From Spirochaetia bacterium (lineage in GTDB: Bacteria > Spirochaetota > Spirochaetia > CADAEX01): a DNA stretch of 64,000 nucleotides. This document shows positions 1 through 64,000 of the stretch, in pieces. The stretch spans positions 110 through 64,109 of the forward strand of contig JAVBQS010000110.1 of assembly GCA_031548835.1 (NCBI GenBank), written 5' to 3'. The position numbers and the translations under genes were made by a program. Positions within the stretch are counted from its first letter, which is position 1, and each line of letters starts with the position of its first letter. Below the pieces are notes generated by a model. The model saw nothing but the letters and a program-made list of their open reading frames with translations, ran no database searches and was not told the origin of the DNA.

Positions 1-89
1 ATAACATATTTCTACTTTAGGGACACGCCCTAGTTATATTATAGATTGTTGGTGATGAATATGCGAAATGGTTGATAACAAATTAATAA

Positions 90-1064
90 GTGGGTTATGC
101 TATGAAAAATAATGAACAAACATCTTTTATACCTGATAATTTTGATACTCCTGTTCTCTTTCTTATTTTTAACCGGTTGGAAACAACAAAACAGGTTTTC
201 GAGATAATTCGCAATGCTTCACCCAGGAAATTGTATCTTGCATCTGATGGTCCTCGTGATAATCGTATTGGCGAAAAAGAAAAAGTTGAAGAAGTTAGAA
301 AATATGTTCTTGAATCTATTGATTGGGACTGCGAACTTAAAACATTATTTCGAGATAAAAACTTAGGGTGCGGTAAGGCAATTGGAGAAGCTATTGCCTG
401 GTTTTTTGAAAATGAAGAAAGGGGTATTATATTAGAAGACGATTGTTTGCCTAGCCAAAGTTTTTTTTCTTATTGTCAAGAACTATTGGAAAAATATAAA
501 GATGATACGCGGATTTATCATATCGCGGGATATAATCCATTAATATATACAAAAATACCATATAGTTATTATTTTGCACGTATTCAGCATTGTTGGGGTT
601 GGGCAACCTGGAAACGCGCATGGAAACATTATAATTTTGATATTGCTAATCTAAAAGATTTTATACAAACAAAAAAAATCAATACAATATTTAACAGAAG
701 TGTTGATAGACATTATTGGTTGGATATATTCAATCGAATGGAAAGGCATGAGATTGACACGTGGGATTACCAGTGGACATACACTATCTTTAATAATAAT
801 GGAATATGTATCAATCCTGCGACAAGTTTAATTTCAAATATTGGTTTTGGCCCGGATGCAACACATACAATTACAAATACCCCTGTTTCAAACAATCAAC
901 AAAGATTTGAAATAGTAAAGATAATACATCCTGATAAAATAATACTTGATACTTCTATCGTAAAAAAAATAAATGAAACTGTTTTTTGTATAAATTGGTT
1001 GTGGAATTGTAAAACTAGAATAAAACGAATTTTTAAAAATTTTTTATTGAGGGTTAAATTATGA
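90..1064 (+). CDS. Putative GT-A-fold glycosyltransferase (nucleotide-diphospho-sugar transferase-like)
   Basis: 324-aa ORF. The N-terminal 'PVLFLIFNRLETT..ASDGPRD' and an acidic 'ILEDDCLP' (DxD-like) motif are typical of GT-A enzymes found in LPS clusters. The start may be GTG at 90 or ATG at 102. Family assignment is from memory only. Confidence 0.5.
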   Translation: MGYAMKNNEQTSFIPDNFDTPVLFLIFNRLETTKQVFEIIRNASPRKLYLASDGPRDNRIGEKEKVEEVRKYVLESIDWDCELKTLFRDKNLGCGKAIGEAIAWFFENEERGIILEDDCLPSQSFFSYCQELLEKYKDDTRIYHIAGYNPLIYTKIPYSYYFARIQHCWGWATWKRAWKHYNFDIANLKDFIQTKKINTIFNRSVDRHYWLDIFNRMERHEIDTWDYQWTYTIFNNNGICINPATSLISNIGFGPDATHTITNTPVSNNQQRFEIVKIIHPDKIILDTSIVKKINETVFCINWLWNCKTRIKRIFKNFLLRVKL

Positions 1065-1882
1065 CCAGGCCATGTAAAATTTGCTCTGAAATTATGTCTA
1101 TTCACGATAAAGCGCGGATCCTCAATAAGTATATGATAACATATTATCGTTGTCCGAGTTGTGGTTTTATTCAGACTGAAGAGCCTTATTGGTTAAACGA
1201 ATCTTATTCAAGGGTTATTACTAAAATTGATACAGGAGTAGTGGCAAGAAATCTGGCAAATGCAACAAATTTACTTTTTTTTCTAAGAAATATTCAACAA
1301 AATGAATCTTGTCTTGACTTTGGCGGGGGGCATGGAATTTTGACTAGAATAATGAGGGATTATGGTTTTGATTTTTATCATTATGATAAATATGCAGAGA
1401 ATTTATTTGCAGCAGGGTTTGAAGGAAGTATTATTGGTAATAAATTTTATAAAGTAGTTACAGCATTTGAAAACTTTGAGCATTTTGTAAAACCATTAGA
1501 AGAGATAGAAAAAATACTTTCAATTTCAGAAATACTGTATTTTACAACATTATTACTGCCCGATCCCCCTTTATCGATAGATAATTGGTGGTATTATGCG
1601 CCGGAAGGAGGGCAGCACATTTCATTTTATTCTAAAAAAACCCTGCAATATTTTGCTCAAAAATATAACATTTTTTTACTGTCAAATAATAGAGATATTC
1701 ATATTTTGTCAAAAAGTAAAATAAATAAGCATTTTTTTAAATTTCTTACACTTTATAATAGAATAAATAACATGAGTCTTTCAACTTTTTTGAAAAAAAA
1801 ATCAAAAACACAGGAAGATATGAACACTATTTTATCTATAATCAACAGTGGTAAAAGAGACAGTAATGAAAATACTTTATGA
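1061..1882 (+). CDS. Class I SAM-dependent methyltransferase with N-terminal zinc ribbon
   Basis: Cys pairs CKIC...CPSC at the N-terminus. The glycine-rich SAM motif I 'LDFGGGHGIL' is present. The ATG overlaps the upstream stop (ATGA). Confidence 0.65.
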   Translation: MTRPCKICSEIMSIHDKARILNKYMITYYRCPSCGFIQTEEPYWLNESYSRVITKIDTGVVARNLANATNLLFFLRNIQQNESCLDFGGGHGILTRIMRDYGFDFYHYDKYAENLFAAGFEGSIIGNKFYKVVTAFENFEHFVKPLEEIEKILSISEILYFTTLLLPDPPLSIDNWWYYAPEGGQHISFYSKKTLQYFAQKYNIFLLSNNRDIHILSKSKINKHFFKFLTLYNRINNMSLSTFLKKKSKTQEDMNTILSIINSGKRDSNENTL

Positions 1883-3149
1883 TCACCAAGTTTTTTCATG
1901 GCAGAAATTTGGAGGAATTTCACGTTATTTCTATGAATTAATGAAAAATAGCAAAGGTTTATTTGAATATGATGTTTCAGGACTCTATTTCAAAAGTGAG
2001 TATATAAAACTGTTATCTTTATATAAAGAATTTCCATTAAAAATTCATTTTAGAGGAAAATGGAGAATTATTAAATTATTTAATAAATTAAATTCAATTA
2101 AAAAAATAAAAAAGAAAAATTATGATATTTTTCATCCAACATATTATGATTTATACATATTAAGATATATAAAAAATAATTCGCTTGTTGCTGATTCATA
2201 TAATATGATTCATGATAAAAATATTCAATATTATCATAAAGACTATAATAGAATCATAAATAAGATGATTTTCACAAATGTGCAAAAAGCAAAAAATAAT
2301 TTACTATATATTCATCCTGAAATTCATGAAGAAAAAAAAGAGCAGGACCCTAAATTCTTGCCTGTACATAAACAGAACACAACGAAACAAGAGTATATAT
2401 TGTTTACAGGAAACCGTGGTGGATATAAAAATTTTGAGCGGTTCATAATAGCAATAGCGCCTTTATTAATCCATTATAATTTACGCCTTATATGTACTGG
2501 AGATGCTTTTTCAAAAAAAGAAACTGATTTTATAAAACAATATAAAATTGATGATAGAATAGTTGCTGTCTTTGCATCTGAATGCGAACTCCGGGAGTAT
2601 TACGCAAAAGCACTTGCGTTTGTTTTTCCTTCTTTATATGAAGGTTTTGGTTTTCCTATTCTTGAAGCTTTTACAACAGGATGTCCTGCAATTTTGAGCA
2701 ATACAAGTTGCTTTCCAGAAATTGCAGAAGATGCGGCAGCTTATTTCAATCCATATTCTATTGATGACATACGACAGACTATAGAAAAGGTATTATTGGA
2801 TAGTTTTTTTCGGGCAACATTGATTAACAAGGGCTTTGAACGGGTGAAATATTTTTCATGGGAAAAAACAGTAAAGGAAACATATAAACTTTACCGTGAA
2901 GCGCTGTCTGTAGCACCTTTGGGTAAAGTACGATTAGTGTTAACTGTACATGATATGATTCATGAGTTTTTTCCTGAATATTTTCCAAGTAAAGATCAAA
3001 CAGTTTTGAATAAATATATTATGATGAGGAATGCTGATAAAATAATCGCAATATCTAATAATACAAAAATGGATATTCTAAAATTATACCCGGAAATAGA
3101 CGAGAAAAAAATTAAAGTCATTTATCATGGAGCACCATTCAATGAATAA
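1866..3149 (+). CDS. Glycosyltransferase family 4 (GT-B)
   Basis: C-terminal 'EGFGFPILEAFTTGCPAILSN' matches the GT4 EX7E region. The probable start is MKILYDHQ at 1866; the ORF is open from 1848. Confidence 0.8.
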   Translation: MKILYDHQVFSWQKFGGISRYFYELMKNSKGLFEYDVSGLYFKSEYIKLLSLYKEFPLKIHFRGKWRIIKLFNKLNSIKKIKKKNYDIFHPTYYDLYILRYIKNNSLVADSYNMIHDKNIQYYHKDYNRIINKMIFTNVQKAKNNLLYIHPEIHEEKKEQDPKFLPVHKQNTTKQEYILFTGNRGGYKNFERFIIAIAPLLIHYNLRLICTGDAFSKKETDFIKQYKIDDRIVAVFASECELREYYAKALAFVFPSLYEGFGFPILEAFTTGCPAILSNTSCFPEIAEDAAAYFNPYSIDDIRQTIEKVLLDSFFRATLINKGFERVKYFSWEKTVKETYKLYREALSVAPLGKVRLVLTVHDMIHEFFPEYFPSKDQTVLNKYIMMRNADKIIAISNNTKMDILKLYPEIDEKKIKVIYHGAPFNE

Positions 3150-3197
3150 CTTTGCTAGATTTTGTATAGATGCATATAACTTGCGGAGGGAATTATT

Positions 3198-3956
3198 TTG
3201 AAAATCTATGTTATAACGCTTCCTGACTCTTTAGATAGGCAGCAATTTATAAAGTCGCAGTTTGATAGCCATAATACACCATTTGAATTTGTGTCTGCAG
3301 TATATGGAAAAGGCTTAACAGAGACAGAAAAAGAAAACTTGTATGATTATAAAAAAGCTAAATTTTTTTCCAGGGAACTAACACCAGGCGAGATTGGATG
3401 CTCTTTGAGCCATCGGTCTATCTATGAAAAAATGGTAAAAGAAGGTACTGAACGAGCTGTAATACTTGAAGATGATATTACTTTAAGGCCTGACTTTTTT
3501 GATTTACTCCACGCGCTTGGCGAATTGCCTATAAAAAAATATATTATAAAACTTGAAAGATTTAATTGGAGTATAAAAAATGAAAACAATGTAAAACGTG
3601 GCCATTTTACGCCATGGCACAGAATAAAACTTACTGGAGAATATTTTATCGGCCAACCGCTGGCTAACCCTAGTTTAACTTGGGGCTATTATATTGATCT
3701 TGCTGCAGCCAAAAAATTATATTCTGTTATGCCCAAAGTATTTCTTGTTTCTGATTCATGGTGGTATTATAGAAAATTTATATCATTAAGAATGATTAAC
3801 AAACCTGTAATCAGCAATAATGATGAGATATTTGACTCTATTATAGGAGAACGTGATTCTTTTCAAGTTACACCTGAAACAAAAACTACTTTTTTTGAAA
3901 AAATCTGCAAATTTCCAAAGAAACTAATAAAATTGTTAAAGTGGATTTTTTATTAA
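3198..3956 (+). CDS. Glycosyltransferase family 25 (LOS beta-1,4-galactosyltransferase-like)
   Basis: 'MKIYVITLPDSLDRQ...' and 'ILEDDITL' resemble the Lic2B/LgtB-type GT25 family. TTG start preceded by a GGAGG SD. Confidence 0.6.
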   Translation: MKIYVITLPDSLDRQQFIKSQFDSHNTPFEFVSAVYGKGLTETEKENLYDYKKAKFFSRELTPGEIGCSLSHRSIYEKMVKEGTERAVILEDDITLRPDFFDLLHALGELPIKKYIIKLERFNWSIKNENNVKRGHFTPWHRIKLTGEYFIGQPLANPSLTWGYYIDLAAAKKLYSVMPKVFLVSDSWWYYRKFISLRMINKPVISNNDEIFDSIIGERDSFQVTPETKTTFFEKICKFPKKLIKLLKWIFY

Positions 3957-4171
3957 TCTTGAAAATATCCAAATATTTTCTATAAACTAACGGATTATTC
4001 TAAACAACAAGATAAAATTTATATTACTACTACACAAAATTATTGAAAATAAAGTTAATAGAAACAACAGAAATATAAAAACCAATATTCCGGAACTCAA
4101 AACAAGAGGATTGATAGTGCAAGCAGGTTCTGACAAGGGTGTTTATTGGAAAATTAAAAAAGGAATTTTAT

Positions 4172-5842
4172 ATGTTTAAATTTTTATATACTTTGATAAT
4201 TTCTCCCGCAAATAGTGAACCCAAGGAATTTAAAAATATTTTATTCTGCATTATTTCTGTATTGCCTCCTAATATATTTATGTTTCATTTATATTCAAAA
4301 AATGCCGAGCACATTGAGTATTGGCATATTTTTATTCTGACAACACTGTTTTCATGTATAGGCGTTTTTATGTATTGGGTCATATCCTGTGCAGGAAAAT
4401 CAATGCAGGGAAGCGCTCTGGTATCTGTTTTTCTATGGGCAATGTTTTTTACCATACATCCTTTATATCAAAGTTTAGATGTTTTTTATTATTCAGTATT
4501 AAGCAGAAAATTCAAACTTATTTTGCTTCTAACAATAGTATTGTTTTTGACAATTATAATTTTTATAATTGGCCGCCGGCTAAAAAATATAAAAATTTTT
4601 CAAATACTGGCAATATTTGAAATAGTCGTTTTTTTGATTAATTTTTTTCAAGCAACAGGAACATATATTTCAAAAATAGCTTTCACCGATTCAGAGACGA
4701 ATTATAAGACAAGTTTTAATGTTGATATTAACAGCCCAAGCCCCAATATATACTGGATCCATATGGATGGTATGCTCGGTTTTGAAGCTATGGAATATTT
4801 TTTTAATGATCAACAAGAAGAATTTGAAAATCAGCTAAAAGAAAGAAATTTTATTGTCAACAGAGAAGCAGAATTTGAAGCAAATCATTATACAACATAT
4901 GCAATTCCCATGCTGATGAGTCCGTTCTATTATGATAAAAATGTACTATCTTTGTTAAAATCAGTAAATCTTCAAAATCTTTCCAAAAAACAACGGGTTT
5001 TTCAGAAGATGGCAAATAGTTTTAATAGTGCAAGATTACATAATGAATTAATTGCTGCTTTTAATGCAAAAGGATATCAAACCAATATAATTACAGAAAA
5101 TCTCGGTTATTATTGGTATCCTGTAACACAACTTTCTTATATTCCATACGGAAAAATAGAATATGATATTTCCAATATTGAAAACACTGTAGCATTAGAC
5201 AAATTAAATCAACTTAATGATTTGATGGCCCAGGCTACAATTAGCCATATAATTTTGGTTCCTGTCCAGAGAATTTTTGAAAAATTATATCAAAAACGTT
5301 TGAATATTAAACCTGTAAAAAATTATGGAAATGATACAAAAGGAATTACTAAAATTTTATTATATGAAAATACTACATGGTATATTAATGCTTTATCGGA
5401 AATATTTAAAAATCCGCAGCCGCGACTGACAATTATTGATGATAGCAAAGCACATTTTCCTTTTGCATTTAATGAAGATGGTTCCAGTATTGCCAGATCA
5501 GAAAAAGAAAGTACAGATATCTATAATTACCCTCCCCAACACAGATTTGCAAGGAAATACCTTGTTGCTCTTATTGATTTTATTCTTGCCAATGATCCGG
5601 AAGCAATAATTGTTGTACAATCTGATCATGGGTTGCATCATAACAATTCACAAAGGCAAATTCTTTCTTCTGGTGGTACAGTGGATGAGGTTTGCCTTAT
5701 ATATAATCAAACTATGAGCGCAATACGGATACCGGCAAAGTGGGACAGTCTGGGTGATCCAGTTGATCCGCTTAATATAACGAGGGTGCTTGTAAATCGT
5801 TATGTTGGGCAAAACTATGAGTTACTGGAAGATCATCCATAG
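4172..5842 (+). CDS. Polytopic membrane protein with alkaline-phosphatase-superfamily (EptA/LtaS/MdoB-like) phosphotransferase domain; divergent paralog
   Basis: N-terminal multi-TM region. The C-terminal domain has 'IYWIHMDGMLG' (metal site), 'TTYAIPMLMS' (a Thr-nucleophile context like MCR-1/EptA 'GTSTAYSVPCMF') and 'VVQSDHGLHH' (Asp-His metal ligands). Confidence 0.55.
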   Translation: MFKFLYTLIISPANSEPKEFKNILFCIISVLPPNIFMFHLYSKNAEHIEYWHIFILTTLFSCIGVFMYWVISCAGKSMQGSALVSVFLWAMFFTIHPLYQSLDVFYYSVLSRKFKLILLLTIVLFLTIIIFIIGRRLKNIKIFQILAIFEIVVFLINFFQATGTYISKIAFTDSETNYKTSFNVDINSPSPNIYWIHMDGMLGFEAMEYFFNDQQEEFENQLKERNFIVNREAEFEANHYTTYAIPMLMSPFYYDKNVLSLLKSVNLQNLSKKQRVFQKMANSFNSARLHNELIAAFNAKGYQTNIITENLGYYWYPVTQLSYIPYGKIEYDISNIENTVALDKLNQLNDLMAQATISHIILVPVQRIFEKLYQKRLNIKPVKNYGNDTKGITKILLYENTTWYINALSEIFKNPQPRLTIIDDSKAHFPFAFNEDGSSIARSEKESTDIYNYPPQHRFARKYLVALIDFILANDPEAIIVVQSDHGLHHNNSQRQILSSGGTVDEVCLIYNQTMSAIRIPAKWDSLGDPVDPLNITRVLVNRYVGQNYELLEDHP

Positions 5843-5890
5843 CTTTAATATTATTATAAAATTGTATTTAGGTTAGAGAAAAAGTAAATC

Positions 5891-6637
5891 ATGAAAACAA
5901 AACCGCTATTTTCGATAATTACAGCAACATATAATTCTGAAAAAACATTAACTACAGCTATTGAATCTGTAGTTATGCAGCCATATTCAAACGTCGAACA
6001 CATAATTATAGACGGAAACTCAACTGATAATACAGTTTTCATTATAAAACAATATGCAGAAAAATTTCCTGATAAAATTAAATGGGTGTCTGAACCAGAT
6101 GATGGAATATATTATGCAATAAACAAAGGAATTGATTTAGCTAACGGAGATATAGTCGGGGTCCTTGGCAGTGATGATTCATATTTGCCAGAGACATTTC
6201 AGAGAGTAGCTGAGGAATTTTCTAAAGATGATAAATTAAAAGTTGTTTATGGGTTAGTTAATGTTTATTTAAAGAATATCCATGTTGAAACAGCTGGAAA
6301 ACATCATAATAATTTAAAGAAAGCACCCTTGCCACATCAGGCATGTTTTTTTTCAAAAGGAATTCATGATAAATATGGCAAGTATAATACAAATTATAAA
6401 ATTGGTGCAGACTATGATTTTTTATTAAGAGTATTGGAAAAAGAAGATGTTATTTTTATAAACTTAAATATACCGCTTGCAAATTATTCTTCTGAAGGAA
6501 TATCGTCCAACAATTATATGACTTATTGTGAACAACAAAAAGTAAAATACGAAAGAAAACTTATTAATAAAAAAAGATATAAAAAAAATATCATTAAAGC
6601 TAAAATTAAAAATATTTTTAAAAATATTTTTAAATAA
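5891..6637 (+). CDS. Glycosyltransferase family 2
   Basis: 'FSIITATYNSEKTL...IIIDGNSTDNT' is a canonical GT2 N-terminus. Confidence 0.8.
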   Translation: MKTKPLFSIITATYNSEKTLTTAIESVVMQPYSNVEHIIIDGNSTDNTVFIIKQYAEKFPDKIKWVSEPDDGIYYAINKGIDLANGDIVGVLGSDDSYLPETFQRVAEEFSKDDKLKVVYGLVNVYLKNIHVETAGKHHNNLKKAPLPHQACFFSKGIHDKYGKYNTNYKIGADYDFLLRVLEKEDVIFINLNIPLANYSSEGISSNNYMTYCEQQKVKYERKLINKKRYKKNIIKAKIKNIFKNIFK

Positions 6638-6657
6638 GCATAAAAGAGAAAAAAATA

Positions 6658-7626
6658 ATGCCTAAAATTAGCGTAATAGTTCCTGTCTACAATTGTGAAA
6701 AATTTTTGCATGAATGTGTAAACAGTATCTTAACCCAAACATTTTCAGATATAGAGATTATTCTGATTAATGATGGCAGTACAGACAGGAGTCCTGCAAT
6801 TTGCGATGAGTATGCAAAATTAGACAAGCGCGTGATTGTGATACATAAAGAAAACAGAGGGGTTTCTTCTGCACGTAATGCAGGAATTAGACAATCTGCC
6901 GGAAAATATATAGGATTTGTTGATGCAGATGATTATTGTTATCCGGAGTGTTTTAAAATCTTTATTGAAAATATTGAAAAATATAATGCAGATTTAATAA
7001 TTGCCCAGTATTGTACTGAACGCAAAACATATTCTCTTAAAAAAGCCGATGGGAAAATTGAAATATTAAAAAAAGCCGATTCTTTTAGTCGCTTGTTTGA
7101 ATTCAATAATTCTCTTTGGAATAAATTTTTTTGTCGCAATATTATAATAAAAAATAATATATGTTTTGACGAAACCCTGCATCATACCGAAGACTTATCA
7201 TTTGTTTGCAATTATTTGCAGTATATTGATAAAGCAGTATATGTGCATGAATATGTATATTATTATCGAATAAATATAAATTCAATTACATCTTCTCCAA
7301 ACCTGAAAAAAAATTTAAGTATTTTAAAACTGGTTGAATTTCTTGATAATATATATTCTCATAATGCTCCTGAATATTTCTATATTTGTAATGAATTTTG
7401 CAGAGGCATATACATGGATATTGCCAATAGTTATAGAGCAATAAATGAAAAAAATCATATGAAATCTTATTTAAAAAAATCAAAAGGCAGGTTGAAAAAA
7501 ATTCTTTTTGATAAAAATGCGCCATTAAAATTTAAAATCAGATCGCTTCTTCTCTCAAGCCGGTTCATTACTAAAATTAAAAAATATCCTAATTTGATAA
7601 AAATAAAACGAAAGACAAAACGCTAA
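6658..7626 (+). CDS. Glycosyltransferase family 2
   Basis: 'ISVIVPVYNCEKFL...ILINDGSTDRS...VDADD' are canonical GT2 motifs. Confidence 0.85.
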   Translation: MPKISVIVPVYNCEKFLHECVNSILTQTFSDIEIILINDGSTDRSPAICDEYAKLDKRVIVIHKENRGVSSARNAGIRQSAGKYIGFVDADDYCYPECFKIFIENIEKYNADLIIAQYCTERKTYSLKKADGKIEILKKADSFSRLFEFNNSLWNKFFCRNIIIKNNICFDETLHHTEDLSFVCNYLQYIDKAVYVHEYVYYYRININSITSSPNLKKNLSILKLVEFLDNIYSHNAPEYFYICNEFCRGIYMDIANSYRAINEKNHMKSYLKKSKGRLKKILFDKNAPLKFKIRSLLLSSRFITKIKKYPNLIKIKRKTKR

Positions 7627-7725
7627 TATATACAACATAACAAAAAAATATAATATTGCAGAAAAATAAAAATTCTGGATATCCTAAAGTAACAATCAAA
7701 TCCATCAAAAGATCGACAGGTTTAA

Positions 7726-8808
7726 ATGAAAAAAAAATTAATCTTACAGGTTATTTCTTCTCCAATTTGTGGAGGAGCAGAAGTTTTAGTCAGAGAGTTG
7801 GGACAAAGAATAAAATCTGAAGAATTTGATTCAGAAGTTCTATACTTTAATAAAATTTCCAAAGCAAATATAAAATTGTATAACAATGAAAGCTCTCTTT
7901 TAACCGGAGACAAAAATCCTTTAACTATTTTAAAACTACGTAAATTCATAAAAAACAAATTAAAAATGTATCAAAAAATAATTATTCATGTACATTTGAC
8001 ATATCCTTTTTTTTATGTTCCTATAGCAACATTGTTTTTTAATGTTGTATTGATATTTACTGAACATAATACATCTAACAAGCGGAGACAAATACGATGT
8101 TTTAAATATATTGAACGTATTTTTTACAGCAGGTATAGAAAAATATGTTGTATAAGCAAAGGAGTTGAAACTGCTTTAGCTAAATGGCTTGGTAAAAAAT
8201 TTGATGATAGATTGACTGTAATTAATAATGGTGCAAAATTATATACATTTAAAAACCGTTGCAATTTTATAAAACCCAAAATAATTTCCATAGGCACACT
8301 TACAAAAAAGAAAAATTTTAAAACTACAATAAAAGCAATTTCTTTTATTAGAGATGAGATTGAATCATATTCAATTATAGGGGAAGGAATAGAGCGGGAG
8401 TTTTTAAATAGGCTGATAAAAGAAAATGGTTTAGAAGAAAAAGTCAATCTGCAAGGATGGTCTGATCAGATAGAAAAACACCTGCATGAAGCAGATATTC
8501 AGCTTATTCCATCGCTTTGGGAAGGTTTTGGTTTGGTCGCTGTAGAAGGCATGTCTACAGGTATATTTATAATAGCTTCAGAAGTTGATGGCTTAAAAGA
8601 AGTGTTAGGACAAAATAACCCATCTGTAAAATTGATACAGGATATTGAAAACCCTCAAAAATGGGCGATTGAAATTAGGCAAGCTGTTGACCTTCTGCGA
8701 AGCAATCAAAAAGAGATTGCTCTTTCTGCCAGAAAACAGTCTGAAAAATTTTCTATTGAAAATATGGTTGATGCCTATAGCAGGTTATATCACAATATTC
8801 AATGCTGA
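7726..8808 (+). CDS. Glycosyltransferase family 4
   Basis: 'EGFGLVAVEGMSTGIFIIASEVDGLKEV' is a GT4 signature. Confidence 0.8.
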   Translation: MKKKLILQVISSPICGGAEVLVRELGQRIKSEEFDSEVLYFNKISKANIKLYNNESSLLTGDKNPLTILKLRKFIKNKLKMYQKIIIHVHLTYPFFYVPIATLFFNVVLIFTEHNTSNKRRQIRCFKYIERIFYSRYRKICCISKGVETALAKWLGKKFDDRLTVINNGAKLYTFKNRCNFIKPKIISIGTLTKKKNFKTTIKAISFIRDEIESYSIIGEGIEREFLNRLIKENGLEEKVNLQGWSDQIEKHLHEADIQLIPSLWEGFGLVAVEGMSTGIFIIASEVDGLKEVLGQNNPSVKLIQDIENPQKWAIEIRQAVDLLRSNQKEIALSARKQSEKFSIENMVDAYSRLYHNIQC

Positions 8809-8918
8809 AAGGGAATTCTTATCGTATAATAAAGAGAGTAACCACCATACATATTTATATGGGTTGCGATACCTCTATTTTAAAAAAGGTCTGACTAGAG
8901 ATTTTATTTCTTATCAGT

Positions 8919-10085
8919 TTGTGTTGCAAAGCGAGTAATGCAAGGTTAAAAGATTTGAGCAATAAACTTTTATTTATTATAAATGATATAAATTTTTTCT
9001 TTTCACATAGATTTCCAATTGCAATTGCTGCAAAAAAAAATGGATTTGAGATTCATATAGCAGCACCTTCTATTGCAAAAATGGAAAGTAAAATTTTACA
9101 AGAAGGATTTTTTTTTCATCCAGTTAGAATATACCGCAGTAGTTTAAATCCATTTAAAGAATTGTTAACTTTTTTTGATCTTTATAAATTAGAGAAAAAA
9201 ATAAAACCAGATATTTTACATCTTGTAACAATAAAACCTGTTTTATATGGAGGAATTACAGCCAGGTTTGCAAAAATAAAAAATATTGTTGCAGCAGTAC
9301 CAGGGCTAGGAAGTGCATTTAGGAAAAATGGTCTGAAAGGAAAATTATTACGCATAGTTATAAGTTTTTTATATAAAACAGCATTAAAAGGTAAAAATTT
9401 AATAGTAATTTTTCAAAATAACGATGATAAAAAAATCATAACAAAACTTTGCAGGTTACAGGAAAAACAGACAATACTTATCCCAGGATCTGGTGTTAAT
9501 CTCAAAGAGTACCAGTTTCTGCCGGAACCAGAAGGAATTCCTATTATTATAATGGCATCCCGCTTGTTAAAAGATAAGGGAGTTCCTGAATTTGTTAAAG
9601 CTGCAAGAATTTTAAGAGAAAGAGGTATTATTGCTGAATTTTGGCTTGCCGGAGATATTGATCCTGGCAATCCCACCAGTGTAACAACAGATGATTTAAA
9701 TAGTTGGAAAGAGGAAGGAATCGTAAAAATACTTGGATTTCGTACAGATATATCTACTCTTTTTCCTAAATCAAATATTGTTGTTTTTCCTTCTGCATAT
9801 AGAGAAGGGTTACCCAAAGTTTTAGTTGAAGCAGCTGCCTGCGGAAGAGCTGTTATAACAACAAATATTCCCGGCTGCAGAGATGCCATAATACCAGATA
9901 AAACAGGACTTCTTATACCTATAAAAGATGTAAATGCAATTGCTGATGCTGCAGAATATTTGATTAAAAATCCGGAACTTAGAAAAGATTTTGGTAAAGC
10001 CGGACGCAAATTAGCAGAACAACTCTTTAATATTGAAGATATTGTTGAAAAACATTTACAAATTTACAAAAAATTATTGCAGTAA
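8919..10085 (+). CDS. Glycosyltransferase family 4
   Basis: 'REGLPKVLVEAAACGRAVITTNIPGCRDAI' (EX7E). The 5' end of the coding region contains an A9 tract. Confidence 0.8.
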   Translation: MCCKASNARLKDLSNKLLFIINDINFFFSHRFPIAIAAKKNGFEIHIAAPSIAKMESKILQEGFFFHPVRIYRSSLNPFKELLTFFDLYKLEKKIKPDILHLVTIKPVLYGGITARFAKIKNIVAAVPGLGSAFRKNGLKGKLLRIVISFLYKTALKGKNLIVIFQNNDDKKIITKLCRLQEKQTILIPGSGVNLKEYQFLPEPEGIPIIIMASRLLKDKGVPEFVKAARILRERGIIAEFWLAGDIDPGNPTSVTTDDLNSWKEEGIVKILGFRTDISTLFPKSNIVVFPSAYREGLPKVLVEAAACGRAVITTNIPGCRDAIIPDKTGLLIPIKDVNAIADAAEYLIKNPELRKDFGKAGRKLAEQLFNIEDIVEKHLQIYKKLLQ

Positions 10086-10407
10086 AGTTATTAGAACTTA
10101 CTTTATAAATATTTTTCATAATTCTTAAAACTGATAAATAACCTTATTTTACATATTTATCAGTTTTAAATTATGTATTTAATCTAAATTTAGTATTAAA
10201 TTTTTACAATTATTTCTTTTTCATAAAAAATCTGCCAGAAATATATATACTAAAAGTTTTGAAATAAATGTAAATATTTAAAGAATATAGAATTATACTG
10301 GGCAAATTTGTAACAAAAATATAAAAAATATGTTTTTTTAATAAGATATTATTAAAAAAGAATACCGTAATATACAAAAAGATATAAAAATATTATAATA
10401 TTTTTCC

Positions 10408-11859
10408 ATGCTGATTTTTAAACTTGCAATCAGAAATCTATTGAGACATACTCGGAAGACAGTGCTTTTAGCTGCAATAATTATATTAGGGACAGCCATG
10501 CTTTTTTTTGCAAATGCTGTTTTTCAACGTACAAATAAAGGACTTGAAAGCTCTTTTGTAAAAAGTTTAACAGGGAATGCTGTTTTAAGCGCAAATAGTG
10601 AAGTTTCATATAGCTTGTTTGGAAATGAAATACCAATTGTAAGCAGTTATGAGGCTATTCCTGCCATTGCAGATTACTCCTCAATGATAGAAGTTTTTCC
10701 TTCTATTGAATATATTTCAGATTGGACTCCAATAGTTTCTGCCGCCGCATATGTGGAAATAGATGAAAAAAGAACAGGAGCGGTTCTTTTTGGTGTTGAT
10801 TATAACAGTTATTTTTCTGTATGCCCTGATATAATTATAGAAGAAGGCTCTGTTTCTTCTATAAAAAATGGCGGAGTTTTTCTTAACCGGAAAATAGCTG
10901 AAATGATTGAAGATAAAATTGACCGTCCTCTTAAAATTGGCGATCCATTGCAGTTAAGCATGTTTTCAGATGGTTCTTTCCGAATTGTAAAAGGCTTTTT
11001 GGCAGGTATTCACAGTTATGTCGGCACATCACAGGTTCTTGACCGTATTGTTCTGGCAGATCCTGATTCGGTAAGACGTATTGCAAATTACACAATGGGA
11101 TATGTTTTAGATAATGGCAATTCTTCTGATCAGCCGAAAGAAGAGACTTTTGATCTTGATAGCCTTTTTTCAAACGCTGAAGATGTAACTATAGAAGAGA
11201 AAAATGGTTTTTCTATTGACGATGTTGAAAAGCTGTTGGCTCAAACAGAGGAGGGAAATACTGTTGTAATGCCTAATTCTGCTGCGTGGAGTTTTGTGCT
11301 TTTTCGGTCTGATGAAAACCCAAAAGCTCTTGTAAATTTCCTGGAAAAAGAAATAAAAAATAGAAAATGGGATATTCGGGTTTTAGACTGGCGTCAGGCT
11401 GCCGGGTTGAGCGCCCAAACTGTATTTGCTCTTCAATTTTCGTTTTATATTGGGATGGTTTTTATAGCTATAGGAGCTGTTCTTGTTATTATGAATGCTC
11501 TGCTAATATCAGTCTTTGAAAGAAGTTCTGAAATAGGGACAATGCGCGGCATTGGAGCTGGGAAAGATTTTATTAGAAAACTTTTTATTTCAGAATCAAT
11601 GTTATTAACAATATCTGCATCTTTTTTAGGCATTTTATTAGGAATAATAATTTGTCTACTTGTATCAGTAAATGGCATAGCTATTAAAAATGAACTATTT
11701 ATAAATTTATTTGGAGGAGAAACTATTCGTCCGGTTATTACATTATCTGGCATAGCAATCAACATTATTATGGCATTTATAGTCGGCGCTCTTGCATGGA
11801 TTTATCCTGTATCAATCGCAATGCATATTAGTCCAGTATCTGTTATGGGAAAAGAATAG
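10408..11859 (+). CDS. ABC transporter permease, FtsX/MacB/LolC-E family
   Basis: N-terminal 'LAIRNLLRHTRKTVLLAAIIILG'. Large periplasmic loop. C-terminal 'FERSSEIGTMRGIGAGKDFIRKLF' FtsX signature. Confidence 0.8.
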   Translation: MLIFKLAIRNLLRHTRKTVLLAAIIILGTAMLFFANAVFQRTNKGLESSFVKSLTGNAVLSANSEVSYSLFGNEIPIVSSYEAIPAIADYSSMIEVFPSIEYISDWTPIVSAAAYVEIDEKRTGAVLFGVDYNSYFSVCPDIIIEEGSVSSIKNGGVFLNRKIAEMIEDKIDRPLKIGDPLQLSMFSDGSFRIVKGFLAGIHSYVGTSQVLDRIVLADPDSVRRIANYTMGYVLDNGNSSDQPKEETFDLDSLFSNAEDVTIEEKNGFSIDDVEKLLAQTEEGNTVVMPNSAAWSFVLFRSDENPKALVNFLEKEIKNRKWDIRVLDWRQAAGLSAQTVFALQFSFYIGMVFIAIGAVLVIMNALLISVFERSSEIGTMRGIGAGKDFIRKLFISESMLLTISASFLGILLGIIICLLVSVNGIAIKNELFINLFGGETIRPVITLSGIAINIIMAFIVGALAWIYPVSIAMHISPVSVMGKE

Positions 11860-11864
11860 TTGGT

Positions 11865-13154
11865 ATGACAATAATATATCTTGCTTTACGTAATCTTTTT
11901 TTAAGACGCAAAAGATATGCGCTTATGGCTATTGCTGTATTAATTGGTTTTTCTTTAATTACAGTACTTTCCAGTCTTGCCTTTGGCATTCTTGAAACAA
12001 TTGAAATAAAAGCAGCGCGTTATTTTTCAGGGCATATAGCTTTGATTAGTTTCCATGGAACAGATTTTGGAATAAGTAATTCTGATGAGATAATTGAAAA
12101 ATTAAAGGAATCAAAGATTCCGATAAGAACAATAGCGAAAAGAAGTGTTTATTATGGCGAAGAAGCCAAAATATTTTTTAGCGGGAATTCTATTCTTCAG
12201 AGAAAGCCGATTGGAATAGATTTTGAAGCAGAACGAAATGAATTTAAAAATCTATCTTTTATTGAAGGAAGCTATGATTCAATGCTTGGCGATGGCGGTA
12301 AGGGAGGAATTTTAATAAGCAAAACAGCTGCTGAAATTCTTGGAGCAAGAGTTGGCGATGATGTTATATTTTATATGATTTCAGACCAGGGGCAATATAA
12401 TACAGCCACAATGATTGTTCATGGTATTTTTAATGAAACTGGTATCTTCGGATATGCATCATATATGCGTATTGATGACTTAAATATGCTTTATGGAAAG
12501 GAAGAAGATGCAGTCACAGATATAGCCTTATATGTATATTCAGGGACAAATATTAAAAATCTTGCCGAGAAAATCAGGATATATTTGGGAAAAAGTTTTC
12601 CCGTGTTTCCCCAAATCAACAGCAGAAGCGATAGCACAAGGTCGCTGCATGTAAAAGAGGAGACTATCGCAGTTATTCCTCTTGATGCACAGCTTGACCA
12701 GATAATAGATATAATAAATGCTTTTCTTATTGGAACATATTTTATATTGGCAATTTTTATTTTTATAGTTATGATTGGCATTTTAAATACATACAGGGTT
12801 CTTGTATATGAAAGAACCAAAGAAATAGGCACTATGAGAGCTATGGGAATGCAAAAAAAACATATCAAATTTCTTTTTTTAAGCGAAGCAGCATTTCTTG
12901 CTATTATTTCTTCTTTTGGCGGATTTTTACTAGGACTTATTATACTTAATCTTCTTGTTAAATTTACAGATTTAAGCGGATTCTCTGCAGCTGGTTTATT
13001 TACCGAAAGCGGAAAATTGGGTTTTTTTATTGATGCAAAAATAGTATTTTTTAATACTATTTTTATGCTTGCAGCAGTTGTTATTGCTGCATGGGGGCCT
13101 TCTTCAAAAGCTTCGAATTTACCGCCTGTTCAGGCATTGGGAAAAGGGGGATGA
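11865..13154 (+). CDS. ABC transporter permease, FtsX/MacB/LolC-E family (second copy)
   Basis: 'LALRNLFLRRKRYALMA' and 'YERTKEIGTMRAMGMQKKHI'. It is the partner of the upstream permease, as in heterodimeric LolCE. Confidence 0.8.
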   Translation: MTIIYLALRNLFLRRKRYALMAIAVLIGFSLITVLSSLAFGILETIEIKAARYFSGHIALISFHGTDFGISNSDEIIEKLKESKIPIRTIAKRSVYYGEEAKIFFSGNSILQRKPIGIDFEAERNEFKNLSFIEGSYDSMLGDGGKGGILISKTAAEILGARVGDDVIFYMISDQGQYNTATMIVHGIFNETGIFGYASYMRIDDLNMLYGKEEDAVTDIALYVYSGTNIKNLAEKIRIYLGKSFPVFPQINSRSDSTRSLHVKEETIAVIPLDAQLDQIIDIINAFLIGTYFILAIFIFIVMIGILNTYRVLVYERTKEIGTMRAMGMQKKHIKFLFLSEAAFLAIISSFGGFLLGLIILNLLVKFTDLSGFSAAGLFTESGKLGFFIDAKIVFFNTIFMLAAVVIAAWGPSSKASNLPPVQALGKGG

Positions 13155-13951
13155 AATTGTTAAATAAGTCAAAAAAAACAGGATATTTTTTTATTTTTTG
13201 TATAATTTTTTTATTATTAACTATCTCAATTTATGCAGCACCGCAGGATGAATATAAAAATCTTTTAAAAAAAGTAGATGATTTAGTTAATTTTAAAGAG
13301 AATGATCTTTCTGCAGAATATGTAGTAGAAAAAAGAGATCCGGGAGGCGCAATATCAACTACTGTTGCTGCGATGTTCCGGAGAGATAAAACAGATCAGT
13401 TTCTTATTTTAATACTGGAACCTATTGTTGATAAAGGAAAAGGTTATCTTAAAACAGGAGATAATCTTTGGCTTTATGATCCTGTAAGTCATAGCTTTAC
13501 TTTTACAAGCGCAAAAGAGCGGTTTCAAAATTCCGGAGCACGTAATTCTGATTTTAACAGGTCAAATTATTCTGGAGATTATTCTGTTGTTTCTGGGAAA
13601 AAAGAAAAGCTTGGTAAATTTGATTGCACTGTTTTGGATCTCAAAGCTTTAACTAACAAAGTTTCTTTTCCAAAAGTACGCATCTGGGTATCGGAAGATA
13701 ATCTTGTCAGAAAGATAGAAGATTATAGCCTTTCAGATCAGCTTATGAGAACAACAGCAATTCCTACATATCAAAAAGTAGGAGATAGGTGGCTTCCTGC
13801 GACTCTTGTAATACTGGACCATCTTGTTTTTCGTAAAATTGCTGGTAAAATAGAGTATGAAAGAACTACAGTAACAATAAAGAATCCTTCTTTAAAAACA
13901 CTTCCTAATTCTGTTTATACTAAAGAATATCTGGAAAGAGCAAATAGTTAA
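13151..13951 (+). CDS. Secreted LolA-like (outer-membrane lipoprotein-sorting family) protein
   Basis: ATG at 13151 overlaps the upstream stop (ATGA). Signal peptide present. Size and position next to the FtsX permeases resemble LolA-like proteins of MacB-type modules. The fold assignment is from memory only. Confidence 0.45.
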   Translation: MKLLNKSKKTGYFFIFCIIFLLLTISIYAAPQDEYKNLLKKVDDLVNFKENDLSAEYVVEKRDPGGAISTTVAAMFRRDKTDQFLILILEPIVDKGKGYLKTGDNLWLYDPVSHSFTFTSAKERFQNSGARNSDFNRSNYSGDYSVVSGKKEKLGKFDCTVLDLKALTNKVSFPKVRIWVSEDNLVRKIEDYSLSDQLMRTTAIPTYQKVGDRWLPATLVILDHLVFRKIAGKIEYERTTVTIKNPSLKTLPNSVYTKEYLERANS

Positions 13952-13969
13952 ATTATAGTTATAAAATAC

Positions 13970-15301
13970 ATGTATAAAAATATTTTCTTTAATCTTATAA
14001 TATTGATTTTTTTACTTTTTAGCCCTTTCTTAGCTTTTACAGATAATGGAGAAGAAAATACAGATACATCGGAAAAAGATAAACCATTATACAATGATAC
14101 TACTGATGAATCTTCTGAAGAAATTGCTCCTGAAAACCCGAATATTGATAGTATAATCGAGGTAGAAGAAGGTGACGAAGGGCTTCTTTTTGATTTATTT
14201 GATGAACCTACTGAAGATTTTGTTGTTAAAGATACAGATGTTGATCATAGAAAGCAGGTAGAACAAAATGAGCAAATGATTATAAAGCGTTCTTTTTCTG
14301 CACAGGGCGGCGGTTCTATTGGATGGATAGGGTTTCCGCAATTTGATGATTTATCAGATGGTTTTGATGTTGCATTAGGCTCAAGTGCAAAAGCGCTATT
14401 ATCTTTTTCTGCAAAACCAGATCCAATTTTTGGGGTTTCCGGAACTTTTTATACTGAAATTGACTATGATAATGGCAAAACAGATTGGTCTCAACTTGTT
14501 ATTGACCAACTTTATGGCGACTATATACTTCTTGATAAAGCTTTTTTCAGAGTTGGCAAATTTCCTATGAAGTGGGGGCAAGGCCGTATTTTTACGCCTG
14601 GAGATCTAATGGATGAAAGTGAGGATGGCGTTTCTGTTAGAGCTGCTTTTCCAACAGTTATGGATGGCCTTACTCTAGTTACTCTTGCAAATAAATATTA
14701 TCAAAATAACAGGAAAAAACAATTTGGAGAACATGATTTGGTAGCAGGAGGACTTATTGATAAAGTCTTTGGCAATCTTTATCTGTCTTTAGGGACAAGA
14801 TACCAATATTATGCAGGGTGGAATTTTCTAGGTTCATTAAAAATAGTTCTTTTTAAAATTGATTTTTTTACTGATATGGTTTTACTGGAAAATAAAACAG
14901 AAGATGATTATGATTTCGAAACTGTAGCAGGTTTTTTTAGAGAATGGGATAAATTTAAAATTTATGGCGAATATAGCTATGAAAAAGTACATGAAATAAG
15001 TACAAATGAATATGAATATGGCCATAATGTTGGCCTTGCTGCCGGGTATAAAAAAATATTTTCAACTTCTATAGATTTTGCTGTTGAATGGCGGCATACT
15101 TTTTATGATAATTCCGGCAGGGTTATTCCTGCAATATCATTTTATCCCTGGAAATTTGTTAGAATGAATTTTGGAGTCCCTATTCTTTATGGAGATGACA
15201 CATCAAGAAAGATTCTCGATGATGATGATGAATATGATTATATTCAGGAAAATAGAGGAATTTATTTTGTTTTTTCTATTAAACTTTCCTCTTCTTTTTA
15301 A
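13970..15301 (+). CDS. Putative outer-membrane beta-barrel protein with polyacidic N-terminal region
   Basis: Signal peptide. D/E-rich stretch (DESSEEIAPENP...EEGDEGLLFDLFDEPTEDF). Alternating amphipathic pattern. C-terminal '...LSSSF' (terminal Phe, an OMP sorting signal). Confidence 0.4.
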   Translation: MYKNIFFNLIILIFLLFSPFLAFTDNGEENTDTSEKDKPLYNDTTDESSEEIAPENPNIDSIIEVEEGDEGLLFDLFDEPTEDFVVKDTDVDHRKQVEQNEQMIIKRSFSAQGGGSIGWIGFPQFDDLSDGFDVALGSSAKALLSFSAKPDPIFGVSGTFYTEIDYDNGKTDWSQLVIDQLYGDYILLDKAFFRVGKFPMKWGQGRIFTPGDLMDESEDGVSVRAAFPTVMDGLTLVTLANKYYQNNRKKQFGEHDLVAGGLIDKVFGNLYLSLGTRYQYYAGWNFLGSLKIVLFKIDFFTDMVLLENKTEDDYDFETVAGFFREWDKFKIYGEYSYEKVHEISTNEYEYGHNVGLAAGYKKIFSTSIDFAVEWRHTFYDNSGRVIPAISFYPWKFVRMNFGVPILYGDDTSRKILDDDDEYDYIQENRGIYFVFSIKLSSSF

Positions 15302-15306
15302 AAGAA

Positions 15307-16011
15307 TTATTCCGACTGTTTATAATTTTCTGTTACAGAACCATCTTTAAGCCTGATAATGTGATCAGCAATAGAAAAAATATTCTGGTCATGTGTTGAA
15401 AATATAAAAGTAGTATTAAGCTCACTGTTTATCTGTTTCATAAGTTCTATTATTTCTTCGCCTGTTTTGCTGTCAAGATTTGCAGTAGGCTCATCCGCAA
15501 GAACTATTTGTGGTTTTGTTACAAGCGCTCTGGCAATTGCAACACGCTGCCTTTGTCCGCCTGATAACTCATTTGGCTTATGATTTTTCCATTTTGCAAG
15601 GCCAACTGCTGATATTAAGTGATTTATATATTCTGTTCTGCTTGATTTTTCTTCTTTTGTTATCTGCTTTTTTCCTATTAATAATGGAAATTCAATATTT
15701 TCATATACATTAAGAACAGGAAGAAGATTAAATGACTGGAAAATAAAACCTATTGTTGAATGCCTTAGTTCTGTTATTTTTTTATCAGATAATTTTCCTG
15801 TATCAATTCCATCTATTTTTACAATACCTTCTGTAGGCACATCTATGCAGCCAATCAGGTTTAATATGGTGGATTTTCCTGAGCCAGAGGGGCCGATTAT
15901 TGAAATAAAATCACCTTTTTCAATTTCAAAAGTGACTCCTTTGATCGCTACTACCTCTGTTTTTCCTAATGGATAGATTTTTTTAACATTTTCCAGAGTA
16001 ACGATTGCCAT
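15307..16011 (-). CDS. ABC transporter ATP-binding protein (LolD/MacB-type)
   Basis: Walker A 'GPSGSGKST'. Signature 'LSGGQRQRVAIARAL'. Walker B 'VLADEPT'. Convergent with the permease genes. Confidence 0.9.
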   Translation of the reverse strand: MAIVTLENVKKIYPLGKTEVVAIKGVTFEIEKGDFISIIGPSGSGKSTILNLIGCIDVPTEGIVKIDGIDTGKLSDKKITELRHSTIGFIFQSFNLLPVLNVYENIEFPLLIGKKQITKEEKSSRTEYINHLISAVGLAKWKNHKPNELSGGQRQRVAIARALVTKPQIVLADEPTANLDSKTGEEIIELMKQINSELNTTFIFSTHDQNIFSIADHIIRLKDGSVTENYKQSE

Positions 16012-16120
16012 TCTACCTCCGATTTATATAAATAAAGTATAACAAAAATATTTCTAATTAAGCAATATAAAGAAAGTCTGCAAATATTTCTGATATTATA
16101 TAAAGTCAGGAATAAATTTT

Positions 16121-16271
16121 TTAAATAAGAATAAATTTGACAATGGAGCTTCTGGATATATTATCCCGTTCCCGCTTTTGGCGGGATACTACGTTGACTT
16201 GCTACGGGGCGCTTCGCTGCCCAGAATAAATCTTTAAATGAGAATAAATTTGCCAATAAAACTTCTGGATA
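16121..16271. repeat. Imperfect 38-bp direct repeats (16121-16158 and 16234-16271) flanking a 75-bp GC-rich core with two GC hairpins
   Basis: ttaaataagaataaatttgacaatggagcttctggatat versus ttaaatgagaataaatttgccaataaaacttctggatac (about 33/38 identical). The core (16159-16233) is roughly 55-60% GC in an approximately 30% GC context and contains the hairpins cccgc-tttt-ggcggg and gggcg-cttcg-ctgccc. Confidence 0.6.
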
Positions 16272-16447
16272 CGCTTCGCTATATTGGAAAAACACAATAA
16301 TTACTATACGCTTTATTAGTGATTTTTACACAATAAAGACAGGCGAAAATTTTAATTTAACATAACAGGACATTAATTTATATATGATAATATTAATACA
16401 ATTGATCAGTTATATATCTTTAAATAAAGATAAAAGGATAGTTAATA

Positions 16448-17689
16448 ATGAAAAACAAAATTAATCGATCTTTGCTTTTCCTGCTTGCATGGATTATTTT
16501 TGGGGTTATTATTATTACATCTCTAACCAGTTTTTTTGTTTATAATACTTTTTTATTCTGGAATGATATGAAAACCAGAACATTTATAAGTATTTCAATA
16601 ATTATATATTTGCTTTTTTCAATTCTTTCATTAAGAATTAACCGTTTTTCATATAGAGAACAGCTTGGTTTGGTTTTATTTATTCTCTGTGTGTGCATGT
16701 CTGTTTTTCTGACAATAATAGCAATTGGAAGACTTTATTACTCCAGGAGTTATCTTGTTTATTATTATATTTTTTCATTTGTATGGATTGGAATAGGATT
16801 CTATTTTTTCAAAAACCCTAAAAACTCTTTTTTCCTTTTGTGTCCCTGGGGATTATGTCTTGAGCTGGCTAAAAATAGCGGCAGAAATTGGGAAATGCTT
16901 AAAACACCGCAGTTAAAAAAATGCGATGGAATAATTGTAGATTTGCATGAAAAGATAGAACCTGAATGGATGAGAATGATTGCTAATGCAACATTGATAA
17001 ATCTTCCTGTATATCATGCTGCAACTATTTATGAAAAAACAGCAGGAAAAGTTTCTGCACAACATTTAAATGAAGGAATTCTATCAACATACAAGGTAAA
17101 TGCAATCTATTTTAGAATAAAATCTATTCTTGAAAAAATTTTAATTATACTTTTTTCTCCGCTTTTAATAACAGTTGTTATTATGGTTGCAATTATTATT
17201 AAAATAGATTCAAAAGGACCTGTCTTTTTTGTTCAGGAGAGAGTGGGAAGAAAAGGAAAACCATTTAAAATGTATAAATTCAGGTCAATGATAACAGAAT
17301 CAGAAAAAGATGGTGCAAAATTTACATCCACGGATGATAAAAGAATAACAAAAACAGGCAGCATTTTAAGAAAATATAGAATAGATGAAATTCCGCAATT
17401 TCTTAATATATTGAAAGGTGAAATGAGTTTAATAGGGCCCAGGCCTGAACAGGTTGTCTTTTCAAACAGATTTGAAAAAGAGATCCCATTTTATGCTTAC
17501 CGGCATTTGGTTAACCCTGGAATAACTGGCTGGGCACAGGTAAATCATGGTTATGCTGCAGGAACAGAAGAGACAGAAACAAAACTTGAATATGATCTTT
17601 ATTATGTTAAATATATGGGTTTTTGGCTTGATCTTATTATTATATTGAAAACATTAAAAACAATTATGACAGGTTTTGGATCAAAATAA
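16448..17689 (+). CDS. Undecaprenyl-phosphate sugar phosphotransferase (WbaP/WcaJ-type initiating transferase)
   Basis: N-terminal TM block. C-terminal bacterial sugar-transferase domain 'PVFFVQERVGRKGKPFKMYKFRSM...SLIGPRPE...GITGWAQVN'. Confidence 0.85.
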   Translation: MKNKINRSLLFLLAWIIFGVIIITSLTSFFVYNTFLFWNDMKTRTFISISIIIYLLFSILSLRINRFSYREQLGLVLFILCVCMSVFLTIIAIGRLYYSRSYLVYYYIFSFVWIGIGFYFFKNPKNSFFLLCPWGLCLELAKNSGRNWEMLKTPQLKKCDGIIVDLHEKIEPEWMRMIANATLINLPVYHAATIYEKTAGKVSAQHLNEGILSTYKVNAIYFRIKSILEKILIILFSPLLITVVIMVAIIIKIDSKGPVFFVQERVGRKGKPFKMYKFRSMITESEKDGAKFTSTDDKRITKTGSILRKYRIDEIPQFLNILKGEMSLIGPRPEQVVFSNRFEKEIPFYAYRHLVNPGITGWAQVNHGYAAGTEETETKLEYDLYYVKYMGFWLDLIIILKTLKTIMTGFGSK

Positions 17690-17780
17690 ATCTTAAAAAA
17701 AATAAAAATAACTATTTATCTATAAAATTGATTTATATTTATATATAAATCAATTTTATTATTATCTGGTTGGAGAAATT

Positions 17781-20405
17781 ATGTTTGCTTTTTTACATTC
17801 ATTGTTTATATGGCCGTTTCAGGTGTTTATAGAAATTTTTTTTATGATTTTTATAAAAATTTTACGAAATAATATAGGACTAATAATAATATTGTTAAGT
17901 GTTGTTCTGAATCTTTTTTTTATTTATTTTTATAAACCTTATAATTTTTTTTGTGTTAGTGAAATAAAAAATCCATTGTTAAAAAATATAGCCAATGGCA
18001 GAAAAATTGGTGAAAAAATTTCAGTAATTTTTTCAATTATAAAACCATATATATTTTTAATTCTTTATTCTTTTCTTTTTATTGCTGCCTATGATTATTT
18101 TATCAATACAACATATCTTGAAAAATCTTCTTTTTTTATTATAAAAGATTTAAATCAGCCGGATCAATTAATAAAAATTGGAACAGTTACTTTAAATCTT
18201 TTTCCTGTTTTAATGCTTATCTTTGCTATTGTTTCTGTATTTATTCCATTTATTTTATATAAAAGAAAAATTATTATTTGCCGTGCAGCAGCTTTTATAA
18301 TTTTGTTTTTACTATTCTTTTTTATTTTATATAACAGTCCTTCCGGGTTAGCTCTGTTTTGGATTGTGACAGGATTATTTTTATTATTTATAAATATTTT
18401 AAGCTCTTTAAAAAGTTCTGGAAAAATATTTAAAGCTCTGATTGTTTTTTCATGCATTCTGTTTTTATTGTTTTTTATAAAACGGTTTAATAATTTTAAA
18501 ATTAAATATATGATTGCGTTAATTGTTATAGATATAACAGTAATGCTGATAGCTTTAAAAAAAGAAGCAATAAAAAAGTTTTTTGAAAACAGCTGTTTTT
18601 TATCCAGGGATAAAGATCTCTGTAGTTTATACAAATATTCATCAATAATTCTTTTTATTCTTACAGGTCTTGCTGTTCCGTTTCTTCTATTAGCATCATC
18701 TCCAACAGAATTTGATAATCCAACAGATATGATTATAAGAACAATTCTTCAGGCAGGATCAATTTTTATTGTATTTTCATTTCTTGTATGGACTTTTTCA
18801 ACATTGCCTATGCGTAGGTTTTTATCTCTTTTTTTATCATTTATAGCAGTTCTTGCTTTTTTCTGTTGTTTTATTTTTATGGGAAAATATGGCGCTATGG
18901 CTCCTGGTTTTGTTTTTGATAGCTGGGAACAGTTTGATAGATCTAAAGATTTAATAAAAAGCATATTGGCAGTTGTATTATCTTTTTTGACAATATTTAT
19001 CATTTTCCGTATTAATAAGTTGCGCTGGCTAAAAGACGGATTTATAATATTGTGCTTGTCTTTAGTTGTAATGTCAGGAGTTAATTTATTTACAATTATT
19101 AAAGAATATACTCTTTTGAATTCCCGCTCAGACAGGCTTGCAGATAAAGATTCTTCGAATGAAAAAAGATATAATATTTTTAATTTTTCAAAAACAGGAA
19201 AAAACATTTTTATTTTATTTCTTGATAAAGCTCCTGGCCATACTTTCTCTTATGCTTTGGATTTAAAACCTTCTTTAAAAAAAGATTTTGATGGTTTTGT
19301 CTGGTATCCTAATACAATATCTTTTGGCCCTAATACATTGTTTGGACTTCCCGCAATGATTGGTGGATATGAGTACACGCCTCTCCAGATAAATGAACGT
19401 AAAAATATATCTCTTAAAGATAAAGTAAATGAATCACTCAAAGTGCTGCCTGCTATTTTTGGAGAAGCAGGATATAATGTTGTTGTTACAGACCCTTCAT
19501 ATTCTAATTTGTCGTGGATACCTGACACAAGTATTTATGATAGCATGGAAAATGTAAAAGCGTATAACATTACAGGAATTTTCAGAAACAGGTTTAACAA
19601 AGAAAATACAGAAAGAAACAAAGGATTTTCCAAAATCTTTGATCATGATATTATGATGAGATTTTCAATATTCAGAATTCTGCCGCCCTTTTTAAGGCCA
19701 TTATTATATTACGATGGAAACTGGTTAAAACTGGTTGGATCTTCAAGCTATAACCAATCTATAAAACATTATCCAAACCTTCTTTACCTTGAGGATTTGT
19801 GTAGTATTAATGATGCCGGAAATAATTTTAATATTATGATGAATGAAGCAACGCACAACCCTGGCCCGTATGATAAAAATTTTGAGCTCACTGCGAAGCC
19901 TGTTGAATATTCTGATGATGATATAAAAAAATTCGGCTCCAGCGGTAATGTAAAATATATTTATGCATATACAGCAGCTCTTTCTGCTATTTCCGGATGG
20001 TTTGAATGGCTGAAAAAAGAAGAAATATATGATAATACAAAAATTATTATAGTAAGCGATCACGGATGGTCTTTTAATGAAAAAATTCTTGATTCCTGGG
20101 TTCAGGAAAATTATAACCCGCTATTATTAGTAAAAGATTTTAATTCCAGGGGCTCTATAGTAAGGTCTGATCAATTTATGACAAACGCAGATGTTCCGGC
20201 AATAGCAGTTAAATCTTTGGATAATCCAATTAATCCATATACAGGGGAAACTATTGACAGTTCTCCTAAAGATGAAGAAATTTTTGTTGCTAGCGGACAT
20301 TGGGCTGTTAAAAGCCAAAAAGAAGATTCTCTTGTTATCGGAACAATTTTTGAAGTAAAAAATAAAAATATATTTGATTCTGAAAATTGGGTAAGTATAA
20401 AGTAA
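17781..20405 (+). CDS. Large polytopic membrane protein with C-terminal alkaline-phosphatase-superfamily phosphotransferase domain (paralog 1)
   Basis: About 470 aa with more than 10 TM segments, then 'NFSKTGKNIFILFLDKAPGHT', 'YPNTISFGPNTLFGLPAM', 'MNEATHNP', 'IIIVSDHGW' and 'FMTNADVPAIA'. Homologous to 28637..30898 and 32521..34758. Confidence 0.6.
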   Translation: MFAFLHSLFIWPFQVFIEIFFMIFIKILRNNIGLIIILLSVVLNLFFIYFYKPYNFFCVSEIKNPLLKNIANGRKIGEKISVIFSIIKPYIFLILYSFLFIAAYDYFINTTYLEKSSFFIIKDLNQPDQLIKIGTVTLNLFPVLMLIFAIVSVFIPFILYKRKIIICRAAAFIILFLLFFFILYNSPSGLALFWIVTGLFLLFINILSSLKSSGKIFKALIVFSCILFLLFFIKRFNNFKIKYMIALIVIDITVMLIALKKEAIKKFFENSCFLSRDKDLCSLYKYSSIILFILTGLAVPFLLLASSPTEFDNPTDMIIRTILQAGSIFIVFSFLVWTFSTLPMRRFLSLFLSFIAVLAFFCCFIFMGKYGAMAPGFVFDSWEQFDRSKDLIKSILAVVLSFLTIFIIFRINKLRWLKDGFIILCLSLVVMSGVNLFTIIKEYTLLNSRSDRLADKDSSNEKRYNIFNFSKTGKNIFILFLDKAPGHTFSYALDLKPSLKKDFDGFVWYPNTISFGPNTLFGLPAMIGGYEYTPLQINERKNISLKDKVNESLKVLPAIFGEAGYNVVVTDPSYSNLSWIPDTSIYDSMENVKAYNITGIFRNRFNKENTERNKGFSKIFDHDIMMRFSIFRILPPFLRPLLYYDGNWLKLVGSSSYNQSIKHYPNLLYLEDLCSINDAGNNFNIMMNEATHNPGPYDKNFELTAKPVEYSDDDIKKFGSSGNVKYIYAYTAALSAISGWFEWLKKEEIYDNTKIIIVSDHGWSFNEKILDSWVQENYNPLLLVKDFNSRGSIVRSDQFMTNADVPAIAVKSLDNPINPYTGETIDSSPKDEEIFVASGHWAVKSQKEDSLVIGTIFEVKNKNIFDSENWVSIK

Positions 20406-20412
20406 TAATTAT

Positions 20413-21564
20413 ATGCATAGTAATAAAAAAATAGATAAAATAAAAAAAATATTTTCTGATAAAAATCTTATTCAGATACTTTTCTGGTACAGAATTGTTA
20501 TGGTCTTTGTAATGGATTATTTTGTGAAAGATCTTACAAGAAGAGGAGATACACCCAAATATCTTTTTGCAAATCCTTTTGATCTTTTTAATACTTATGG
20601 ATTTACTCTTTTTTTAGATGATACCAGGCTTGTCCAGTTTTTTGTAAGTTCCATACAGATGCTTTTAAGATATGAAATTTTAACACATATTGTTTTTTCA
20701 CTGCTTGCTTTTTATGGAATAAAACATTTTTTAAATGCTGTTCCTGAAAAAAATAATAAATATTATAAAATATTGATTTTAATGATGTTTCTTCCATCGT
20801 TTACTTTATGGTCTTCTGTTGCAGGAAAAGAGCCTGTTGTTGTTTTTGCAATAGGAATAATATCTGCAGAAGTTGTAAGGTTTTTTTCAGGCGAAAAATT
20901 CAGAATATCTTTCTTAATGATTATTTCTTTTTATTTGATTTTAATAGTTAAACAGCAATATATTCCTGCTGTTTTTCAATTGGCTCTGTATATGATATTA
21001 AGGAGAAAAACAAAACTCTCATGGAAAGCAGATCTAGCTGTTTTGTCAGCAGTACTTACGGTAAATTGTTTATTAATTTATTTTTTTAGAGATAAAATTG
21101 ATTCATTTATTTTGGACCGGCTTTTTGATATGTTTGATGGAGATAGTGCGCGCTCAACAAGGGAAAGAGTTTTTATAGAACAGTATGATTTTTTCAAAAA
21201 AATGCCTTATTTATTGCCGCTTGCTGTTTGGGGGCCTACCTGGAGCGAAACAAAAATCTCAATACTCCATCTTTATGTTTTTGTAGAAAATTTAATTTTG
21301 CTTGGCGTTTATATATATCTTATAAAAGATTTTTTTCTTAAAATTTTTAAGAAATTTAATATATATTATCAATGGCTTTTTATTTCTGTAATTGCAGTAG
21401 GTTGGCTTTTTTTTGCTCAATATATGCAGGGAGTAATGAATCCCGGAGCTGCAATAAGGTATAGAACAAATATATATCTTCTGGTAACAGCATTATGGTA
21501 TTCTGTTACATGTGTAAGAGAACAGATTTCTCCTGAAAATAACTGCTCCAAAGATATTGTTTAA
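20413..21564 (+). CDS. Polytopic membrane protein, possible Wzy/EpsG-like repeat-unit polymerase
   Basis: About 10 predicted TM helices. Its size and its position after the paralog 1 gene fit a polymerase/ligase role. No diagnostic motif was recognised. Confidence 0.3.
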   Translation: MHSNKKIDKIKKIFSDKNLIQILFWYRIVMVFVMDYFVKDLTRRGDTPKYLFANPFDLFNTYGFTLFLDDTRLVQFFVSSIQMLLRYEILTHIVFSLLAFYGIKHFLNAVPEKNNKYYKILILMMFLPSFTLWSSVAGKEPVVVFAIGIISAEVVRFFSGEKFRISFLMIISFYLILIVKQQYIPAVFQLALYMILRRKTKLSWKADLAVLSAVLTVNCLLIYFFRDKIDSFILDRLFDMFDGDSARSTRERVFIEQYDFFKKMPYLLPLAVWGPTWSETKISILHLYVFVENLILLGVYIYLIKDFFLKIFKKFNIYYQWLFISVIAVGWLFFAQYMQGVMNPGAAIRYRTNIYLLVTALWYSVTCVREQISPENNCSKDIV

Positions 21565-21760
21565 CTAGATATAAAAAATAATATTTTTTATATAAAAAAC
21601 ATTATAAGATATTTTTATTTTATAGTTGAAAACTACATATAAAGTTGAAAATTCTGACAATAAAACAGTATAATGGAATTAAAATTATTACAAATGTAAT
21701 AATTTTTTATAAAATATTTGAAAAAGATAGGATTGTTAATTATTTCTTATGGAGTTATAG

Positions 21761-23068
21761 ATGAAAATAGCAATTATTGGCACAGGTTATGTTGGACTGG
21801 TTTCCGGCGCTTGTTTTGCAGAATTCGGATGGGATGTAACCTGTATTGATAAAAATAGTGAAAGAATCAATTCTCTTGAAAAAGGCATAATACCTATATA
21901 TGAACCAGGGCTTGAAGATCTTGTTAAAAAAAATGTAAAAGAAAGCCGTCTCAATTTTTCTCTTGAATATTCCCCATATGTTGAAGATGCAGATATTGTT
22001 TTTATTGCAGTAGGGACTCCTTCAAGGCGCGGAGATGGTTATGCAGATCTTACCTATGTTTATGAAGCAGCCAAAGAAATAGCTTCACATTTAAAAGGCT
22101 ATACTGTAATTGTTGATAAAAGCACTGTCCCTGTGGGTACAGCCAGGAATGTTGCAAAAATAATAAGAGCTGAAAATCCAGCAGCAGAATTTGATGTTAC
22201 ATCAAACCCTGAATTTTTGCGGGAAGGATCAGCTATCGGCGATTTTATGCGCCCGGACAGGGTTGTTCTTGGCGTTGAAAGTGAGAAAGCAGAGGAGATG
22301 CTTAGAGAGCTTTACAGGCCTCTTTATTTAATTGAAACACCAATGGTAATAACAGGGCTTGAAACAGCAGAGCTTATTAAATATGCTTCCAATGCTTTTC
22401 TCGCTGCTAAAATTTCTTTTATAAATGAGATAGCAAACCTTTGTGAAAAAGTAGGCGCTGATGTTAAAGATGTTTCAAAAGGAATGGGGCTTGATAAAAG
22501 AATAGGCCCTAAATTTCTTCATGCCGGGCCCGGTTATGGAGGTTCATGTTTTCCAAAAGATGTCAGCGCGCTTGTCAAAATTTTCCATGATAATGGAATG
22601 ACTGCCAGAATTCTTGAATCAGTTATTAATGTAAATAATTCCCAGAAATCTCTTATGGTTAACAAAATTCGCGAAGCGCTTGGCGGCAGCGAATATAAAA
22701 AGACAATTGCTTTTCTTGGACTTACCTTTAAACCTGAAACTGATGATATGAGAGAAGCTCCTTCTCTTACAATTATTCCTGCTCTTCTGAACGGCAATGC
22801 TGTTATTAAGGCGACAGATCCTGAAGGAATAGAGGAAGCAAAAAAACTGCTTCCTTCTGAAATCAATTATTATAATGATCTTTATGAAACATGCAAAAAT
22901 GCTGATGCAGTTGTTATTCTTACTGAGTGGAATCAATACAGGGCAGTTGATTTTGAAAAGTTAAAGAAAATAATGAAAGACAATATATTTATTGATCTTA
23001 GAAATATATATAATAAGGATATAGTTGAGAAAGCAGGGTTTAAATATATTTCTGTCGGCCGAAAGTGA
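21761..23068 (+). CDS. ugd: UDP-glucose 6-dehydrogenase
   Basis: 'MKIAIIGTGYVGLVSGACFAEFG' Rossmann N-terminus. Catalytic Cys context 'GGSCFPKD'. Length 435 aa. Confidence 0.9.
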   Translation: MKIAIIGTGYVGLVSGACFAEFGWDVTCIDKNSERINSLEKGIIPIYEPGLEDLVKKNVKESRLNFSLEYSPYVEDADIVFIAVGTPSRRGDGYADLTYVYEAAKEIASHLKGYTVIVDKSTVPVGTARNVAKIIRAENPAAEFDVTSNPEFLREGSAIGDFMRPDRVVLGVESEKAEEMLRELYRPLYLIETPMVITGLETAELIKYASNAFLAAKISFINEIANLCEKVGADVKDVSKGMGLDKRIGPKFLHAGPGYGGSCFPKDVSALVKIFHDNGMTARILESVINVNNSQKSLMVNKIREALGGSEYKKTIAFLGLTFKPETDDMREAPSLTIIPALLNGNAVIKATDPEGIEEAKKLLPSEINYYNDLYETCKNADAVVILTEWNQYRAVDFEKLKKIMKDNIFIDLRNIYNKDIVEKAGFKYISVGRK

Positions 23069-23077
23069 GGAATTAGT

Positions 23078-23542
23078 TTGAATTATAACAGATGTGCTGT
23101 AAATGGCGTTTTTGATCTTTTTCATGTCGGGCATGTGAGGCTTTTAAAAAGAGCAAAAGAGATGTTTAAAGAAGTAGTTGTTACTGTAGATTCTGATGAA
23201 CTTACAACAAAAGAGAAAAGAAAACCTATTTTTAACCAGGATGAACGGATTGAAATATTAAAAGCGTGCCGCTATGTTGCTGATGCAGTTATTGTTGACA
23301 GATCCTGGGGCCCGCATGCATTTGATCCTGAAAAAGTAGATGAATTTATGAATCAATATAATATAGATGCAGTTTTTGTTGCTGCTGATGATGATGAATA
23401 TGTAAAATACTGGTTTGGCTATCTTTACAGCCAGGGAAAAGTTATCATTGTTCCAAGAACAAAAGATGTATCAACTACACATGTTATTAAGGTTGTTAAC
23501 GGAGAAATTGTTAAAGAACTTGAGGGAAATTGTAAGGAGTGA
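23078..23542 (+). CDS. Glycerol-3-phosphate cytidylyltransferase-like (TagD family) cytidylyltransferase
   Basis: 'GVFDLFHVGHVRLLKRAKE' (HxGH). 'RYVADAVIV'. C-terminal 'PRTKDVSTTHVIK' parallels TagD 'RTEGISTT'. TTG start after a GAGGAA SD. The substrate (glycerol-3-P versus another alcohol phosphate) is not resolved. Confidence 0.75.
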   Translation: MNYNRCAVNGVFDLFHVGHVRLLKRAKEMFKEVVVTVDSDELTTKEKRKPIFNQDERIEILKACRYVADAVIVDRSWGPHAFDPEKVDEFMNQYNIDAVFVAADDDEYVKYWFGYLYSQGKVIIVPRTKDVSTTHVIKVVNGEIVKELEGNCKE

Positions 23543-23545
23543 TAA

Positions 23546-24487
23546 TTGAAAAAAATAGTTGTTACAGGCGGGGCAGGATTTATTGGTTCTCATTTATGTG
23601 AAAGGCTTTTAAAAGAAGGTAACGATGTTATATGTCTGGATAATTTTTTTACAGGCACTAAAAAAAACATAAGCCATCTTATTGGAAATCCTTTTTTTGA
23701 ATTAATGCGGCATGATGTAACTTTTCCTCTATATGTGGAAGTTGACCAGATATATAACCTGGCTTGCCCTGCAAGTCCTGTCCATTATCAATTTGATCCT
23801 GTGCAGACAACAAAAACATCGGTTCATGGAGCAATCAATATGCTTGGTCTTGCAAAAAGAACAAAAGCAAGAATATTGCAGGCTTCAACTTCTGAGGTAT
23901 ATGGAGATCCTGAAGTTCATCCTCAGAGGGAAGATTACTGGGGGCGGGTTAATCCAATTGGAATTAGAAGCTGTTATGATGAAGGAAAAAGATGTGCAGA
24001 AACTCTTTTTTTTGATTATTACAGGCAGCATAATGTTGATATAAAAGTTATCAGAATATTTAATACTTATGGGCCAAATATGCATCCTAATGATGGGCGG
24101 GTTGTAAGTAATTTTATTGTACAAGCTCTTAAAGGTAACGATATTACAATTTACGGAGATGGTAATCAGACAAGGTCTTTTTGTTATGTTGATGATCTTG
24201 TTGAAGGTTTAATTAAAATGATGAAAACAGAAAAAGATTTTACCGGACCTGTAAATCTTGGCAATCCAGGAGAGTTTACAATGAATCAGCTTGCAGAAAT
24301 TGTTATAAAATTGACAGGATCAAAATCAAAAATAAAATATTTTCCATTGCCGCAAGATGATCCGAGGCAGAGAAAACCAGATATTGCAAAAGCTCAGCAG
24401 TATTTGAACTGGAAACCGCTTGTTGAGCTAGAGGAAGGACTTGAAAAAACAATTCAATATTTTAAGAAAACTATTAATACAAAATGA
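23546..24487 (+). CDS. UDP-glucuronate decarboxylase (UDP-xylose synthase)
   Basis: Near-textbook UXS sequence: '[17 protein letters not shown]', '[27 protein letters not shown]', '[11 protein letters not shown]', '[11 protein letters not shown]'. TTG start after a GGAG SD. Confidence 0.9.
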
Positions 24488-25953
24488 GTAATTTTAGCAG
24501 TCAAAGTTTTTTTAATCTTGTTTTTGTTTATGCTGGTGTTTTTTTAGGGTTTATTAATACTATTTTAAAAACAAAAGTTTTTTCTACAGAAGAAATAGGA
24601 GTTGTTACTATAACAACAACACTTTCCATTTTTTTGGTATTTTTAATTTCTTATGGTTTTTTGTCAGGGACAAGACGGTTTTACAGCAGGTTTAAAGATA
24701 ATGTTGCTGAGAAAACAGGTTTTATTATAATAAATTTATTGGTTTCTCTTATCTTATACTGTTTTGCAAGTGTAATATTTTTTCTTTTAAAATCTTTTAT
24801 TCTGGAAAAATATAACAATCTATTGTTTGAAAGATATTTTAACGCTGTTTTTTTGTTTTTTATTGGCAATCTTTTAACAAGTTTTTTTCAATATATTTTT
24901 GAGAGTGAATACAGATCACTCCTGGGAAATATATACTATGATATAATTCATCGTATTCTTCATTTTTTAGTATTAATTTATATGCTTAATACTAATAGCA
25001 GTTTTTATTGGTATATATTCTTTCTTGTAATTTCTCTTTTTCTTAATATTTTATTTTATCTTGCAATGGGATTTAAGCTTATAAAGCTTGGGAAACCATC
25101 TTTCGCTATAATAACACGCAGTTTTATCATAGAATATTTAAAATACTGTTCTCTAACTTTTTCTTCTGGAATGACAGGTCTGGTAACTGAAAATATAGAC
25201 AAAGTTATGATTGGGGCATATCTTTCAATGTCAGATCTTGGAATATATTCTATTGTTGTTCAAATTGCTATGCTTATAAAAATAATGAAAAATGGATTTA
25301 TAAGAATAGCTTATCCTTCTATTGCTGAAGCATGGGAGAAAAAGGATAGTAAGAAAATTCAAAATATCTATAAGGAAAATTCTGCTATACAAATATTTTT
25401 GGGATCTTTCATTTTTGTTTTTATTTTTCCAAAACAAATAATGTCTGTACTTAGCCCTGAATATATTAAGGGCAGTAATATTCTTATTGTAATATCATTT
25501 GCTTATCTTTTAGATCTTTCAACAGGAATGAGTGAGGGTATAATATCATTGTCCAGATATTATTATTTTGATCTCTTTTTAAGAATACTTCTTGTGCTGC
25601 TTACAATAATTACAAATATAATAATGATTCCTTTTTGGGGTTTACTTGGAGCTGCTGCCGCAACTACTTTGACAATATTGATTTATAATATATTAAAATT
25701 AATGTTTATAAAAATAAAATTTTCAATGAACCCTTTTTCTTTTGATACAATAAAAATAATATTTTTAATTTTATTTATAGGATTTTGTTTCTTTTTTCTT
25801 TTAAAAAAAATCAATATAGAGTTAAATATTTTTAATATAATATTTTTATTTATAATTGTTTTTATTTTATATGTTATAATTGGAAAAAATATTATAAAGA
25901 TAAGTTTTTTGAACAAAATTAAAATATGTAATAAAATTAAGAGAAAAAAATAA
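24484..25953 (+). CDS. wzx: Wzx-like polysaccharide flippase (MOP superfamily)
   Basis: 489 aa with about 12-14 TM helices. Position in the cluster fits a flippase. ATGA overlap with the upstream gene. Confidence 0.65.
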
Positions 25954-25962
25954 AAATTATAT

Positions 25963-26512
25963 AGTAACCTTCCCCATGGTCTGCATGGAATTGCCCAAGA
26001 TGGTAATCCAATAAAAGATACAAATAATATTAGCTCCTCTGCAACAGCATATTATTCAGCAAAGAAATTCACAGATGTAATGGGGAACTGGATAAAATGG
26101 ATGAAAAATAATAATGTTTATGACAATACTATGATAATTATTGTATCTGATCATGGAAATACTTTAAACGATAATGATATTAAGCTACCAGAACAACTAG
26201 ATGATGTAAAAAATCTTAGAAATATATCCAGTGTACAATCTCTTTTGCTTGTAAAAAGGTTTGGGAGCAGCGGGGGAGTAAAAATTGGTCATGCAAGAGT
26301 AAGTCCTACTGATGCACCTGTAATATTATAAGCAGAAACAGGAATTGATTTCCCGTTTGAATACGATTTATATTCTAGTAATAAACGTATTTATAGTGAT
26401 AATAAGGGTCATTTTCTAAAAGTAGATACCATAAAGTACAATTCATACAAAGTAAATGGTACAATATTTGATCCTGATTCATGGGGTATTTATGATAATA
26501 AAAAACAATAGG
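25963..26512 (+). pseudogene. 5'-truncated, disrupted remnant of an alkaline-phosphatase-superfamily membrane transferase paralog (C-terminal ~180 codons)
   Basis: The translation 'HGLHGIAQDG...AYYSAKKFTDVMGNWIKWMKNNNVYDNTMIIIVSDHGNT...LLVKRFGSSGG...' aligns with the C-termini of 28637..30898 and 32521..34758. It begins 10 bp after the wzx stop with no N-terminal part. There is a stop at 26331 and then a frame change to '...DPDSWGIYDNKKQ*'. Confidence 0.75.
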
Positions 26513-26557
26513 GTGTTGAATTTTAAGTATAAAAAATTATAAATTATATTGATACTT

Positions 26558-26596
26558 TATTTGCCATGTGTAAGCTACGCTTACACATGGCAAATA
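26558..26596. repeat. Perfect 39-bp palindrome (18-bp arms, 3-nt centre)
   Basis: TTATTTGCCATGTGTAAGC-TAC-GCTTACACATGGCAAATA lies about 80 bp upstream of the TagB/F-like gene start. No T-run follows on either strand. Confidence 0.7.
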
Positions 26597-26674
26597 GGGG
26601 AGGCAAGCAAAAAGTAAAGACCTGGTTGCGAAGCATATCAGGGTAATATCTTTTATAAACCCCGTGGAGGAATA

Positions 26675-27943
26675 ATGAAACTGTATTTAACTTTAATATT
26701 TTTTGCTGTAACTGTATCACCTGCTTTTTGTTATATAGATCCAGGAACAGGCAGCATGCTTCTTTATGCTATTATTGGCATAGGCGCTGCATTGCTCTAT
26801 GCGTTTAAAGGATATTTTTACAAGCTTAGAGGCAAAATTACAGGCAAGGGATATAATCTTGATTCAGATTTATCTGAATTTGATTTTGTATTTTATTCTG
26901 AAAGTAAAATATATTGGAATGTATTTAGCCCTGTGCTTGAAAACCTTGATAAATCAGGTAAAAAATGTATCTATTTGACCTCAAGCGAGGATGATCCGGG
27001 GTTGGCCTATAAATCAGACAATATTAAATCAAAATATATTGGAGAAGGAGTAAGGGCTGCATCATATCTTAACAATATAAAAGCAGATATTGTAACAATG
27101 ACAACACCGCAGCTTGACGTGCTTACTCTTAAAAAATCAAAAAAAGTTAATCATTATTCCTATATTTTTCATGCTCCAACAGATATTGGAATCTATGGTA
27201 AATATGCATTTGATAATTTTGATTCAATGTTCTGCGTAGGAAAACATCAGATAACTCATATCAAAGAATTTGAAGAAAAAAGAAAAACAAATAAGAAAAA
27301 GCTGTTTGAAACAGGCTGCACATACTATGATGTTTTATTAAAGAAAGAACAGCGGGCAGAAAAGAATGAAAAACCTGTAATTCTGGTTGCTCCTACATGG
27401 AATAAAAACAGCCTTCTTGCAAGATTTGGCTTTAATATTTTAAAACCTCTTTTAACAGGAAAATATAAAGTTATATTAAGGCCACATCCCCAAATGTATA
27501 TTTCCCAGAAAAAACTTATTGAAGAGATAAAAAAAGAAAGCAGCAGTTATCCAGATCTTGTCTGGGATGAAAAGCCATCAGGCGAGGATTCAATGAATGA
27601 ATCAGATATATTGATATCAGATTTGTCCGGAATAATTTTTGACTATTCATTTGTTTTTAAAAAACCTGTAATTTCAATTGATGCTCCTGTTATTGAAACA
27701 GGCCTCGAGCTTGAAGATATGAAAAAAGATGAATTATGGGAACTTAATATTAGAAGCAAACTTGGAAAACTTGTTAAAGAGCAGGATATTTCTAATCTTC
27801 CTGTATATGTTGATGAAATGCTTTTATCATTCAGCAAGGAAAATATTGAAAATATAATAAAAGAAAATATTTACAACTTCGGCAATGCAGGGCCTGTTGC
27901 TGCTAGGCAGTTGGCTGAACTAAAGGAAAATTTGAAAAAATAA
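26675..27943 (+). CDS. TagB/TagF-like CDP-glycerol glycerophosphotransferase family protein
   Basis: N-terminal membrane anchor. 'ILVAPTWNKNS' (TagF 'PTWR'-like) and 'VILRPHPQMY' (catalytic His region). C-terminal 'DILISDLSGIIFDYSFVFKKPVI'. Confidence 0.6.
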   Translation: MKLYLTLIFFAVTVSPAFCYIDPGTGSMLLYAIIGIGAALLYAFKGYFYKLRGKITGKGYNLDSDLSEFDFVFYSESKIYWNVFSPVLENLDKSGKKCIYLTSSEDDPGLAYKSDNIKSKYIGEGVRAASYLNNIKADIVTMTTPQLDVLTLKKSKKVNHYSYIFHAPTDIGIYGKYAFDNFDSMFCVGKHQITHIKEFEEKRKTNKKKLFETGCTYYDVLLKKEQRAEKNEKPVILVAPTWNKNSLLARFGFNILKPLLTGKYKVILRPHPQMYISQKKLIEEIKKESSSYPDLVWDEKPSGEDSMNESDILISDLSGIIFDYSFVFKKPVISIDAPVIETGLELEDMKKDELWELNIRSKLGKLVKEQDISNLPVYVDEMLLSFSKENIENIIKENIYNFGNAGPVAARQLAELKENLKK

Positions 27944-28632
27944 TGTCAAAAATTCTTTACTATATTTTTATATTTCCGCTTGAAAGCGGAATGAAATTTA
28001 TCTTTCTTGGCGCTTATAATCTTTTTAATAATTACGGCATATCAATAATAATGATGAGTCTTGCTGTCAATATTGTATTGCTCCCGCTATATTATCTTGC
28101 AGAACAGTGGCAGGGTAAAGAACGGGAGATAAAAAAGAAAATGCAGCCTGAACTTGATAAAATAAAAAATGCTTTTAAGGGAGAAGAACGTTACTACTAT
28201 ACAAAAGCTGTATATAAGAGATTTCATTATCATCCAATAAATTCAATACGTGTAAGTTTTGGTTTTTTGATTCAGGTTCCTTTTTTTATTGCAGCATACC
28301 ATTTTATGTCACATTATGAAGGTATAAGCGGTATAAGTTTTTTATTTATAAAAGATTTATCTCTGCCAGACAAAATGCTACAGTTCAAACAGCTTAGTAT
28401 AAATATTCTTCCTTTTATTATGACATTTATAAATATTTTGTCTGCATATATTTATACAAAAAACTTAAACAGAAGCGATAAAATTCAGTTATGGCTTTTA
28501 GCTTTTCTATTTTTAGTTCTTTTATATAATGCTCCTTCTGCTCTTGTTTTATACTGGACGCTAAATAATATTTTTTCTCTAATTAAAAATAGTTTAAGTG
28601 TATATGTTTTTAAATTTAAATATCTTACATAA
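27943..28632 (+). CDS. YidC/Oxa1-family membrane insertase-like protein (short form)
   Basis: Aligns with the YidC core: 'ISIIMMSLAVNIVLLPLYYLAEQ' (TM), 'MQPELDKIKNAFKGE' (the LQPK...K helix), 'FGFLIQVPFFIAAYHFM' (like 'LLIQMPIFLALYYML') and 'APSALVLYWTLNNIFSLI' (like 'PSGLVLYYIVSNLVTI'). The conserved Arg of the first core TM helix is Asn here. Confidence 0.7.
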   Translation: MSKILYYIFIFPLESGMKFIFLGAYNLFNNYGISIIMMSLAVNIVLLPLYYLAEQWQGKEREIKKKMQPELDKIKNAFKGEERYYYTKAVYKRFHYHPINSIRVSFGFLIQVPFFIAAYHFMSHYEGISGISFLFIKDLSLPDKMLQFKQLSINILPFIMTFINILSAYIYTKNLNRSDKIQLWLLAFLFLVLLYNAPSALVLYWTLNNIFSLIKNSLSVYVFKFKYLT

Positions 28633-28636
28633 AATT

Positions 28637-30898
28637 ATGAATAATAAAAAAATATACATACGATTTAACCAAATTTTTTCTAAGAAGATAGAGAAAAATG
28701 CAGTCTATATGTTGACCGCATTTGTTATTTATTTTCTTATCTATTTTATTTATTATAAATATTCAGATACCAGAAATCTTTCTTTTGTATTAATAATTAT
28801 TGGATTTTCAAGTCTTAATATTTTGCTGTATAATTATCTAAATAAGAAAATAAAAAAATCTATTATAGAAAAGATTATAATAGTTATTAGTTTTTTAGCA
28901 TTAGCCGGATTGATTATCTTATTTTTCGACTGGTTATTTAAAATTAATATATTTGCTGATAAAATATATTTTAGACGTTATATTCTTGCCTTATTTTTTT
29001 TACAGACAATGGTTCTCTATCTTCCTTTTTTAAAAGATTTTGTAAAAAGTACAAATGAGAACGATAATATAAATATTAACTCTTCTTTATTTTATTTTGC
29101 ATTGTTATATATACTTTTTGTTATTTTTTTATATACTCCAACAGCTGTTTTTTCAACAGCTCCGGATGATTTTGATATTTCTTATATTAATATTATTCTT
29201 CCTGCAGCAGCAATTATTGCTATTTTATTTTTCTTGTTTGCAATTATATATAAGCTGATTGGCTGTAAATATAAAAATTTTTTTACTGTTTTAATTACAA
29301 TTTTTTCTGTATTATGCTTTGTTTATTCATATCTGTATCCTGGACAATATGGTTCGCTTAACTCTTTTCTTCTTTCTAATTCAGAAAATTTATATGGCAA
29401 TGTTTACAATTATCTTCTGGAATATTTTATATTATTAATAATTATCTGTTTTGTTGTTGTTTCAGTAAAAAAATATAATCATATAGCAAGAAATGTTTTA
29501 ATACTGCTTAATATTGTTGCTTTTTTACAATTTTCTTACTCAACTTTCTCAATTTATTCATCTAAACGTAATAATTTATTGAACACCCAAAAAACGGAAA
29601 ATTCTATTATTCTGCCTTCGTATAACGAAGAATTAATGAGTTTTTCCAAAACAGGAAAAAATATAATTGTTCTAATGCTTGATATGTTTTCAGGCGGGTA
29701 TATGGAAGAAATATTACAAGAAGATTCTGAGATAGAAAAAATTTATGAAGGATTTATATGGTATCCTAATACTTTGTCTATTTCTTATGTTACAAGCAGC
29801 AGTATTCCTTCAATGCAGGCTGGCTGGAAATATACGCCTGATGAGATTAATCGTACAAATAAAAAAAATACACTAGTTAAAATTATTGGCGATTCCTACA
29901 AAATATTACCAGAAATTCTATCTAAATATAATTACAAATCTGCTTATATTGACCCGGATTATTGCTATACATATCGCGGAGATATTTCAGAATTAAATAA
30001 GGCAGGAATTCTTGGCGGATTTAATAAAGATTATGTTGAATACTGGAAGAATAAAAATATGAAAGAATATAATAATATTTTTCCTGAAAAAAATAGAAAT
30101 AATGAATTAAAACTTCTTTTAATGGTAAGTATTTTTAAAGCTTCTCCAATTCTTGTAAAGCCTATAATATATGATAATGGTAATTGGATAGTAATTAAAA
30201 GCAGCGACCGTGAAAATTCTGCTTTTATGTCAAAGATAGAATATTGGTCTTTTATTGATTCAATGCCGCAGATATCAAATATAAATGAACAGAAGAATAC
30301 TTATAAATTTATAAAAAACAGTATTGCACATGATCCTTTCTCTTTAAGTAAGGATGGTAAATTAATTCTTGGTTTTCCTGATCCTGATGCAAAAGATAAT
30401 TTCCATGGAAAAAATGCTTACTATAGTGCAAGAGGAAGTCTTATCGCTATAGGAAGATGGCTTTCCTGGCTTAAAGAATCAGGAATATATGATAATACAA
30501 AAATAATAATAGTTTCTGATCACGGAAATGATCTTACTCAAGATCCCATGATGAAAAAAGATTTTAATGTAGATGGTATTTCTGGAGAAGAGTTTAATAG
30601 AATTCATGCTCTTTTGATGGTTAAAGATTTTAATAAAAAAGGTTTTCTAACAATTGATAATAGATTTATGAGCAATGCAGATGTTCCTGCAATTGTGTGT
30701 TCAGATTTTGATAAGAAAGGCGATATTATCTCAGACCCAACAAAACAGTTAATTGAGAATCGCGTGCTTAAAACCATGCGGGCTGAAAGCTGGAAATGGC
30801 ATTATATTTCTAAACATACAAAATTTAAATTTAAATGGAATTATGAAGTAAAAAATGATATGTTTGAATCACAAAATTGGGAAAAAGTTAATTACTGA
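28637..30898 (+). CDS. Large polytopic membrane protein with C-terminal alkaline-phosphatase-superfamily phosphotransferase domain (paralog 2)
   Basis: Start MNNKKIYIRF at 28637; the ORF is open from 28598. Motifs: 'FSKTGKNIIVLMLDMFSGGYM', 'YPNTLSISYVTSSSIPSMQAG', 'IAHDP', 'KIIIVSDHGND', 'FMSNADVPAIVC'. Confidence 0.6.
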   Translation: MNNKKIYIRFNQIFSKKIEKNAVYMLTAFVIYFLIYFIYYKYSDTRNLSFVLIIIGFSSLNILLYNYLNKKIKKSIIEKIIIVISFLALAGLIILFFDWLFKINIFADKIYFRRYILALFFLQTMVLYLPFLKDFVKSTNENDNININSSLFYFALLYILFVIFLYTPTAVFSTAPDDFDISYINIILPAAAIIAILFFLFAIIYKLIGCKYKNFFTVLITIFSVLCFVYSYLYPGQYGSLNSFLLSNSENLYGNVYNYLLEYFILLIIICFVVVSVKKYNHIARNVLILLNIVAFLQFSYSTFSIYSSKRNNLLNTQKTENSIILPSYNEELMSFSKTGKNIIVLMLDMFSGGYMEEILQEDSEIEKIYEGFIWYPNTLSISYVTSSSIPSMQAGWKYTPDEINRTNKKNTLVKIIGDSYKILPEILSKYNYKSAYIDPDYCYTYRGDISELNKAGILGGFNKDYVEYWKNKNMKEYNNIFPEKNRNNELKLLLMVSIFKASPILVKPIIYDNGNWIVIKSSDRENSAFMSKIEYWSFIDSMPQISNINEQKNTYKFIKNSIAHDPFSLSKDGKLILGFPDPDAKDNFHGKNAYYSARGSLIAIGRWLSWLKESGIYDNTKIIIVSDHGNDLTQDPMMKKDFNVDGISGEEFNRIHALLMVKDFNKKGFLTIDNRFMSNADVPAIVCSDFDKKGDIISDPTKQLIENRVLKTMRAESWKWHYISKHTKFKFKWNYEVKNDMFESQNWEKVNY

Positions 30899-30921
30899 TA
30901 TATAAAAAGTATAAAAGATTA

Positions 30922-31929
30922 TTGAAAATGAAAATAAATATTAAAAAATTTAAAAAACATTTATCAATTGCTCTTGCAAATATAAGAGTGCTATTTATTA
31001 TTTTTTTCCTGCAAAAAAAAGCATGGAAAAAAAGTGATGTTGATTTTGTATGGAATAGAAAATTTGCAGAGATTTGCAGTTGTTATCCTTTCTTTTTCCC
31101 ATATAAGATTGTCAGCAAAAATATATTTAAAATAGAACGGCGAATTATTGATTATTTTTCATATAGACAAATCAACAAAAAAATAAAAGAAAATAATCTG
31201 GTATATGTTTCTCTTGATAGTATGGATTATTTTAAAAGAAGCATATTAAAAAAAATCAATAGCAGCTTTATTTTAATAACAGGAGATTCTGATTTAACAC
31301 CATCTGAACACAAAGAGTTGCTGGATAATAAAAATATTCTCCATTGGTTTGCCCAGAATTGTGACATAAAGCATCCAAAGATTTCCAGTTTACCAATAGG
31401 CCTTGATTACCACACAATTGCCACATATTCCCATTGGGGAAGCAAGCGCATTTCTCCAAAAGAACAGGAACAGGAATTACTTGATATTAGAAAGACTGAT
31501 ATAAAAAAAGAACTTAAAATATTTACAAATTTTCATTTAAATATCAATTCTCCTGCAAGGGAAAGACTTTATAAAGAACTTAAAGGAAGCAGTTTATTTT
31601 TTTTCCAGGAAAAACCTTTATCCCGAACTGAAACATGGAAGATTCAAAGAAAATATAACTTTGTTTTTTCTCCTGCCGGGGTTGGAATGGATTGTCACAG
31701 GACATGGGAAGCTTTAATTCTTGGGTGTATACCTATTGTAGAAACAAGTTTTCTTGATAATCTTTACTCGGAATTTCCAATCGTAGTTATAAAAAATCCT
31801 AATGATATAACTGAAGAAAATTTATTAAAATGGTCTATTCTATATAAAAATAGTTTTGATAATAATCTTGAATTAAAGTTAAAAAATAGATATTGGATTG
31901 AGAAAATCAAAAGCACACAGAAAAAATAA
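30922..31929 (+). CDS. Hypothetical protein, possible glycosyltransferase (unassigned family)
   Basis: One N-terminal TM. Acidic 'LITGDSDL' motif and C-terminal 'SPAGVGMDCHRTWEALILGCIPIV' resemble a sugar-transferase C-terminus. A xylosyltransferase would be expected given the UDP-Xyl branch. This is speculative. Confidence 0.3.
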   Translation: MKMKINIKKFKKHLSIALANIRVLFIIFFLQKKAWKKSDVDFVWNRKFAEICSCYPFFFPYKIVSKNIFKIERRIIDYFSYRQINKKIKENNLVYVSLDSMDYFKRSILKKINSSFILITGDSDLTPSEHKELLDNKNILHWFAQNCDIKHPKISSLPIGLDYHTIATYSHWGSKRISPKEQEQELLDIRKTDIKKELKIFTNFHLNINSPARERLYKELKGSSLFFFQEKPLSRTETWKIQRKYNFVFSPAGVGMDCHRTWEALILGCIPIVETSFLDNLYSEFPIVVIKNPNDITEENLLKWSILYKNSFDNNLELKLKNRYWIEKIKSTQKK

Positions 31930-32129
31930 TGTAGCTGTAAAAATTTTGAATTTATTAAAAAACCAAGTTTTGTATAATTCATTATATTTGCAAGCTGGAG
32001 AAGATTATAATTATTGTTTTTTTTATTCGTTCTTTTGTATGGCTGTTTCAGGCTTTTATAGATTTTTTTATGATTTTTACAAAACTTTTGAAAAATCATA
32101 TTTGTATATAAATATAGTATATTTTTCTT

Positions 32130-32458
32130 TTTTGGCCTCTTAATAATAATACCAAAATTATTATTTTTAGTTACCATGGTGGGTATTCTGATATGAAAGC
32201 GCTTCCCGTGCAGGCAACGCTTAATAAAAACCATTTTGCTGGTAAAGGATTTTAATTCCAGTGGGTTTATGTTAAAATCAGATAAATTTATGACAAATAT
32301 AGATGTTTCAGCAATAGCCGTAAAATCTTTAAAACAGACAATTAATCTGTATACAGGAAGCGAAAAAACAGAAAGAAGATTTTCTTGTTATTAAAAGGAC
32401 AACAGAAATAAAAAGCAAAAATATCTTTGCCGCGAAAAATTGGGTACAAGTAGAATAA
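32130..32458 (+). pseudogene. Decayed C-terminal remnant of a paralog-1-type alkaline-phosphatase-superfamily transferase
   Basis: 'WPLNNNTKIIIFSYHGGYS' versus paralog 1 'YDNTKIIIVSDHGWS' (the catalytic Asp is Tyr here). 'TILLVKDFNSSGFMLKSDKFMTNIDVSAIAVKSL' versus 'PLLLVKDFNSRGSIVRSDQFMTNADVPAIAVKSL'. The terminal 'KNIFAAKNWVQVE*' versus 'KNIFDSENWVSIK*'. Several frameshifts and an internal deletion are present. Confidence 0.75.
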
Positions 32459-32520
32459 AAATAGTTGTTAGAAGTAAAAAATATGATTTTTAGTAATTTT
32501 TTACAGGAGAGGGGTATAGA

Positions 32521-34758
32521 GTGTTAAAATTTTTAAAAAAATATCAATCATCTTTTGTTTTATCTATTTTATTTTTTGCATTTTATATGCTCATTTTTTA
32601 TAAAATAGATCAATATTCCGGCAGCCGATTTAGTTATTATATTTTTGCATGCGGCAGTTTATTAATTTTGGATATTTGTTTGTTTATAAATATATTTTTT
32701 AGATATCGTGACAAAAAGATTAATAATTTTTTCTTTTATGTCACAACTTTAATTTTTTTTATAATTATTTTATTAACAACAGATTGGATATTTAAGTTAA
32801 ATATTTTTACATCAAATTATAAATTTAAAATAATAATATTGTTTTTTCAGCTATTATATATTTTTATTATTTTGGGATATTTTATTGGAAAAAGTATTTT
32901 TAACGCTGAACTTTTTCCAAAGAGTGAAAAAATAAAAATTACTCAAATAATAAGTGTTGTTTTATATATCAGTTTGATTCTTTTTCTTATGACACCTTTG
33001 AGATTATATGCAACATCGCCCGGAGAAGTTGAAATAGCTTTTATTAGTCTTTTAAAAGCATGTGTTATTAATTTTGTTATATCTTTAATTATCCTTTTTT
33101 TTGTATTTTTTATATTTCCAGGATTTTTAAAAAAGTATTTAACAGTGTTTTTATATTTTACAGCAGGGTTCATCTTTTTTTACATATTTATTTTTCCTGC
33201 AAATTATGGAGCTCTTGATAATTTTGTGTTGAAAAATGCGGATAATCTTTATGGCGTATTTTATAAAAATGTAATAGAAGCATTTTTTATAATTTTGTTA
33301 TGGCATGTAGTTTTATATTTTATTAATCATAAAAAAATAAAAATTCTGGCAATTGCTTTTTTTATACTTTCTGCAGTTGCTTCAATAGAATCTGTTGTTG
33401 TTTTTGCTAAAGGAAAAAGTTTGCTTTCTGTAAATAATACAAATAATACAAATAATACAACTGGAGACCTTCTACCTGCTTACAATTATAAAATGATGGG
33501 ATATTCCAGAACAGGAAAAAATATTGTTGTTATTCTTTTTGATATGATGACAGGCGGTGATATTCCGAGAATTTTTAAAGAACATCCTGAATTGGCAGAG
33601 ACATATAATGGATTTATATGGTATCCAAACACGCTTACTGTTGGCGACAATACAGCAACAAGTATGGCGTCAATGTATGGTGGGAAAATATATTCGCCGG
33701 CAGAAATCAATAAGAATAATTTTAACAAATCACTTCTTGAGATTATTACAGAAAGTTATGAAGTATTGCCTAATTTACTAAAAGAAAAAAATTATGTAAC
33801 AGCTTATACAAATCCGGAATATTATTTTTCTCCGCGTGGAGATGTTGATGTTTTAAATAAAAAAGGAATTATAGCAGGTTTTAATAAAGATTATGTTCCA
33901 TATTGGAAAAATATAAATCGAGAAAAGGAAGAATATGTTGCCAAATTTGATACGACATCAATCCGTCTTCTTACAATGGTTTCGTTATTTAAAGCTTCTC
34001 CTGTTTTATTAAAATCAATTATTTATGATAATGGAGATTGGCTGATTATCGAAAAAGATGAGATAAAAAATAAAGCATATAATTTTGCTCTTGAATCCTG
34101 GGCTTTTCTCGATCTTATGAAAGATATATCAAATACAAATGAAACTCAAAATACTTTTAAATATTTTCATAATTATATTACACATGAACCATATGCAATG
34201 AGCAAAGAAGGTGTTTTACAAAAAGAAGAATATCCTGACCCATCTGCGGGCGATAATATTCATGGGGATAATGCATATTACAGTGCAAAAGCTGCTATTT
34301 TAGCAACTGCAAGGTGGATTGATTGGCTGAAAAAAGAAAAAATTTATGATAATACAATGATAATTCTTGTTTCTGATCACGGGCACCCATTTACTGAAAG
34401 TCCTATGATAACTCCTGATTTTAAAAATCAGGATATTACAAGCAATATTTTTACAAGATCTCAGGCATTTTTAATGGTTAAAAAATTTAATAATGATAAA
34501 GATTTTAAAACAGATTGGAGGTTCATGAGTAATGGAGATATTCCCTCAATTATTTGTGAAGCTGCAGGTATTTATAATGAAAAAATTGGCAAAGATCCGA
34601 CAACAGGAGAACCATTGCAAAATAGAGTTCTTGATACTTTTCGTACAAAAAGTTGGCGGTGGGAACATCTTGTCCGGAGTTCTAAATTTGATGTGGTATG
34701 GCACTATCAGGTAAAAGACTCTATATTTAATGATAAGAATTGGACTAAAATTAAATAA
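32521..34758 (+). CDS. Large polytopic membrane protein with C-terminal alkaline-phosphatase-superfamily phosphotransferase domain (paralog 3)
   Basis: GTG start. Motifs: 'YSRTGKNIVVILFDMMTGGDIP', 'YPNTLTVGDNTATSMASMYGG' (EptA-like Thr nucleophile context), 'ITHEP', 'MIILVSDHGHP', 'FMSNGDIPSII'. Contains an in-frame 9-bp x3 tandem repeat. Confidence 0.6.
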   Translation: MLKFLKKYQSSFVLSILFFAFYMLIFYKIDQYSGSRFSYYIFACGSLLILDICLFINIFFRYRDKKINNFFFYVTTLIFFIIILLTTDWIFKLNIFTSNYKFKIIILFFQLLYIFIILGYFIGKSIFNAELFPKSEKIKITQIISVVLYISLILFLMTPLRLYATSPGEVEIAFISLLKACVINFVISLIILFFVFFIFPGFLKKYLTVFLYFTAGFIFFYIFIFPANYGALDNFVLKNADNLYGVFYKNVIEAFFIILLWHVVLYFINHKKIKILAIAFFILSAVASIESVVVFAKGKSLLSVNNTNNTNNTTGDLLPAYNYKMMGYSRTGKNIVVILFDMMTGGDIPRIFKEHPELAETYNGFIWYPNTLTVGDNTATSMASMYGGKIYSPAEINKNNFNKSLLEIITESYEVLPNLLKEKNYVTAYTNPEYYFSPRGDVDVLNKKGIIAGFNKDYVPYWKNINREKEEYVAKFDTTSIRLLTMVSLFKASPVLLKSIIYDNGDWLIIEKDEIKNKAYNFALESWAFLDLMKDISNTNETQNTFKYFHNYITHEPYAMSKEGVLQKEEYPDPSAGDNIHGDNAYYSAKAAILATARWIDWLKKEKIYDNTMIILVSDHGHPFTESPMITPDFKNQDITSNIFTRSQAFLMVKKFNNDKDFKTDWRFMSNGDIPSIICEAAGIYNEKIGKDPTTGEPLQNRVLDTFRTKSWRWEHLVRSSKFDVVWHYQVKDSIFNDKNWTKIK
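33434..33460 (+). repeat. In-frame tandem repeat (aataataca)x3 encoding NNT-NNT-NNT
   Basis: Exact 9-bp triplication inside paralog 3, in the linker between the membrane and catalytic domains. Confidence 0.8.
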
Positions 34759-34809
34759 TATATTAATTAAAGTAATATTAATAAATGTTTAACTGATAGG
34801 TAATTATTT

Positions 34810-36228
34810 ATGGAAAATTTAAATTTTAACAATATTCATGTGATTGTTATAGGCGATATAATGCTTGATATTTATTACTATGGAAAAGTAAGCAGGCTCT
34901 CTCCCGAAGCTCCTGTTCCTATTGTAAAAGTTGATCATACTACTTATACCCCAGGCGGCGCTGCAAATGTTGCTGTAAATATTTCAGATGCCGGGGCATC
35001 TCCATTCTTGTTGGGATATGCAGGTAACGATGATAACAGGAAAAAACTTGAAAAACTGGCAAATGATAAAAAAATAAATTTTAATTTTATATCAGTAAAA
35101 AATCCTACAATAACAAAAGCAAGAATTATAGGCGAACGCCAACAGATTGTAAGAATGGATTTTGAAGATGCAATGGAAAATAACAGAGAAGCTGAAAATC
35201 TGTTAAAAAAAGCATTCCAGGAACAGGTGGAAAAAAAATGTGATGCAGTTATCTTATCTGACTATGGAAAAGGAATTTGTTCTGAAGAGTTTTGCCAATT
35301 TGTAATAAAAATATGCAATGAAAAAGACATTCCTACAGTAGTTGATCCTAAAGGAACAAGCTGGGAAAAATATTCAGGCAGCTATATTGTCACTCCAAAT
35401 TTTTCCGAGTTCAAGGCAATGGTTGGTAAAGAAATATCCAACAGTGATGAAGATATGGAAAAGCATGTGGCTGGTATTGCAAAAAAATATAATCTGCAAA
35501 AACTGCTTGTGACAAGATCAGAAAAAGGAATGAGCTGTTTTGACGGAAAATCAATAATCCACATGCCTACAAAGGCAAAAGAAGTATTTGATGTATCAGG
35601 CGCAGGCGATACTGTTGTAGCTATTTTATCTGTATGCCTTGGCGCAAAATTTAATCTTGAAGAATCGCTCCTGGTTGCAAATAAAGCAGCAGGCATTGTT
35701 GTGGGAAAACTGGGAACAGCATCTGCTACTGTTGAAGAAATTGAAAAATCTTTTGATGATGATGAAAGGAAAAAAGTTATAAATATAAATGATCTTGAAA
35801 ATGTTGTTAGCAGCTTGCGAAGAAGAGGGAAAAAAATAGTTTTTACCAACGGGTGTTTTGATATTGTACATGCAGGCCATGTAAAAGTTTTAAAAGAAGC
35901 AAAATCCTTCGGCGATATTCTTATTCTTGGGCTTAACAGCGATTCATCAATTAAAAAGCTTAAGGGAGAATCCAGGCCTATAAACAATCTTGCAGACAGG
36001 CTTATAGTTTTAACAAATTTTTCTTTCATAGATTATGTTGTTGTTTTTGATACAGACACACCTCTTGAAATAATTAAAAAAATAAAACCAGATGTTCTTG
36101 TAAAAGGCGGGGATTATTCTGTTGAAACAGTTGTGGGCCATGAATATGCAAAAGAGGTAAAGCTTGTAAAATTTCTCGAAGGATATTCAAGCACAAATAT
36201 AATAAAGAAAATACAGGGGAGACAATAA
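34810..36228 (+). CDS. hldE: Bifunctional D-beta-D-heptose 7-phosphate kinase / D-beta-D-heptose 1-phosphate adenylyltransferase
   Basis: Domain I 'IHVIVIGDIMLDIYYYGKVSRLSPEAPVPIV' (ribokinase-like). Domain II 'IVFTNGCFDIVHAGHVKVLKEAK' (cytidylyltransferase fold). Confidence 0.9.
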   Translation: MENLNFNNIHVIVIGDIMLDIYYYGKVSRLSPEAPVPIVKVDHTTYTPGGAANVAVNISDAGASPFLLGYAGNDDNRKKLEKLANDKKINFNFISVKNPTITKARIIGERQQIVRMDFEDAMENNREAENLLKKAFQEQVEKKCDAVILSDYGKGICSEEFCQFVIKICNEKDIPTVVDPKGTSWEKYSGSYIVTPNFSEFKAMVGKEISNSDEDMEKHVAGIAKKYNLQKLLVTRSEKGMSCFDGKSIIHMPTKAKEVFDVSGAGDTVVAILSVCLGAKFNLEESLLVANKAAGIVVGKLGTASATVEEIEKSFDDDERKKVININDLENVVSSLRRRGKKIVFTNGCFDIVHAGHVKVLKEAKSFGDILILGLNSDSSIKKLKGESRPINNLADRLIVLTNFSFIDYVVVFDTDTPLEIIKKIKPDVLVKGGDYSVETVVGHEYAKEVKLVKFLEGYSSTNIIKKIQGRQ

Positions 36229-37172
36229 TGATAATAGTAACAGGCGGGGCTGGCTTTATAGGCAGCAATATTGTTAAAGGATTAAACAATAAAGGCATTG
36301 AAGATATAATTGTTGTAGATGATTTAAAAAATAGCGAAAAACATCTTAATCTTAACAGTTTGAAATTTAAAGATTTTCTGCCTAAAGATGAGTTTCTGGC
36401 CAAGCTGGACTCTATCGATAATATCTCTCTTATTTCACATCAGGGAGCATGCTCAGACACAATGGAAACTGACGGCGCTTTTATGATGGATAACAATTAT
36501 GATTTTAGCAAACAGCTTTATAATTTTTGCAGCAGAAAAAAAATTAAATTTATTTATGCTTCTTCTGCTTCTGTATATGGCAATGGCGACAAAGGATTTA
36601 AAGAAGATGTAAGCAATGAATATCCGCTAAATATATATGCCTATTCCAAATTTTTGTTTGATCAGTATGTAAGAAACAATGCTAAATTATCCAAAAACCA
36701 AGTGGTAGGCCTTAGGTATTTTAATGTTTATGGGCCGCAGGAAAATCATAAAGGAAAAATGGCATCTGTGTTTTTCCATTTCTATAACCAGGCTAAGGAA
36801 ACAGGTGTTATAAAAGTATTTGAGGGAAGTAAAAATTTTCTGAGAGATTTTGTTTTTGTTGATGATATAGTAAATATCAATCTTCATTTTCATGAAAATA
36901 ATATTTCAGGAATATTTAACTGCGGTACAGGCGACTGCAAAAGTTTTTATGATGTTGCAACAGCCGTAAAAGAACAGTTTTCGGGAAAAGAGGTAAAAAT
37001 AGAAGAAATACCTTTCCCTGAAAAATTAAAAGGAAAATATCAGGCTTATACAAAAGCAGATCTTGAAAATTTAAGAAAGAATGGAAAATATGATAAAGAG
37101 ATGACCGATATTTCTAAAGGCGCATCTAATTATCTCAAAATACTTGATAAAAATTCAGGATATTATAAATAA
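36228..37172 (+). CDS. hldD: ADP-L-glycero-D-manno-heptose 6-epimerase
   Basis: '[42 protein letters not shown]' closely parallels the E. coli RfaD N-terminus. ATG overlaps the hldE stop. Confidence 0.9.
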   Translation: MIIVTGGAGFIGSNIVKGLNNKGIEDIIVVDDLKNSEKHLNLNSLKFKDFLPKDEFLAKLDSIDNISLISHQGACSDTMETDGAFMMDNNYDFSKQLYNFCSRKKIKFIYASSASVYGNGDKGFKEDVSNEYPLNIYAYSKFLFDQYVRNNAKLSKNQVVGLRYFNVYGPQENHKGKMASVFFHFYNQAKETGVIKVFEGSKNFLRDFVFVDDIVNINLHFHENNISGIFNCGTGDCKSFYDVATAVKEQFSGKEVKIEEIPFPEKLKGKYQAYTKADLENLRKNGKYDKEMTDISKGASNYLKILDKNSGYYK

Positions 37173-37176
37173 TATT

Positions 37177-37719
37177 ATGAATAAAAAAAATGGATGGTCG
37201 CTGTTTCTTGACAGAGATGGTGTTATAAATGAAAGAATGCCAGATGCATATATAAAAGATTTTAAAGATTTTAAATTCAAAAAAGACTTTCTTGATATCT
37301 TTCCTAAAATTGCTCCTTTCTTTGATTATATTTTTATTGTTACAAATCAGCAGGGCATAGGCAAAGGGCTCATGACAACTAGCGATCTTGAAGCAATACA
37401 TAAAAAAATGGTTAAAAAGCTGAATAAACTTGCTGGAAAAATTGATAAGATTTATTTTTGCCCCCATCTTAAAGATGATAACTGCCAATGCAGAAAACCG
37501 AATCCTGAAATGGCATATATGGCAAAAAAAGATTATCCTGATGTTGATTTTAAAAAATCTCTATTAATAGGGGATAGTGAGAGCGACATAGAATTTGGAA
37601 AAAATACAGGAATGAAAACAATTCTTATAAATAATGGTAATAGCAAAACAACTTCTGCAGATTATTCTGCTGCTGATTTTTATAAAATAGAAAAAATAAT
37701 AGAAAGGCTGTTAAAATGA
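37177..37719 (+). CDS. gmhB: D-glycero-D-manno-heptose 1,7-bisphosphate phosphatase (HAD superfamily)
   Basis: 'LFLDRDGVIN' (HAD motif I), 'VTNQQGIGKG', and the Zn-binding 'CPHLKDDNCQCRKPNP'. Start taken at MNKKNGW (37177) rather than the in-ORF 37144, which would overlap hldD. Confidence 0.8.
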   Translation: MNKKNGWSLFLDRDGVINERMPDAYIKDFKDFKFKKDFLDIFPKIAPFFDYIFIVTNQQGIGKGLMTTSDLEAIHKKMVKKLNKLAGKIDKIYFCPHLKDDNCQCRKPNPEMAYMAKKDYPDVDFKKSLLIGDSESDIEFGKNTGMKTILINNGNSKTTSADYSAADFYKIEKIIERLLK

Positions 37720-38684
37720 AAAATATACTTGTAACAGGTGCCGCAGGGTTTATAGGAAGCAGAGTTTTTGAAAAACTTGCTGATTATGGGTATAAAATTA
37801 CAGGTATTGATAATATCAATAATTATTATGATATAAGACTTAAACAGCACAGGCTGGAAAAGCTGGCTGGAAAAGCTGCAGAATTTTATAAAATAGATAT
37901 AGAAAATTATCCTGAATTAAAAAAGCTTTTTGAAAATAAAAAATTTGATGCTGTTATAAATCTTGCGGCGCGCCCTGGAGTAAGGGCAAGCATAGAAAAT
38001 CCTGATATCTATTTTTCAACTAATTTGCAGGGAACACTTAATCTTTTAAAACTTTGTGTGGATCATAAAATAGATAAATTGATACTTGCATCAACATCTT
38101 CATTATACTCAGGCGAGGCCACTCCTTTTTCAGAAAAATATCCAGTAAATGAACCTATTTCCCCATATGCTGCATCTAAAAAAGCAGCAGAAGCAATATG
38201 CTATACATATCATTATCTTTATAACATTGATATTACTATTTTAAGATATTTTACAGTCTATGGGCCTGCAGGCCGCCCAGATATGAGTCCGCTCCGCTTC
38301 ATACATTCAATTGTTGAGGGAAAACCGCTTGAACTGTACGGCGACGGAAATCAGTCAAGGGATTTCACTTATATAGATGATATTGCAGAAGGAACAATAA
38401 AAGCTCTTTCGCCGGTTGGATATGAAATAATAAATCTTGGCGGGGGCAACAATCCTATAACAATAAATAGTTTTATAAAAGCGATTGAGGAAAAAACAGG
38501 CAGAAAAGCTGTAATAGAATATCTTCCTTTTAATAAAGCTGATATGAAAGAGACAATGGCAGATATAAGCAAAGCTTTTAATCTTCTTGGCTGGCAGCCT
38601 AAAATAGGGGTTAATGAAGGAATAGAAAAAACTGTTGATTGGTATCTCAAAAACAGAGAGTTGATGAGAAAGATAGAATATTAG
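37716..38684 (+). CDS. NAD-dependent epimerase/dehydratase (UDP-glucuronate 4-epimerase-like)
   Basis: 'ILVTGAAGFIGSRVFEKLADYGYKITGIDNINNYYDIRLKQHRLEKL' matches the Cap1J/LpsL-type N-terminus. Catalytic 'YAASKKAAE'. Confidence 0.65.
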   Translation: MKNILVTGAAGFIGSRVFEKLADYGYKITGIDNINNYYDIRLKQHRLEKLAGKAAEFYKIDIENYPELKKLFENKKFDAVINLAARPGVRASIENPDIYFSTNLQGTLNLLKLCVDHKIDKLILASTSSLYSGEATPFSEKYPVNEPISPYAASKKAAEAICYTYHYLYNIDITILRYFTVYGPAGRPDMSPLRFIHSIVEGKPLELYGDGNQSRDFTYIDDIAEGTIKALSPVGYEIINLGGGNNPITINSFIKAIEEKTGRKAVIEYLPFNKADMKETMADISKAFNLLGWQPKIGVNEGIEKTVDWYLKNRELMRKIEY

Positions 38685-38741
38685 TAATACTATTTGCTTT
38701 TTAGTTTTAAGCAATCTTCTGAAAATAATAATTAAAAATTT

Positions 38742-39839
38742 ATGAAAAAAATTATGAAATATTTCAATCTTTTGAAAATATATATAGAGCGGATACTTTA
38801 TTTTGCAGTGCAGAGCCTTTTTTTTAATAACAGAAACAGCAATCCTGAAAATATTAAGAATATTGTTATAGTGCGGCTTAATCACATAGGCGATCTTTTT
38901 ATTTCATTATCTTCGATATACAGCCTGAAGGAGAAATTTCCTGAAGCTAAAATAACACTTGTAACAGGAATCTGGAACAAAGGGCTTGTTGAATTTCAAA
39001 ACCAGCTTTTTGATAATGTATATTATTATAATCTAAAAAAAAATTGCAGAAGCAAAAATCAGAGAATGTCTTTAGCTCAGCGTTTTGGAATATTAAAAAA
39101 AATTAAGAAAGAAAATTATGATCTTTGCGCTGATTTTGACGGGTCACTGGGCTTTCTGTTTTTATATATCTTTTCAAAAATAAAATACCTTTCCACAGCC
39201 AGATACCTGAGATTTAACCAAAATCTTGAGCAGCTTAAAATAAGAAAAAACAAGTTTAATTATGATGTCAATAACAGCTATGAAGGAGATAATATTTTTG
39301 AAGTTGTTAGACAATTTTCAGTAGAAGATAAAAGAAATCAGTTTAAGCTTGAAATAAACAGCAAAATTAAAAATAAAATTGAAGCTTTTTTTAACACAAT
39401 TAACCAGGGGAAAAAAGTTGTAGGAATCCATCCTGTTGCATCTATAAAAGAAAAAATGTGGACAGCAGAAGGATTTGCCAGGCTTTGTGATTTTTTGATA
39501 AGTAAAAAAGATTTTTCTGTTATAATTTTTGGAGCAAAAGATGATACTCCATATATAGAAGAGATAGCTGAAAAAACAGCATATAAGGAAAACATTAATA
39601 TTCAAACCTCTTTTAATATTGGCGAATTTATAACAGCTGTTTCTTATTGTAATTATTTTATTTGTCTTGATAGCCTTGCGCAGCATATAGTTCAATATTT
39701 TAATATGCCTTCCCTAATAATATATATGAGTGAAAATTCAGTACGCTGGAGCAAATCCGGCAATAATATAAAGACAGTTTTACTTAAAGATAAAACAGAC
39801 TATAATAATATATTTGAAAAACTTTCAGATTTTAACTAA
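38742..39839 (+). CDS. Glycosyltransferase family 9 (LOS heptosyltransferase-like)
   Basis: 'NIVIVRLNHIGDLFISLSSIYSLKEKFPEAKITLVTG' is a GT9 N-terminal signature. Confidence 0.7.
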   Translation: MKKIMKYFNLLKIYIERILYFAVQSLFFNNRNSNPENIKNIVIVRLNHIGDLFISLSSIYSLKEKFPEAKITLVTGIWNKGLVEFQNQLFDNVYYYNLKKNCRSKNQRMSLAQRFGILKKIKKENYDLCADFDGSLGFLFLYIFSKIKYLSTARYLRFNQNLEQLKIRKNKFNYDVNNSYEGDNIFEVVRQFSVEDKRNQFKLEINSKIKNKIEAFFNTINQGKKVVGIHPVASIKEKMWTAEGFARLCDFLISKKDFSVIIFGAKDDTPYIEEIAEKTAYKENINIQTSFNIGEFITAVSYCNYFICLDSLAQHIVQYFNMPSLIIYMSENSVRWSKSGNNIKTVLLKDKTDYNNIFEKLSDFN

Positions 39840-39866
39840 AACCTTGTAAAAGGAATATAATAATAC

Positions 39867-40955
39867 ATGAAAAAAATTATTCTTTGGCTTGTGCGGCAAA
39901 TTTTAAGCAAATGCTTAAAATTTAAAATAATACTATGTACAAAAAATATCTCTTTAGAAAATAGAAAAAAAATATTATTGATCAATCTTCATGGAATAGG
40001 CGATCTTGTAATGGCAACTCCTGCAATTGAGCTCTTAAAAATAAACTATCCTTATTCGGAAATTGACTTGCTGGTATCTGCGCCTGCTGCTATTCTTTTT
40101 AAAGATGATCCAAGAATAACGCATATATGTGAATTTATAAACAAAAAACCGCTTACCAGTATCAGAAATATAACAGAAAAATATGATACTGTTATTCTTT
40201 TTATAGGCGGCATATGGGGAACAATTGCTGCTTTATCTATAAAATCAAAAGAAATAATGGGAATGGCATTAAATACTACGTTAGCTGCTGTGTGGAAAGA
40301 TGAAAACAACAAGATAGTTGTTAGGAGATTTAATGAAAAAACACATTTAAGCAATTTAATGATAAATGCAATAAAGCCAATTATAAAAACAGAAAACAAA
40401 GATATAAATGAATATAAATTATATATAAATTATAATAATATCAATATAGAAAAATTTAATTTAAAAAAACCGTATATAGTTATAGCGCCTGAAACAAACT
40501 GGGATATAAAAGAAATTAAAGAGCATTTAATTATAGAACTTATTGCCTATTACAAAGAAAGAAATATTTCTGCTGTTATTATAGGGCAGCGAAAAAAAAA
40601 TATATCAGAAATAAATGATTTGAGAGGAAAAACAACACTGCTTGAAGCAGCAAAAATTATAAAAAATTCAGAATATGTTATATCTGCAGATAGCGCTTTT
40701 ATGCATATATCTTCTGCTTTGGGAAAACCTGTTTTTTCTATATTTGGGCCAACAGATCCTGAAAGATTGGCGCCTTTTGGAAAAAGTATTATTTTTAGAA
40801 AAAATATTTACTGTTCTCCATGCTATAAAGAAATTTATATACCTAAATGTCTTAATCTTGAATATAATCTCTGTATGAAATGGTCTTTGAATGATCTAAA
40901 AAAAGAGCTAGAGTTATTTGAAGAAAAACAGGTTCAGCAAAATGGACAAAATTAA
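39867..40955 (+). CDS. Glycosyltransferase family 9 (LOS heptosyltransferase-like), second copy
   Basis: 'ILLINLHGIGDLVMATPAIELLKINYPYSEIDLLVS' is a GT9 signature. Contains an A10 tract. Confidence 0.7.
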   Translation: MKKIILWLVRQILSKCLKFKIILCTKNISLENRKKILLINLHGIGDLVMATPAIELLKINYPYSEIDLLVSAPAAILFKDDPRITHICEFINKKPLTSIRNITEKYDTVILFIGGIWGTIAALSIKSKEIMGMALNTTLAAVWKDENNKIVVRRFNEKTHLSNLMINAIKPIIKTENKDINEYKLYINYNNINIEKFNLKKPYIVIAPETNWDIKEIKEHLIIELIAYYKERNISAVIIGQRKKNISEINDLRGKTTLLEAAKIIKNSEYVISADSAFMHISSALGKPVFSIFGPTDPERLAPFGKSIIFRKNIYCSPCYKEIYIPKCLNLEYNLCMKWSLNDLKKELELFEEKQVQQNGQN

Positions 40956-42084
40956 AATAATTGACTTTATAACTACAGCAAGAGGCGCGGAAAGGCTCTT
41001 GAGAAGCCGTGTAAGAAAAATAAACAGCACAGGTTATTTTTATAATATTATACTGTGCCCTGAAGGTGAAGAGTTAGCAGAAATTAAAAAAGAAAATATT
41101 CCGTTAGATACTATTGATATTACACGAACAATTAGCGCTTTAGGCTTAATTAAAGAAATAATTTTGCTGTTTTCTATTATTAAAAAAGAAAAAATAGATA
41201 TTATTCATACCCATAATTCCAAAGCAGGGGCACTGGGAAGAATTGTTTGCTTTTTATTAAATTTCACAAAAAAGAAAAAAATAAAAATTATTCATCAGGT
41301 CCATGGATTTCATTTTACAAGATATAATGGCGTAAAAAAAAGGTTTTTTTTTATTATTGAAAAAATTCTGGCAAAAATTACAGATGTTTTATTATTTCAG
41401 AATAAGGCAGAGTATGAAATTGCACAAAAAAAGTTTCAGTCTAAAAAAACTAAACTGGCATTGATTGGTAATGGTATAAATTTCGATGAATTATCACAAA
41501 AAAGGCAGAATGTTGAAGTAAAAGATATAGATAAAACTAACAAGATAATTATCTGTATAGCTAGAATTGAGCCTGTAAAAAACCATATAATGCTTGTTGA
41601 AAGTTTGGGGATATTAAAAAAATATTTTTCCAATTTTATTGCCTATTTTATAGGTGAAGGCAGCGATAAGCAGCTAATTCATTCTATTAAAAATCTTGAC
41701 CTGGAAGATAATATTATTTTTACAGGAGCATTAAACCGCACAGAGATTGTATATTATCTTTCAATAGCAGATATATCTGTGCTGACTTCATTAAAAGAGG
41801 GTATGCCCAGAAGTTTAATGGAATCAATGTTTTTTGGTATTCCATGCATTGGAACAAATGTTATTGGCACAACTGAAGTTATAGTAGATAACGAAACAGG
41901 TTTCCTTGTTGGCCTTAATGATAATTCTGCTTTTTCAGGAAAAATATATGAACTTCTCACAGATGAAGAAAAAAGAAAAGCAATGGGGAAAAAAGCTGAA
42001 ATTTTTTGTAAAGAAAATTTTGATGAAAACCGTGTTACAGAAAAAATAATAGATGTTTATAAAAAGATTATGGAAAATCCATGA
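40942..42084 (+). CDS. Glycosyltransferase family 4
   Basis: 'KEGMPRSLMESMFFGIPCIGTNVIGTTEVIVDNETGFLV'. Likely start MDKIKIID at 40942 overlapping the upstream gene. Contains A8/T9 tracts. Confidence 0.8.
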   Translation: MDKIKIIDFITTARGAERLLRSRVRKINSTGYFYNIILCPEGEELAEIKKENIPLDTIDITRTISALGLIKEIILLFSIIKKEKIDIIHTHNSKAGALGRIVCFLLNFTKKKKIKIIHQVHGFHFTRYNGVKKRFFFIIEKILAKITDVLLFQNKAEYEIAQKKFQSKKTKLALIGNGINFDELSQKRQNVEVKDIDKTNKIIICIARIEPVKNHIMLVESLGILKKYFSNFIAYFIGEGSDKQLIHSIKNLDLEDNIIFTGALNRTEIVYYLSIADISVLTSLKEGMPRSLMESMFFGIPCIGTNVIGTTEVIVDNETGFLVGLNDNSAFSGKIYELLTDEEKRKAMGKKAEIFCKENFDENRVTEKIIDVYKKIMENP

Positions 42085-42140
42085 AGATATTTATGGAAAT
42101 AATTTATATTGTAATAAACAAAATTATTTAATAATAAAAT

Positions 42141-43169
42141 TTAAAACCAGCATCTGAAACCAACTGTCCACATTGGATCAAGCGATGTTTCAAGATTCTT
42201 ATCATAGTCATACTGCGTTACTATTCTGGCCCCGCCTGTAAGATCAATCCTTATATCTTTTGTAAAACCAATTTTACTATTAAGACTTAACTCAATCAAA
42301 TTACATTTCATATTATCTGTATCTGGAAAAAGCGCTGTTGCCCGCAGCACTGGAATAATTTCAGTTTGCTGCATATATAGCCGTATTCCTGCATATAGAT
42401 CTGTCCCTAAAAAATAATTCCTGCTTGAATATAATCCGGAATATAATAATCCTATAGGGTCATGTATATTTTTGCCAAAAGCTGTCTCGCTGCCGAAAAT
42501 AAAAGTTCCTTTATGTTTATATAAAATCAAGCTTGCTGAAAAATTATTTTCAACATCGCCTTCCAGATTTTCCGAAGATATTGCATTATTGCCGAGATAT
42601 TCATCTTTTATGAAAAAAGGAAAGTAACAGCCAGCAAGCCCTATCCAGAATTCATTGGGAAGCATATACATATATACCAGATTAAACTGAGGTTCAAAAA
42701 ACTGGGCTTCAAGTGATGAAATCTTAAAGAAAAAATAATCATTTTCCCTTTTTTTGCTTGATTCTACCCCTGCTCCTATTGATCTGTTTATATAACTTTG
42801 GTCTATTAATAGCTTTTCAACAGCGCTTTTTGTAAAAAGAGGATCGCTTCTGCTGCTGACAATATCTGACTTTGCAAGCTTATTTTTATATTTGCCAAAC
42901 ATTATCTCATAATCAGTTTTTAAATATTTAAACAAAACCTCTTCTACATCAACTTCAAATTTATCTGCTTCAAGTCCCAATTCACATTTAAATTTCTCAG
43001 TTATAGTAAATCCAAGGTCAAGTTTTCCTTTTAGTTCATACTGATCCGGATATGTAATTTCATCATTTACAGCTATTGTAAATTTTGCCTCAACAGAAAA
43101 TTTTTTTTGGGCAAAAATATGTGGGGTAAAAATTATAAAAAATAATAGACTGTAGATACAAATTTTCAT
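42141..43169 (-). CDS. Putative outer-membrane beta-barrel protein
   Basis: Signal peptide 'MKICIYSLLFFIIFTPHIFAQ'. Alternating hydrophobic pattern. C-terminal '...GFRCWF' (terminal Phe). Confidence 0.45.
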   Translation of the reverse strand: MKICIYSLLFFIIFTPHIFAQKKFSVEAKFTIAVNDEITYPDQYELKGKLDLGFTITEKFKCELGLEADKFEVDVEEVLFKYLKTDYEIMFGKYKNKLAKSDIVSSRSDPLFTKSAVEKLLIDQSYINRSIGAGVESSKKRENDYFFFKISSLEAQFFEPQFNLVYMYMLPNEFWIGLAGCYFPFFIKDEYLGNNAISSENLEGDVENNFSASLILYKHKGTFIFGSETAFGKNIHDPIGLLYSGLYSSRNYFLGTDLYAGIRLYMQQTEIIPVLRATALFPDTDNMKCNLIELSLNSKIGFTKDIRIDLTGGARIVTQYDYDKNLETSLDPMWTVGFRCWF

Positions 43170-43247
43170 ATATTTAACAATAATAACTGGTATTGTTTCA
43201 TAATACTTTTTATAATTAGAACTGTAAACAGGTATGATAGCTTTTGA

Positions 43248-43817
43248 ATGGAGGCAGCAGTGGAATTAATTGATAATATTGTTGAAGACCATAAAAAGAC
43301 AGTTGAATTTGTAAAAAAAGAGGCTGTTGTTTTAGAAAAAATAGCTTCTGTTATTATAAATGCATTTAAAAATGGGAATAAAATACTTTTTGCCGGAAAT
43401 GGTGGAAGCGCTGCAGATAGCCAGCATTTTGCTGCAGAGATAACAGGCAGGTTTAAAAAAGAGAGAAGAGGGCTTCCGGGAATATCGCTTACTGTTGATA
43501 CTTCTGCATTAACTGCAATAGCAAATGATTATGGATATGATAATGTCTTTTCAAGGCAGGTTGAAGCGCTTGCAAAGCCTGGAGATGTTTTTGTCTGCTT
43601 TTCCACATCAGGAAACAGCCCCAATATACTTAAAGCTGCTGAAAAAGCGCTTGAAATCGGCTGTGAAACAATAGGCTTTTTGGGAAAAGATGGAGGCACT
43701 ATAAAAAATAAATGCAATATTTCATTTATTGTGCCAGCATCGGTGACTGCCAGAATACAGGAAACTCATTTACTTGCCTATCATATAGTATGTGAGCTTA
43801 TTGATAATTCTTTTTAA
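43248..43817 (+). CDS. gmhA: Phosphoheptose isomerase (SIS domain)
   Basis: 'KILFAGNGGSAADSQHFAAEITGRF' and 'VFVCFSTSGNSPNILKA' are GmhA hallmarks. Confidence 0.85.
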   Translation: MEAAVELIDNIVEDHKKTVEFVKKEAVVLEKIASVIINAFKNGNKILFAGNGGSAADSQHFAAEITGRFKKERRGLPGISLTVDTSALTAIANDYGYDNVFSRQVEALAKPGDVFVCFSTSGNSPNILKAAEKALEIGCETIGFLGKDGGTIKNKCNISFIVPASVTARIQETHLLAYHIVCELIDNSF

Positions 43818-43840
43818 AGTATGGATCGCAAGATATTTAA

Positions 43841-44974
43841 ATGGCTTTTTTTCTTAAATTAATAATTATTATAATAACTTTTCTTTTTATACCTTTTTCA
43901 TGCGGTAACTTTACAGGATTTGAGAGTATAGGCGAACCAGATACAGGCAATATAAGAAAAATAAAATTATATTTAAGCCAGGATGATATGGAAAAGCTTT
44001 ACAATTCATTATCTGAAGATGACTATGCGCATTGTGTTTATAAAAAAGGATCAGGAGTTATTGATGCTTGGATAAAAATAAGAGGAGATGTTTCACGCAG
44101 TTATCCAAAAAAGTCATTTACATTAAGATTTGAAAATTCTGAAAAAGAGCGTTATGCGCTAACAGCTTCTTTCAAAGACCCGTCATATGTCAGAAATATG
44201 ATTGCTTTTGATATTTATAGGGAGTTTATACCTGGAATACCTGAGACAGAATGTATTGCTCTTTTCATCAATGATAATTATATAGGATATTATACTAAAA
44301 TAAAATTATATAATGAAAATGATTTAAAAAAATATTATGGAAATTTCCAGCTTTTTAAATGTAAATTTGACAATATGGGAAGTGATTTTCCGCTCCATTA
44401 TCTTTCAGAAAAAGAATTTCCTGATGATGATAATTTTTCATTCCTTGATCAGCTTATCTCATGTGCAAAATATATGAATGATGATGATTGGAATGATTTT
44501 GTAAATAGAAAATTTGATATTGAAAAAACAGCATTATATATTGCAGTACATAATTATCTTGCAGTCACAGATACTACAACAAAAAATTTTAATGTAATAT
44601 ATAACGGCAAGTATTCTTTTTTGCCATGGGATCATGAGGCAAATATGGGAAGAAGTTACAGTGGAACAGAAACAGAAACAACAAGCTATCCTTTTGAAGG
44701 AGATAACATGCTTATGAGGCGGCTTCTGCAAAAAGGTTCTCCTGTAAGGGAAAAATATAAAGAATTTATTAATGATCCTGTATTTATTGCTAAAATGAAA
44801 AACAGAGCAGAAAATAAACTTTCTCAATATGGCAAAGATATTGACAGGGCTGTTTATTATGATTCAAATAAATATTATAAATACAATGATTTTATAAATG
44901 AAATTTCTTCTCCTGATGGATATATCTATAAATTTTTACAGCAGAGAGAAAGCGAAATTCCAATCTTGGAGTAA
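43841..44974 (+). CDS. CotH-family (atypical kinase) protein, secreted/lipid-anchored
   Basis: 'AWIKIRGDVSRSYPKKSFTLRF' and 'LPWDHEANMG' resemble CotH signatures. N-terminal signal ending in Cys-Gly. Confidence 0.6.
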   Translation: MAFFLKLIIIIITFLFIPFSCGNFTGFESIGEPDTGNIRKIKLYLSQDDMEKLYNSLSEDDYAHCVYKKGSGVIDAWIKIRGDVSRSYPKKSFTLRFENSEKERYALTASFKDPSYVRNMIAFDIYREFIPGIPETECIALFINDNYIGYYTKIKLYNENDLKKYYGNFQLFKCKFDNMGSDFPLHYLSEKEFPDDDNFSFLDQLISCAKYMNDDDWNDFVNRKFDIEKTALYIAVHNYLAVTDTTTKNFNVIYNGKYSFLPWDHEANMGRSYSGTETETTSYPFEGDNMLMRRLLQKGSPVREKYKEFINDPVFIAKMKNRAENKLSQYGKDIDRAVYYDSNKYYKYNDFINEISSPDGYIYKFLQQRESEIPILE

Positions 44975-45047
44975 GAAAAAATAATAATGGAGTTTTTAAA
45001 ACAGGTAATTTACAAAAATAGATATTTGTTTTTTAATTAAAAAAGTT

Positions 45048-45758
45048 ATGGATGATATTTTTATGTCTTTTTTTTCCGTAAATATTGCCGATTTTTCAGT
45101 GGCAGGCGATCTTACAATAATACAATGTCTCCTTAGGCTGGGTACTGCTTTTATTCTTACTTTTTTTCTTTCATATATTTATAAAATGATTAATAGTAAG
45201 AAACAGGACAGATATGTAATAATGCAATCCATAATTTTTATATCTGTTATTCTTGCCGGAGCAATGATGGTTATAGGCAATAATCTTGCAATAGCATTCG
45301 GCCTTGTAGGTGCTGTATCAATAATAAGATTCCGGGCAACTGTTGGAAATTTTTTTGATATGTCTTTTCTATTTGTAGCAATTGTTGTTGGAATGGCGAG
45401 CGGCCTTGGGTTTCATTTTCTTGCATTTATTATAGCATTTATAGTAGGAATATTAATGCTTATTTTGAACTATTTCAAATTTGGGAAAATGCCTCCTTCT
45501 CTTAGAGAATACGAAGTCACAATAATAATTGAAGGGGCAGATATACCACAGAAAATATTTTATGAATTTTTAACTTCTACAGCAGGTCCGGCAGGAGCTA
45601 TTGTAAATTTTATCGAATTTAAAAGCCAGGAAAAAAAGAAAAAATTCAAATTCTCTATTTTTATAGATACAAATCAGGATTTGACAGAGACTGAAAAATT
45701 GCTTGAAGAAAAACTTAAAGATTTAAAATATGAGATAAATATTGAAACAAAAAAGTAA
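45048..45758 (+). CDS. Membrane protein (N-terminal TM bundle plus charged C-terminal domain)
   Basis: Three to four TM helices, then a soluble K/E-rich tail. No motif recognised. Confidence 0.35.
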   Translation: MDDIFMSFFSVNIADFSVAGDLTIIQCLLRLGTAFILTFFLSYIYKMINSKKQDRYVIMQSIIFISVILAGAMMVIGNNLAIAFGLVGAVSIIRFRATVGNFFDMSFLFVAIVVGMASGLGFHFLAFIIAFIVGILMLILNYFKFGKMPPSLREYEVTIIIEGADIPQKIFYEFLTSTAGPAGAIVNFIEFKSQEKKKKFKFSIFIDTNQDLTETEKLLEEKLKDLKYEINIETKK

Positions 45759-45775
45759 TGGTTGGTAGTATGCAG

Positions 45776-45816
45776 TATGGCGATTAATAAAAATATTTAA
45801 TCGCCATATTTTTTGT
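45776..45816 (+). terminator. Rho-independent terminator
   Basis: tatggcgattaa-(9 nt loop)-ttaatcgccata followed by ttttttg, immediately after the 45048..45758 stop. Confidence 0.65.
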
Positions 45817-45821
45817 TATGT

Positions 45822-47162
45822 TTATTTAAATTTTTTTATTAAGAAATCTTTAAGATCATCTGATGTATTATTAATTATTACAGATTCTTTTTTAAGCTTT
45901 AGTATTTTTTCAAGCTGGGGCGGAAGAGTCTGTTTTACACCGGTAGCCTGTTCTACAACTTCAAGAAATTTTCCAGGATGTGCTGTTGATAAAGTTATTA
46001 AAGCAGTATTATCCGAATCACAGCAGCATGAACAGCTTCCGGAAGATAATTTTATTTTTTTAATATATCTCTGCGAAGCAATATAGCCGACTGCTGTATG
46101 CGGATCTATGAATTTCCCCTTTTGTTCATAATAGCTTTTTACTGCATTAAGTGTTTCATTATCGCTAACCCATTCTCCTTTAATCAGTTTTCCCATCTCT
46201 TTATAATCATTATTAAAAATATCTTTAAGCCTTTCAAAGTTGCTTGGGTTGCCTACATCCATGGCATTGGAATAGGTCTGCACAGACGGCCTTGGCGAAA
46301 AAATACCTGACTCAAGATATTCAGGAACTTCCTTGTTTTCGTTAGTTGCTGCAATAAATTTTTTTACAGGCAGCCCCCATTTTGCAGCAAGCACTCCTGC
46401 TGTAAGGTTTCCGAAATTTCCGCTTGGCACAGAAAAAATTATATTATCATATTTTTTCTTAAGCTGGTTTACTGCATAAACATAATAAAATGACTGGGGA
46501 ATAAGCCTGCCCAGATTGATGGAATTGGCAGAAGTAAGAGGAAGGCCAGAAAGCGCCTTATTTAAAAATGCTTCTTTTACCATTTTCTGGCAGTCGTCAA
46601 AAGATCCTTTTACTTCAAGCGCTGTAACGTTTCCGCCAAGTGTTGTAAGCTGCTTTTCCTGGAGAGGGCTTACTCTTCCGGAAGGATATAATATTACAAC
46701 TTCAATATTTTTTTTATTATGAAAAGCCTGCGCTACAGCGCTTCCTGTATCTCCTGATGTTGCTGTAAGTATAATTGCTTTTCTGTCCTCTCCTTTAAGC
46801 AGTTCTTCCATGGAAGCTGCAAGAAAAAATGCGCCAAAATCCTTAAAAGCACATGAAGGGCCGTGATAAAGTTCAAGTATAAAAATATTTTCGCCTGCAT
46901 TTGTAATTTCCGGCTTAAATGCAAAAGCTTTTTGACAGATATTTTTTACCCTGTCGGCAGAAAGATCATCTTTTAAAATTTCAGAAGCCAGCATTGCTGA
47001 TGAATCAATAAAAGAGGTTTTTTCATCCATTGCTGCAAAAAGTTTTGAAAGGTCAGGCATCTCTGCAGGATTATATAACCCGCCTTCAGGAGAAAGCCCC
47101 TGAAATATTGCATCCTTAAAACTAACTAGATGGTTTTTATTTCTTGTACTATAAAATTTCAT
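45822..47162 (-). CDS. thrC: Threonine synthase
   Basis: PLP-lysine motif 'SCAFKDFG'. Length and overall pattern of long-form ThrC. Lies next to aspartokinase. Confidence 0.85.
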   Translation of the reverse strand: MKFYSTRNKNHLVSFKDAIFQGLSPEGGLYNPAEMPDLSKLFAAMDEKTSFIDSSAMLASEILKDDLSADRVKNICQKAFAFKPEITNAGENIFILELYHGPSCAFKDFGAFFLAASMEELLKGEDRKAIILTATSGDTGSAVAQAFHNKKNIEVVILYPSGRVSPLQEKQLTTLGGNVTALEVKGSFDDCQKMVKEAFLNKALSGLPLTSANSINLGRLIPQSFYYVYAVNQLKKKYDNIIFSVPSGNFGNLTAGVLAAKWGLPVKKFIAATNENKEVPEYLESGIFSPRPSVQTYSNAMDVGNPSNFERLKDIFNNDYKEMGKLIKGEWVSDNETLNAVKSYYEQKGKFIDPHTAVGYIASQRYIKKIKLSSGSCSCCCDSDNTALITLSTAHPGKFLEVVEQATGVKQTLPPQLEKILKLKKESVIINNTSDDLKDFLIKKFK

Positions 47163-47174
47163 GACTGCTCCTAG

Positions 47175-48560
47175 TTAAACACCAAGAAAAGAGTTGTGAA
47201 TAACATTAATTGCTTTTTCTGCTTCTTCTTTTTTTACCACAAAAGATATATTGCGTTCTGATGATCCCTGGGCAATTGCAAGAATATTTATTGTGTTCTC
47301 ACCTAAAGTGCTGAATAATTTTCCGGCAATTCCCGGAGTTCCCTGCATATTGTCTCCAATAATTGCAATTATTTCAAGATTTTCTGTAAGTTCAAATTTC
47401 TCAACTATTTTTGAATCAAGTTCAAAGCTAAAATTATCTTCCATAGCTGAAACAGCTTTTTTTGCATCATCAGTAAGGCATACAATACATATTGTATGTT
47501 CAGATGATGCCTGGGAAATCATTATCATATTTATATCATTTTTTGCAAAAATTTCAAAAACCTTGGATGCAAATCCAGGCTGGCCAATCATTCCCCCGCC
47601 TACAATATTTATAATTGAAACATTACTAATACTTGCAATGCCTGTTATAGCCCTGTTATTAGGCTTGGGATTTTTTATAATCAATGTTCCCGGAGCAGCA
47701 AGGTTAAGGGTATTTTTAATACATATTGGTATCCCTTTTTCAACAGCAGGAATCATTGTGCTTGGATGTATTACTTTTGCTCCGAAATAGGAAAGTTCCA
47801 TTGCTTCTTCTACGCTTATCTCAGGCATTACAAAAGCATTTTTTACAATTCTTGGATCAGCGCTTAAAACTCCGTCAACATCTGTCCATATTTCAATTAT
47901 ATCTGCATTTATTCCTGCTGCTATTATTGATGCAGAAAAATCTGAACCATTCCTTCCCAAAGTAGTTGTTGAGCCATCTTCTGCTGACGCGATAAAGCCT
48001 GTAATTACAGGAATTCCATCTATTTTGGAAAATTTTTCTTTTATATTTTTATATGTTTCATCATAGTAGACAACAGCTTTTGTATACTGCCTGTTTGTTT
48101 TTATAATCTCCCGTGAATCAACATATTCAGCTTTATTTTCTGTTGATCTTATATATGAAGCAATAAGAAAATTATTTAACCTTTCTCCAAAGCTTGCAAT
48201 AAGGTCAAGGCTTCTTGGTGAACATTCTTTTACAAGTTCGATTCCTTTAAGAAGATTTTCAAGCTCTTCAACCATCTCTTTAATCTGTTTCATAGCTTCA
48301 TTTGCAAAATTACCGCTCATAAGTCCGCTTACAGCTTTTTCCTGCCTTGAAAGCAGTTTTGTAATATTTTCTTTATAGCTGTTTTTTCCTTCTGCCGCAA
48401 TTTTGGCAGAATTAAGCAGGAGATCTGTAATTCCTTTCATTGCAGAAAAAACAACTGCAACTTTTGCTTTTTTACTTTCTCCAATAACAATTGAACAAAC
48501 ATGTTTTATTCTTTCAGCATCCTGCACAGAGCTGCCGCCGAATTTCATTACCTTGATCAT
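47175..48560 (-). CDS. Aspartate kinase (monofunctional, with C-terminal ACT domains)
   Basis: 'MIKVMKFGGSSVQDAERI' (KFGG-S/T). 'VVFSAMKGITDLL'. C-terminal ACT-like repeats. Confidence 0.9.
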   Translation of the reverse strand: MIKVMKFGGSSVQDAERIKHVCSIVIGESKKAKVAVVFSAMKGITDLLLNSAKIAAEGKNSYKENITKLLSRQEKAVSGLMSGNFANEAMKQIKEMVEELENLLKGIELVKECSPRSLDLIASFGERLNNFLIASYIRSTENKAEYVDSREIIKTNRQYTKAVVYYDETYKNIKEKFSKIDGIPVITGFIASAEDGSTTTLGRNGSDFSASIIAAGINADIIEIWTDVDGVLSADPRIVKNAFVMPEISVEEAMELSYFGAKVIHPSTMIPAVEKGIPICIKNTLNLAAPGTLIIKNPKPNNRAITGIASISNVSIINIVGGGMIGQPGFASKVFEIFAKNDINMIMISQASSEHTICIVCLTDDAKKAVSAMEDNFSFELDSKIVEKFELTENLEIIAIIGDNMQGTPGIAGKLFSTLGENTINILAIAQGSSERNISFVVKKEEAEKAINVIHNSFLGV

Positions 48561-48815
48561 TTTTTTCCCTTATTATTTTTAGAATCGATTATATATACCA
48601 TTTTTTACCTTTTTAAATAAGTATTTTTTGGTATATTATTTATATAAAAAGTTCTGGAAAAAAATCCAAATTTTGCTGTATATTTAATCAATATGATTCC
48701 ATAAATATAAAAGCTGTTAGAGATTAATGAATGGAATATATGATGATAAATAATTAATGGATGGATTGATATTTTATAAGCTTGGTGAAAAGCAGTCTAA
48801 AAAAGTTGAGGATGT

Positions 48816-50165
48816 GTGATAAAAAAAAGGAATTTTTTGAAAGATAGGAATTTATATTATTATTTTTCAAAATTATTTAATATTACTTCTTTTCAAAAAT
48901 TAATAGTCAGCCTATCTATTTTTCTTTTTATCTCATGTGTGACAACAAATAAGCAGGATTCTGTCCAGGAAAAAAAAGCAGCGCAATCAGCAGAAACTGT
49001 ATCTGCAAATAGTTCAAAAGAGAACAATGTGTTAAAGGGAGAAAGTGCAGCGCAGCCAACTCCGAAAAATCATTTTACACAAAAAGAGATGGAACTCTTT
49101 TATAATAATGTATTGGGGAAAAAAATTATAATAAAAAATAAGAAATTCCTGCCTGTAACAGATAATAAAAAACCTGTTTTTATTAATTGTGATTGTGATA
49201 ATGACGGCTATACAGAATTCTATGTTTTATTCACAGAAAGTATTTCTGAAAATGATGTTTCAATAGATAATGTGAGCGATTTGCGTAATATTTACAGGGA
49301 AGATATTTATCTTAGAGAATTTCTTATATCAGTATATAAATATTATGAAACTAATGAAGAGAAAAAATTTATTAATGAGCAAAATATAATTTTGGAAGGA
49401 AAAGGGGCATTTTCTTCTTTAAAAGAGATAGAGATAGATAAAAATAGTAAATTTTATGGAATATCTGTAAATTTTATAACAAGTGTGGGCACGCATGAAG
49501 ATCTAGTTATTAATAGAAGGGGAAGATGTTCAATAACAAGTATAAAAAATACTATTTCAGATTCAACAAGAAAAGATGATATAGATTACAATGGAGTCCT
49601 TGACCTTATACGTTATGAAAGGGTTTTTGTAGACGGGTTTGGCGTTGAAACTTTTATAACCTGGTATAAGTTTAGTGGTGAAAAATTTTTGCCAGTTAAA
49701 ACAGTAAATACAGTAAAAGATCTCCGTTCTTTTATTAAAGATTCGCAGCTATATCTTGAAACAAAAAAGATCGACCTTTTTATTAAAAATACAATTTCTC
49801 CCCCTGTTTTAAAAAAGCTTAGTTTGGCAAAAATAAGTTCAGATAAAATATTGCAGAGAATTTTTTATCCAGTAAAAAGAGAATCTTCATTTTTAATTGA
49901 TATAAATACAATGCTTTCATCAAACGAAAATATTGATTTTATTTTCCCTGAAATATTTGAAAATCCTTTTAGGATGGATAGCGATGGAGTATATAGCTTT
50001 ACTACTTATGTAAGAGTCTTGCTTAAAGATGGTAATATGCCTCTGCCGCAGGAAAATAAAGATTCTGCTGGCGAAAATGCGGCAAATGAAGAGATTTACC
50101 TTGTAAAAATATATATGGCGCATAATCCTTTTGAAGACAGAAGGTTTTTCTTTTTTGTTAACTGA
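48816..50165 (+). CDS. Hypothetical lipoprotein
   Basis: Hydrophobic segment ending in 'LFISC' (relaxed, spirochaete-like lipobox). No recognised domains. Confidence 0.35.
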   Translation: MIKKRNFLKDRNLYYYFSKLFNITSFQKLIVSLSIFLFISCVTTNKQDSVQEKKAAQSAETVSANSSKENNVLKGESAAQPTPKNHFTQKEMELFYNNVLGKKIIIKNKKFLPVTDNKKPVFINCDCDNDGYTEFYVLFTESISENDVSIDNVSDLRNIYREDIYLREFLISVYKYYETNEEKKFINEQNIILEGKGAFSSLKEIEIDKNSKFYGISVNFITSVGTHEDLVINRRGRCSITSIKNTISDSTRKDDIDYNGVLDLIRYERVFVDGFGVETFITWYKFSGEKFLPVKTVNTVKDLRSFIKDSQLYLETKKIDLFIKNTISPPVLKKLSLAKISSDKILQRIFYPVKRESSFLIDINTMLSSNENIDFIFPEIFENPFRMDSDGVYSFTTYVRVLLKDGNMPLPQENKDSAGENAANEEIYLVKIYMAHNPFEDRRFFFFVN

Positions 50166-50247
50166 GATTATTCAGGGCCAGTGCTATTTTGCCATTAATT
50201 TTTAAAAAAAGTATTGAGAGCTAATTTAAAAATAGTATCTTACTGCA

Positions 50248-52995
50248 TCAGGATTTAGTTTTTACCAGTTGTAATGGATAGATCATTGTAAATGATAAAC
50301 CTTTGCCTGGATTATTTTTAATTCTTATTTTGCCATTATGCTTTGAAAGCAGCGCAGCTACAGCAGAAAGCCCAACCCCGCGGCCGCTTATTATCGATAC
50401 CTCTTCTTTGGAGCTGTATCCTGGTTTAAATATATTTTTTAGCAGAATTGCATTGTCTAACTGCTGTGCCTGGTCTTTTATAATTCCTTCTTTCTCCATC
50501 TTTTTTCTGATTTTATTTATATCCAAACCTTTTCCATCATCTGCTACAATAACAAAAAAATTTCCTGCTTCTATTTTTAAAGAGACAGATATAGTTCCTG
50601 TTTCATCTTTTCCCTGAAGCATCCGTTCCATCGGCGGTTCAATTCCATGATCAAGACTGTTATTTACCATGTGTACAAGAGATTCTTTAATATCTTTTAA
50701 TATAGTAATTTTTTCAGGCGAATTAATTTCATGAAAAAAGATAAGCTCTGCTTTTTTCCCTAAAGCTTCAGCATTTTTGTGTATTGTTTTTTCAAGCAGC
50801 TTTTCTATTCTTTCTATTGGCCCGTCTTTTTTTACACTTTTTTCTTTATAGTTTTTATTTACATAATCTAGTAATTTTTCCCTAAGATCTTTTATCCTTT
50901 TAAATTCTGCAATTATTGTATCCAGTTTTTGTATAAAGATTTTTCCAGTTTCATTAGCATTACCTTTTTCTGCAGGCATGTAATAAGCAATAACAATATT
51001 TTCATTATGCTGTTTAAGAGAAGACTCTGCTTCGTGAATTATCCATGAAAGAGTTGTTAATTCCAGCAAGCCGCTAAGTCCTTTTAAAGAATGCAGTTTA
51101 TTAAATATTTTATTATATTCTTCGCTATCTTTTAGAAAATCTTTATTATTGGCAGAGTTATAAATTTCATAGATAGAGCTTTCTGCATCTTCAATAAATT
51201 CATCCATATCTGCCGAATTTGTTTCCAGAAGGCGTGCAATAATTTCAATTTCTCCCTGGTCTCTGGTATTTTTTTCATCTATTTGTGCCTGCAGCTGAAT
51301 TGTTTCTGTCTGGTCAGAAACAAAAACAATAATATTGGTAGAACCTTCAGGAGTTTTGATCTGTTTAAATCTTGCAGAAATATATTTTTCTTCATATCCT
51401 GTGCCAGAGCTTTTACTTGGCACAACAATTTTTGCTAATCTCAATGGATTAATATCTTCAAACATTGAGATATCGCTGTTAATATTTTTTAATAATAATT
51501 TAAGAAATTTTTCAAGATCTTTGCTGTCCTGGCTTTCAGTATCAGGATAGAATAAAGAAGCAAGAGAGCGCCCTTTGATTATTGAAGTTCCAAATATTTT
51601 TTTAACTGCTTCAGAATAAAGATCTCCCATATTAAGATCTTCATTTACAATAAGCATTCCTTCATCCATATTATCAAGATATTTACGGTTTTCATGGTTA
51701 ATCCATGTCATAAAATCTTTTTCAGTTTTAAGATAGTGATGACAGTTTTCAGGAAGGTTAAGCCTGTTATAGATAGCTTCTGCCATTCCCTGGCAGGTAA
51801 AATATCCGCAAGCAGAGCAATTAAGCATATCTGTCTGTGAAAATTTATTCATTTGCTCATATATGGATTTAAGCTCTTTTTCACCCGGTATTTTATACGT
51901 TACCAGACTGCTTGAATTTTTATAACTGCGTTTGTAAAGCTCCGGCTTCCAGTATTTGTCTATTGAATCATTTAGATTATTGCCTTTGGAAAAATTTTTA
52001 TATTTTTCTATTTTCTCTTCTTTTCTTTTTTCAACCCTGGCTTCAAGCCTGTCTATAGGCTGGTTGTAGTTTCCTGTGCCGGGGCCGCCGTTACATCCTG
52101 CAGCACAGTTAAGGCAGTCTATAATAAATGGAACAGTGTTTTCTTTTACCATCTGCGGAATTTCGTTTAGATACTTAAAAACAATTTCAGGGCCTTCGAT
52201 ACGGCGTATTTTATTATTGATCTCAGGAGCATCCCGCGTAACTGTTTCTTTTAATCCTCCAGGACTTGAAAAAATAACTGCGCGTTCTGCCCCTGGGCCG
52301 TCATGGGGTAAATCTTCAAATAGGCCGAAATCTATTTTTTGCTCCTCTATAGCCTCTTTGAGGCGGATCATTGTAACATTGTAATAGATTAACCCTGTCT
52401 CTTCAAATTCGCGTGTTTTTGCTGTGCAGGGAGAAATAGCAGCTATTCGGGCATCTTTATATTCAGGAAAAAACTGCTTTATCATAATTGCAGTGTGAAG
52501 CATAGGGCTATGTGCAGGAGGCAGATATTCGAGAAGTTCAGGTTTATATATTTCGCAGTAACGCACAAGAGCAGCGCAGGGCTGAGCAATTATTGTTTTT
52601 GGTTTTTTTGCTTTTGCATATTCCAGATATGATTTTACTGTTAATTCAGCTCCGAAAGAGACATCAAATACAGCCTTTACTCCAATTGATTTTAAATAGC
52701 TGTTCAGTTTTAATAAATTTTCATTAAAAACAGCAGCAGCAGAAGGAGCTACTATAGCAACAATTGGAATATTTGCAGCAAGATCAGAAAAAAACTGATC
52801 TGTATCATCTGCTATTGAACGGGCATCCTGCCTGCAGGCAGGAATACAGCGGCCGCATCCTATACACCTTTCAGCAATAATAGAAACTTTATCTTTTGAA
52901 CCATCAATACAGGTTTTTACAGGGCATACAGAAATACAGGAATGGCAGTTATTGCATTTTTCATCATCTACCTGAATAAGTTTTTTCAATTCCAA
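50248..52995 (-). CDS. Sensory [FeFe]-hydrogenase (HydS-like) fused to PAS-like region and CheA-type HPt plus HATPase_c kinase core
   Basis: N-terminus has 2x[4Fe-4S] motifs (CNNCHSCISVCP; CIGCGRCIPAC). H-cluster domain: 'VAIVAPSAAAVF', 'FDVSFGAELTV', L1 'AQPCAAL' (TSCCP with the proton-relay Cys replaced by Pro), L2 'ISPCTAKTREFE', L3 'DCLNCAAGCNGG'. Extra exact 'Cx2Cx4Cx16C' motif (CSACGYFTC-16 aa-C). HPt 'HSLKGLSGLLEL'. CheA-P4-like 'VNNSLDHGIE...IVADDGKGLD...ISGRGVGLSAV...GKGLSF'. No CheW-like domain. TTG start with an AAGGTGGTG SD. Confidence 0.75.
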   Translation of the reverse strand: MELKKLIQVDDEKCNNCHSCISVCPVKTCIDGSKDKVSIIAERCIGCGRCIPACRQDARSIADDTDQFFSDLAANIPIVAIVAPSAAAVFNENLLKLNSYLKSIGVKAVFDVSFGAELTVKSYLEYAKAKKPKTIIAQPCAALVRYCEIYKPELLEYLPPAHSPMLHTAIMIKQFFPEYKDARIAAISPCTAKTREFEETGLIYYNVTMIRLKEAIEEQKIDFGLFEDLPHDGPGAERAVIFSSPGGLKETVTRDAPEINNKIRRIEGPEIVFKYLNEIPQMVKENTVPFIIDCLNCAAGCNGGPGTGNYNQPIDRLEARVEKRKEEKIEKYKNFSKGNNLNDSIDKYWKPELYKRSYKNSSSLVTYKIPGEKELKSIYEQMNKFSQTDMLNCSACGYFTCQGMAEAIYNRLNLPENCHHYLKTEKDFMTWINHENRKYLDNMDEGMLIVNEDLNMGDLYSEAVKKIFGTSIIKGRSLASLFYPDTESQDSKDLEKFLKLLLKNINSDISMFEDINPLRLAKIVVPSKSSGTGYEEKYISARFKQIKTPEGSTNIIVFVSDQTETIQLQAQIDEKNTRDQGEIEIIARLLETNSADMDEFIEDAESSIYEIYNSANNKDFLKDSEEYNKIFNKLHSLKGLSGLLELTTLSWIIHEAESSLKQHNENIVIAYYMPAEKGNANETGKIFIQKLDTIIAEFKRIKDLREKLLDYVNKNYKEKSVKKDGPIERIEKLLEKTIHKNAEALGKKAELIFFHEINSPEKITILKDIKESLVHMVNNSLDHGIEPPMERMLQGKDETGTISVSLKIEAGNFFVIVADDGKGLDINKIRKKMEKEGIIKDQAQQLDNAILLKNIFKPGYSSKEEVSIISGRGVGLSAVAALLSKHNGKIRIKNNPGKGLSFTMIYPLQLVKTKS

Positions 52996-53028
52996 GTTAC
53001 ACCACCTTTAGCAAGAGAAATAGGAAGT

Positions 53029-53481
53029 CTATTCTTTTATAGAAACATAGATATTGATACGGCCATACTTGGTTGTAAATGGAATAGCAATAACAGGCAC
53101 GCTGTTGCCCCATGCAAATTTATAGGAATCGCCAAATACAACTCCAGGCAGAGATATCTCTATCCGCTGTTCAAGATATTGCTTTGCTGTTCCTGCAATT
53201 ATATTAACCATTTCGCCTACAACGCCTGCAACTTCTTTGGTAACAGCGCGGTATGTCATTCCGCCGAAAATAGATGCCAAAGCTATTGCTGTATCACGTG
53301 AAAAATTCAAAACAACCTGTCCTCTTATTTCACCGGCAAGTCCTATAATTGCAGATATTCCCTGAATTTCCTCAGGTTTTTTTTCTATATAAGCCCTGTG
53401 GGGCTCAACTTCTATTTCAAGATATTCTTTAAAAAAAGTCATTGATGATTTTATAAATGGATTAATATAGTCAACTTTCAT
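53029..53481 (-). CDS. cheX: CheX-like CheY-P phosphatase (CheC/CheX/FliY family)
   Basis: 150 aa. 'DYINPFI' N-terminus; CheX-like length and pattern. Located between cheY and the kinase. Confidence 0.7.
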   Translation of the reverse strand: MKVDYINPFIKSSMTFFKEYLEIEVEPHRAYIEKKPEEIQGISAIIGLAGEIRGQVVLNFSRDTAIALASIFGGMTYRAVTKEVAGVVGEMVNIIAGTAKQYLEQRIEISLPGVVFGDSYKFAWGNSVPVIAIPFTTKYGRINIYVSIKE

Positions 53482-53533
53482 GTTTATTCTCCATGCAGAA
53501 ACAATATCTGATACTAAAACTCTTTTAAATAGC

Positions 53534-53902
53534 TTATTCCAGATAAGGTTTAATTTTTGTCCATAAAATATTGGCTTTTATTGGTTTAAGGACATAATTT
53601 GTAACGCCGGCTTCAATAGCTTCCATAACATTGTATTTGCCGCCTTCTGCCGTTACCATAACTATTGGCGTTGTTTTGTATTGGGTCATGCTTCTGATTT
53701 TTTGAACCAATTCAAGGCCATTCAAATTCGGCATATTCCAATCTATCAGAAATAGGCTTATTTTATTGCCTGCAATTTTTTCCAATGCTTCATTTCCATT
53801 ACCGGCCTGAATAATATCTTCCGGTTTAATTCCATGCTCGACAAGAATATTGATATGAATTCTTCTCATAACATCAGCATCATCGCAAACTAAAATTTTC
53901 AT
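53534..53902 (-). CDS. cheY: CheY-like single-domain response regulator
   Basis: 'MKILVCDDADVMRR...LFLIDWNMPNLNGLELV...YVLKP'. 122-aa receiver only, with the phospho-Asp context 'LIDWNMP'. Confidence 0.85.
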   Translation of the reverse strand: MKILVCDDADVMRRIHINILVEHGIKPEDIIQAGNGNEALEKIAGNKISLFLIDWNMPNLNGLELVQKIRSMTQYKTTPIVMVTAEGGKYNVMEAIEAGVTNYVLKPIKANILWTKIKPYLE

Positions 53903-54196
53903 TTTATATACCTGTTCTCATATAGCAATAGTATGATTAAGGGAAAACCCTAGTCTCACCTAAATTTAAACATAATATTTAAATTATTAAAAAGTGACAA
54001 TAATAAAGAGAAAGATTTTTTAAAAAATTAACTTTTGATAATTTTTAGAAAAAATTTTGTTATTTGATATAAAATTGATTTCCTGAATTTTGAGAATAAT
54101 TAATTGAGGCTGTTTTTTGTTTTACCTCTGTTGCTTTTGCTAACAGATGATTTTGACAACATTGACAACCAATTCTTTAAAATGTAAATTCCAAAC

Positions 54197-55480
54197 ATGT
54201 GCAGATACTTTGTTGATGGTTCTTTCCCAATAAGCGGTAAAATAAAGGCAAGCGGTAATAAAAATGCAGCTCTTCCATGTATTGCTGCGGCTCTTCTTTC
54301 TGATGGAGAAGTAATTCTTGAAAATATTCCTGAAATTGAAGATGTCTCTGTAATGCTCTCTATTGCTTCCAAACTTGGAGCAACTGTTAAAAAAATCAAA
54401 TCAAATGAATATTCAATAAAAAGCGATAATATAAAATCAGAACTTCCTAATGAAGAAGCAAAAACAATAAGAGCTTCCATTCTTTTTGCAGGCCCTTTGC
54501 TTGCAAGAACAGGAAAGGCTATTTTGCCTCCTCCTGGAGGAGATGTAATCGGCAGGCGCAGGCTTGATACACACTTTATTGCTTTTAGCGATCTTGGTGT
54601 AAGAATAGAAGTTGATGGTTTTTTTAAACTTACAGCCAATAAACTGGTTGGCGCAGATCTTTTTCTTGATGAAGCTTCTGTTACTGCCACTGAAAATGCA
54701 ATAATGGCGTCTGTTCTTGCAGAAGGAAAAACTGTTATACAAAATGCAGCATCAGAGCCCCATGTCCAGGATTTATGCAAAATGCTTGTCTCTATGGGGG
54801 CAAAAATATCAGGAATAGGGTCTAACATACTTTCCATTGAAGGAGTAAAAAAGCTTGCCGGCACAAAATATAAGATTGGAACAGATTTTATAGAAGTGGG
54901 ATCTTTTATAGGCCTTGCTGCTGTCACGCGCGGCGAACTTGAAATTGAAGGAGCATCTCCTTCTGATCTTAGAATGACTAAAATTGCTTTTGCAAAGCTT
55001 GGAATACATTGGGAAACAAATGGATCATCAATTAAAATAAATCCGGGACAGGGGCTTAAAGTTGTTCCTGACTTTGGCGGCCAGATACCTCAAATTGATG
55101 ATGCTCCATGGCCGGGATTTCCGCCAGATCTTACAAGTATTATTACTGTAGTGGCTACCCAGGTTGAAGGAACAGTCCTTATACATGAAAAAATGTTTGA
55201 ATCAAGGATGTTTTTTGTAGACAAACTTATAGGAATGGGAGCAAAAATTATTTTATGCGATCCCCACAGAGCTGTTGTAAGCGGTCCTTCGAGGCTTAAA
55301 GGAAGCCATCTTGTTTCGCCTGATATAAGAGCTGGAATGGCAATGGTTATTGCAGCTCTTTGCGCAGAAGGAAAGAGTGAAATAAGAAATGTGTACCAGA
55401 TTGAACGGGGATATGAAAATCTTGTTGCGCGTCTTAAAAAACTGGGCGCAAAAATAGAAAAAAAAGATTCTGATTGTTAA
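54197..55480 (+). CDS. murA: UDP-N-acetylglucosamine 1-carboxyvinyltransferase
   Basis: '[25 protein letters not shown]' parallels the E. coli MurA N-terminus. Active-site loop '[15 protein letters not shown]' (Cys115 replaced by Asp, as in some lineages). Confidence 0.9.
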
Positions 55481-55506
55481 AATAGACATACTATTTTTTA
55501 TAAATT

Positions 55507-57207
55507 CTATTGCTTAAAATTATTAATAGAAGAAGCTTTAGCTATTGTATAAAAAATAGTTGCAATAAGTTCTACAGATATTATTACTGTGCAGCACACA
55601 GCTGCACCTGTAATACCTGTCTCTTTTATAAAAATTGACAATATTCCGCTTTTAATATAAATAATGCTTCTTTCAAGAAAATAGATTGCAACAACCGCAA
55701 TCGGCAGAATTAAAAGAGATAGGTATGTTTTTACTATTCTTCTTTTAAGAAAAGAGATTCCTGCTGATATAACTAATAAAAGCATAAAAATATAATTAAA
55801 AAACCGTATAAATCTTATAAAAAGAGTTTCTTCAGGAGCATATTTTCCTGCTCCTGATTCTGTAAGAAGCATTAGATTACTCAATAAAAATGATGTTTTT
55901 ATTTTTAAAAATCTGCTTTTTTCCATTCCCATATAAAGAAATGCTTCATGCGGAATTTCAAGATCAACAGATGATATTCTATCGTTTCTATTTCCCACAA
56001 TAATTTCAGGATAAAGAAGCAGCCTTGTATCTTTTCCCATACATTGCATATTAAGTGTATTTCCAATAGCTTTCCCATATAGTGCTTTAATATGCCTATC
56101 TATATTGCCTGATGCTGATAGATTAATTATATCAATATCAAAAAAATAGATGCTGTCACTTGTAAAAACTATTTTTTTGACAAATATAAGCTCTTTTCCT
56201 GGATCTCTGCCATTTATAAAAGCAATTTCTGTTTTTCCCGGAGCAAAATAGAGAGCTCTTGCATCTTCATAAAAAAAAGAGCTTTCTTCCAGAAATGAAA
56301 AAAGGCGTTTTCCTATATTATTTACTAACTCCTGGTCTTCCGGAAATTCTTCTGAAAGCTGGTGATAAAGATAATATGCTCCATAAAAATCACCTGACTC
56401 AATTCTCTTTGATATATTAATTTTGCCATCATATAGTTTTTCTTCTTTGCTGGTATTTGGAGCAAAACCTGAAAGTTTTGACATTGCATTTTTCACAACT
56501 ATTGCTGCTTTGGTTCTGCTGCTTTTAAATCCGCCTGCCATTTGGCCATAATATGCAGCAGAAGAAAAATCTCCCAGCTTATAATATTCTTCTGCAATAT
56601 CAAGAAGTTTTTGGCCTGTCAAAATATCTCCTGAAACAGCTTTTACTTTTTCTCCGCTAATTTCATCGCTATAAACATTATCAGGCCATGCAATTTTTAT
56701 ATCATTTTTAATATCAATAGCTTTTTTATTATTTTGATCAATATATAAATATAAATCCACAAAAGCCAATGCATCTTCCAGGTTGCCCTCTTTCGTATTT
56801 TTTTCTGCTTCTATTAAATAAAATTCGCCTGCTTTAGAAAGTTCTTCAAGCCACTCTTTTTTTTCAATCAAACCAGGTTCTGCAAAAAAAACAAGAAAAA
56901 AATAGATTAGAGCTGTAGGAACAGATATTGGAATAGTAGAGAAAAGTAAAATTATTCCACTTTCGCTGCTGTTTTCCAGGCTTTTGTTTTTATCAGTAAG
57001 CATAATAAGCAAAAACAGGGCGCCTGCAGAAATTGGAAGAAAAAGCCGTGAATAGATTGTAAATATACATATTAAAAGATAAGGCGGGACAAGAACTTGT
57101 ATTGCAAGCCTTTGAATTATAAAAAAAGAATAAAGCGCTATAAAAATAAGGAAAACAAAATGAGTAAGGAAAAGATATTTGATATTTCTGCTTGCTGTCA
57201 GCTTCAT
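55507..57207 (-). CDS. Hypothetical polytopic membrane protein
   Basis: TM helices at both ends flank a central soluble region. No motif recognised. Confidence 0.4.
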   Translation of the reverse strand: MKLTASRNIKYLFLTHFVFLIFIALYSFFIIQRLAIQVLVPPYLLICIFTIYSRLFLPISAGALFLLIMLTDKNKSLENSSESGIILLFSTIPISVPTALIYFFLVFFAEPGLIEKKEWLEELSKAGEFYLIEAEKNTKEGNLEDALAFVDLYLYIDQNNKKAIDIKNDIKIAWPDNVYSDEISGEKVKAVSGDILTGQKLLDIAEEYYKLGDFSSAAYYGQMAGGFKSSRTKAAIVVKNAMSKLSGFAPNTSKEEKLYDGKINISKRIESGDFYGAYYLYHQLSEEFPEDQELVNNIGKRLFSFLEESSFFYEDARALYFAPGKTEIAFINGRDPGKELIFVKKIVFTSDSIYFFDIDIINLSASGNIDRHIKALYGKAIGNTLNMQCMGKDTRLLLYPEIIVGNRNDRISSVDLEIPHEAFLYMGMEKSRFLKIKTSFLLSNLMLLTESGAGKYAPEETLFIRFIRFFNYIFMLLLVISAGISFLKRRIVKTYLSLLILPIAVVAIYFLERSIIYIKSGILSIFIKETGITGAAVCCTVIISVELIATIFYTIAKASSINNFKQ

Positions 57208-57881
57208 TTGTTAACCTTAAGAGATAATATTTTTATTAATAAAATACACAAAGAAAAAACAATATATGTAAAATAGTATATGCCATTATTAAAAGGAATT
57301 AAATTTCCAGCGTCCTGTAAAAATTGGGGCAATTGAATTCTTTGAATATAAAAATTAAAACCAATAAAGCAAATAACAAAAAATTGGGAAAAAAGATAGT
57401 TAATAAGCGGCCATTTTCCTGTAGAAAAAAAGAAAGAAATAGCTGATATAGTAATTATTATTGAAACAGTTTTTATAGCTGTTACTTTTACAGCCTGTTT
57501 TTCTGTTTTTCCCAAACTTTCAGCTATAAAAGAGGAAATTTTTATAAAAAAATTAAAAAATTTACGATATGGATTTGGCTGCGCAACAATATATTTATTA
57601 TCAATACCCTGAAGCTTTAACACCATATCTTCAGAAACAGAATAATTTCCTGTATAGGTTTCTGCACTATTTCTGGAAACACTATTTTTATTAATTATAA
57701 TGCCTGCTAATTTACTGTTTTCACTTTTATCAACAAAAATAATATTGCTATTTGAAGGATAAAACCGGTCCTGCTCTACCTCAAAAGGGACAGCTGTATG
57801 GTTGTATGGGAAAAATATTTCTGTTAAAGAAAGCAGCAATGAAAGTAGTAGAAATATTGCTGAAAACTTTAAAAAACCATA
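57204..57881 (-). CDS. Hypothetical membrane/secreted protein
   Basis: Overlaps the downstream gene by 4 nt. A signal-peptide-like M at 57881. The ORF remains open upstream to 58085 and encodes TM-like sequence, so the true start is uncertain. Confidence 0.3.
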   Translation of the reverse strand, partial: YGFLKFSAIFLLLSLLLSLTEIFFPYNHTAVPFEVEQDRFYPSNSNIIFVDKSENSKLAGIIINKNSVSRNSAETYTGNYSVSEDMVLKLQGIDNKYIVAQPNPYRKFFNFFIKISSFIAESLGKTEKQAVKVTAIKTVSIIITISAISFFFSTGKWPLINYLFSQFFVICFIGFNFYIQRIQLPQFLQDAGNLIPFNNGIYYFTYIVFSLCILLIKILSLKVNK

Positions 57882-58195
57882 ATTTCTTTTTTTATTCCAA
57901 AACGCAGGAATATAGATAATAATTGAAATTAATATAATAAGAGAAAGATTTTTTTTAAAAAAAACAAGTAAATCAATTCCTTTTTCACTATTAATGGGAA
58001 TAAAATTTTGGGAAAAAGTTATAAAAGCGCCTACAATAATGAAAAAAAGAAAAGATAAAAAACTTTTTATAAAAGGTTTGATATTTTACTCCCATGATTA
58101 CCAGATAGGCATTCTCTTTTATCTGTAAAAATTTTTAAAAAGAGCCTGCTTTCTTGTATAAATTCTAATTTATTTTCAAAATTCTTTTAAATTTT

Positions 58196-58213
58196 CGAAA
58201 TCCGGCCTATTAA
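58196..58213. repeat. 18-bp exact intergenic repeat CGAAATCCGGCCTATTAA (copy 1; copy 2 at 63917..63934)
   Basis: Identical 18-mers lie upstream of two minus-strand transcription units (the 57204..57881 gene and ygiQ). Both are GC-containing in AT-rich spacers. Confidence 0.6.
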
Positions 58214-58401
58214 GATATTTGAAAAATCATTTAAATTGAATTTTACCATGCTGTTTTCTGACTTGCAATAACATTATTTATGACAAATCAAACCAATACA
58301 GCAGCAATCATTTTTGCTGCTATATTTTGCAAAGTACTTTTTAGAAATATAATTATTTAATAATATAAACTTATATTATATGAAAAAAGGAGTGTTATTC
58401 C

Positions 58402-58623
58402 ATGCCGCATGTTGATATAGCTATGTTTCCCGGCCGTAATAATGAAATAAAGACAGATTTAGCCAAAAAAATACAGAAATTTTTAGCAAAAGAATTGGCA
58501 ATTGATGAAAATGTTGTATCTGTTTCTATCGAAGATGTTTCCAAAGAAAACTGGAATACTCATATAAAAAAATATTCCGATAAGACAATATTTATTAGCC
58601 CTAAGCCAATTTCAAATATTTAA
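58402..58623 (+). CDS. 4-oxalocrotonate tautomerase family protein
   Basis: 'MPHVDIAMFPGR..' (catalytic Pro1 after Met). 73-aa beta-alpha-beta size. AAGGAG SD. Confidence 0.75.
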   Translation: MPHVDIAMFPGRNNEIKTDLAKKIQKFLAKELAIDENVVSVSIEDVSKENWNTHIKKYSDKTIFISPKPISNI

Positions 58624-58988
58624 TCTACAATGCTGAATTAAATACTATTTTCTTGCTTCATACAATAAAGACGCTGTTGGGTATTTGTTTTTTAATATAT
58701 ATACATATTATGCTTTTTGCACAAGTTATCCACAATTAATTAAGATAATATCAGCACAATATGCTTTAAAAAAACAATGCTATAATTTCTCAGATAGATA
58801 ATATTTCTTAAAAATAAGACAATTTAATCAAATAATTATTTATAATATAAAGATTTATAGAAATAGTACAAGGGCTAATATAAATTGGAATTTATAGATT
58901 TGAATATTTATAACCTGCTATATTACCAGCTAAGAGTTATCAACAGGTTATTAACAATAAATTTCTTAAATAAGAGTGCTAGGAGTCT

Positions 58989-59540
58989 TTACCCGAGAAA
59001 AACCTGTCCATTATTATCAATAGCAAGAATTGTTTTACATTCAGAACATCTGAATCTGCCAGGCTTGGTAGCTTTAAGTTTTCTTGAACATATAGGACAC
59101 TTAAATATTTTGGGAAATAGTTCTGATGATTTTTGGGGATTTCCCTTATTAAAGAATTCTATAGCATCATCGAAAGAATCTTTGATATTAAAAAATTGAG
59201 AAAATCCAAGCAGCTGAAAAACTTCATAAACTTTGGGCTGTATTTCAAGCAGAACAATATCTCCGCCTCTTGGCTTTACTGTTTTAAGAAATGCTGTAAA
59301 TGAACCTATACCAGTACTTGATACATAATTGAGGCCATTGCAATTAAAGATTAACTTTATAAACCCTGTATCAACAGCTTTTGCAATCCTTTTTTGAAAG
59401 GAGTTAGAGTTATATGTATCTATATAGCCTGTAAGATATATTACAAGGCATTTGTTGTCAGTCTCAACTTTTTGTAACCTGATTTTCAGACTATCATCTT
59501 TTTCATCATCAAATCCTGGCACTATTTCATTATTTGACAT
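58989..59540 (-). CDS. STAS-domain (anti-sigma-factor-antagonist-like) protein with C-terminal zinc ribbon
   Basis: 'LVIYLTGYIDTYNSNSFQKRI...LNYVSSTGIGSF' STAS pattern. C-terminal 'CPICSRKL...CSECK'. Confidence 0.6.
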   Translation of the reverse strand: MSNNEIVPGFDDEKDDSLKIRLQKVETDNKCLVIYLTGYIDTYNSNSFQKRIAKAVDTGFIKLIFNCNGLNYVSSTGIGSFTAFLKTVKPRGGDIVLLEIQPKVYEVFQLLGFSQFFNIKDSFDDAIEFFNKGNPQKSSELFPKIFKCPICSRKLKATKPGRFRCSECKTILAIDNNGQVFLG

Positions 59541-59758
59541 AAATTTACCTTTATCAAAAAAAATGATTTACAAAACAGTGATCTATTTTTTATCTTCTAT
59601 AATAAAAGTTAATCTCTGTTTTGTCAAATAACTGATGAGCAATAATGTCTCTATTAACTATTATCGGTACTTTATACTTATATTATTTATGTTTTATTTT
59701 GTAAATATGCTATAATAGCAGTAGGTCTTTTTTCTGTTAAAAGGGGGTATCTGATAGG

Positions 59759-60229
59759 ATGATAAAAAGAATCTTTATTCTTTTAATAGTCTGCGGCGGG
59801 GTGGCTTTCGGCAATCCTGCGCCTGGTTTTGATAATTATGTTGATTTTGATATTTCAATTAAAGAACTTAATTCCCATGTAAAAAGGGGGGATTTAAATT
59901 CTATAAAAAATAGATATTTGGTTCTGGACGGCTCTTTTGCTGCTTATAATGTTATTGATGCAAAAGAATCTGCTTATACTGTCGAAATTGAGCTTATAAA
60001 CGGGGAATGGAAAGGTGTTTCTGATGTTTTTATCTATAGAGCCATAATTGTTTTTAGCGGTAAGGAATATCAGGCTAAATTTCCTGCAAGAAGAAAAAGT
60101 ACTCCGGATCCTGCCGAAATTCCCATAAATTCAGGACTTATTGTTGTTGCAAAGCTAAAAGAGGCAAGAAATTTTGATGGAGTAGTTGTTCCTGTTCTTG
60201 ATGGTTATTATTTAAGAATATATAAATAA
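59759..60229 (+). CDS. Hypothetical secreted/lipoprotein
   Basis: Signal 'MIKRIFILLIVCGGVAFG'. No recognised domain. Confidence 0.35.
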   Translation: MIKRIFILLIVCGGVAFGNPAPGFDNYVDFDISIKELNSHVKRGDLNSIKNRYLVLDGSFAAYNVIDAKESAYTVEIELINGEWKGVSDVFIYRAIIVFSGKEYQAKFPARRKSTPDPAEIPINSGLIVVAKLKEARNFDGVVVPVLDGYYLRIYK

Positions 60230-60269
60230 AATATATACTACTCTTCTACAAGAAGCAGGGTTGTATATA

Positions 60270-60456
60270 TTTTGTTCACTTCCTCGCTCTGTCACGTGCA
60301 CTACGCCTTGGAGGGCGAAGCGTGCATCCTGTGCCGGAGCAGTCTGGGACAGGAAACTACGATTGCCTGCCTTTGGCGTCGGCTTCGACACGACACTCGC
60401 GAAGTTTATCCCTGCGAACGCCGGGATCGGTGAATAACCAAAAGGGAGAGGTTTTA
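60270..60456 (+). promoter_or_regulatory. GC-rich structured 5' leader of thyA-folA (candidate cis-regulatory RNA, class unassigned)
   Basis: About 160 nt at roughly 55-60% GC, immediately upstream of the thyA SD (GGGAGAGG at 60443). Contains local hairpins and repeated 'gcgaag'/'actacg' words. Confidence 0.25.
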
Positions 60457-61320
60457 ATGAAACAATATCTTGATCTTGTAAAATATGTGCTTGATAATGG
60501 AAAAAGAAAGGTTAACCGCACTGGTGTTGCAACAATTAGCTGTTTTTCATGCTTTTATAAGGTTGATATTGCAGAAGGATATCCTCTTCTTACCACAAAA
60601 AAGATTTTTTTTAATTCAATGCTCAGAGAGCTTCTCTGGTATCTTTCAGGCGAAGAACATATAAGAAATTTAAGAAATTATACAAAAATTTGGGATTCCT
60701 GGGCAGATTCAGAAGGCCGTCTTGAAACAGCATATGGGCGGTTCTGGCGGAGGTTTCCTGTTCCTGCAAAAGGCCTTGACGGCGAGGCATGGTCTCTTAA
60801 ATGGGTTAGCATAGACAAGGAAACAGGGGAAAAGGTTTTTGACCAGATAGGATATATTATAGATTCTCTTAAAGAGATAAAGCAGAATCCTGCTTCAAAA
60901 GCAGCACGCCGCCTTGTTGTATCTGCATGGCATCCTGCAAATGCAGCAGCAAGCCTTCTTCCGCCATGCCACTATACATTTTGTTTTAATGTTTCTGATG
61001 ATAAGCTTAACTGCCACCTTACACAGCGTTCTGCTGATATAGCTCTTGGCGTGCCTTTTAATCTTGCCTGCTACTCTCTTCTTACAATAATGCTTGCAAA
61101 AGAGTGCGGTTTTATGCCTGGGGAATTTGCCCATACTCTTATTGATGCGCATATTTATGAAAATCATATAGAAGGATTAAAAACACAGCTTCAGCGGACT
61201 CCGGGAAAACTGCCAGAGATTGTAATAGCTGATAAGCCTTTTGATAAGCTTACATTCGAAGATTTTAATCTTATAGATTATAATCCCCAGCCTGTAATAA
61301 AATTCGAGGTAGCTGTTTAA
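60457..61320 (+). CDS. thyA: Thymidylate synthase
   Basis: 'MKQYLDLVKYVLDNGKRKVNRTGVATIS...LLTTKK...LRELLWYLSG', compared with E. coli '[28 protein letters not shown]'. Catalytic 'LPPCH'. Start chosen at the conserved MKQYL with its SD, not the ORF-track 60322. Confidence 0.95.
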   Translation: MKQYLDLVKYVLDNGKRKVNRTGVATISCFSCFYKVDIAEGYPLLTTKKIFFNSMLRELLWYLSGEEHIRNLRNYTKIWDSWADSEGRLETAYGRFWRRFPVPAKGLDGEAWSLKWVSIDKETGEKVFDQIGYIIDSLKEIKQNPASKAARRLVVSAWHPANAAASLLPPCHYTFCFNVSDDKLNCHLTQRSADIALGVPFNLACYSLLTIMLAKECGFMPGEFAHTLIDAHIYENHIEGLKTQLQRTPGKLPEIVIADKPFDKLTFEDFNLIDYNPQPVIKFEVAV

Positions 61321-61895
61321 TGACTATTATTGAAAAACCAATTGCAATTATTGTTGCAATGACAAAGGATTGCCTGATTGGCGATAAAAATAACCTTCCC
61401 TGGCACCTGCCTGAAGATCTTAAATTGTTTAAACAGACTACAATGGGAAATATTGTTATAATGGGCAGAAAAACATTTGAATCTATTGGGAAACCGCTCC
61501 CGGGAAGAAAAAACTTTGTAATATCTGCCTCTGTTTTTACACAGTCTTCTGATGAAAAAAAATGCTGCACAAATGATCTGCAAAATAAAAATGATGCAAT
61601 GGGTGCTGCACAAAACGCTGAAATGCCGCAATATAGCGCAGGAAAAGTTTATTATTTTAAATCTCTTGAAGATGCTTTTAAAGCTTCTTCTTTTGCAGAA
61701 GGAAATCCTTTTGTCATTGGAGGCGCATCTATCTATAAACAGGCATTGCCTTTTGCAAAAATACTTTATATCTCTTTAGTTAAAAAAAATTATTCAGGAG
61801 ATTCCTATTTTCCTGAATTTGATTTAAAAGATTGGGAACTTGCAGAAGAAAAAGATTTTGCTGATTTTACTCTCAACATTTTAAAAAGAAAATAA
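61320..61895 (+). CDS. folA: Dihydrofolate reductase (with ~35-40 aa internal insertion)
   Basis: 'IAIIVAMTKDCLIGDKNNLPWHLPEDLKLFKQTTMGNIVIMGRKTFESIGKPLPGRKNFVIS'. ATG overlaps the thyA stop (TAATG). Confidence 0.9.
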   Translation: MTIIEKPIAIIVAMTKDCLIGDKNNLPWHLPEDLKLFKQTTMGNIVIMGRKTFESIGKPLPGRKNFVISASVFTQSSDEKKCCTNDLQNKNDAMGAAQNAEMPQYSAGKVYYFKSLEDAFKASSFAEGNPFVIGGASIYKQALPFAKILYISLVKKNYSGDSYFPEFDLKDWELAEEKDFADFTLNILKRK

Positions 61896-61914
61896 AAATA
61901 ATTAACAAACAGGC

Positions 61915-63753
61915 CTATTTTTTCTTTTTTGTTTCTGTGCTGTGCGGTTCTTTTTTGGGAATCAGCGCTTTGGGGTGGTTTCCTATTAAATCTCTGCGGC
62001 CTGCTTTTTCAAGAGCTTTTCTTACAAGATAATAGTTTTCAGGCTTATGAAAATGCAGAAGAGCTTTCTGCATTCTTTTTTCCTCTTCTGCAGCAGGAAT
62101 ATATATTTTTTTAAGTGTAAGAGGATCAAGCCCTGTATAATACATGCAGCTTGAAAGAGTTCCTGGAGTCGGGTAAAAATCCTGAACCTGATCCGGGATA
62201 AATTTATTTTCTTTAAGATATAGGGCAAGTTCTATTGCATCTTCTATTGTTGATCCGGGATGTGATGAAATAAAATATGGAATAACATATTGTTTTTTTC
62301 CCAGCCTAGTATTTTCTTTTTTAAATTTTGATAAAAATTCTTCATAGATTTTTCTTTTTGGTTTTCCCATAAGTGCAAGAACATTATCTGACACATGCTC
62401 CGGCGCTACTTTAAGCTGCCCGCTTATATGGTGTTTGCAAAGCTCTTCGAGAAAATTTCCCTCTTTTCCTGAAATAACATCAGGGTCAAGCAGCAGATAA
62501 TCAAACCGTATGCCTGATCTTATAAATACTTTTTTTACTTTATCCAGCTTTCTTAATTTTCGCAGCAAAGCAATATAGTCTTTATGGCTTGCCTCAAGAT
62601 TCTTACATGGAGAAGGTGTAAGGCATCTTCTTTGACAGCAGCCTTTTTCAATTTGTTTTTTACAGGAAGGATTTCTGAAATTTGCTGTAGGCCCGCCTAC
62701 ATCATGAATATAGCCTTTAAAATCTTCCATGCTTGTAATTTGCCTTGCTTCATCCAGAATAGAATCATGGCTTCTTGCAGATATTCTTTTTCCCTGGTGG
62801 AAAGTAATTGAACAAAAACCGCAGCTTCCAAAACAGCCGCGCGAGCTTGTTATGCTGAATTTTATTTCTGATAGAGCAGGAACTCCGCCCTCTTTATTAT
62901 AGGATGGATGTGCTTCCCTTGTGTATGGAAGAGCATATACAGCATCAAGTTCTTCATTTGCAAGAGGGAATGATGGTTTGTTTTGAATTACATATTGCTC
63001 CCCTGTTTTTTCAGCAATAACAGAAGCAGTTAAAGGATCGCTGTTTTTATAGGCAGCAGCAAAATTTTCAGCAAACATTTTTTTATCTTTTAATACTTCT
63101 TCATAAGAGTTAAGAAGTATAGTTTCTGGTTCTTCCGGCTTTTGGGAAGACCTAAAGACAGTTCCTCTTACATCTGTAATAGACTTAATATTTTCGCTTT
63201 TTTTAAGTCTTGCAGCTATCTCTTTTATGCTGTTTTCTCCCATTCCATAAACAAGAATATCTGCCTTGGAATCAATAAGTATGCTCCGCCTTATGCTATT
63301 GCTCCAGTAATCATAGTGGGCAAGCCGTCTTAGCGATGCTTCAAGCCCGCCAAGTATAACTGGAATATTGCTGTATGCCTGCCTGATTGCTGATGTATAT
63401 GCTATAAGAGCCCTGTCCGGCCGTTTATCAGCTATTCCTCCTGGAGAATAAAGATCTTCTTTTCTCTTTTTTTTAAATGAAGTATATTTTGCAACCATTG
63501 AATCAATGTTGCCTGAAGTTACGAGAAATCCCAATTCCGGGCGGCCGAAAATTTTAAATGCTTCAGAATCTTTCCAGTCAGGCTGTGCAATAACTCCTAT
63601 ATGGTAGCCTTCTTTTTCAAGCACCCTTGATATAATTGCAGCTCCAAATGAAGGATGGTCTACATAGGCATCTCCTGTGACAAGTACAAAATCAACACTG
63701 TCCCAGCCTTTTTTTTTAGCATCAGCCATGCTGACCGGCAGAAAATTTTTCAT
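61915..63753 (-). CDS. ygiQ: YgiQ-family radical SAM protein (UPF0313)
   Basis: 'DFVLVTGDAYVDHPSFGAAIISRVLE' N-terminus. Radical-SAM 'SRGCFGSCGFCSI'. Length 612 aa. Confidence 0.85.
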   Translation of the reverse strand: MKNFLPVSMADAKKKGWDSVDFVLVTGDAYVDHPSFGAAIISRVLEKEGYHIGVIAQPDWKDSEAFKIFGRPELGFLVTSGNIDSMVAKYTSFKKKRKEDLYSPGGIADKRPDRALIAYTSAIRQAYSNIPVILGGLEASLRRLAHYDYWSNSIRRSILIDSKADILVYGMGENSIKEIAARLKKSENIKSITDVRGTVFRSSQKPEEPETILLNSYEEVLKDKKMFAENFAAAYKNSDPLTASVIAEKTGEQYVIQNKPSFPLANEELDAVYALPYTREAHPSYNKEGGVPALSEIKFSITSSRGCFGSCGFCSITFHQGKRISARSHDSILDEARQITSMEDFKGYIHDVGGPTANFRNPSCKKQIEKGCCQRRCLTPSPCKNLEASHKDYIALLRKLRKLDKVKKVFIRSGIRFDYLLLDPDVISGKEGNFLEELCKHHISGQLKVAPEHVSDNVLALMGKPKRKIYEEFLSKFKKENTRLGKKQYVIPYFISSHPGSTIEDAIELALYLKENKFIPDQVQDFYPTPGTLSSCMYYTGLDPLTLKKIYIPAAEEEKRMQKALLHFHKPENYYLVRKALEKAGRRDLIGNHPKALIPKKEPHSTETKKKK

Positions 63754-63916
63754 ATATATTTTGATATAGGCAAAGCCATATTACTCCGTAGATTTAATAA
63801 GCTGGATTTCGAGTTTTTTCATATGAGTCTGCTATTGCATCCTGCTCCTATTCAGCAGTCTGATTATGCTTATATGAATAGCTCTTTGCTTTGCTGAAAT
63901 AATAACCTTATAAAAT

Positions 63917-63934
63917 CCGAAATCCGGCCTATTA
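63917..63934. repeat. 18-bp exact intergenic repeat CGAAATCCGGCCTATTAA (copy 2)
   Basis: Identical to 58196..58213. Here it is preceded by a tandem aaatccg-aaatccg and lies about 165 bp upstream of the ygiQ start. Confidence 0.6.
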
Positions 63935-64000
63935 ACAAATTTTACTCTGTTCTATACAACATACGGGGCATAAAAATAAAAGTCAATTTGCTGAAAACTT

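Follow-up and report, generated by a model that had tools for sequence, protein, structure and literature searches.

A cassette of TagF-like, YidC-like and alkaline-phosphatase-superfamily proteins hints at an undescribed route of bacterial surface-sugar decoration

A glycan locus of a Spirochaetia bacterium encodes four large membrane proteins resembling enzymes that transfer phospho-groups, which raises the question of what they transfer and from which donor. The locus lies within a 64,000-nucleotide stretch of contig JAVBQS010000110.1, here called the window. Its glycan setting, proposed in a first-pass annotation, is borne out by GT2/GT4/GT9/GT25 genes, HldE/HldD/GmhB/GmhA-type heptose genes, and Wzx-like, Bac_transf, TagD-like and TagF-like genes. 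All four open reading frames (ORFs) named in that annotation were recovered, and are listed here with two domains of the largest.

4172..5842, + strand: distant relative A, 556 aa (567 aa from a GTG at 4139), five transmembrane (TM) helices and an alkaline phosphatase (AP) domain
17781..20405, + strand: paralog B, 874 aa, a YidC-like domain, a 7-TM core and an AP-superfamily domain fused (ORF, AF2 model, Pfam)
18417..19142, + strand: 7-TM core of B (aa 213-454; AF2 helices 213-454), no Pfam match
19143..20402, + strand: AP-superfamily catalytic domain of B, periplasmic (invariant columns, Foldseek)
28637..30898, + strand: paralog C, 753 aa (766 aa from a GTG at 28598), TM-AP without a YidC domain
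32521..34758, + strand: paralog D, 745 aa, TM-AP without a YidC domain

Kinship and catalytic site of the AP-superfamily proteins

The four proteins had been described as full-length paralogs. This stands for B, C and D (26-36% identity, E 1e-53 to 1e-163) and fails for A, which has no BLAST-level kinship to them. In pairwise BLAST, C and D are 36% identical (E 1e-161), B and C 27% (E 1e-55 to 1e-58), and B and D 29% (E 1e-53 to 1e-60). Residues 219-874 of B align with residues 76-745 of D, and the 7-TM core of B is common to C and D. The best BLAST match of A in a four-sequence database has an E of 0.001, while hhalign aligns A with the B family over 403 columns (probability 91.8%, E 7.5e-7) with all catalytic positions in register. 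Judged by these comparisons, A is related to B, C and D at the profile and fold level only.

The membrane parts differ likewise. The more than 10 TM helices attributed to all four are found in B (12, AF2), roughly in C and D (about 10, hydropathy), but not in A (5, AF2). As modeled, A has a different architecture from B, C and D (pLDDT 89.1 for both A and B; pTM 0.86 for B). The size had been likened to that of OpgB/MdoB, but it is not owed to an OpgB-like layout; in B the additional sequence is a YidC/Oxa1-like 5-TM domain plus the Pfam-less 7-TM core. More than 141 homologs of B are about 900 aa long, and the YidC-like domain of B is found fused to one A-type homolog (P0141) as well. The family of B, C and D is large and spread over many phyla. 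Our literature search found no paper on proteins of the B/C/D type, and in NCBI and UniRef the homologs go under the name 'YidC/Oxa1 family membrane protein insertase'.

A, B, C and D all carry the motifs claimed for the family, namely the Thr-nucleophile context, His-x-Pro and (V/Q)SDHG. The key residues are D482, T519, H692-x-P, D760-H761 and K785 in B, and D199, T241, H428 and D485-H486 in A (556-aa numbering). Across 107 family members, conservation reaches 99% for D482, T/S519 and D760-H761, and 97% for H692. The nucleophile is Thr in 101/107 and Ser in 5/107, and the first metal-ligand column is Asp in 106/107. Pfam Sulfatase (PF00884) is matched just above its cut-off of 25 bits by B (32.0), C (30.2) and D (38.5); A has no Pfam match. 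Foldseek searches with the AF2 models of A and B return PbgA, MCR-1, EptA, LtaS/LtaP and S1 sulfatases with a probability of 1.00 (E 2e-8 to 1e-5). B matches PbgA, MCR-1, LtaP and sulfatases at E 1e-8 to 1e-5, and the best matches of A are full-length EptA and MCR-1. AP-superfamily membership is seen in the curated HMM threshold (exceeded by B, C and D), the alpha/beta core fold, and the metal set with its nucleophile. A regex scan, run as the refuting test named in the first-pass annotation, found no formylglycine motif (C/S-x-P/A-x-R) in A, B, C or D, and the conserved metal ligands are present in the alignments. The fold, the Thr nucleophile and a complete metal site uphold the description as membrane-anchored AP-superfamily enzymes, as opposed to formylglycine sulfatases. 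The YidC-like domain of B presumably ends in the cytoplasm, as YidC does, and seven TM helices follow it, so the AP domain is placed outside. By sequence, B, C, D and, more distantly, A are periplasmic AP-superfamily enzymes of the LtaS/EptA/GacH phospho-group transferase type, each held by a polytopic membrane domain and predicted to be catalytically competent.

Assignment to a described family is not supported. The labels 'EptA/MCR-1-like' and 'OpgB-like', taken as family membership, had to be dropped: none of the four proteins matches EptA_B_N (PF08019) at E <= 1, and no OpgB/MdoB model (NCBIfam/Pfam) is matched at that level. LtaS models (NCBIfam/Pfam) likewise have no match in A-D at E <= 1. 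The first metal ligand is Asp, not the Glu that is the first Zn ligand in EptA and MCR-1. EptA, MCR-1 and EptC share the Thr nucleophile, His-x-Pro and Asp-His with the window proteins, provide the best full-length fold matches of A (5fgn, E 3.4e-7; 9nww, E 4.8e-7) and are among the best fold matches of B. However, TM-scores are 0.38-0.58 and identity is 10-16%, the Zn site of Glu, Thr, Asp and His is not reproduced because Asp replaces Glu, and the partner genes are others.

LtaS and LtaP have the same AP fold (Foldseek E 4e-7 for B, 1.5e-5 for A) and Thr nucleophile, their covalent GroP-enzyme chemistry is predicted for the window proteins too, and A has their 5-TM plus AP layout. Of the Glu, Thr, Asp and His that build the Mn site of LtaS and GacH, the window proteins have Thr, Asp and His, with Asp standing for Glu. 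They differ in identity (9-15%), TM-scores (0.4-0.5), a metal site with Glu rather than Asp, and the 10-12 TM helices of B, C and D. The B profile reaches LtaS at E 9e-4 to 4e-3 in the DH-motif region only, and the A profile at E 0.05; single-sequence searches give no match, and membership in LtaS or GacH is not seen at the sequence level. GacH and SccH also join a polytopic N-terminal membrane domain (11 TM in GacH) to an extracytoplasmic AP-superfamily domain, have a Thr nucleophile with an Asp-His metal pair, and are encoded within a glycan locus. They decorate a glycan, the streptococcal rhamnopolysaccharides, rather than lipid A, and GacH and LtaS act through a Thr-phospho-intermediate (bioRxiv 10.1101/337519). 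However, GacH has no significant sequence match to the window proteins and is absent from their PDB sequence matches, its first metal ligand is Glu488 instead of Asp, and it lacks both a YidC-like domain and a TagF-like partner. GacH uses phosphatidylglycerol, whereas the window family is genetically coupled to a CMP-activated donor pathway.

The YidC-like module and its TagF-like partner

The coupled genes lie directly upstream of C, and a related domain forms the N-terminus of B.

17781..18416, + strand: YidC/Oxa1-like domain of B (aa 1-212), groove Arg replaced by Asn44 (tblastn, profile)
26675..27943, + strand: TagF-like (Glyphos_transf) gene, first of the cassette, PF04464 E 1.5e-14, N-terminal YIDPGTGS and one TM helix
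27943..28632, + strand: free-standing YidC-like gene, 229 aa, directly upstream of C, groove Arg replaced by Asn, PF02096 E 9.5e-25

The first-pass annotation mentioned neither the YidC-like domain and gene nor the TagF-like cassette, nor two pseudogene remnants described below.

The free-standing ORF scores 87.9 bits against PF02096 (cut-off 35) and 95.5 against TIGR03592 (cut-off 84.3), and aligns with B. halodurans YidC2 (3wo6) at E 1e-11, with Asn opposite the groove Arg. The YidC-like domain of B is 29% identical to this ORF (E 1.7e-10, tblastn). B alone stays below the 60KD_IMP cut-off (E 2e-5, 24.9 bits), and the B-family profile finds YidC structures, including E. coli YidC, at E 1e-12. 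The domain, about 210 aa, recurs across phyla at E 1e-50 to 1e-100. On these profile matches, the YidC-like domain is genuine. It has the five-TM 60KD_IMP core of YidC/SpoIIIJ/Oxa1 and most of their signature motifs (PL-Y, QxPFF, DL..PD and PSxLxLYW regions), but not the positive charge of the groove. Their groove Arg (R72 in YidC2, R366 in E. coli YidC) is replaced throughout: the column reads S50/N35/T9/Q1/F1 plus one gap in 97 domains, and is never Arg or Lys. Unlike YidC, the module lacks a P1 domain, is joined to an enzyme or encoded beside one, and is present several times per locus. Equivalog scores of the free-standing ORF are far under their cut-offs (at best 76.5 bits against 891 for housekeeping YidC, and 69.8 against 377 for SpoIIIJ). 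Lipid scrambling has been reported for YidC-family grooves (PMC11997395).

Fused and split forms of the YidC-like and AP parts alternate among loci, C being the split partner of the YidC-like gene before it. Family members are almost always fused to, or placed directly after, this specialized YidC/Oxa1-like module without the groove arginine. Exceptions include D and A in the window and four loci elsewhere (L026, L035, L038, L040).

The TagF-like gene, dedicated to this module and in an operon with it, adjoins the YidC-like gene, which gives a cassette of the form [TagF-like][YidC-like][TM-AP]. Its product scores 54.2 bits against PF04464 (cut-off 22.1) and keeps RPHPQ and SD.SG..FD, presumably the TagF catalytic motifs, in 40 homologs. 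Its TM helix is positive-inside, which places the catalytic domain in the cytoplasm. The link between the AP proteins and a TagB/F-like gene proves much stronger than was first supposed. In 29/38 fully flanked loci (76%), from at least 8 phyla, a TagF-like homolog (E 1e-45 to 1e-197) lies immediately next to the array and on its strand; every other window gene is found in at most 14/75 family loci. Tandem arrays of 2-4 AP genes are common and often share one TagF-like gene. The order [TagF][YidC][R] also occurs at L004, L036, L042, L045, L063, L069 and L074, with an ortholog-like [TagF][YidC][C-like][D-like] arrangement at L004, and T. denticola has two tandem copies with a TagF-like gene. No TagF-like gene occurs within 6 kb at the YidC-fused loci L010, L015, L016 and L030.

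Like TagB, TagF and TarF, the partner exceeds the Glyphos_transf threshold, carries the HP and SD.SG..FD motifs, and has a TagD-like cytidylyltransferase in its locus. It is unlike them in having no significant match to solved TagF/TarL sequences, in scoring 25 bits against the TarF equivalog cut-off of 550, in its own N-terminal YIDPGTGS motif with a TM anchor, and in its coupling to phosphonate rather than glycerol-phosphate supply genes in some phyla.

Donor supply, a possible relay and its alternatives

The candidate donor gene in the window is the following.

23078..23542, + strand: TagD-like cytidylyltransferase, 154 aa, PF01467 E 2e-21

Against the glycerol-3-P cytidylyltransferase model TIGR01518 it scores 76 bits, below the cut-off of 165. 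By homology, this enzyme is the probable source of a CDP-activated donor, and its presence favors CDP-glycerol as what the TagF-like enzyme would use. Bacteroidales loci instead encode a cytidylyltransferase-PEP-mutase fusion, a TPP decarboxylase and an Fe-ADH, enzymes that by family make up a cytidylyl-2-hydroxyethylphosphonate-type pathway. The Bacteroidales cassettes stand directly behind this complete phosphonate-activation pathway, in the place of the TagD-like gene of the window. The donor-supply genes differ between loci while the cassette is constant. Conservation of CMP-dependent partner genes speaks for a donor that may be something other than bulk phospholipid.

We tentatively favor, with a little less than even confidence, a reading in which the cassette is a three-step relay over the inner membrane: the TagF-like enzyme loads, the YidC-like groove carries and the AP domain transfers. 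A cytidylyltransferase would make a CMP-activated phospho-alcohol in the cytoplasm (for the TagD-like enzyme of the window, probably CDP-glycerol), and the TagF-like enzyme, anchored by its N-terminal TM helix, would put the head-group on a membrane lipid carrier. The hydrophilic groove of the YidC-like part and the 7-TM core would then move or present the polar head-group to the outer leaflet. There, the AP-domain Thr would attack the phosphorus to form a covalent intermediate and hand the substituent on to a LOS or glycan hydroxyl. If so, the paralogs are acceptor-specific transferases on one donor pathway, and gain, loss and decay of copies vary the surface decoration.

The relay is favored by the paralogy of B, C and D, the AP fold with its intact site, the lack of a formylglycine motif and the outside position of the AP domain. 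It is also favored by the genuine, strongly conserved YidC-like domain whose groove is never Arg or Lys, by the alternation of fused and split forms, and by the A-type fusion P0141. Further support comes from the TagF-like gene that abuts in 29/38 loci and often serves 2-4 AP genes, and from donor-supply genes that vary beside an unchanged cassette. An analogous division of labor may be seen in the three-component systems for periplasmic glycan modification GtrA/B/C and ArnC/E-F/T, where a lipid carrier loaded in the cytoplasm, a small flipping membrane module and a polytopic periplasmic transferase with variable acceptors would be the counterparts, as would several transferase paralogs per donor pathway. 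Those protein families are wholly different, and the group transferred here would be a phospho- or phosphono-alcohol instead of a sugar. The relay is weakened by the proteins and loci without a YidC-like part (D, A and the four loci above), by those without a TagF-like gene within 6 kb, and by the sub-threshold score of the TagD-like enzyme. In addition, we know of no lipid-linked intermediate of this kind, and TagB/F enzymes do not normally act on a bare carrier but on lipid-linked glycans, at sugar or glycerol hydroxyls. A role of the YidC-like part as a shared flippase is disfavored because one copy per locus would do, yet most copies have their own.

A broader reading, in which we have less confidence again, takes the cassette of TagF-like protein, Arg-less YidC-like module and polytopic AP transferase as an unrecognized phylum-spanning machine. 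By way of a lipid-linked intermediate it would attach cytoplasmically activated phospho- or phosphono-alcohols (glycerol-phosphate in the window, 2-hydroxyethylphosphonate in Bacteroidales) to glycoconjugates of the periplasm, with the YidC/Oxa1 fold re-purposed from protein insertion to moving or presenting lipid head-groups. If this is true, it would provide the attachment step that phosphonoglycans have lacked, and an Oxa1-superfamily domain would for the first time be described as working with an enzyme.

The strongest alternative, which we consider rather unlikely, is that these are ordinary LtaS/GacH/EptA-type enzymes. The AP domains would take GroP or PEtN from outer-leaflet PG or PE, the TagF-like enzyme would separately give this glycan a cytoplasmic GroP, perhaps for priming, and the YidC-like part would only aid insertion, folding or anchoring. 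The nearest folds (EptA/MCR-1, LtaS/LtaP, PbgA) are indeed phospholipid users, and the 11-TM, LtaS-like GacH decorates its glycan from PG (bioRxiv 10.1101/337519). D, A and a few loci do without the YidC-like part or the TagF-like gene, and a YidC-like domain in each fused copy fits a cis role in biogenesis or structure. However, phospholipid donors leave the abutting TagF-like gene in 76% of fully flanked loci and at least 8 phyla unexplained, as well as the Bacteroidales pathway, 2-hydroxyethylphosphonate not being expected in bulk phospholipids. That the groove Arg is lost throughout 97 otherwise strongly conserved domains speaks against a standard insertase role.

The evidence for the cassette would equally suit a polymer ligase or polymerase, which seems improbable: the TagF-like enzyme would build cytoplasmic poly(glycerol-phosphate) or poly(phosphonate) on a lipid anchor, the YidC-like part and 7-TM core would export it, and the AP domain would transfer it en bloc to a periplasmic or outer-membrane acceptor or extend it there, giving a teichoic-acid-like polymer in a diderm. 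TagF-family enzymes include polymerases, and T. denticola, with its two tandem copies and TagF-like gene, has an unusual glycolipid instead of LPS (PMC3285142). Against this, a Wzx-like flippase and an ABC system in the window could export glycans. At about 420 aa the TagF-like protein has the size of a TagB primase rather than a TagF/TarL polymerase, and passage of long polymers through a YidC groove is not known to us.

More improbable still is that the proteins are hydrolases, that is, periplasmic phosphodiesterases, phosphonate-ester hydrolases or sulfatases that trim substituents. Pfam does assign them to Sulfatase, and Foldseek and profile matches include sulfatases and phosphonate monoester hydrolases; but the nucleophile is Thr with no formylglycine motif, a membrane-tethered polytopic architecture is typical of transferases, and the genes lie beside donor-synthesis genes in biosynthetic, not catabolic, loci. 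The public annotation as YidC/Oxa1 insertases with a passenger domain, suggested by the database names and by the free-standing ORF passing the domain-level model TIGR03592, is scarcely credible given that no YidC equivalog model comes near its cut-off (76 bits against 891, for example), none of the 97 domains has the groove Arg, the YidC part is missing altogether from C and D, and the copies form arrays within glycan loci.

Decayed copies and paralog turnover

Divergence of the paralogs had been proposed as a source of surface variation, and turnover of copies is seen both in the tandem arrays elsewhere and in two decayed copies within the window.

25963..26500, + strand: pseudogene remnant 1, 3' fragment of a further paralog, VSDHG kept, in-frame stop at 26332..26334
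31898..32455, + strand: pseudogene remnant 2, B-like copy with an internal deletion, frameshifted, SDHG changed to SYHG

Remnant 1 matches C at E 3e-15 and D at 5e-13 (tblastn). Remnant 2 is 55% identical to residues 751-873 of B over three frames (tblastn), and a 5' DNA repeat (17837-17888 matching 32063-32114) links it to B.

A divergent family of alkaline-phosphatase-superfamily transferases

Four membrane-anchored proteins of the alkaline-phosphatase (AP) superfamily, here called A to D, are encoded in the window, which has a G+C content of about 30%. Every one of the four open reading frames (ORFs) named in the first-pass annotation is present, and all are confirmed:

4139/4172..5842: protein A, 567 or 556 aa
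17781..20405: protein B, 874 aa
28598/28637..30898: protein C, 766 or 753 aa
32521..34758: protein D, 745 aa

These had been described as four paralogs. BLAST bears this out for B, C and D, aligning C with D as full-length paralogs at 36% identity (E about 1e-161) and B with either of them at 27-29% identity (E 1e-53 to 1e-60). Protein A has no similarity to B, C or D detectable by BLAST, which rules it out as a simple paralog, and no match to any Pfam or NCBIfam family; it is linked to the others through profile and fold evidence only. When an alignment of 33 A-type homologs was compared with one of 94 B-type homologs by hhalign, the two families matched with a probability of 91.8% (E 7.5e-7) over 403 columns, in a register that places D199, T241, H428 and D485-H486 of A on D482, T519, H692 and D760-H761 of B. 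With 30-38 bits, B, C and D barely clear the Pfam Sulfatase cut-off of 25, and no sequence-level similarity to proteins of known structure was found. Given the clear B/C/D paralogy, the marginal Pfam scores and the lack of a sequence-similar structure, the family is, as judged by sequence comparison, real yet very divergent from characterised AP-superfamily enzymes.

The AF2 model of B (94 homologs in the alignment; pLDDT 89.1, pTM 0.86) has 12 membrane helices and, after them, an alpha/beta domain. Searched against the PDB with Foldseek, it matched PbgA/YejM, full-length MCR-1, LtaP, LtaS and many S1 sulfatases with a probability of 1.00, a likeness of fold at an identity of only 10-16% and TM-scores of 0.34-0.57. 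Protein A is modeled (pLDDT 89.1) with five TM helices and an AP domain, and its top matches are full-length EptA (5fgn) and MCR-1 (9nww).

The active site is strongly conserved among 107 family members from many phyla: N475 is kept in 100%, D482 in 99%, H692 in 97%, D760-H761 in 99% and K785 in 97%, while the T519 column holds Thr in 94% and Ser in a further 5%. The formylglycine motif (C/S-x-P/A-x-R), which the first-pass annotation had taken as the mark of true sulfatases, is not found in A-D; its absence and the Thr nucleophile rule out sulfatases. Because the active-site residues are conserved, the fold is that of the AP superfamily and the formylglycine motif is missing, A-D are predicted to be catalytically competent, with Thr as the nucleophile, and fall in the class to which the phospho-group transferases LtaS, GacH and EptA belong. 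A degenerate PbgA-like domain is ruled out by the intact conserved active site. Membership of the EptA, OpgB or LtaS families is ruled out at the HMM level, so that the comparisons drawn earlier with EptA and OpgB stand as resemblances only. The general reading, that AP-superfamily transferases decorate a glycan, is sound.

The YidC-like module and its TagF-like partner

The earlier description recognized the AP transferases and did not see the two most interesting features of the locus: a YidC-like module, and a TagF-like cassette with interchangeable donor pathways. Residues 1-212 of B give a weak 60KD_IMP/YidC match in Pfam and are 29% identical (E 1.7e-10) to the product of a free-standing ORF, which belongs to a cassette of abutting genes:

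26675..27943: TagF-like gene
27943..28632: free-standing YidC-like ORF, 229 aa, stopping 4 bases upstream of the ATG of C
28637..30898: protein C

The product of the free-standing ORF matches PF02096 (E 9.5e-25) and Bacillus halodurans YidC2 (3wo6; E 1e-11), and a profile of the B family aligns with E. coli YidC across the entire five-TM core (E 1e-12). Since the N-terminus of B and this ORF share the YidC-like domain, B is the fused form, and the ORF with C the split form, of one architecture. Searches of the N-termini of C, D and A, hmmsearch --max included, found no YidC-like remnant. In the AF2 model of B, seven TM helices separate the YidC-like domain from the AP domain. The end of a YidC domain lies on the cytoplasmic side, so the model would place the AP domain in the periplasm.

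The module differs from YidC at the hallmark arginine of the hydrophilic groove (R72 in YidC2, R366 in E. coli YidC), which is Asn in both B and the free-standing ORF. Across 97 YidC-like domains from 73 loci this column holds Ser (50), Asn (35), Thr (9), Gln (1), Phe (1) or a gap (1), and never Arg or Lys. The remainder of the domain, about 210 residues, is very strongly kept across phyla (E 1e-50 to 1e-100), and the housekeeping YidC equivalog models all score far under their cut-offs. At the 73 distinct loci nearly all copies are fused to the YidC-like domain or have a YidC-like ORF of 230-250 aa directly upstream, and tandem arrays of two to four copies are common.

Every protein of the window's glycan locus was searched against 75 loci carrying family members. 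The TagF-like protein recurs in 46 of them, and the next window genes reach only 14. Of the 38 loci with at least 1.4 kb of flank available on each side, 29 have the TagF-like gene directly adjoining the array, 5' or 3', in the same orientation, and one such gene is often shared by several AP paralogs. One example is a locus from another Spirochaetia genome with the order TagF-like, YidC-like, C-like, D-like. This TagF-like subfamily is distant from solved members of TagF/TarL, to which a PDB sequence search gave no significant match; it keeps the HP and SD.SG..FD motifs of the TagF family. Its own trait is an N-terminal YIDPGTGS motif, after which come a single TM helix and a run of positive charge; this arrangement would leave the catalytic domain in the cytoplasm. 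The TagF-like enzyme, the YidC-like plus 7-TM core module and the Thr-nucleophile AP domain are inherited together. This coupling suggests recruitment of an insertase fold to lipid-linked small-molecule chemistry.

Donor supply and a possible trans-membrane relay

The window encodes a TagD-like cytidylyltransferase (23078..23542) that scores under the equivalog cut-off, and no PEP mutase. At other loci, the first, second and third neighbors of the family genes are enriched in Fe-ADH (8), NTP_transf_3 (8), PEP_mutase (8), TPP enzymes (7) and CTP_transf_like proteins (7). Loci from Bacteroidales and Salinivirgaceae (L024, L036 and L041, also L049, L055 and L060) carry the supply genes in this order:

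First: cytidylyltransferase-PEP-mutase fusion, 433 aa, with a Fom1-like layout
Second: TPP decarboxylase, 375 aa
Third: Fe-ADH, closest to the phosphonate-associated PsrA/PhpC type
Fourth: TagF-like gene
Fifth: one to three genes for AP proteins fused to the YidC-like domain (YidC-AP)

At one locus (L016) the three supply genes adjoin the YidC-AP gene, with a TagF-like gene absent within 6 kb. Fom1 is a cytidylyltransferase-PEP-mutase fusion whose product is cytidylyl-2-HEP. Together, the fusion, the TPP decarboxylase and the Fe-ADH would form a pathway to a CMP-activated phosphonate, and by sequence the three-gene set looks like a supply line for cytidylyl-2-hydroxyethylphosphonate. Reduction of phosphonoacetaldehyde to 2-hydroxyethylphosphonate by Fe-ADHs, PhpC among them, has been described (PMC8942020). 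Because the donor-supply genes differ between lineages while the cassette is constant, the cassette appears to be a generic device taking CMP-activated phospho- or phosphono-alcohols. The means by which phosphonates become joined to cell-surface glycans are a recognized gap: the attachment steps have been called unknown, and 'multiple sulfatases' have been reported beside ppm in some clusters (PMC8942020, PMC6697681). The cassette stands behind complete phosphonate-activation pathways.

A trans-membrane relay is a credible, if tentative, mechanism. At the inner face, the TagF-like enzyme would attach the head-group to a lipid carrier, and the Arg-less hydrophilic groove would shift or present it to the outer leaflet, lipid scrambling having been reported for YidC-family grooves (PMC11997395). 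The AP Thr would then form a covalent intermediate and hand the group to the glycan, a Thr intermediate chemistry that LtaS and GacH carry out with phosphatidylglycerol (10.1101/337519), and the paralogs would differ by acceptor. The main alternative, somewhat less probable, is that the AP enzymes use bulk phospholipid as GacH does, that the TagF-like enzyme modifies the same glycan on its own account, and that the role of the YidC-like part is confined to aiding biogenesis: such a scheme accounts for the YidC-less copies (D, A and those at L026, L035, L038 and L040), but leaves both the phosphonate-fed cassettes and the universal loss of the groove arginine unexplained.

Family distribution, paralog turnover and neighboring genes

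Word-indexed searches returned upwards of 141 homologs of the B type, about 900 aa long, with hosts including Treponema denticola, T. primitia, Gracilinema and Brachyspira, only 13 D-type matches, and 35 A-type matches, every one 'hypothetical'. An exhaustive profile search with a query excluding the YidC part gave 1,585 clusters (50% identity) at E <= 1e-30 and 4,701 at E <= 1e-10, and most top matches carry an N-terminal extension of 150-400 residues. Relatives of the window organism are spirochaete-like, the best named one being a Spirochaetaceae MAG at 66% identity. When each species was represented by a single genome, 403 relatives turned up, spread over Spirochaetes, Bacteroidales, gamma-, alpha-, delta- and epsilon-proteobacteria, Nitrospirae, Chlorobiota, Acidobacteria and Myxococcales, the proteobacterial ones including Photobacterium, Azospirillum, Steroidobacter, Helicobacter and Desulfovibrionaceae. 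One A-type homolog (P0141, 827 aa) carries the Arg-less YidC-like domain as a fusion. At its locus (L076, 282..3882) its gene runs into the end of the one for a 375-aa TPP enzyme resembling phosphonopyruvate decarboxylase, and a Bac_transf gene lies downstream.

Named B-type homologs are labeled 'YidC/Oxa1 family membrane protein insertase', as are thousands of database proteins, including those of T. denticola, Brachyspira, Helicobacter, Photobacterium, Azospirillum and many Bacteroidales. This label is misleading because the family proteins that bear it are almost certainly surface-glycan-modifying enzymes. A T. denticola contig (L001, 5283..11947) carries two tandem YidC-AP paralogs of 895 and 904 aa and then a TagF-like gene, in a GT2/GT25/Bac_transf glycan-locus context, all annotated 'membrane protein insertase YidC'. 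A full-text literature search of incomplete coverage found no description of the YidC-AP fusion or the cassette. The fold class is known, this architecture is apparently undescribed, and there is a substantial chance that the whole system is a new kind of pathway.

Two paralog remnants lie in the window:

25963..26500: between the Wzx-like and TagF-like genes, 3' fragment of a further paralog with VSDHG intact and one in-frame stop
31898..32455: between C and D, frameshifted B-like copy with an internal deletion, 55% identical to the C-terminus of B, with SYHG replacing SDHG

Homopolymer tracts of at least 9 A/T or at least 7 G/C are absent inside and just upstream of the four genes, ruling out phase variation by such tracts. 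Repeats between the paralogs are short motif-coding stretches of only 68-85% DNA identity and so give no sign of recent gene conversion. Variation arises through gene gain, loss and decay rather than switching. Four live and two dead paralogs suggest that the anionic decoration of this organism's LOS or glycan is variable, which bears on charge, cation binding, and phage and host recognition.

Several other features of the window were recorded. Five ORFs of 324-443 aa in the locus belong to no family in Pfam or NCBIfam (90..1064, 13970..15301, 20413..21564, 30922..31929 and 42141..43169); those at 20413 and 30922 lie immediately downstream of B and C, respectively, and the latter has only a weak RXYLT1_C/GT47-like match (E 1e-4). 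A 433-aa GT4 protein (1848..3149) has a domain order reversed from the usual, Glycos_transf_1 (aa 177-330) preceding a partial Glyco_transf_4 (aa 354-428). At the end of the glycan locus, a GmhA-like SIS-domain gene (43248..43817) immediately precedes genes for a CotH-kinase-like protein (377 aa) and a DUF4956 protein (43841..45758). A tRNA scan found no tRNA genes in the window. On the minus strand, 50248..52995 encodes a 915-aa protein with 4Fe-4S, [FeFe]-hydrogenase large-subunit, Hpt and histidine-kinase ATPase domains, which looks like a hydrogenase-like sensor kinase. A LolCDE-like set (10408..16011) sits in the middle of the glycan locus and comprises two FtsX-type permeases, a LolA_like protein, a 443-aa ORF without a family and, encoded on the other strand, an ABC ATPase. 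A 44-nt direct repeat (16115..16271), its copies 84% identical and 113 nt apart, occupies the intergenic region from which the ABC ATPase gene and a Bac_transf gene diverge.

Follow-up and report, generated by a model that had tools for sequence, protein, structure and literature searches.

The window, the whole stretch of 64,000 nucleotides analysed here, belongs to a termite-gut-type spirochaete, and its forward strand carries a heptose-pathway glycan cluster (Table 1). The cytidylyltransferase (CTase) and TagF-like genes lie within this cluster where the initial annotation had placed them, together with Bac_transf and Wzx-like genes, and their matches to PF01467 and PF04464 are far beyond chance and above the profile cutoffs. 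Both genes had also been assigned to one operon. They share a strand, but the UXS and Wzx-like genes and a 0.72-kb gap intervene, the gap holding the remnant of a sulfatase gene (an 83-aa ORF at 26080-26331 with a VSDHGN motif) and a hairpin; this hairpin and gap of ~0.7 kb make co-transcription of the CTase and TagF-like genes uncertain. No T run follows the hairpin, and a terminator scan did not report it. Upstream, the UDP-glucose 6-dehydrogenase gene is syntenic with the CTase gene in related loci (L001, L003, L007, L089, L095), and the L003 orthologue of the putative glycosyltransferase scores 23 bits against PF24785. The ADP-heptose assignment is borne out by the HldE, HldD-like, GmhB-like, GmhA-like and two GT9 genes, but the 'inner core' attached to it initially is only presumed, because the window yielded no gene for lipid A or Kdo.

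Table 1. Features of the locus, in positions of the window.
Feature	Position	Strand	Basis
Third alkaline-phosphatase (AP) superfamily paralogue, 874 aa, degenerate YidC-like N-terminus + AP-superfamily domain	17781..20405	+	PF00884 32 bits
UDP-glucose 6-dehydrogenase	21761..23068	+	three UDPG_MGDP_dh domains
Stand-alone CTase, 154 aa, TagD/CCT/ECT superfamily	23078..23542	+	PF01467
UDP-xylose synthase UXS (UDP-glucuronate decarboxylase)	23546..24487	+	human UXS1 2b69/4gll, E 1.5e-128
Wzx-like polysaccharide flippase	24484..25953	+	PF01943 45.7 bits
Remnant (pseudogene fragment) of further AP-domain paralogue	25957..26331	+	tblastn match 25957-26157
Perfect 15-bp inverted repeat, 5-nt loop, upstream of TagF-like gene	26560..26594	+	read from sequence
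Membrane-anchored TagF-fold phosphotransferase, 422 aa	26675..27943	+	PF04464, APTW, RPHP, Foldseek
YidC-like membrane protein, 229 aa	27943..28632	+	PF02096, TIGR03592
Polytopic membrane protein, 766 aa, C-terminal AP-superfamily domain, Thr-nucleophile (LtaS/EptA) type	28598..30898	+	PF00884
Putative glycosyltransferase, RXYLT1_C/GT47 similarity below threshold	30922..31929	+	PF24785 21.9 bits (cutoff 27)
Second AP-superfamily membrane transferase paralogue, 745 aa	32521..34758	+	PF00884 38.5 bits
ADP-heptose pathway block: HldE (34810-36228), HldD-like, GmhB-like, GmhA-like SIS (43248-43817), two GT9, one GT4	34810..43817	+	

In profile searches the CTase matches PF01467 with 76.9 bits (cutoff 21, E 2.2e-21), and it contains the motifs HVGH (residues 16-19) and RTKDVSTT (residues 127-134), as expected of the small HxGH enzyme first described. 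It has the HxGH/RTxGISTT CTase fold of the Bacillus and Staphylococcus TagD/TarD enzymes. Unlike these, however, its TagD-like character stops at the PF01467 family: against the GCT equivalog model TIGR01518 it scores 76 bits, 90 bits short of the cutoff of 165.4, which its closest relatives from outside the clade (38-42% identity) exceed with 173-179 bits. The GCT signature of those relatives, TYG and GDDW, is altered to VNG and ADD(D/E), and the enzyme has a clade-specific 8-residue insert. Similarity to TIGR01518 is not diagnostic of substrate, as another CTase, encoded beside an AEP-transaminase-like gene, outscores the window enzyme with 113 bits. A preset comparison of the pocket with TagD and CCT gave a divided result. 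Foldseek ranks CCT (3hl4, E 4e-11) above TagD (1coz, E 3e-9), whereas per-domain PDB profile scores slightly favor TagD (71 bits, versus 64.5 for CCT and 44 for the ECT N-domain); the AF2 model has a pLDDT of 90.2. The clade-invariant Y108 occupies the position of CCT Tyr173 and the aromatic pair W112/F113 is also present, but the CCT/ECT aspartate (rat D82) is Asn9 and CCT His168 is Ala103. The CTase is not a TagD equivalog: its equivalog score is low, its GCT signature is altered and its fold matches CCT no worse than TagD, so that any substrate is assigned to it only tentatively. sn-Glycerol-3-phosphate is the most likely choice, with a chance approaching even. It is supported by the TIGR01518 scores of the outside relatives, by the TagD profile score, by the grouping of the window's TagF-like protein with hydroxyethylphosphonate-type operons (below) and by the fact that a precursor-supply gene is neither required for it nor present within the window. 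It is unlikely that the enzyme uses an amino-alcohol phosphate or scavenged phosphonate, and another polyol-phosphate is more doubtful still.

The TagF-like protein matches PF04464 with 54.2 bits (cutoff 22.1, E 1.5e-14), and its best Foldseek matches are TagF (3l7k/3l7l) and Cps3D (8qoy), with 3l7k first (E 1.9e-12). The family assignment, the check named at the outset, therefore stands. Searched against the PDB, the profile of this family of about 970 clusters finds Cps3D best (8qoy, E 2e-7), with TarL at E 1.3e-5. In the AF2 model (pLDDT 87.4), two N-terminal hydrophobic helices (H2-13 and H26-56) form a hairpin with the conserved motif Y-x-D-P-G-x-G-S, and APTW (239-242) and RPHP (269-272) are invariant across 30 homologues, in agreement with the membrane-anchored protein with PTW and RPHP motifs that had been described. 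The GT-B TagF fold, the APT(W/F) motif and a conserved C-domain histidine are shared with TagB/TagF of Bacillus and Staphylococcus, which differ from it in the transmembrane hairpin, whose motif is invariant here. The capsule polymerases Cps3D, Cps1B and CslB of Gram-negative pathogens likewise carry a TagF-like domain in a diderm (PMC5974469, PMC8262930), but these are large, multi-domain, glycosyltransferase-fused enzymes of ABC-transporter (group 2) capsule loci, whereas the window protein is single-domain, membrane-anchored and encoded in a Wzx-type cluster. Gram-positive-style chemistry in a diderm envelope, to which the initial annotation pointed, is not novel, as teichoic-acid-like chemistry in diderms is already on record (PMC5974469, PMC8262930, PMC7901785).

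A module of only TagD-like and TagB/F-like proteins, as originally delineated, overlooks its YidC-like and AP-superfamily partners. The YidC-like gene lies directly 3' of the TagF-like gene, overlapping it by 1 nt, and its product, like YidC/Oxa1 insertases, matches PF02096 (87.9 bits) and TIGR03592 (95.5 bits, cutoff 84.3); the domain also matches B. halodurans YidC2 (3wo7, profile E 1e-13). It shares 49.8% identity with the N-terminus of a Neptunomonas YidC+AP fusion and, judged by sequence, is the N-domain split from the fusion found in other genomes, a split that is kept in loci L001-L003. Unlike the insertases, it has Asn43 in place of the YidC2 groove arginine (N, S or T in 28/28 sequences of the domain), and the domain is fused to or adjoins a transferase domain; the protein is probably not a housekeeping insertase. 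In the 766-aa protein (PF00884, 30.2 bits), residues D362, T399, H578, D641 and H642 of the AP domain are invariant among 31 homologues, whose alignment lacks a CxPxR motif; its weak PDB matches are sulfatases, LtaS (E 2e-4) and MCR-1. The window encodes three such Thr-nucleophile paralogues, all compared in AP-domain alignment A2, where the 745-aa protein has the same invariant catalytic columns; the YidC-like N-terminus of the 874-aa protein scores 24.9 bits against PF02096, under the cutoff of 35. As in LtaS, GacH, OpgB and EptA/MCR-1, a Thr nucleophile and D/H metal ligands are placed at the outer face of a polytopic anchor. In those enzymes the anchor usually starts with a five-helix module; here a YidC/Oxa1-like domain takes its place. 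Similarity in the PDB is weak (E 1e-4 or worse), and where the known transferases draw on bulk phospholipids, these proteins have a dedicated CDP/CMP-dependent enzyme linked to them. The LtaS/EptA type of the AP domains and their several paralogues, reminiscent of primase/synthase pairs, would suit a lipoteichoic-acid-like polymer, in which the TagF-like protein primes a glycolipid and the AP proteins polymerize poly(glycerol-phosphate) from phosphatidylglycerol. This is highly improbable, given the weak LtaS similarity, the position of the locus within a Wzx/GT/heptose cluster, and the occurrence of the module in aminoethylphosphonate contexts, where it could not polymerize because AEP has no free hydroxyl.

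Across genomes, the linkage of the TagF-like family to YidC-like and AP-superfamily partners is near-obligate. A same-strand YidC/AP gene directly adjoins the TagF-like gene in 70 of 86 loci, and among the 61 informative loci (those flanked on each side by 700 bp or more) 56 have a YidC-like plus LtaS/EptA-type gene at this position. One TagF-like gene with one to three YidC/AP paralogues is a frequent layout, and the triad appears undescribed in the literature searched. In Neptunomonas and Bacteroidales it occurs in five-gene operons (CT-PEP mutase fusion, Ppd, Fe-ADH, TagF-like, YidC+AP) with no glycosyltransferase or flippase nearby, so the TagF-like and YidC+AP proteins must cooperate there on a pre-existing acceptor. 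Most of the homologues, which share 41-47% identity with the window's TagF-like protein, lie within phosphonate operons, and PF04464 membership therefore does not equate to CDP-glycerol. PEP-mutase routes to CMP-hydroxyethyl- or CMP-aminoethyl-phosphonate (CMP-HEP, CMP-AEP) feed the same core in other phyla, and in an NJ tree computed without branch support the window's TagF-like protein clusters with hydroxyethylphosphonate-type operons. In the spirochaete clade the CTase, TagF-like, YidC-like and AP genes remain linked, and their neighbors differ (a PfkB kinase, a LicA/LicC-like pair, Zn-ADH).

We tentatively propose a four-part system for envelope decoration at this locus, with a glycerol-phosphate head group likely but unproven. 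The CTase would join CTP to a small phospho-alcohol, and the TagF-fold enzyme, anchored at the cytoplasmic face by its hairpin, would move the phospho-alcohol from the CDP donor onto a hydroxyl with release of CMP, as expected of wall-teichoic-acid enzymes. This hydroxyl may belong to a membrane lipid and not yet to the final glycan, in which case the YidC-like protein, without the groove arginine of insertases, could translocate or present the lipid-linked head group, and the periplasmic AP domains could pass it to the heptose-containing surface glycan, the three paralogues plausibly serving three acceptor sites. This relay is inferred from the conservation of the linkage between the genes and by analogy with LtaS, EptA, OpgB and GacH; against it, the classical TagB/TagF enzymes use lipid-linked glycans as direct acceptors, and a search for TagF-like fusions to a YidC or AP domain confirmed none. 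In the spirochaete clade, the stand-alone TagD/CCT-like CTase would take the place of a phosphonate supply.

The initial annotation had the locus make CDP-glycerol and transfer glycerol-phosphate onto a glycan. Transfer from a CDP-phospho-alcohol remains sensible, but the phosphonate setting of most homologues weakens the specific substrate. In its classical form, CDP-glycerol comes from a TagD-type enzyme, the TagB/F-like protein adds glycerol-phosphate to an undecaprenyl-PP-linked repeat at the cytoplasmic face before Wzx export, and the YidC-like and AP proteins are separate periplasmic modifiers, such as phosphoethanolamine or phosphoglycerol transferases acting on bulk phospholipids. Both family memberships, the TagF fold, the Bac_transf and Wzx-like genes, the GCT equivalogs among the closest outside CTase relatives and the known Gram-negative glycans with glycerol-phosphate from TagF-like enzymes (PMC5974469, PMC7901785) agree with this scheme. 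We nevertheless consider it unlikely, as it leaves unexplained both the cross-phylum adjacency of TagF-like and YidC/AP genes and the minimal operons that lack glycan-assembly genes, and the CTase falls below the GCT cutoff.

The four-part architecture could also carry an amino-alcohol phosphate (via CDP-ethanolamine or CDP-choline) or a phosphonate (via CMP-AEP or CMP-HEP), scavenged from the gut or produced by genes at another site of the genome. Among homologous modules, phosphonate-fed ones predominate; in some loci a small CTase gene is paired with one for an AEP-transaminase-like protein or, in certain gut loci, with an ABC importer; choline-kinase-like and LicC-like genes adjoin the module in L093 and L094; and phosphonate synthesis is reported in T. 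denticola (PMC6697681). The first rank of CCT in the fold search and the aromatic residues Y108 and W112/F113 point the same way, whereas Asn9 and Ala103 speak against a CCT/ECT-type pocket, the profile scores slightly favor TagD, and no kinase, importer or PEP mutase was found in the 64-kb window, which makes such a head group rather improbable here. In phosphonyl tailoring, too, cytidylyl activation precedes transfer, Fom1 CyTase producing CMP-HEP and PntC producing CMP-AEP (PMC6697681, PMC8942020). Homologous modules elsewhere share the feed of these pathways (PF01467-PEP mutase fusions, Ppd, and Fe-ADH or AEP transaminase), whereas the window contains no PEP mutase, Ppd, Fe-ADH or other ADH, or transaminase. 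Fom1-type CT domains give no tblastn match to the window CTase even at E 1e-3, and the two form separate lineages.

The 422-residue protein that the initial annotation described as membrane-anchored and TagF-like, with PTW and RPHP motifs, can be assigned with confidence, as it matches PF04464 at 54.2 bits (gathering threshold 22.1) and the sequences APTW and RPHP are invariant in 30 homologues. Residues A239, P240, W242, P270, H271 and P272 are invariant in the family. In its AlphaFold model (pLDDT 87.4) two helices at the N-terminus lead into a Rossmann-type body of two domains, and Foldseek ranks two TagF structures (3l7k and 3l7l) and Cps3D (8qoy) first to third (E 2e-12 to 3e-11), with TM-scores of only ~0.5. 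Searching PDB sequences with the single protein returned nothing useful and a family profile was required; the profile matched Cps3D (E 2e-7) and TarL (E 1.3e-5), with the His region of the C-terminal domain aligning to the ‘MHP’ of TarL and the ‘GHH’ of Cps3D, and with no alignment of the N-terminal domain to PDB sequences. The invariant H166 and near-invariant H191 are candidates for a catalytic base equivalent to His444 of TagF, and the positively charged stretch KLRGKITGK behind helix 2 is in keeping with a catalytic domain on the cytoplasmic side. Gammaproteobacteria, Campylobacterales, Bacteroidales and other groups have full-length homologues with 40-50% identity, and an exhaustive profile search recovered 968 representatives at E <= 1e-30 (~970 protein clusters when clustered at 50% identity). 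The subfamily differs from TagB/F and the capsule polymerases in its conserved transmembrane hairpin, its fixed partners with YidC-like and alkaline-phosphatase superfamily (AP) domains, and its association with phosphonates. TagF-like group 2 capsule polymerases are multi-domain proteins with a fused glycosyltransferase and belong to ABC-transporter capsule loci, whereas the window protein comprises only the TagF-like catalytic domain and the hairpin, and the window has a Wzx-like gene; the window ORFs scanned did not include any Kps-type gene.

Features of the glycan cluster and its surroundings (window coordinates)
Feature	Coordinates	Strand	Remarks
GT2, GT4 and GT25 glycosyltransferases, methyltransferase	within ~90-45000
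FtsX/MacB-LolA-like block	10408-16011		FtsX, FtsX+MacB_PCD, LolA-like (TP_0789-like), unknown 443-aa protein, divergent ABC ATPase
Bac_transf initiating transferase	16448-17689
AP paralogue	17781-20405		874 aa; degenerate YidC-like N-terminus fused
UDP-glucose dehydrogenase (Ugd)	21761-23068
Cytidylyltransferase	23078-23542	+	154 aa
UDP-xylose synthase (UXS)	23546-24487		human UXS1, E 1.5e-128
Wzx-like flippase	24484-25953
AP remnant	25957-26331
TagF-like protein	26675-27943	+	422 aa
YidC-like protein	27943-28632		229 aa
Membrane/AP protein	28598-30898		766 aa
RXYLT1_C-like protein	30922-31929		335 aa; sub-threshold match
AP paralogue	32521-34758		745 aa
HldE, HldD-like, GmhB-like, two GT9, one GT4, GmhA-like	34810-43817
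CotH-kinase-family protein	43841-44974		PF08757, 108 bits
Hydrogenase-like protein	50248-52995	-	915 aa
CheX phosphatase	53029-53481	-

The partnership was examined by scanning metagenomes with the TagF-like family alignment, which gave 80 loci (86 in total) that were annotated by local BLAST. A YidC-like/AP gene on the same strand directly adjoins the TagF-like gene in 70 of the 86 loci, and in 56 of the 61 that have at least 700 bp on both sides; many loci carry two or three YidC-like/AP paralogues beside a single TagF-like gene. Fusion of a TagF-like protein to YidC or AP was confirmed in no case; PF04464 or a GT4 domain was all that ten long family members showed. P0297 (784 aa) is a TagF-like protein with a C-terminal GT4 glycosyltransferase, and P0280 and P0303 (~1025 aa) have a membrane-rich extension of 630 aa that matched no family. 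A ‘GDHG’ sequence spotted by eye in the extension of P0280 had raised the possibility of an AP domain; the extension matched neither the family HMM nor the PDB and was not counted. In the window the YidC/AP module is split between two genes, the first of which overlaps the TagF-like stop codon by one base, and the same split occurs in the related loci L001-L003, so that it is not a sequencing frameshift.

A profile built from 31 YidC-like/AP sequences matches YidC structures over its first ~220 residues (3wo7, E 1e-13), and its C-terminal domain gives weak matches to sulfatases, LtaS (2e-4) and MCR-1 (3e-4); the three AP proteins of the window score 30-38 bits against PF00884 (cutoff 25). D362, T399, H578, D641 and H642 (numbered as in the 766-aa protein) are invariant and there is no Cys/Ser-x-Pro-x-Arg motif, which points to Thr-nucleophile transferases of the LtaS/EptA type rather than true sulfatases; by analogy, these partners would take their head group from a phospholipid donor. 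The YidC-like protein scores 87.9 bits against PF02096 (cutoff 35) and 95.5 bits against TIGR03592 (cutoff 84.3). Arg72 of B. halodurans YidC2, the conserved positive charge of the hydrophilic groove, is replaced at the aligned position by N, S or T in all 28 of the family members compared (N43 in the window protein), which makes it unlikely that this domain serves as a housekeeping insertase.

In many genomes the triad appears to be supplied by phosphonate biosynthesis. Neptunomonas and Bacteroidales contain a five-gene operon in which a fusion of PF01467 cytidylyltransferase and PEP mutase, a Ppd-type TPP enzyme and an Fe-ADH are followed by the TagF-like protein and by YidC(60KD_IMP) and Sulfatase domains joined in one protein of 815-1013 aa. 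The three genes ahead of the TagF-like one represent the Fom1/PhpC-type route to cytidylyl-2-hydroxyethylphosphonate (PMC6697681, PMC8942020). Where a locus has flanks of 5 kb or more in both directions (23 loci), PEP mutase or Ppd is present in nine, a small stand-alone cytidylyltransferase in five, and neither within reach in nine. The small cytidylyltransferases adjoin class-V aminotransferases of the aminoethylphosphonate (AEP)-transaminase type or a binding-protein ABC importer. In three gut-metagenome loci (L022:3835-7983, L018:3895-7984 and L058:503-1838) the order is small cytidylyltransferase, importer (SBP_bac_6, ABC_tran, BPD_transp_1), TagF-like and YidC+AP, an arrangement suggestive of scavenging of the head-group precursor. 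Two query sets of PEP mutase, Ppd and Fe-ADH had no tblastn match in the window, and Pfam scans of it were likewise negative.

The window instead encodes a small cytidylyltransferase, whose annotation as an HxGH enzyme is upheld (PF01467, 76.9 bits; HVGH at residues 16-19). The TagD-like C-terminal motif ascribed to it is present as RTKDVSTT (residues 127-134), but such motifs are common to choline- and ethanolamine-phosphate cytidylyltransferases (CCT and ECT) and are not specific to the TagD/TarD type (GCT). The enzyme reaches only 76 bits against the GCT equivalog TIGR01518 (cutoff 165.4). The closest proteins from beyond its clade, which are gammaproteobacterial and 38-42% identical to it, pass this cutoff, with 173-179 bits for P0078, P0080, P0083 and P0087. 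In the alignment, the cutoff-passing relatives share with TagD/TarD a T-Y-G before FD and the sequence (M/I)GDDW, in place of which the window enzyme has V-N-G and AADD(D/E)EY; these substitutions and an 8-residue insert (SWGPHAFD in the window) are kept in the spirochaete clade, in which N9, Y108, W112 and F113 are invariant. Judged by sequence, the window cytidylyltransferase is no TagD equivalog. Partial TIGR01518 scores were dropped as a substrate indicator, since a control cytidylyltransferase adjoining an AEP-transaminase-like gene scores 113 bits, more than the window enzyme, and partial similarity is therefore uninformative on substrate. Fold and profile comparisons did not separate TagD from CCT/ECT either: the clade profile scores 71 bits with TagD, 64.5 with CCT, 64 with TarD and 44 with the ECT N-domain, and the AlphaFold model (pLDDT 90.2) finds rat CCT as its best Foldseek match (E 4e-11, TMq 0.73), followed by TarD/TagD (E 2-3e-9) and ECT (E 6e-9). 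The amine/phosphate subsite of CCT is formed by an Asp and a His (rat D82 and H168; PfCCT D623 and H709) and an aromatic box (PMC6060094). In an alignment with uncertain loops, the Asp and His positions correspond to N9 and A103 of the window enzyme, Y108 aligns with CCT Y173, and W77, W112 and F113 are aromatic. The pocket, which the initial annotation had singled out as the place where an ECT- or CCT-type enzyme would reveal itself, gives a mixed picture in this alignment, with the Tyr and aromatic positions of CCT kept but Asn for Asp and Ala for His.

Members of this clade (63-90% identity) always occur with TagF-like, YidC-like and AP genes, often with Ugd and UXS adjoining. Their other neighbours vary: a PfkB sugar kinase in L087/L088 (L087:14404-15393), a choline-kinase-like (LicA-like) plus LicC-like pair in L093/L094 (L093:7133-8911) and a Zn-dependent ADH in L095 (L095:10672-11784). 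None of these is found in the window or in the related locus L089 and, as they differ between loci, they offer no consistent substrate hint; the PfkB kinase, absent from the window and other loci, was rejected as a general part of the module. The complete chromosome that contains L003 has two tandem cytidylyltransferase copies (L003:3529-4008 and 4099-4545; 58% and 81% identity to the window enzyme), followed by a fused 973-aa YidC+AP gene. A neighbor-joining tree of the TagF-like proteins, a weak hint only because it lacks support values and has long deep branches, places the partners of the clade in four separate positions among the phosphonate-linked proteins, with the window protein nearest the hydroxyethylphosphonate-type operons. 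We infer that the cytidylyltransferase would make a CDP-alcohol, and favour glycerol-3-phosphate as its substrate because its closest relatives from outside the clade are GCT equivalogs, the per-domain score is highest with TagD, this substrate calls for no supply gene, and sister TagF-like proteins use a hydroxy-alkyl donor. A head group other than glycerol-phosphate is a serious rival.

With glycerol-phosphate as the favoured head group, the TagF-like enzyme would transfer the phospho-alcohol at the cytoplasmic face, and the YidC-like/AP proteins would deliver the resulting lipid-linked head group to periplasmic acceptors. The characterised membrane AP-superfamily transferases (LtaS, EptA, OpgB and GacH) all draw head groups from lipids, and the minimal operons hold only two transferase-type proteins, so the TagF-like product is probably a lipid-linked head group; direct modification by the TagF-like enzyme is a serious rival to this lipid-linked route. 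The chemistry of the window itself is probably ordinary. More tentatively, and with our doubts outweighing our confidence, the TagF-like, YidC-like and LtaS/EptA-like proteins might form an undescribed and widespread envelope-decoration pathway, in which the cytoplasmic TagF fold loads a CMP-activated phospho- or phosphono-alcohol on a membrane lipid, the YidC-derived domain, its insertase arginine lost, moves or presents the head group across the membrane, and the periplasmic Thr-nucleophile domain transfers it to surface glycans, the spirochaetes having swapped the phosphonate supply for a new CCT/TagD-like cytidylyltransferase. If true, the pathway would account for the transfer steps still missing from bacterial phosphonate tailoring, and a YidC fold would have been co-opted to handle small molecules or lipids.

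Teichoic-acid chemistry in a diderm, the headline of the initial annotation, is already established: teichoic-acid-like polymers and TagF-like enzymes are documented in Gram-negatives (PMC5974469, PMC8262930, PMC7901785), and the window would add only one more example. The conserved triad, rather than the window chemistry, merits follow-up, as a large TagF-like subfamily locked to YidC-like and LtaS/EptA-like partners and phosphonate-fed in Bacteroidales, Gammaproteobacteria and numerous metagenomes of gut and environmental origin. According to PMC6697681, next to nothing is known of the steps by which phosphonates become attached to cell surfaces, and the TagF-like/YidC/AP module provides concrete candidate enzymes for them. 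A literature search of incomplete coverage found nothing linking PF04464, glycerophosphotransferase, YidC or sulfatase with phosphonates, and an earlier description is possible. In the spirochaetes, a phosphodiester-linked decoration on a heptose-containing glycolipid is predicted, whereas the LOS of T. denticola has been reported to be heptose-free (PMC3776326).

The claim that the cytidylyltransferase and TagF-like genes share an operon is plausible, with the qualification that a 0.72-kb gap precedes the TagF-like gene. The gap holds a sulfatase-type gene remnant and, between it and the TagF-like start codon, a perfect hairpin at 26560-26594 (15-bp inverted repeat with a 5-nt loop, TTTGCCATGTGTAAG-CTACG-CTTACACATGGCAAA) with no T tract after it; a promoter and terminator scan gave a result no better than for shuffled sequence. 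G+C is ~30% across the window, and from ~90 to ~45000 nearly all genes lie on the plus strand and are devoted to glycan assembly; genes for lipid A, Kdo, PEP mutase, choline/ethanolamine kinase or glycerol metabolism were not found in the window. Its closest relatives, identified via the TagF-like protein, are Spirochaetaceae/Spirochaetia metagenome-assembled genomes (L001, 86%; L002, 82%; L003, 66% identity), and two relatives labelled “Lab288” presumably originate from termite gut, judging solely by their isolate names. Ugd and UXS flank the cytidylyltransferase gene, and this synteny holds in relatives. The 335-aa protein and its L003 orthologue (L003:16888-17871) have sub-threshold RXYLT1_C matches (21.9 and 23 bits; cutoff 27) and faint GT47 matches; together with UXS, this hints at xylosylation of a polyol-phosphate, by analogy with the ribitol-phosphate-xylose of dystroglycan. 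The FtsX/MacB-LolA-like block, which a relative likewise has upstream of its Bac_transf gene (L089/L090:811-6262), is possibly an exporter connected with the glycan or a glycolipid. The CotH-kinase-family gene lies at the distal end of the cluster, adjoining the GmhA-like SIS gene. Further downstream, the 915-aa protein has Hpt and HATPase_c domains in addition to Fe-S motifs and a domain resembling the large subunit of Fe-only hydrogenases. Its gene adjoins that of the CheX phosphatase, and the protein has the appearance of a hydrogenase-like sensory kinase associated with chemotaxis.

Follow-up and report, generated by a model that had tools for sequence, protein, structure and literature searches.

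An arginine-less YidC-like protein in a Spirochaetia polysaccharide operon: a possible subunit of a head-group tailoring module

Introduction

Proteins of the YidC/Oxa1 family count as universal protein insertases, and the charge of their groove as strictly conserved. A gene for a protein of this type, with Asn in place of the groove Arg, lies in a polysaccharide operon of a Spirochaetia bacterium, inside the 64-kb stretch of DNA that we analyzed (64,000 nucleotides, hereafter the window). The locus raises the question of what such a protein does there: whether it helps to insert the large membrane enzymes encoded beside it, as an earlier note on this DNA had proposed, or is itself a working part of the pathway.

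Results

The open reading frame (ORF) in question starts with ATG, stops with TAA at 28630-28632, and encodes 229 aa (Table 1). Its YidC/Oxa1-like nature, claimed in the earlier note from the sequence alone, was borne out by a search with PF02096 (60KD_IMP), which gave 87.9 bits against a cut-off of 35 and covered profile positions 1-158 of 163. TIGR03592 gave 95.5 bits (cut-off 84.3), and the core motifs that had been quoted, KKMQPELDKIK, FLIQVPFFIAAY, and PSALVLYWTLNN, are present. The AF2 model (pLDDT 88.4, pTM 0.80) has helices at residues 31-77, 80-93, 98-124, 156-174, 177-194, and 199-228, and Foldseek matched it to 3wo6 (TM 0.70/0.75), 6al2 (TM 0.69), E. coli YidC, and OXA1L. By both methods the protein shows the core of five helices, with a coiled-coil hairpin on the cytoplasmic side that separates helices 1 and 2. 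The 229-aa ORF encodes a membrane protein with the YidC fold and belongs to a distinct subfamily that is widespread.

Table 1. Features of the locus, with positions counted from the first nucleotide of the window
Feature	Position	Strand	Basis or remark
Paralog 1, 874 aa: degenerate YidC-like module (~aa 1-210), polytopic region, and predicted periplasmic LtaS/EptA/PbgA-like domain	17781..20405	+	PF02096, PF00884, family HMM
TagD-like cytidylyltransferase, 154 aa	23078..23542	+	PF01467, 76.9 bits
Wzx-like flippase	24484-25953		
Decayed remnant of a fourth paralog, catalytic-domain piece including an 83-aa ORF at 26080-26331	25966..26346	+	tblastn to paralog 2
TagB/TagF-like CDP-glycerol-type glycerophosphotransferase, 422 aa	26675..27943	+	PF04464, 54.2 bits; ATAATG junction with the YidC-like gene
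Stand-alone YidC-like gene, 229 aa	27943..28632	+	PF02096, TIGR03592; five-helix YidC core; conserved cytoplasmic hairpin; Asn43 replacing the groove Arg
Paralog 2, ~9 membrane helices and predicted periplasmic alkaline-phosphatase-superfamily (LtaS/EptA-like) domain	28637..30898	+	PF00884; hydropathy
335-aa protein with no assigned family, between paralogs 2 and 3	30922..31929	+	Weak RXYLT1_C match only
Paralog 3, 745 aa, same enzyme type without YidC-like module	32521..34758	+	PF00884, 38.5 bits; 9 predicted membrane helices

The same five-helix core and cytoplasmic helical hairpin occur in the canonical YidC/Oxa1/Alb3 proteins (E. coli YidC, B. halodurans YidC2, B. subtilis SpoIIIJ), with which the ORF also has the LIQxPxF and PSGLxLYxxxxN motifs in common; both 3wo6 and E. 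coli YidC can be superposed on the model. The YidC-like subfamily differs from these in having N, S, or T in the groove column, a near-invariant hairpin, and usually fusion to an enzyme, whereas the P1 domain and the rnpA/yidD context are absent. In the 229-aa ORF, an insertion of about 8 residues, predicted to form a beta-hairpin, precedes the "NxLP" helix.

When the ORF was compared to PDB with phmmer, "tiliRlallpl" of 3wo6 paired with "slavNivllpl", placing Asn43 at the groove Arg of B. halodurans YidC; in the family profile, the Asn43 column corresponds to R366 of E. coli YidC ("FIVRGIMYPL"). The positive groove residue that characterizes the YidC/Oxa1/Alb3 superfamily, termed "strictly conserved" (PMC8920935), is thus replaced by Asn43. 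Across 353 subfamily modules, this column held N (180), S (83), T (67), Q (6), or G (3), with R or K in 0 of the 339 that aligned. As read from this alignment, loss of the groove Arg is a trait of a large subfamily and not a peculiarity of the 229-aa ORF. The Arg-to-Asn change that the earlier note had described is real; the description of it as atypical did not hold within the subfamily. According to Chen et al. (2022), E. coli YidC can keep its insertase activity with a polar, uncharged residue in place of the Arg, provided that the Y517-equivalent position is aromatic (PMC8920935). That position is an invariant Trp, W205, in the Arg-less subfamily.

We defined the Arg-less subfamily by sequence as having N, S, or T at the Arg column together with LPLYxxAExWQxxER ... 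KGExRY ... YHP, NxLPxxMTxxN, and LLYNSPSGLVLYWTxNN, and by context as either joined to or neighboring a polytopic alkaline-phosphatase-superfamily enzyme, or lying next to a TagF-like transferase. All of the sequence features were present in the 229-aa ORF in the alignment of 353 modules, and its gene order of TagF-like, YidC-like, and paralog 2 agrees with the context definition. Near-invariant residues in these modules were Q111, P113, D143, N154, P157, M160, T161, N164, Y195, W205, N208, and N209, together with Y50, Q57, E60, R61, G80, Y96, and P98 of the cytoplasmic hairpin.

A survey of other genomes showed that such genes recur beside homologous transferases, mostly in one polypeptide: 98 of the 109 YidC-like modules in 77 species-representative loci were fused to a polytopic protein with a periplasmic LtaS/EptA/PbgA-like domain. 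The fusions begin with the YidC-like module, followed by ~7-9 membrane helices and then the periplasmic domain, of the LtaS/EptA phosphotransferase type. The best 150 of 1156 protein clusters at E <= 1e-30 were almost all 600-1100 aa in length. Across fusions, the YidC-like module was the most conserved part, with 52.8% identity compared to 25.5% and 37.1% for the other regions. Together, the 229-aa ORF and paralog 2 align colinearly with one fusion protein of 980 aa from a relative (locus L005), in which residues 257-979 correspond to residues 25-751 of paralog 2. The 229-aa gene represents, in split form, the N-terminal module of the large fusion proteins, and it is tied functionally to the large paralogs because both form one polypeptide in most relatives.

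The split gene is retained in relatives at 85%, 81%, and 69% identity, and in L001 and L002 the gene downstream of it has its own ribosome-binding site and start. We had considered the stand-alone form to be a rare fission, with fusion as the norm; this was softened when 83 of the nearest 120 clusters (90% identity) proved to be truly stand-alone proteins of 208-245 aa with a natural, conserved C-terminus. Several of the stand-alone genes sit on long contigs. Relatives carry 2-3 tandem copies of the module per locus, and Treponema denticola has two fusions. The subfamily as a whole has a patchy distribution over phyla and is associated with accessory loci for glycans or phosphonates. Two of the surveyed loci, L042 and L073, appear frameshifted.

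Within the window, the last A of the TagF-like stop codon (TAA, 27941-27943) is the first base of the YidC-like ATG. Paralog 2 has two start candidates: ATG at 28637 (753 aa), 4 nt past the YidC-like stop, and GTG at 28598 (the longest ORF, 766 aa), which gives a 35-nt overlap; the ATG is the more probable. The translational coupling proposed earlier for the YidC-like gene agrees with these junctions. The count of more than 10 transmembrane segments given for paralog 2 did not stand, as hydropathy yielded ~9 membrane helices and a large periplasmic domain. A second, degenerate YidC-like module, overlooked in the earlier note, forms the N-terminus of paralog 1; its PF02096 score of 24.9 bits is sub-threshold, and the family HMM recognized it at E = 3e-54. 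The window therefore contains two YidC-like modules, of which the fused one has no hairpin whereas the stand-alone copy beside the TagF-like gene retains it. Paralogs 2 and 3 are 36% identical (blastp E = 7e-162). The fourth-paralog remnant is 33% identical to residues 575-700 of paralog 2 (tblastn E = 3e-16) and gave weak PF00884 and PF01663 matches. The 335-aa protein has a homologue (E = 9e-123) in the related locus L001, where it sits after both sulfatase-domain paralogs.

Paralogs 1-3 are predicted to be phosphotransferases of the LtaS/EptA type on the basis of residues, fold, and topology. The residues D482, T519, H692, D760, and H761 (paralog 1 numbering), an Asp/Thr/His/Asp-His metal and nucleophile set, were invariant in 51 fusions, and all three paralogs have the Asp, the Thr nucleophile, the His, and the Asp-His of this class in an extracytoplasmic sulfatase-fold domain. 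Hydropathy gave an odd number of membrane helices before this domain, consistent with a periplasmic location. Single-sequence searches of paralogs 1 and 2 against PDB produced only marginal sulfatase matches; the relation was revealed by profile and structure searches. The AF2 model of paralog 1 (pLDDT 86.1, pTM 0.78) had PbgA, MCR-1, and LtaP/LtaS as its best Foldseek matches.

TagF-like genes were the most constant neighbors of the YidC-like module, being adjacent in 20 of 30 well-flanked loci and adjoining in 11 of 12 stand-alone contexts. An adjacent TagF-like gene was absent from approximately one-third of the well-flanked loci, and L087 had none within 6 kb. A single TagF-like gene accompanies 1 to 3 transferase paralogs per locus, as expected of one donor and several acceptor-specific transferases. 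PEP mutase was encoded within 10 kb of YidC-like modules in 14 of 77 loci. L082 is a self-contained set of six genes, encoding PEP mutase, an aminotransferase, a nucleotidyltransferase, and the YidC-like, paralog-like, and TagF-like proteins. L084, L085, and L088 combine YidC-like, TagF-like, and phosphonate genes, with the polytopic paralog-like gene absent, and those of L085 and L088 are five-gene operons; a polytopic enzyme as obligatory partner of the YidC-like protein was ruled out by these three loci. The minimal modules (L082, L085, L088) encode no other candidate translocator.

These data show that the YidC-like protein and the CDP/CMP-dependent TagF-like transferase are a recurrent module of surface-glycan loci. 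They also point to a head-group supply, with a TagD-like cytidylyltransferase in the window and CMP-phosphonate genes in other genomes. The top NCBIfam match of the TagD-like protein was TIGR01518, glycerol-3-phosphate cytidylyltransferase, at 76 bits, which is below the cut-off of 165; it is the probable supplier of the CDP-activated head group. Phosphonate genes, including PEP mutase, were sought in the 64-kb window and none were found.

Discussion

The gene neighborhoods lead us to propose, at somewhat less than an even chance, that the YidC-like protein is a permanent subunit of a phospho(no)-head-group tailoring module and most plausibly moves a lipid-linked intermediate across the membrane. 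The TagF-like enzyme would load the activated head group, here probably glycerol phosphate, onto a lipid of the membrane, or onto a lipid-linked carrier, on the cytoplasmic side. The YidC-like subunit, rather than acting once per molecule as an insertase, would then carry the head group to the outer leaflet through its polar, uncharged groove, and paralogs 2, 3, and 1, with their Thr-nucleophile domains in the periplasm, would attach it at differing acceptor sites of the glycan. One stand-alone copy, the only well-preserved one, would act in trans for paralogs 1-3. Purified E. coli YidC scrambles glycerophospholipids in vitro (PMC11047089); with this precedent and the logic of the gene context, the YidC-like protein could plausibly be a scramblase or flippase.

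Several considerations count against translocation. The groove in YidC crystal structures is closed toward the periplasm, and LtaS/EptA-type enzymes normally use ordinary phospholipids, so that a dedicated flippase is unneeded. Handling of the lipid donor could fall to the partner's own polytopic domain, or the TagF-like enzyme might simply modify an Und-PP-linked repeat unit that is exported by the Wzx-like flippase. The loci in which a TagF-like neighbor is missing, L087 among them, also count against it. In addition, the subfamily retains LIQxPxF and PSGLxLYW, the helix-packing and groove motifs of true insertases, and W205 with a polar residue in the Arg column fits retained insertase activity (PMC8920935).

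The alternative closest to the earlier note is a dedicated insertase or assembly chaperone that inserts or folds the polytopic LtaS/EptA-like enzyme, in cis where the two are fused and in trans where they are split (paralogs 2 and 3). YidC has a known chaperone role when polytopic proteins fold, the fold here is genuinely that of YidC and keeps the core motifs of insertases, and the module is linked physically or genetically to polytopic enzymes in most genomes. E. coli YidC with a polar residue at the Arg position and an aromatic neighbor still supports insertion (PMC8920935). We regard this alternative as a serious contender, though somewhat less likely than translocation. A helper needed once per molecule is not expected to be the most conserved part of a fusion, nor is a highly conserved cytoplasmic hairpin expected; the fusions leave no free C-terminal tail, with the module permanently joined to its supposed cargo; in L084, L085, and L088 the gene is accompanied by phosphonate genes and a gene for a soluble TagF-like enzyme, and a paralog-like cargo is absent; paralog 3 and the LtaS/EptA/PbgA relatives generally occur without the module; and the large periplasmic domain would require Sec anyway. 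The cargo-specific insertase of the earlier note holds in that the protein is dedicated and linked to the large paralogs, and fails to account for the fusion, the conservation, the soluble TagF-like transferase as most constant neighbor, the cargo-less loci, and the enzymes of this type that lack a module. A distinctly less probable alternative is that the YidC-like protein transports nothing and is a scaffold, its hairpin docking the peripheral TagF-like transferase and coupling it to the periplasmic enzyme. Such an anchor would suit the constancy of the TagF-like neighbor and its frequent translational coupling, the near-invariance of the hairpin, and the loss of the hairpin from the fused module of paralog 1 but not from the copy beside the TagF-like gene. 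It leaves unexplained why the intramembrane polar residues N43/S/T, Q111, T161, N164, N208, and N209 are equally conserved, and how, in a minimal module like L082, the head group would get to the active site in the periplasm.

Decay, either as a fragment of a disrupted fusion gene or through an assembly frameshift that left the ORF non-functional, is very improbable: the locus does hold another decayed paralog fragment, and L042 and L073 give a precedent for frameshifts, but this ORF is intact and is the best match to the family HMM in the window (E = 8e-112), and both the conservation of the split in relatives and the many stand-alone clusters with a natural C-terminus speak against it. It is hardly conceivable that the ORF is the housekeeping YidC of the organism, placed in a polysaccharide operon by chance. 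Although it passed the domain-level YidC models, it fell far below the cut-offs of all NCBIfam housekeeping YidC equivalogs (best 76.5 bits compared to 891). It begins directly at the YidC core, so that the N-terminal membrane helix and P1 domain of other diderm bacteria are absent, as is the "strictly conserved" positive residue (PMC8920935). Its neighbors are TagF-like and LtaS-like genes instead of rnpA/yidD, the window holds another module of this subfamily, as many as 3 copies occur in tandem at a single locus in relatives, and the subfamily is tied patchily to accessory glycan and phosphonate loci. T. denticola has TDE2396 separately annotated as YidC (PMC5643300) beside its two fusions. 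Taken together, these data support a protein that is not housekeeping in character and is dedicated to the glycan-tailoring context.

Known systems offer partial parallels to the proposed head-group tailoring module. The GtrB/GtrA/GtrC, ArnC/ArnEF/ArnT, and CsbB/GtcA/YfhO systems each consist of a cytoplasmic loader of a lipid carrier, a small membrane translocator, and one or more large polytopic enzymes acting in the periplasm. By analogy, the present genes would follow the same logic of one donor synthase for several acceptor-specific transferases. The parts are non-homologous, with a TagF-like enzyme in place of GT2, the YidC fold in place of a GtrA/SMR-type protein, and an alkaline-phosphatase-superfamily enzyme in place of GT-C, and the lipid intermediate is hypothetical. 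The Gram-positive YidC2/YqjG paralogs are also short YidC-type proteins (~230-300 aa) that are additional to the housekeeping copy; they keep the groove Arg, serve in general membrane-protein biogenesis, and are neither fused to nor co-located with glycan-tailoring enzymes. The groove Arg of S. mutans YidC2 is R73 (PMC8920935).

The partner paralogs share with LtaS, GacH, EptA/MCR-1, OpgB, and PbgA/YejM a polytopic N-terminus and an extracytoplasmic sulfatase-fold domain with an Asp/Thr/His/Asp-His site. They are very distant from that class, with only the "VSDHG" region aligning by sequence, and they differ in having 7-9 helices instead of 5, an N-terminal YidC-like module in the fusions, and the pairing with a TagF-like gene. 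We know of no described LtaS/EptA-class member with any of these three features. In other genomes, the YidC-like/TagF-like/LtaS-like set lies inside Pnt clusters (PEP mutase, Ppd, AEP transaminase, PntC; Rice et al. 2019, PMC6697681), whereas the window has no PEP mutase and its activating enzyme is TagD-like. The later steps of phosphonyl tailoring have been called enigmatic in the phosphonate literature, and neither YidC nor TagF-like genes were mentioned in the phosphonate-tailoring papers that we checked, including Rice et al. 2019 (PMC6697681). Likewise, our search of the literature, which included phosphonate papers and YidC phylogenomics, found no description of this subfamily, of the YidC-like/LtaS-like fusion, or of the association with glycan-tailoring genes.

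A large natural YidC subfamily that lacks the groove charge, is welded to glycan-tailoring enzymes or encoded next to them, is more conserved than the catalytic domain at its side, and recurs in clusters for phosphonate and glycerophosphate decoration suggests a second job for the fold. At slightly less than an even chance, the YidC fold has been recruited, in over 1000 protein clusters and many phyla, as the translocation step of a hitherto unrecognized three-part pathway (TagF-like loader, YidC-like flippase, periplasmic LtaS/EptA-like transferase) that places glycerol phosphate or phosphonates on glycans or lipids of the cell surface; this would fill the "enigmatic" late steps of phosphonyl tailoring and provide the first natural YidC-family protein with a lipid as primary substrate. 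If lipid-linked head groups are moved in this way, lipid scrambling by insertases would gain a dedicated physiological example, and there would be testable candidates for the late steps that place phosphonates and glycerol phosphate on bacterial surfaces. The carriers concerned include Treponema of the mouth and gut, Desulfovibrionaceae, Campylobacterales, and marine Gammaproteobacteria. Should the protein instead prove to be an insertase for one specific client and joined to that client, this too would be a new arrangement for the YidC family. In genome annotation, the label "YidC/Oxa1 family membrane protein insertase" on 900-aa proteins conceals both the enzyme domain and the pathway.

Identity and conservation of the YidC-like protein

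The YidC-like open reading frame (ORF) lies exactly where the earlier note placed it, with an ATG at 27943 and a TAA at 28630-28632 (229 aa), and both profile and fold assign it to the YidC/Oxa1 superfamily. PF02096 gave 87.9 bits (gathering score 35; positions 1-158 of the 163-position profile were covered) and TIGR03592 gave 95.5 bits, above its cut-off of 84.3. An AlphaFold2 model built from 40 relatives was confident (mean pLDDT 88.4, pTM 0.80), and its top structural matches in the PDB were B. halodurans YidC (3wo6, TM 0.70/0.75), E. coli YidC, T. maritima YidC, and human OXA1L. The Arg-to-Asn change previously read from the sequence was genuine: phmmer paired 'slavNivllpl' with 'tiliRlallpl' of 3wo6, and family-profile alignment placed the Asn column at R366 of E. 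coli YidC and W205 at Y517. The ORF lacks the strictly conserved positive residue of canonical YidC and departs from it in every housekeeping criterion; it belongs to a distinct subfamily that is not housekeeping YidC.

Among 353 related modules (the YidC-like part, whether stand-alone or N-terminal in a fusion), the Arg column held N in 180, S in 83, T in 67, Q in 6, and G in 3, and never R or K. Many other positions were near-invariant, among them Y50, Q57, E60, R61, G80, Y96, and P98 in the cytoplasmic hairpin and Q111, T161, N164, W205, N208, and N209 in the membrane helices. Searched exhaustively, 1.84 billion representatives yielded 1156 clusters at E <= 1e-30, the best 150 of which were nearly all 600-1100 aa, and a scan of species-representative genomes gave 493 relatives. 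These were mainly from Treponema and other Spirochaetia of termite gut, rumen, and mouth, with further carriers in Desulfovibrionaceae, Campylobacterales, Photobacterium, Neptunomonas, Verrucomicrobia, SAR324, and additional groups; the nearest (85% and 81% identity) were termite-gut Spirochaetaceae MAGs. Full-text literature searches and targeted checks of individual papers turned up no account of this Arg-less subfamily, of the fusion proteins, or of a link to TagF-like and phosphonate genes. The window gene is an ordinary member, and follow-up is merited by the subfamily itself rather than by this single gene.

Fused and stand-alone forms

Recurrence of YidC-like genes with homologous transferases, raised in the earlier note, was borne out. 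In the 77 related loci kept, 98 of 109 YidC-like ORFs were fused to a homologue of the window's large polytopic LtaS/EptA-like enzymes (paralogs 1, 2, and 3), 4 were cut by contig ends, and 7 were separate; two or three tandem copies occurred in 27 of the loci. Residues 1-216 of the window ORF and 25-751 of paralog 2 were colinear with residues 7-222 and 257-979 of a 980-aa fusion in locus L005, the split falling within the linker. This split is genuine: relatives at 85%, 81%, and 69% identity also have it, and in loci L001 and L002 a separate ribosome-binding site and start serve the downstream gene. Stand-alone forms are not rare overall, since 83 of the 120 nearest 90%-identity clusters were proteins of 208-245 aa whose natural C-terminus is conserved; the direction of change may therefore have been either fusion or fission. 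The 900-aa fusions of T. denticola, T. primitia, Gracilinema caldarium, and Breznakiella homolactica are publicly annotated merely as 'YidC/Oxa1 family membrane protein insertase'. Neptunomonas qingdaonensis (L019, 5873-8338) encodes an 822-aa protein with an N-terminal YidC-like module, directly downstream of a TagF-like gene; its C-terminal part had no detectable relation to the window's paralogs.

The tight coupling described earlier was evident upstream, where the TagF-like stop and the ORF ATG have a common base (ATAATG). The longest paralog 2 ORF opens at GTG 28598, within the YidC-like gene, but the start is most probably ATG 28637, 4 nt past the ORF stop, because it fits better in alignment to the fusion proteins. 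No Shine-Dalgarno sequence was visible at the paralog 2 start (28598-28640), so that paralog 2 would likely be translated by re-initiation coupling.

The glycan locus and the partner enzyme

Window positions 1 to ~45,000 form a single large surface-glycan locus on the plus strand.

Features of the surface-glycan locus
Feature	Position	Strand
Several GT2, GT4, and GT25 glycosyltransferases	first in locus order	+
Two FtsX/MacB-type permeases, LolA-like protein, 443-aa unknown protein, ABC ATPase	10408-16011	opposite
Polyprenyl-phosphate sugar phosphotransferase	16448	+
Paralog 1	17781-20405	+
383-aa conserved protein	20413-21564	
UDP-glucose dehydrogenase	after paralog 1	+
TagD-like cytidylyltransferase	23078	+
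Epimerase	between TagD-like gene and flippase	+
Wzx-type flippase	24484	+
Decayed fourth LtaS-like paralog fragment	25966-26346	
TagF-like (CDP-glycerol-type glycerophosphotransferase)	26675-27943	+
YidC-like	27943-28632	+
Paralog 2 (most probable start)	28637-30898	+
335-aa unknown protein	30922-31929	+
Paralog 3	32521-34758	+
ADP-heptose pathway and two heptosyltransferases	after paralog 3	+
CotH-kinase-family protein, at locus edge	43841-44974	

The opposite-strand set may be a product export system. The 383-aa protein beside the paralogs had no confident family and the 335-aa protein adjoining them only a weak RXYLT1_C/GT47-like match; both have homologues in L001, L002, and L005. The decayed fragment, between the Wzx-like and TagF-like genes (it includes an ORF at 26080-26331), is a catalytic-domain piece with 33% identity to paralog 2 residues 575-700.

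In paralogs 2 and 3, some 9 membrane helices precede a large domain that must be periplasmic. D482, T519, H692, and D760-H761 were invariant in 51 fusions; LtaS/EptA-type phosphotransferases have this Asp/Thr/His/Asp-His pattern, which comprises their metal site and Thr nucleophile. Sequence similarity of the paralogs to solved structures was marginal, and the paralog 1 model (pLDDT 86.1, pTM 0.78) best matched full-length PbgA/YejM, full-length MCR-1, and LtaP/LtaS, then sulfatases. The first ~210 residues of paralog 1 (17781-18410) proved to be a YidC-like module fused to the same enzyme type, which the earlier note had missed. Its cytoplasmic hairpin is deleted, Q111, P113, N164, and N208/N209 are gone, and its identity to other modules is 29%, compared to an average of 53% among those others. 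This degeneration suggests that the stand-alone copy took over in the window's lineage.

TagF-like and phosphonate neighbors

Thirty loci had flanks of 3 kb or more on either side; a TagF-like gene was the direct neighbor in 20 of these and lay no further than 6 kb away in 22. Of 12 stand-alone contexts examined, 11 had one. In the 77 loci, genes found within 10 kb were PEP mutase (14 loci), a LicC/PntC-like nucleotidyltransferase (17 loci), and a TagD-like gene (10 loci). The window itself had no phosphonate genes, its activating enzyme being TagD-like. The YidC-like/TagF-like set, with or without an LtaS-like gene, also lay inside phosphonate clusters (PEP mutase, phosphonopyruvate decarboxylase, AEP transaminase or iron alcohol dehydrogenase, cytidylyltransferase) in L081, L082, L084, L085, L088, and 14 of the loci L002-L078. 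Azospirillum rugosum (L082) had a compact six-gene module of PEP mutase, aminotransferase, nucleotidyltransferase, YidC-like, paralog-like, and TagF-like genes. The five-gene operons of L085 and L088 comprised YidC-like, TagF-like, cytidylyltransferase-PEP mutase, phosphonopyruvate decarboxylase, and iron alcohol dehydrogenase genes, with no paralog-like protein; L084 was similar, and its 597-aa protein after the TagF-like gene had no family match and no paralog homology. Beside these genes, L084 (538-3225) also encoded an MprF-type flippase-domain protein (LPG_synthase_TM) and a weakly PMT_2-like polytopic protein. The steps after CMP-AEP have been called enigmatic (Rice et al. 2019, PMC6697681).

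Possible function

Gene context leads us to propose, tentatively and as somewhat short of probable, that the YidC-like subunit translocates head groups. On the inner side, the TagF-like enzyme would attach an activated head group to a lipid or lipid-linked carrier; the YidC-like subunit would move the polar head across the membrane via its uncharged polar groove, and the periplasmic domains of the paralogs would pass it to acceptor sites. Translocation would account for the module being a permanent part of the enzyme and the best-conserved part of the fusions (mean pairwise identity 52.8%, as opposed to 25.5% in the polytopic region and 37.1% in the catalytic domain), for one TagF-like gene per one to three transferases, for the lack of another candidate translocator in minimal modules, and for operons having a YidC-like protein without a polytopic client. 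A precedent exists in E. coli YidC, which in purified form scrambles glycerophospholipids (PMC11047089). The three-component periplasmic modification systems GtrABC-like, ArnC/EF/T, and CsbB/GtcA/YfhO would be alike in logic only, none of their parts being homologous to the window's components.

That the protein is an insertase dedicated to the paralogs, as the earlier note had it, or a chaperone for them, is plausible, though somewhat less likely than translocation. Core insertase motifs are kept, and E. coli YidC can do without the groove charge when residue 517 is aromatic or hydrophilic (Chen et al. 2022, PMC8920935). The Y517-equivalent in the subfamily is an invariant Trp; in S. mutans YidC2, with Trp at that position, Arg is essential (PMC8920935). 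A pure scaffold for the TagF-like enzyme appears improbable. The ORF is unlikely to be the housekeeping YidC, as all NCBIfam YidC equivalog models scored far below their cut-offs and the annotation of T. denticola includes a YidC, TDE2396, apart from the two fusions that lie next to its TagF-like gene (PMC5643300). Nor is it likely to be a pseudogene, given the split kept in relatives and the conserved C-terminus of stand-alone clusters.

In L086, a stand-alone YidC-like gene was directly followed by one for a 1009-aa protein (7657-10686) with nucleotidyltransferase, PPDK_N, and PEP-utilizer domains, and beyond it by genes for a glutamine amidotransferase, another nucleotidyltransferase, and a PMT_2 (GT-C-like) protein; this set may serve a different activated head group.
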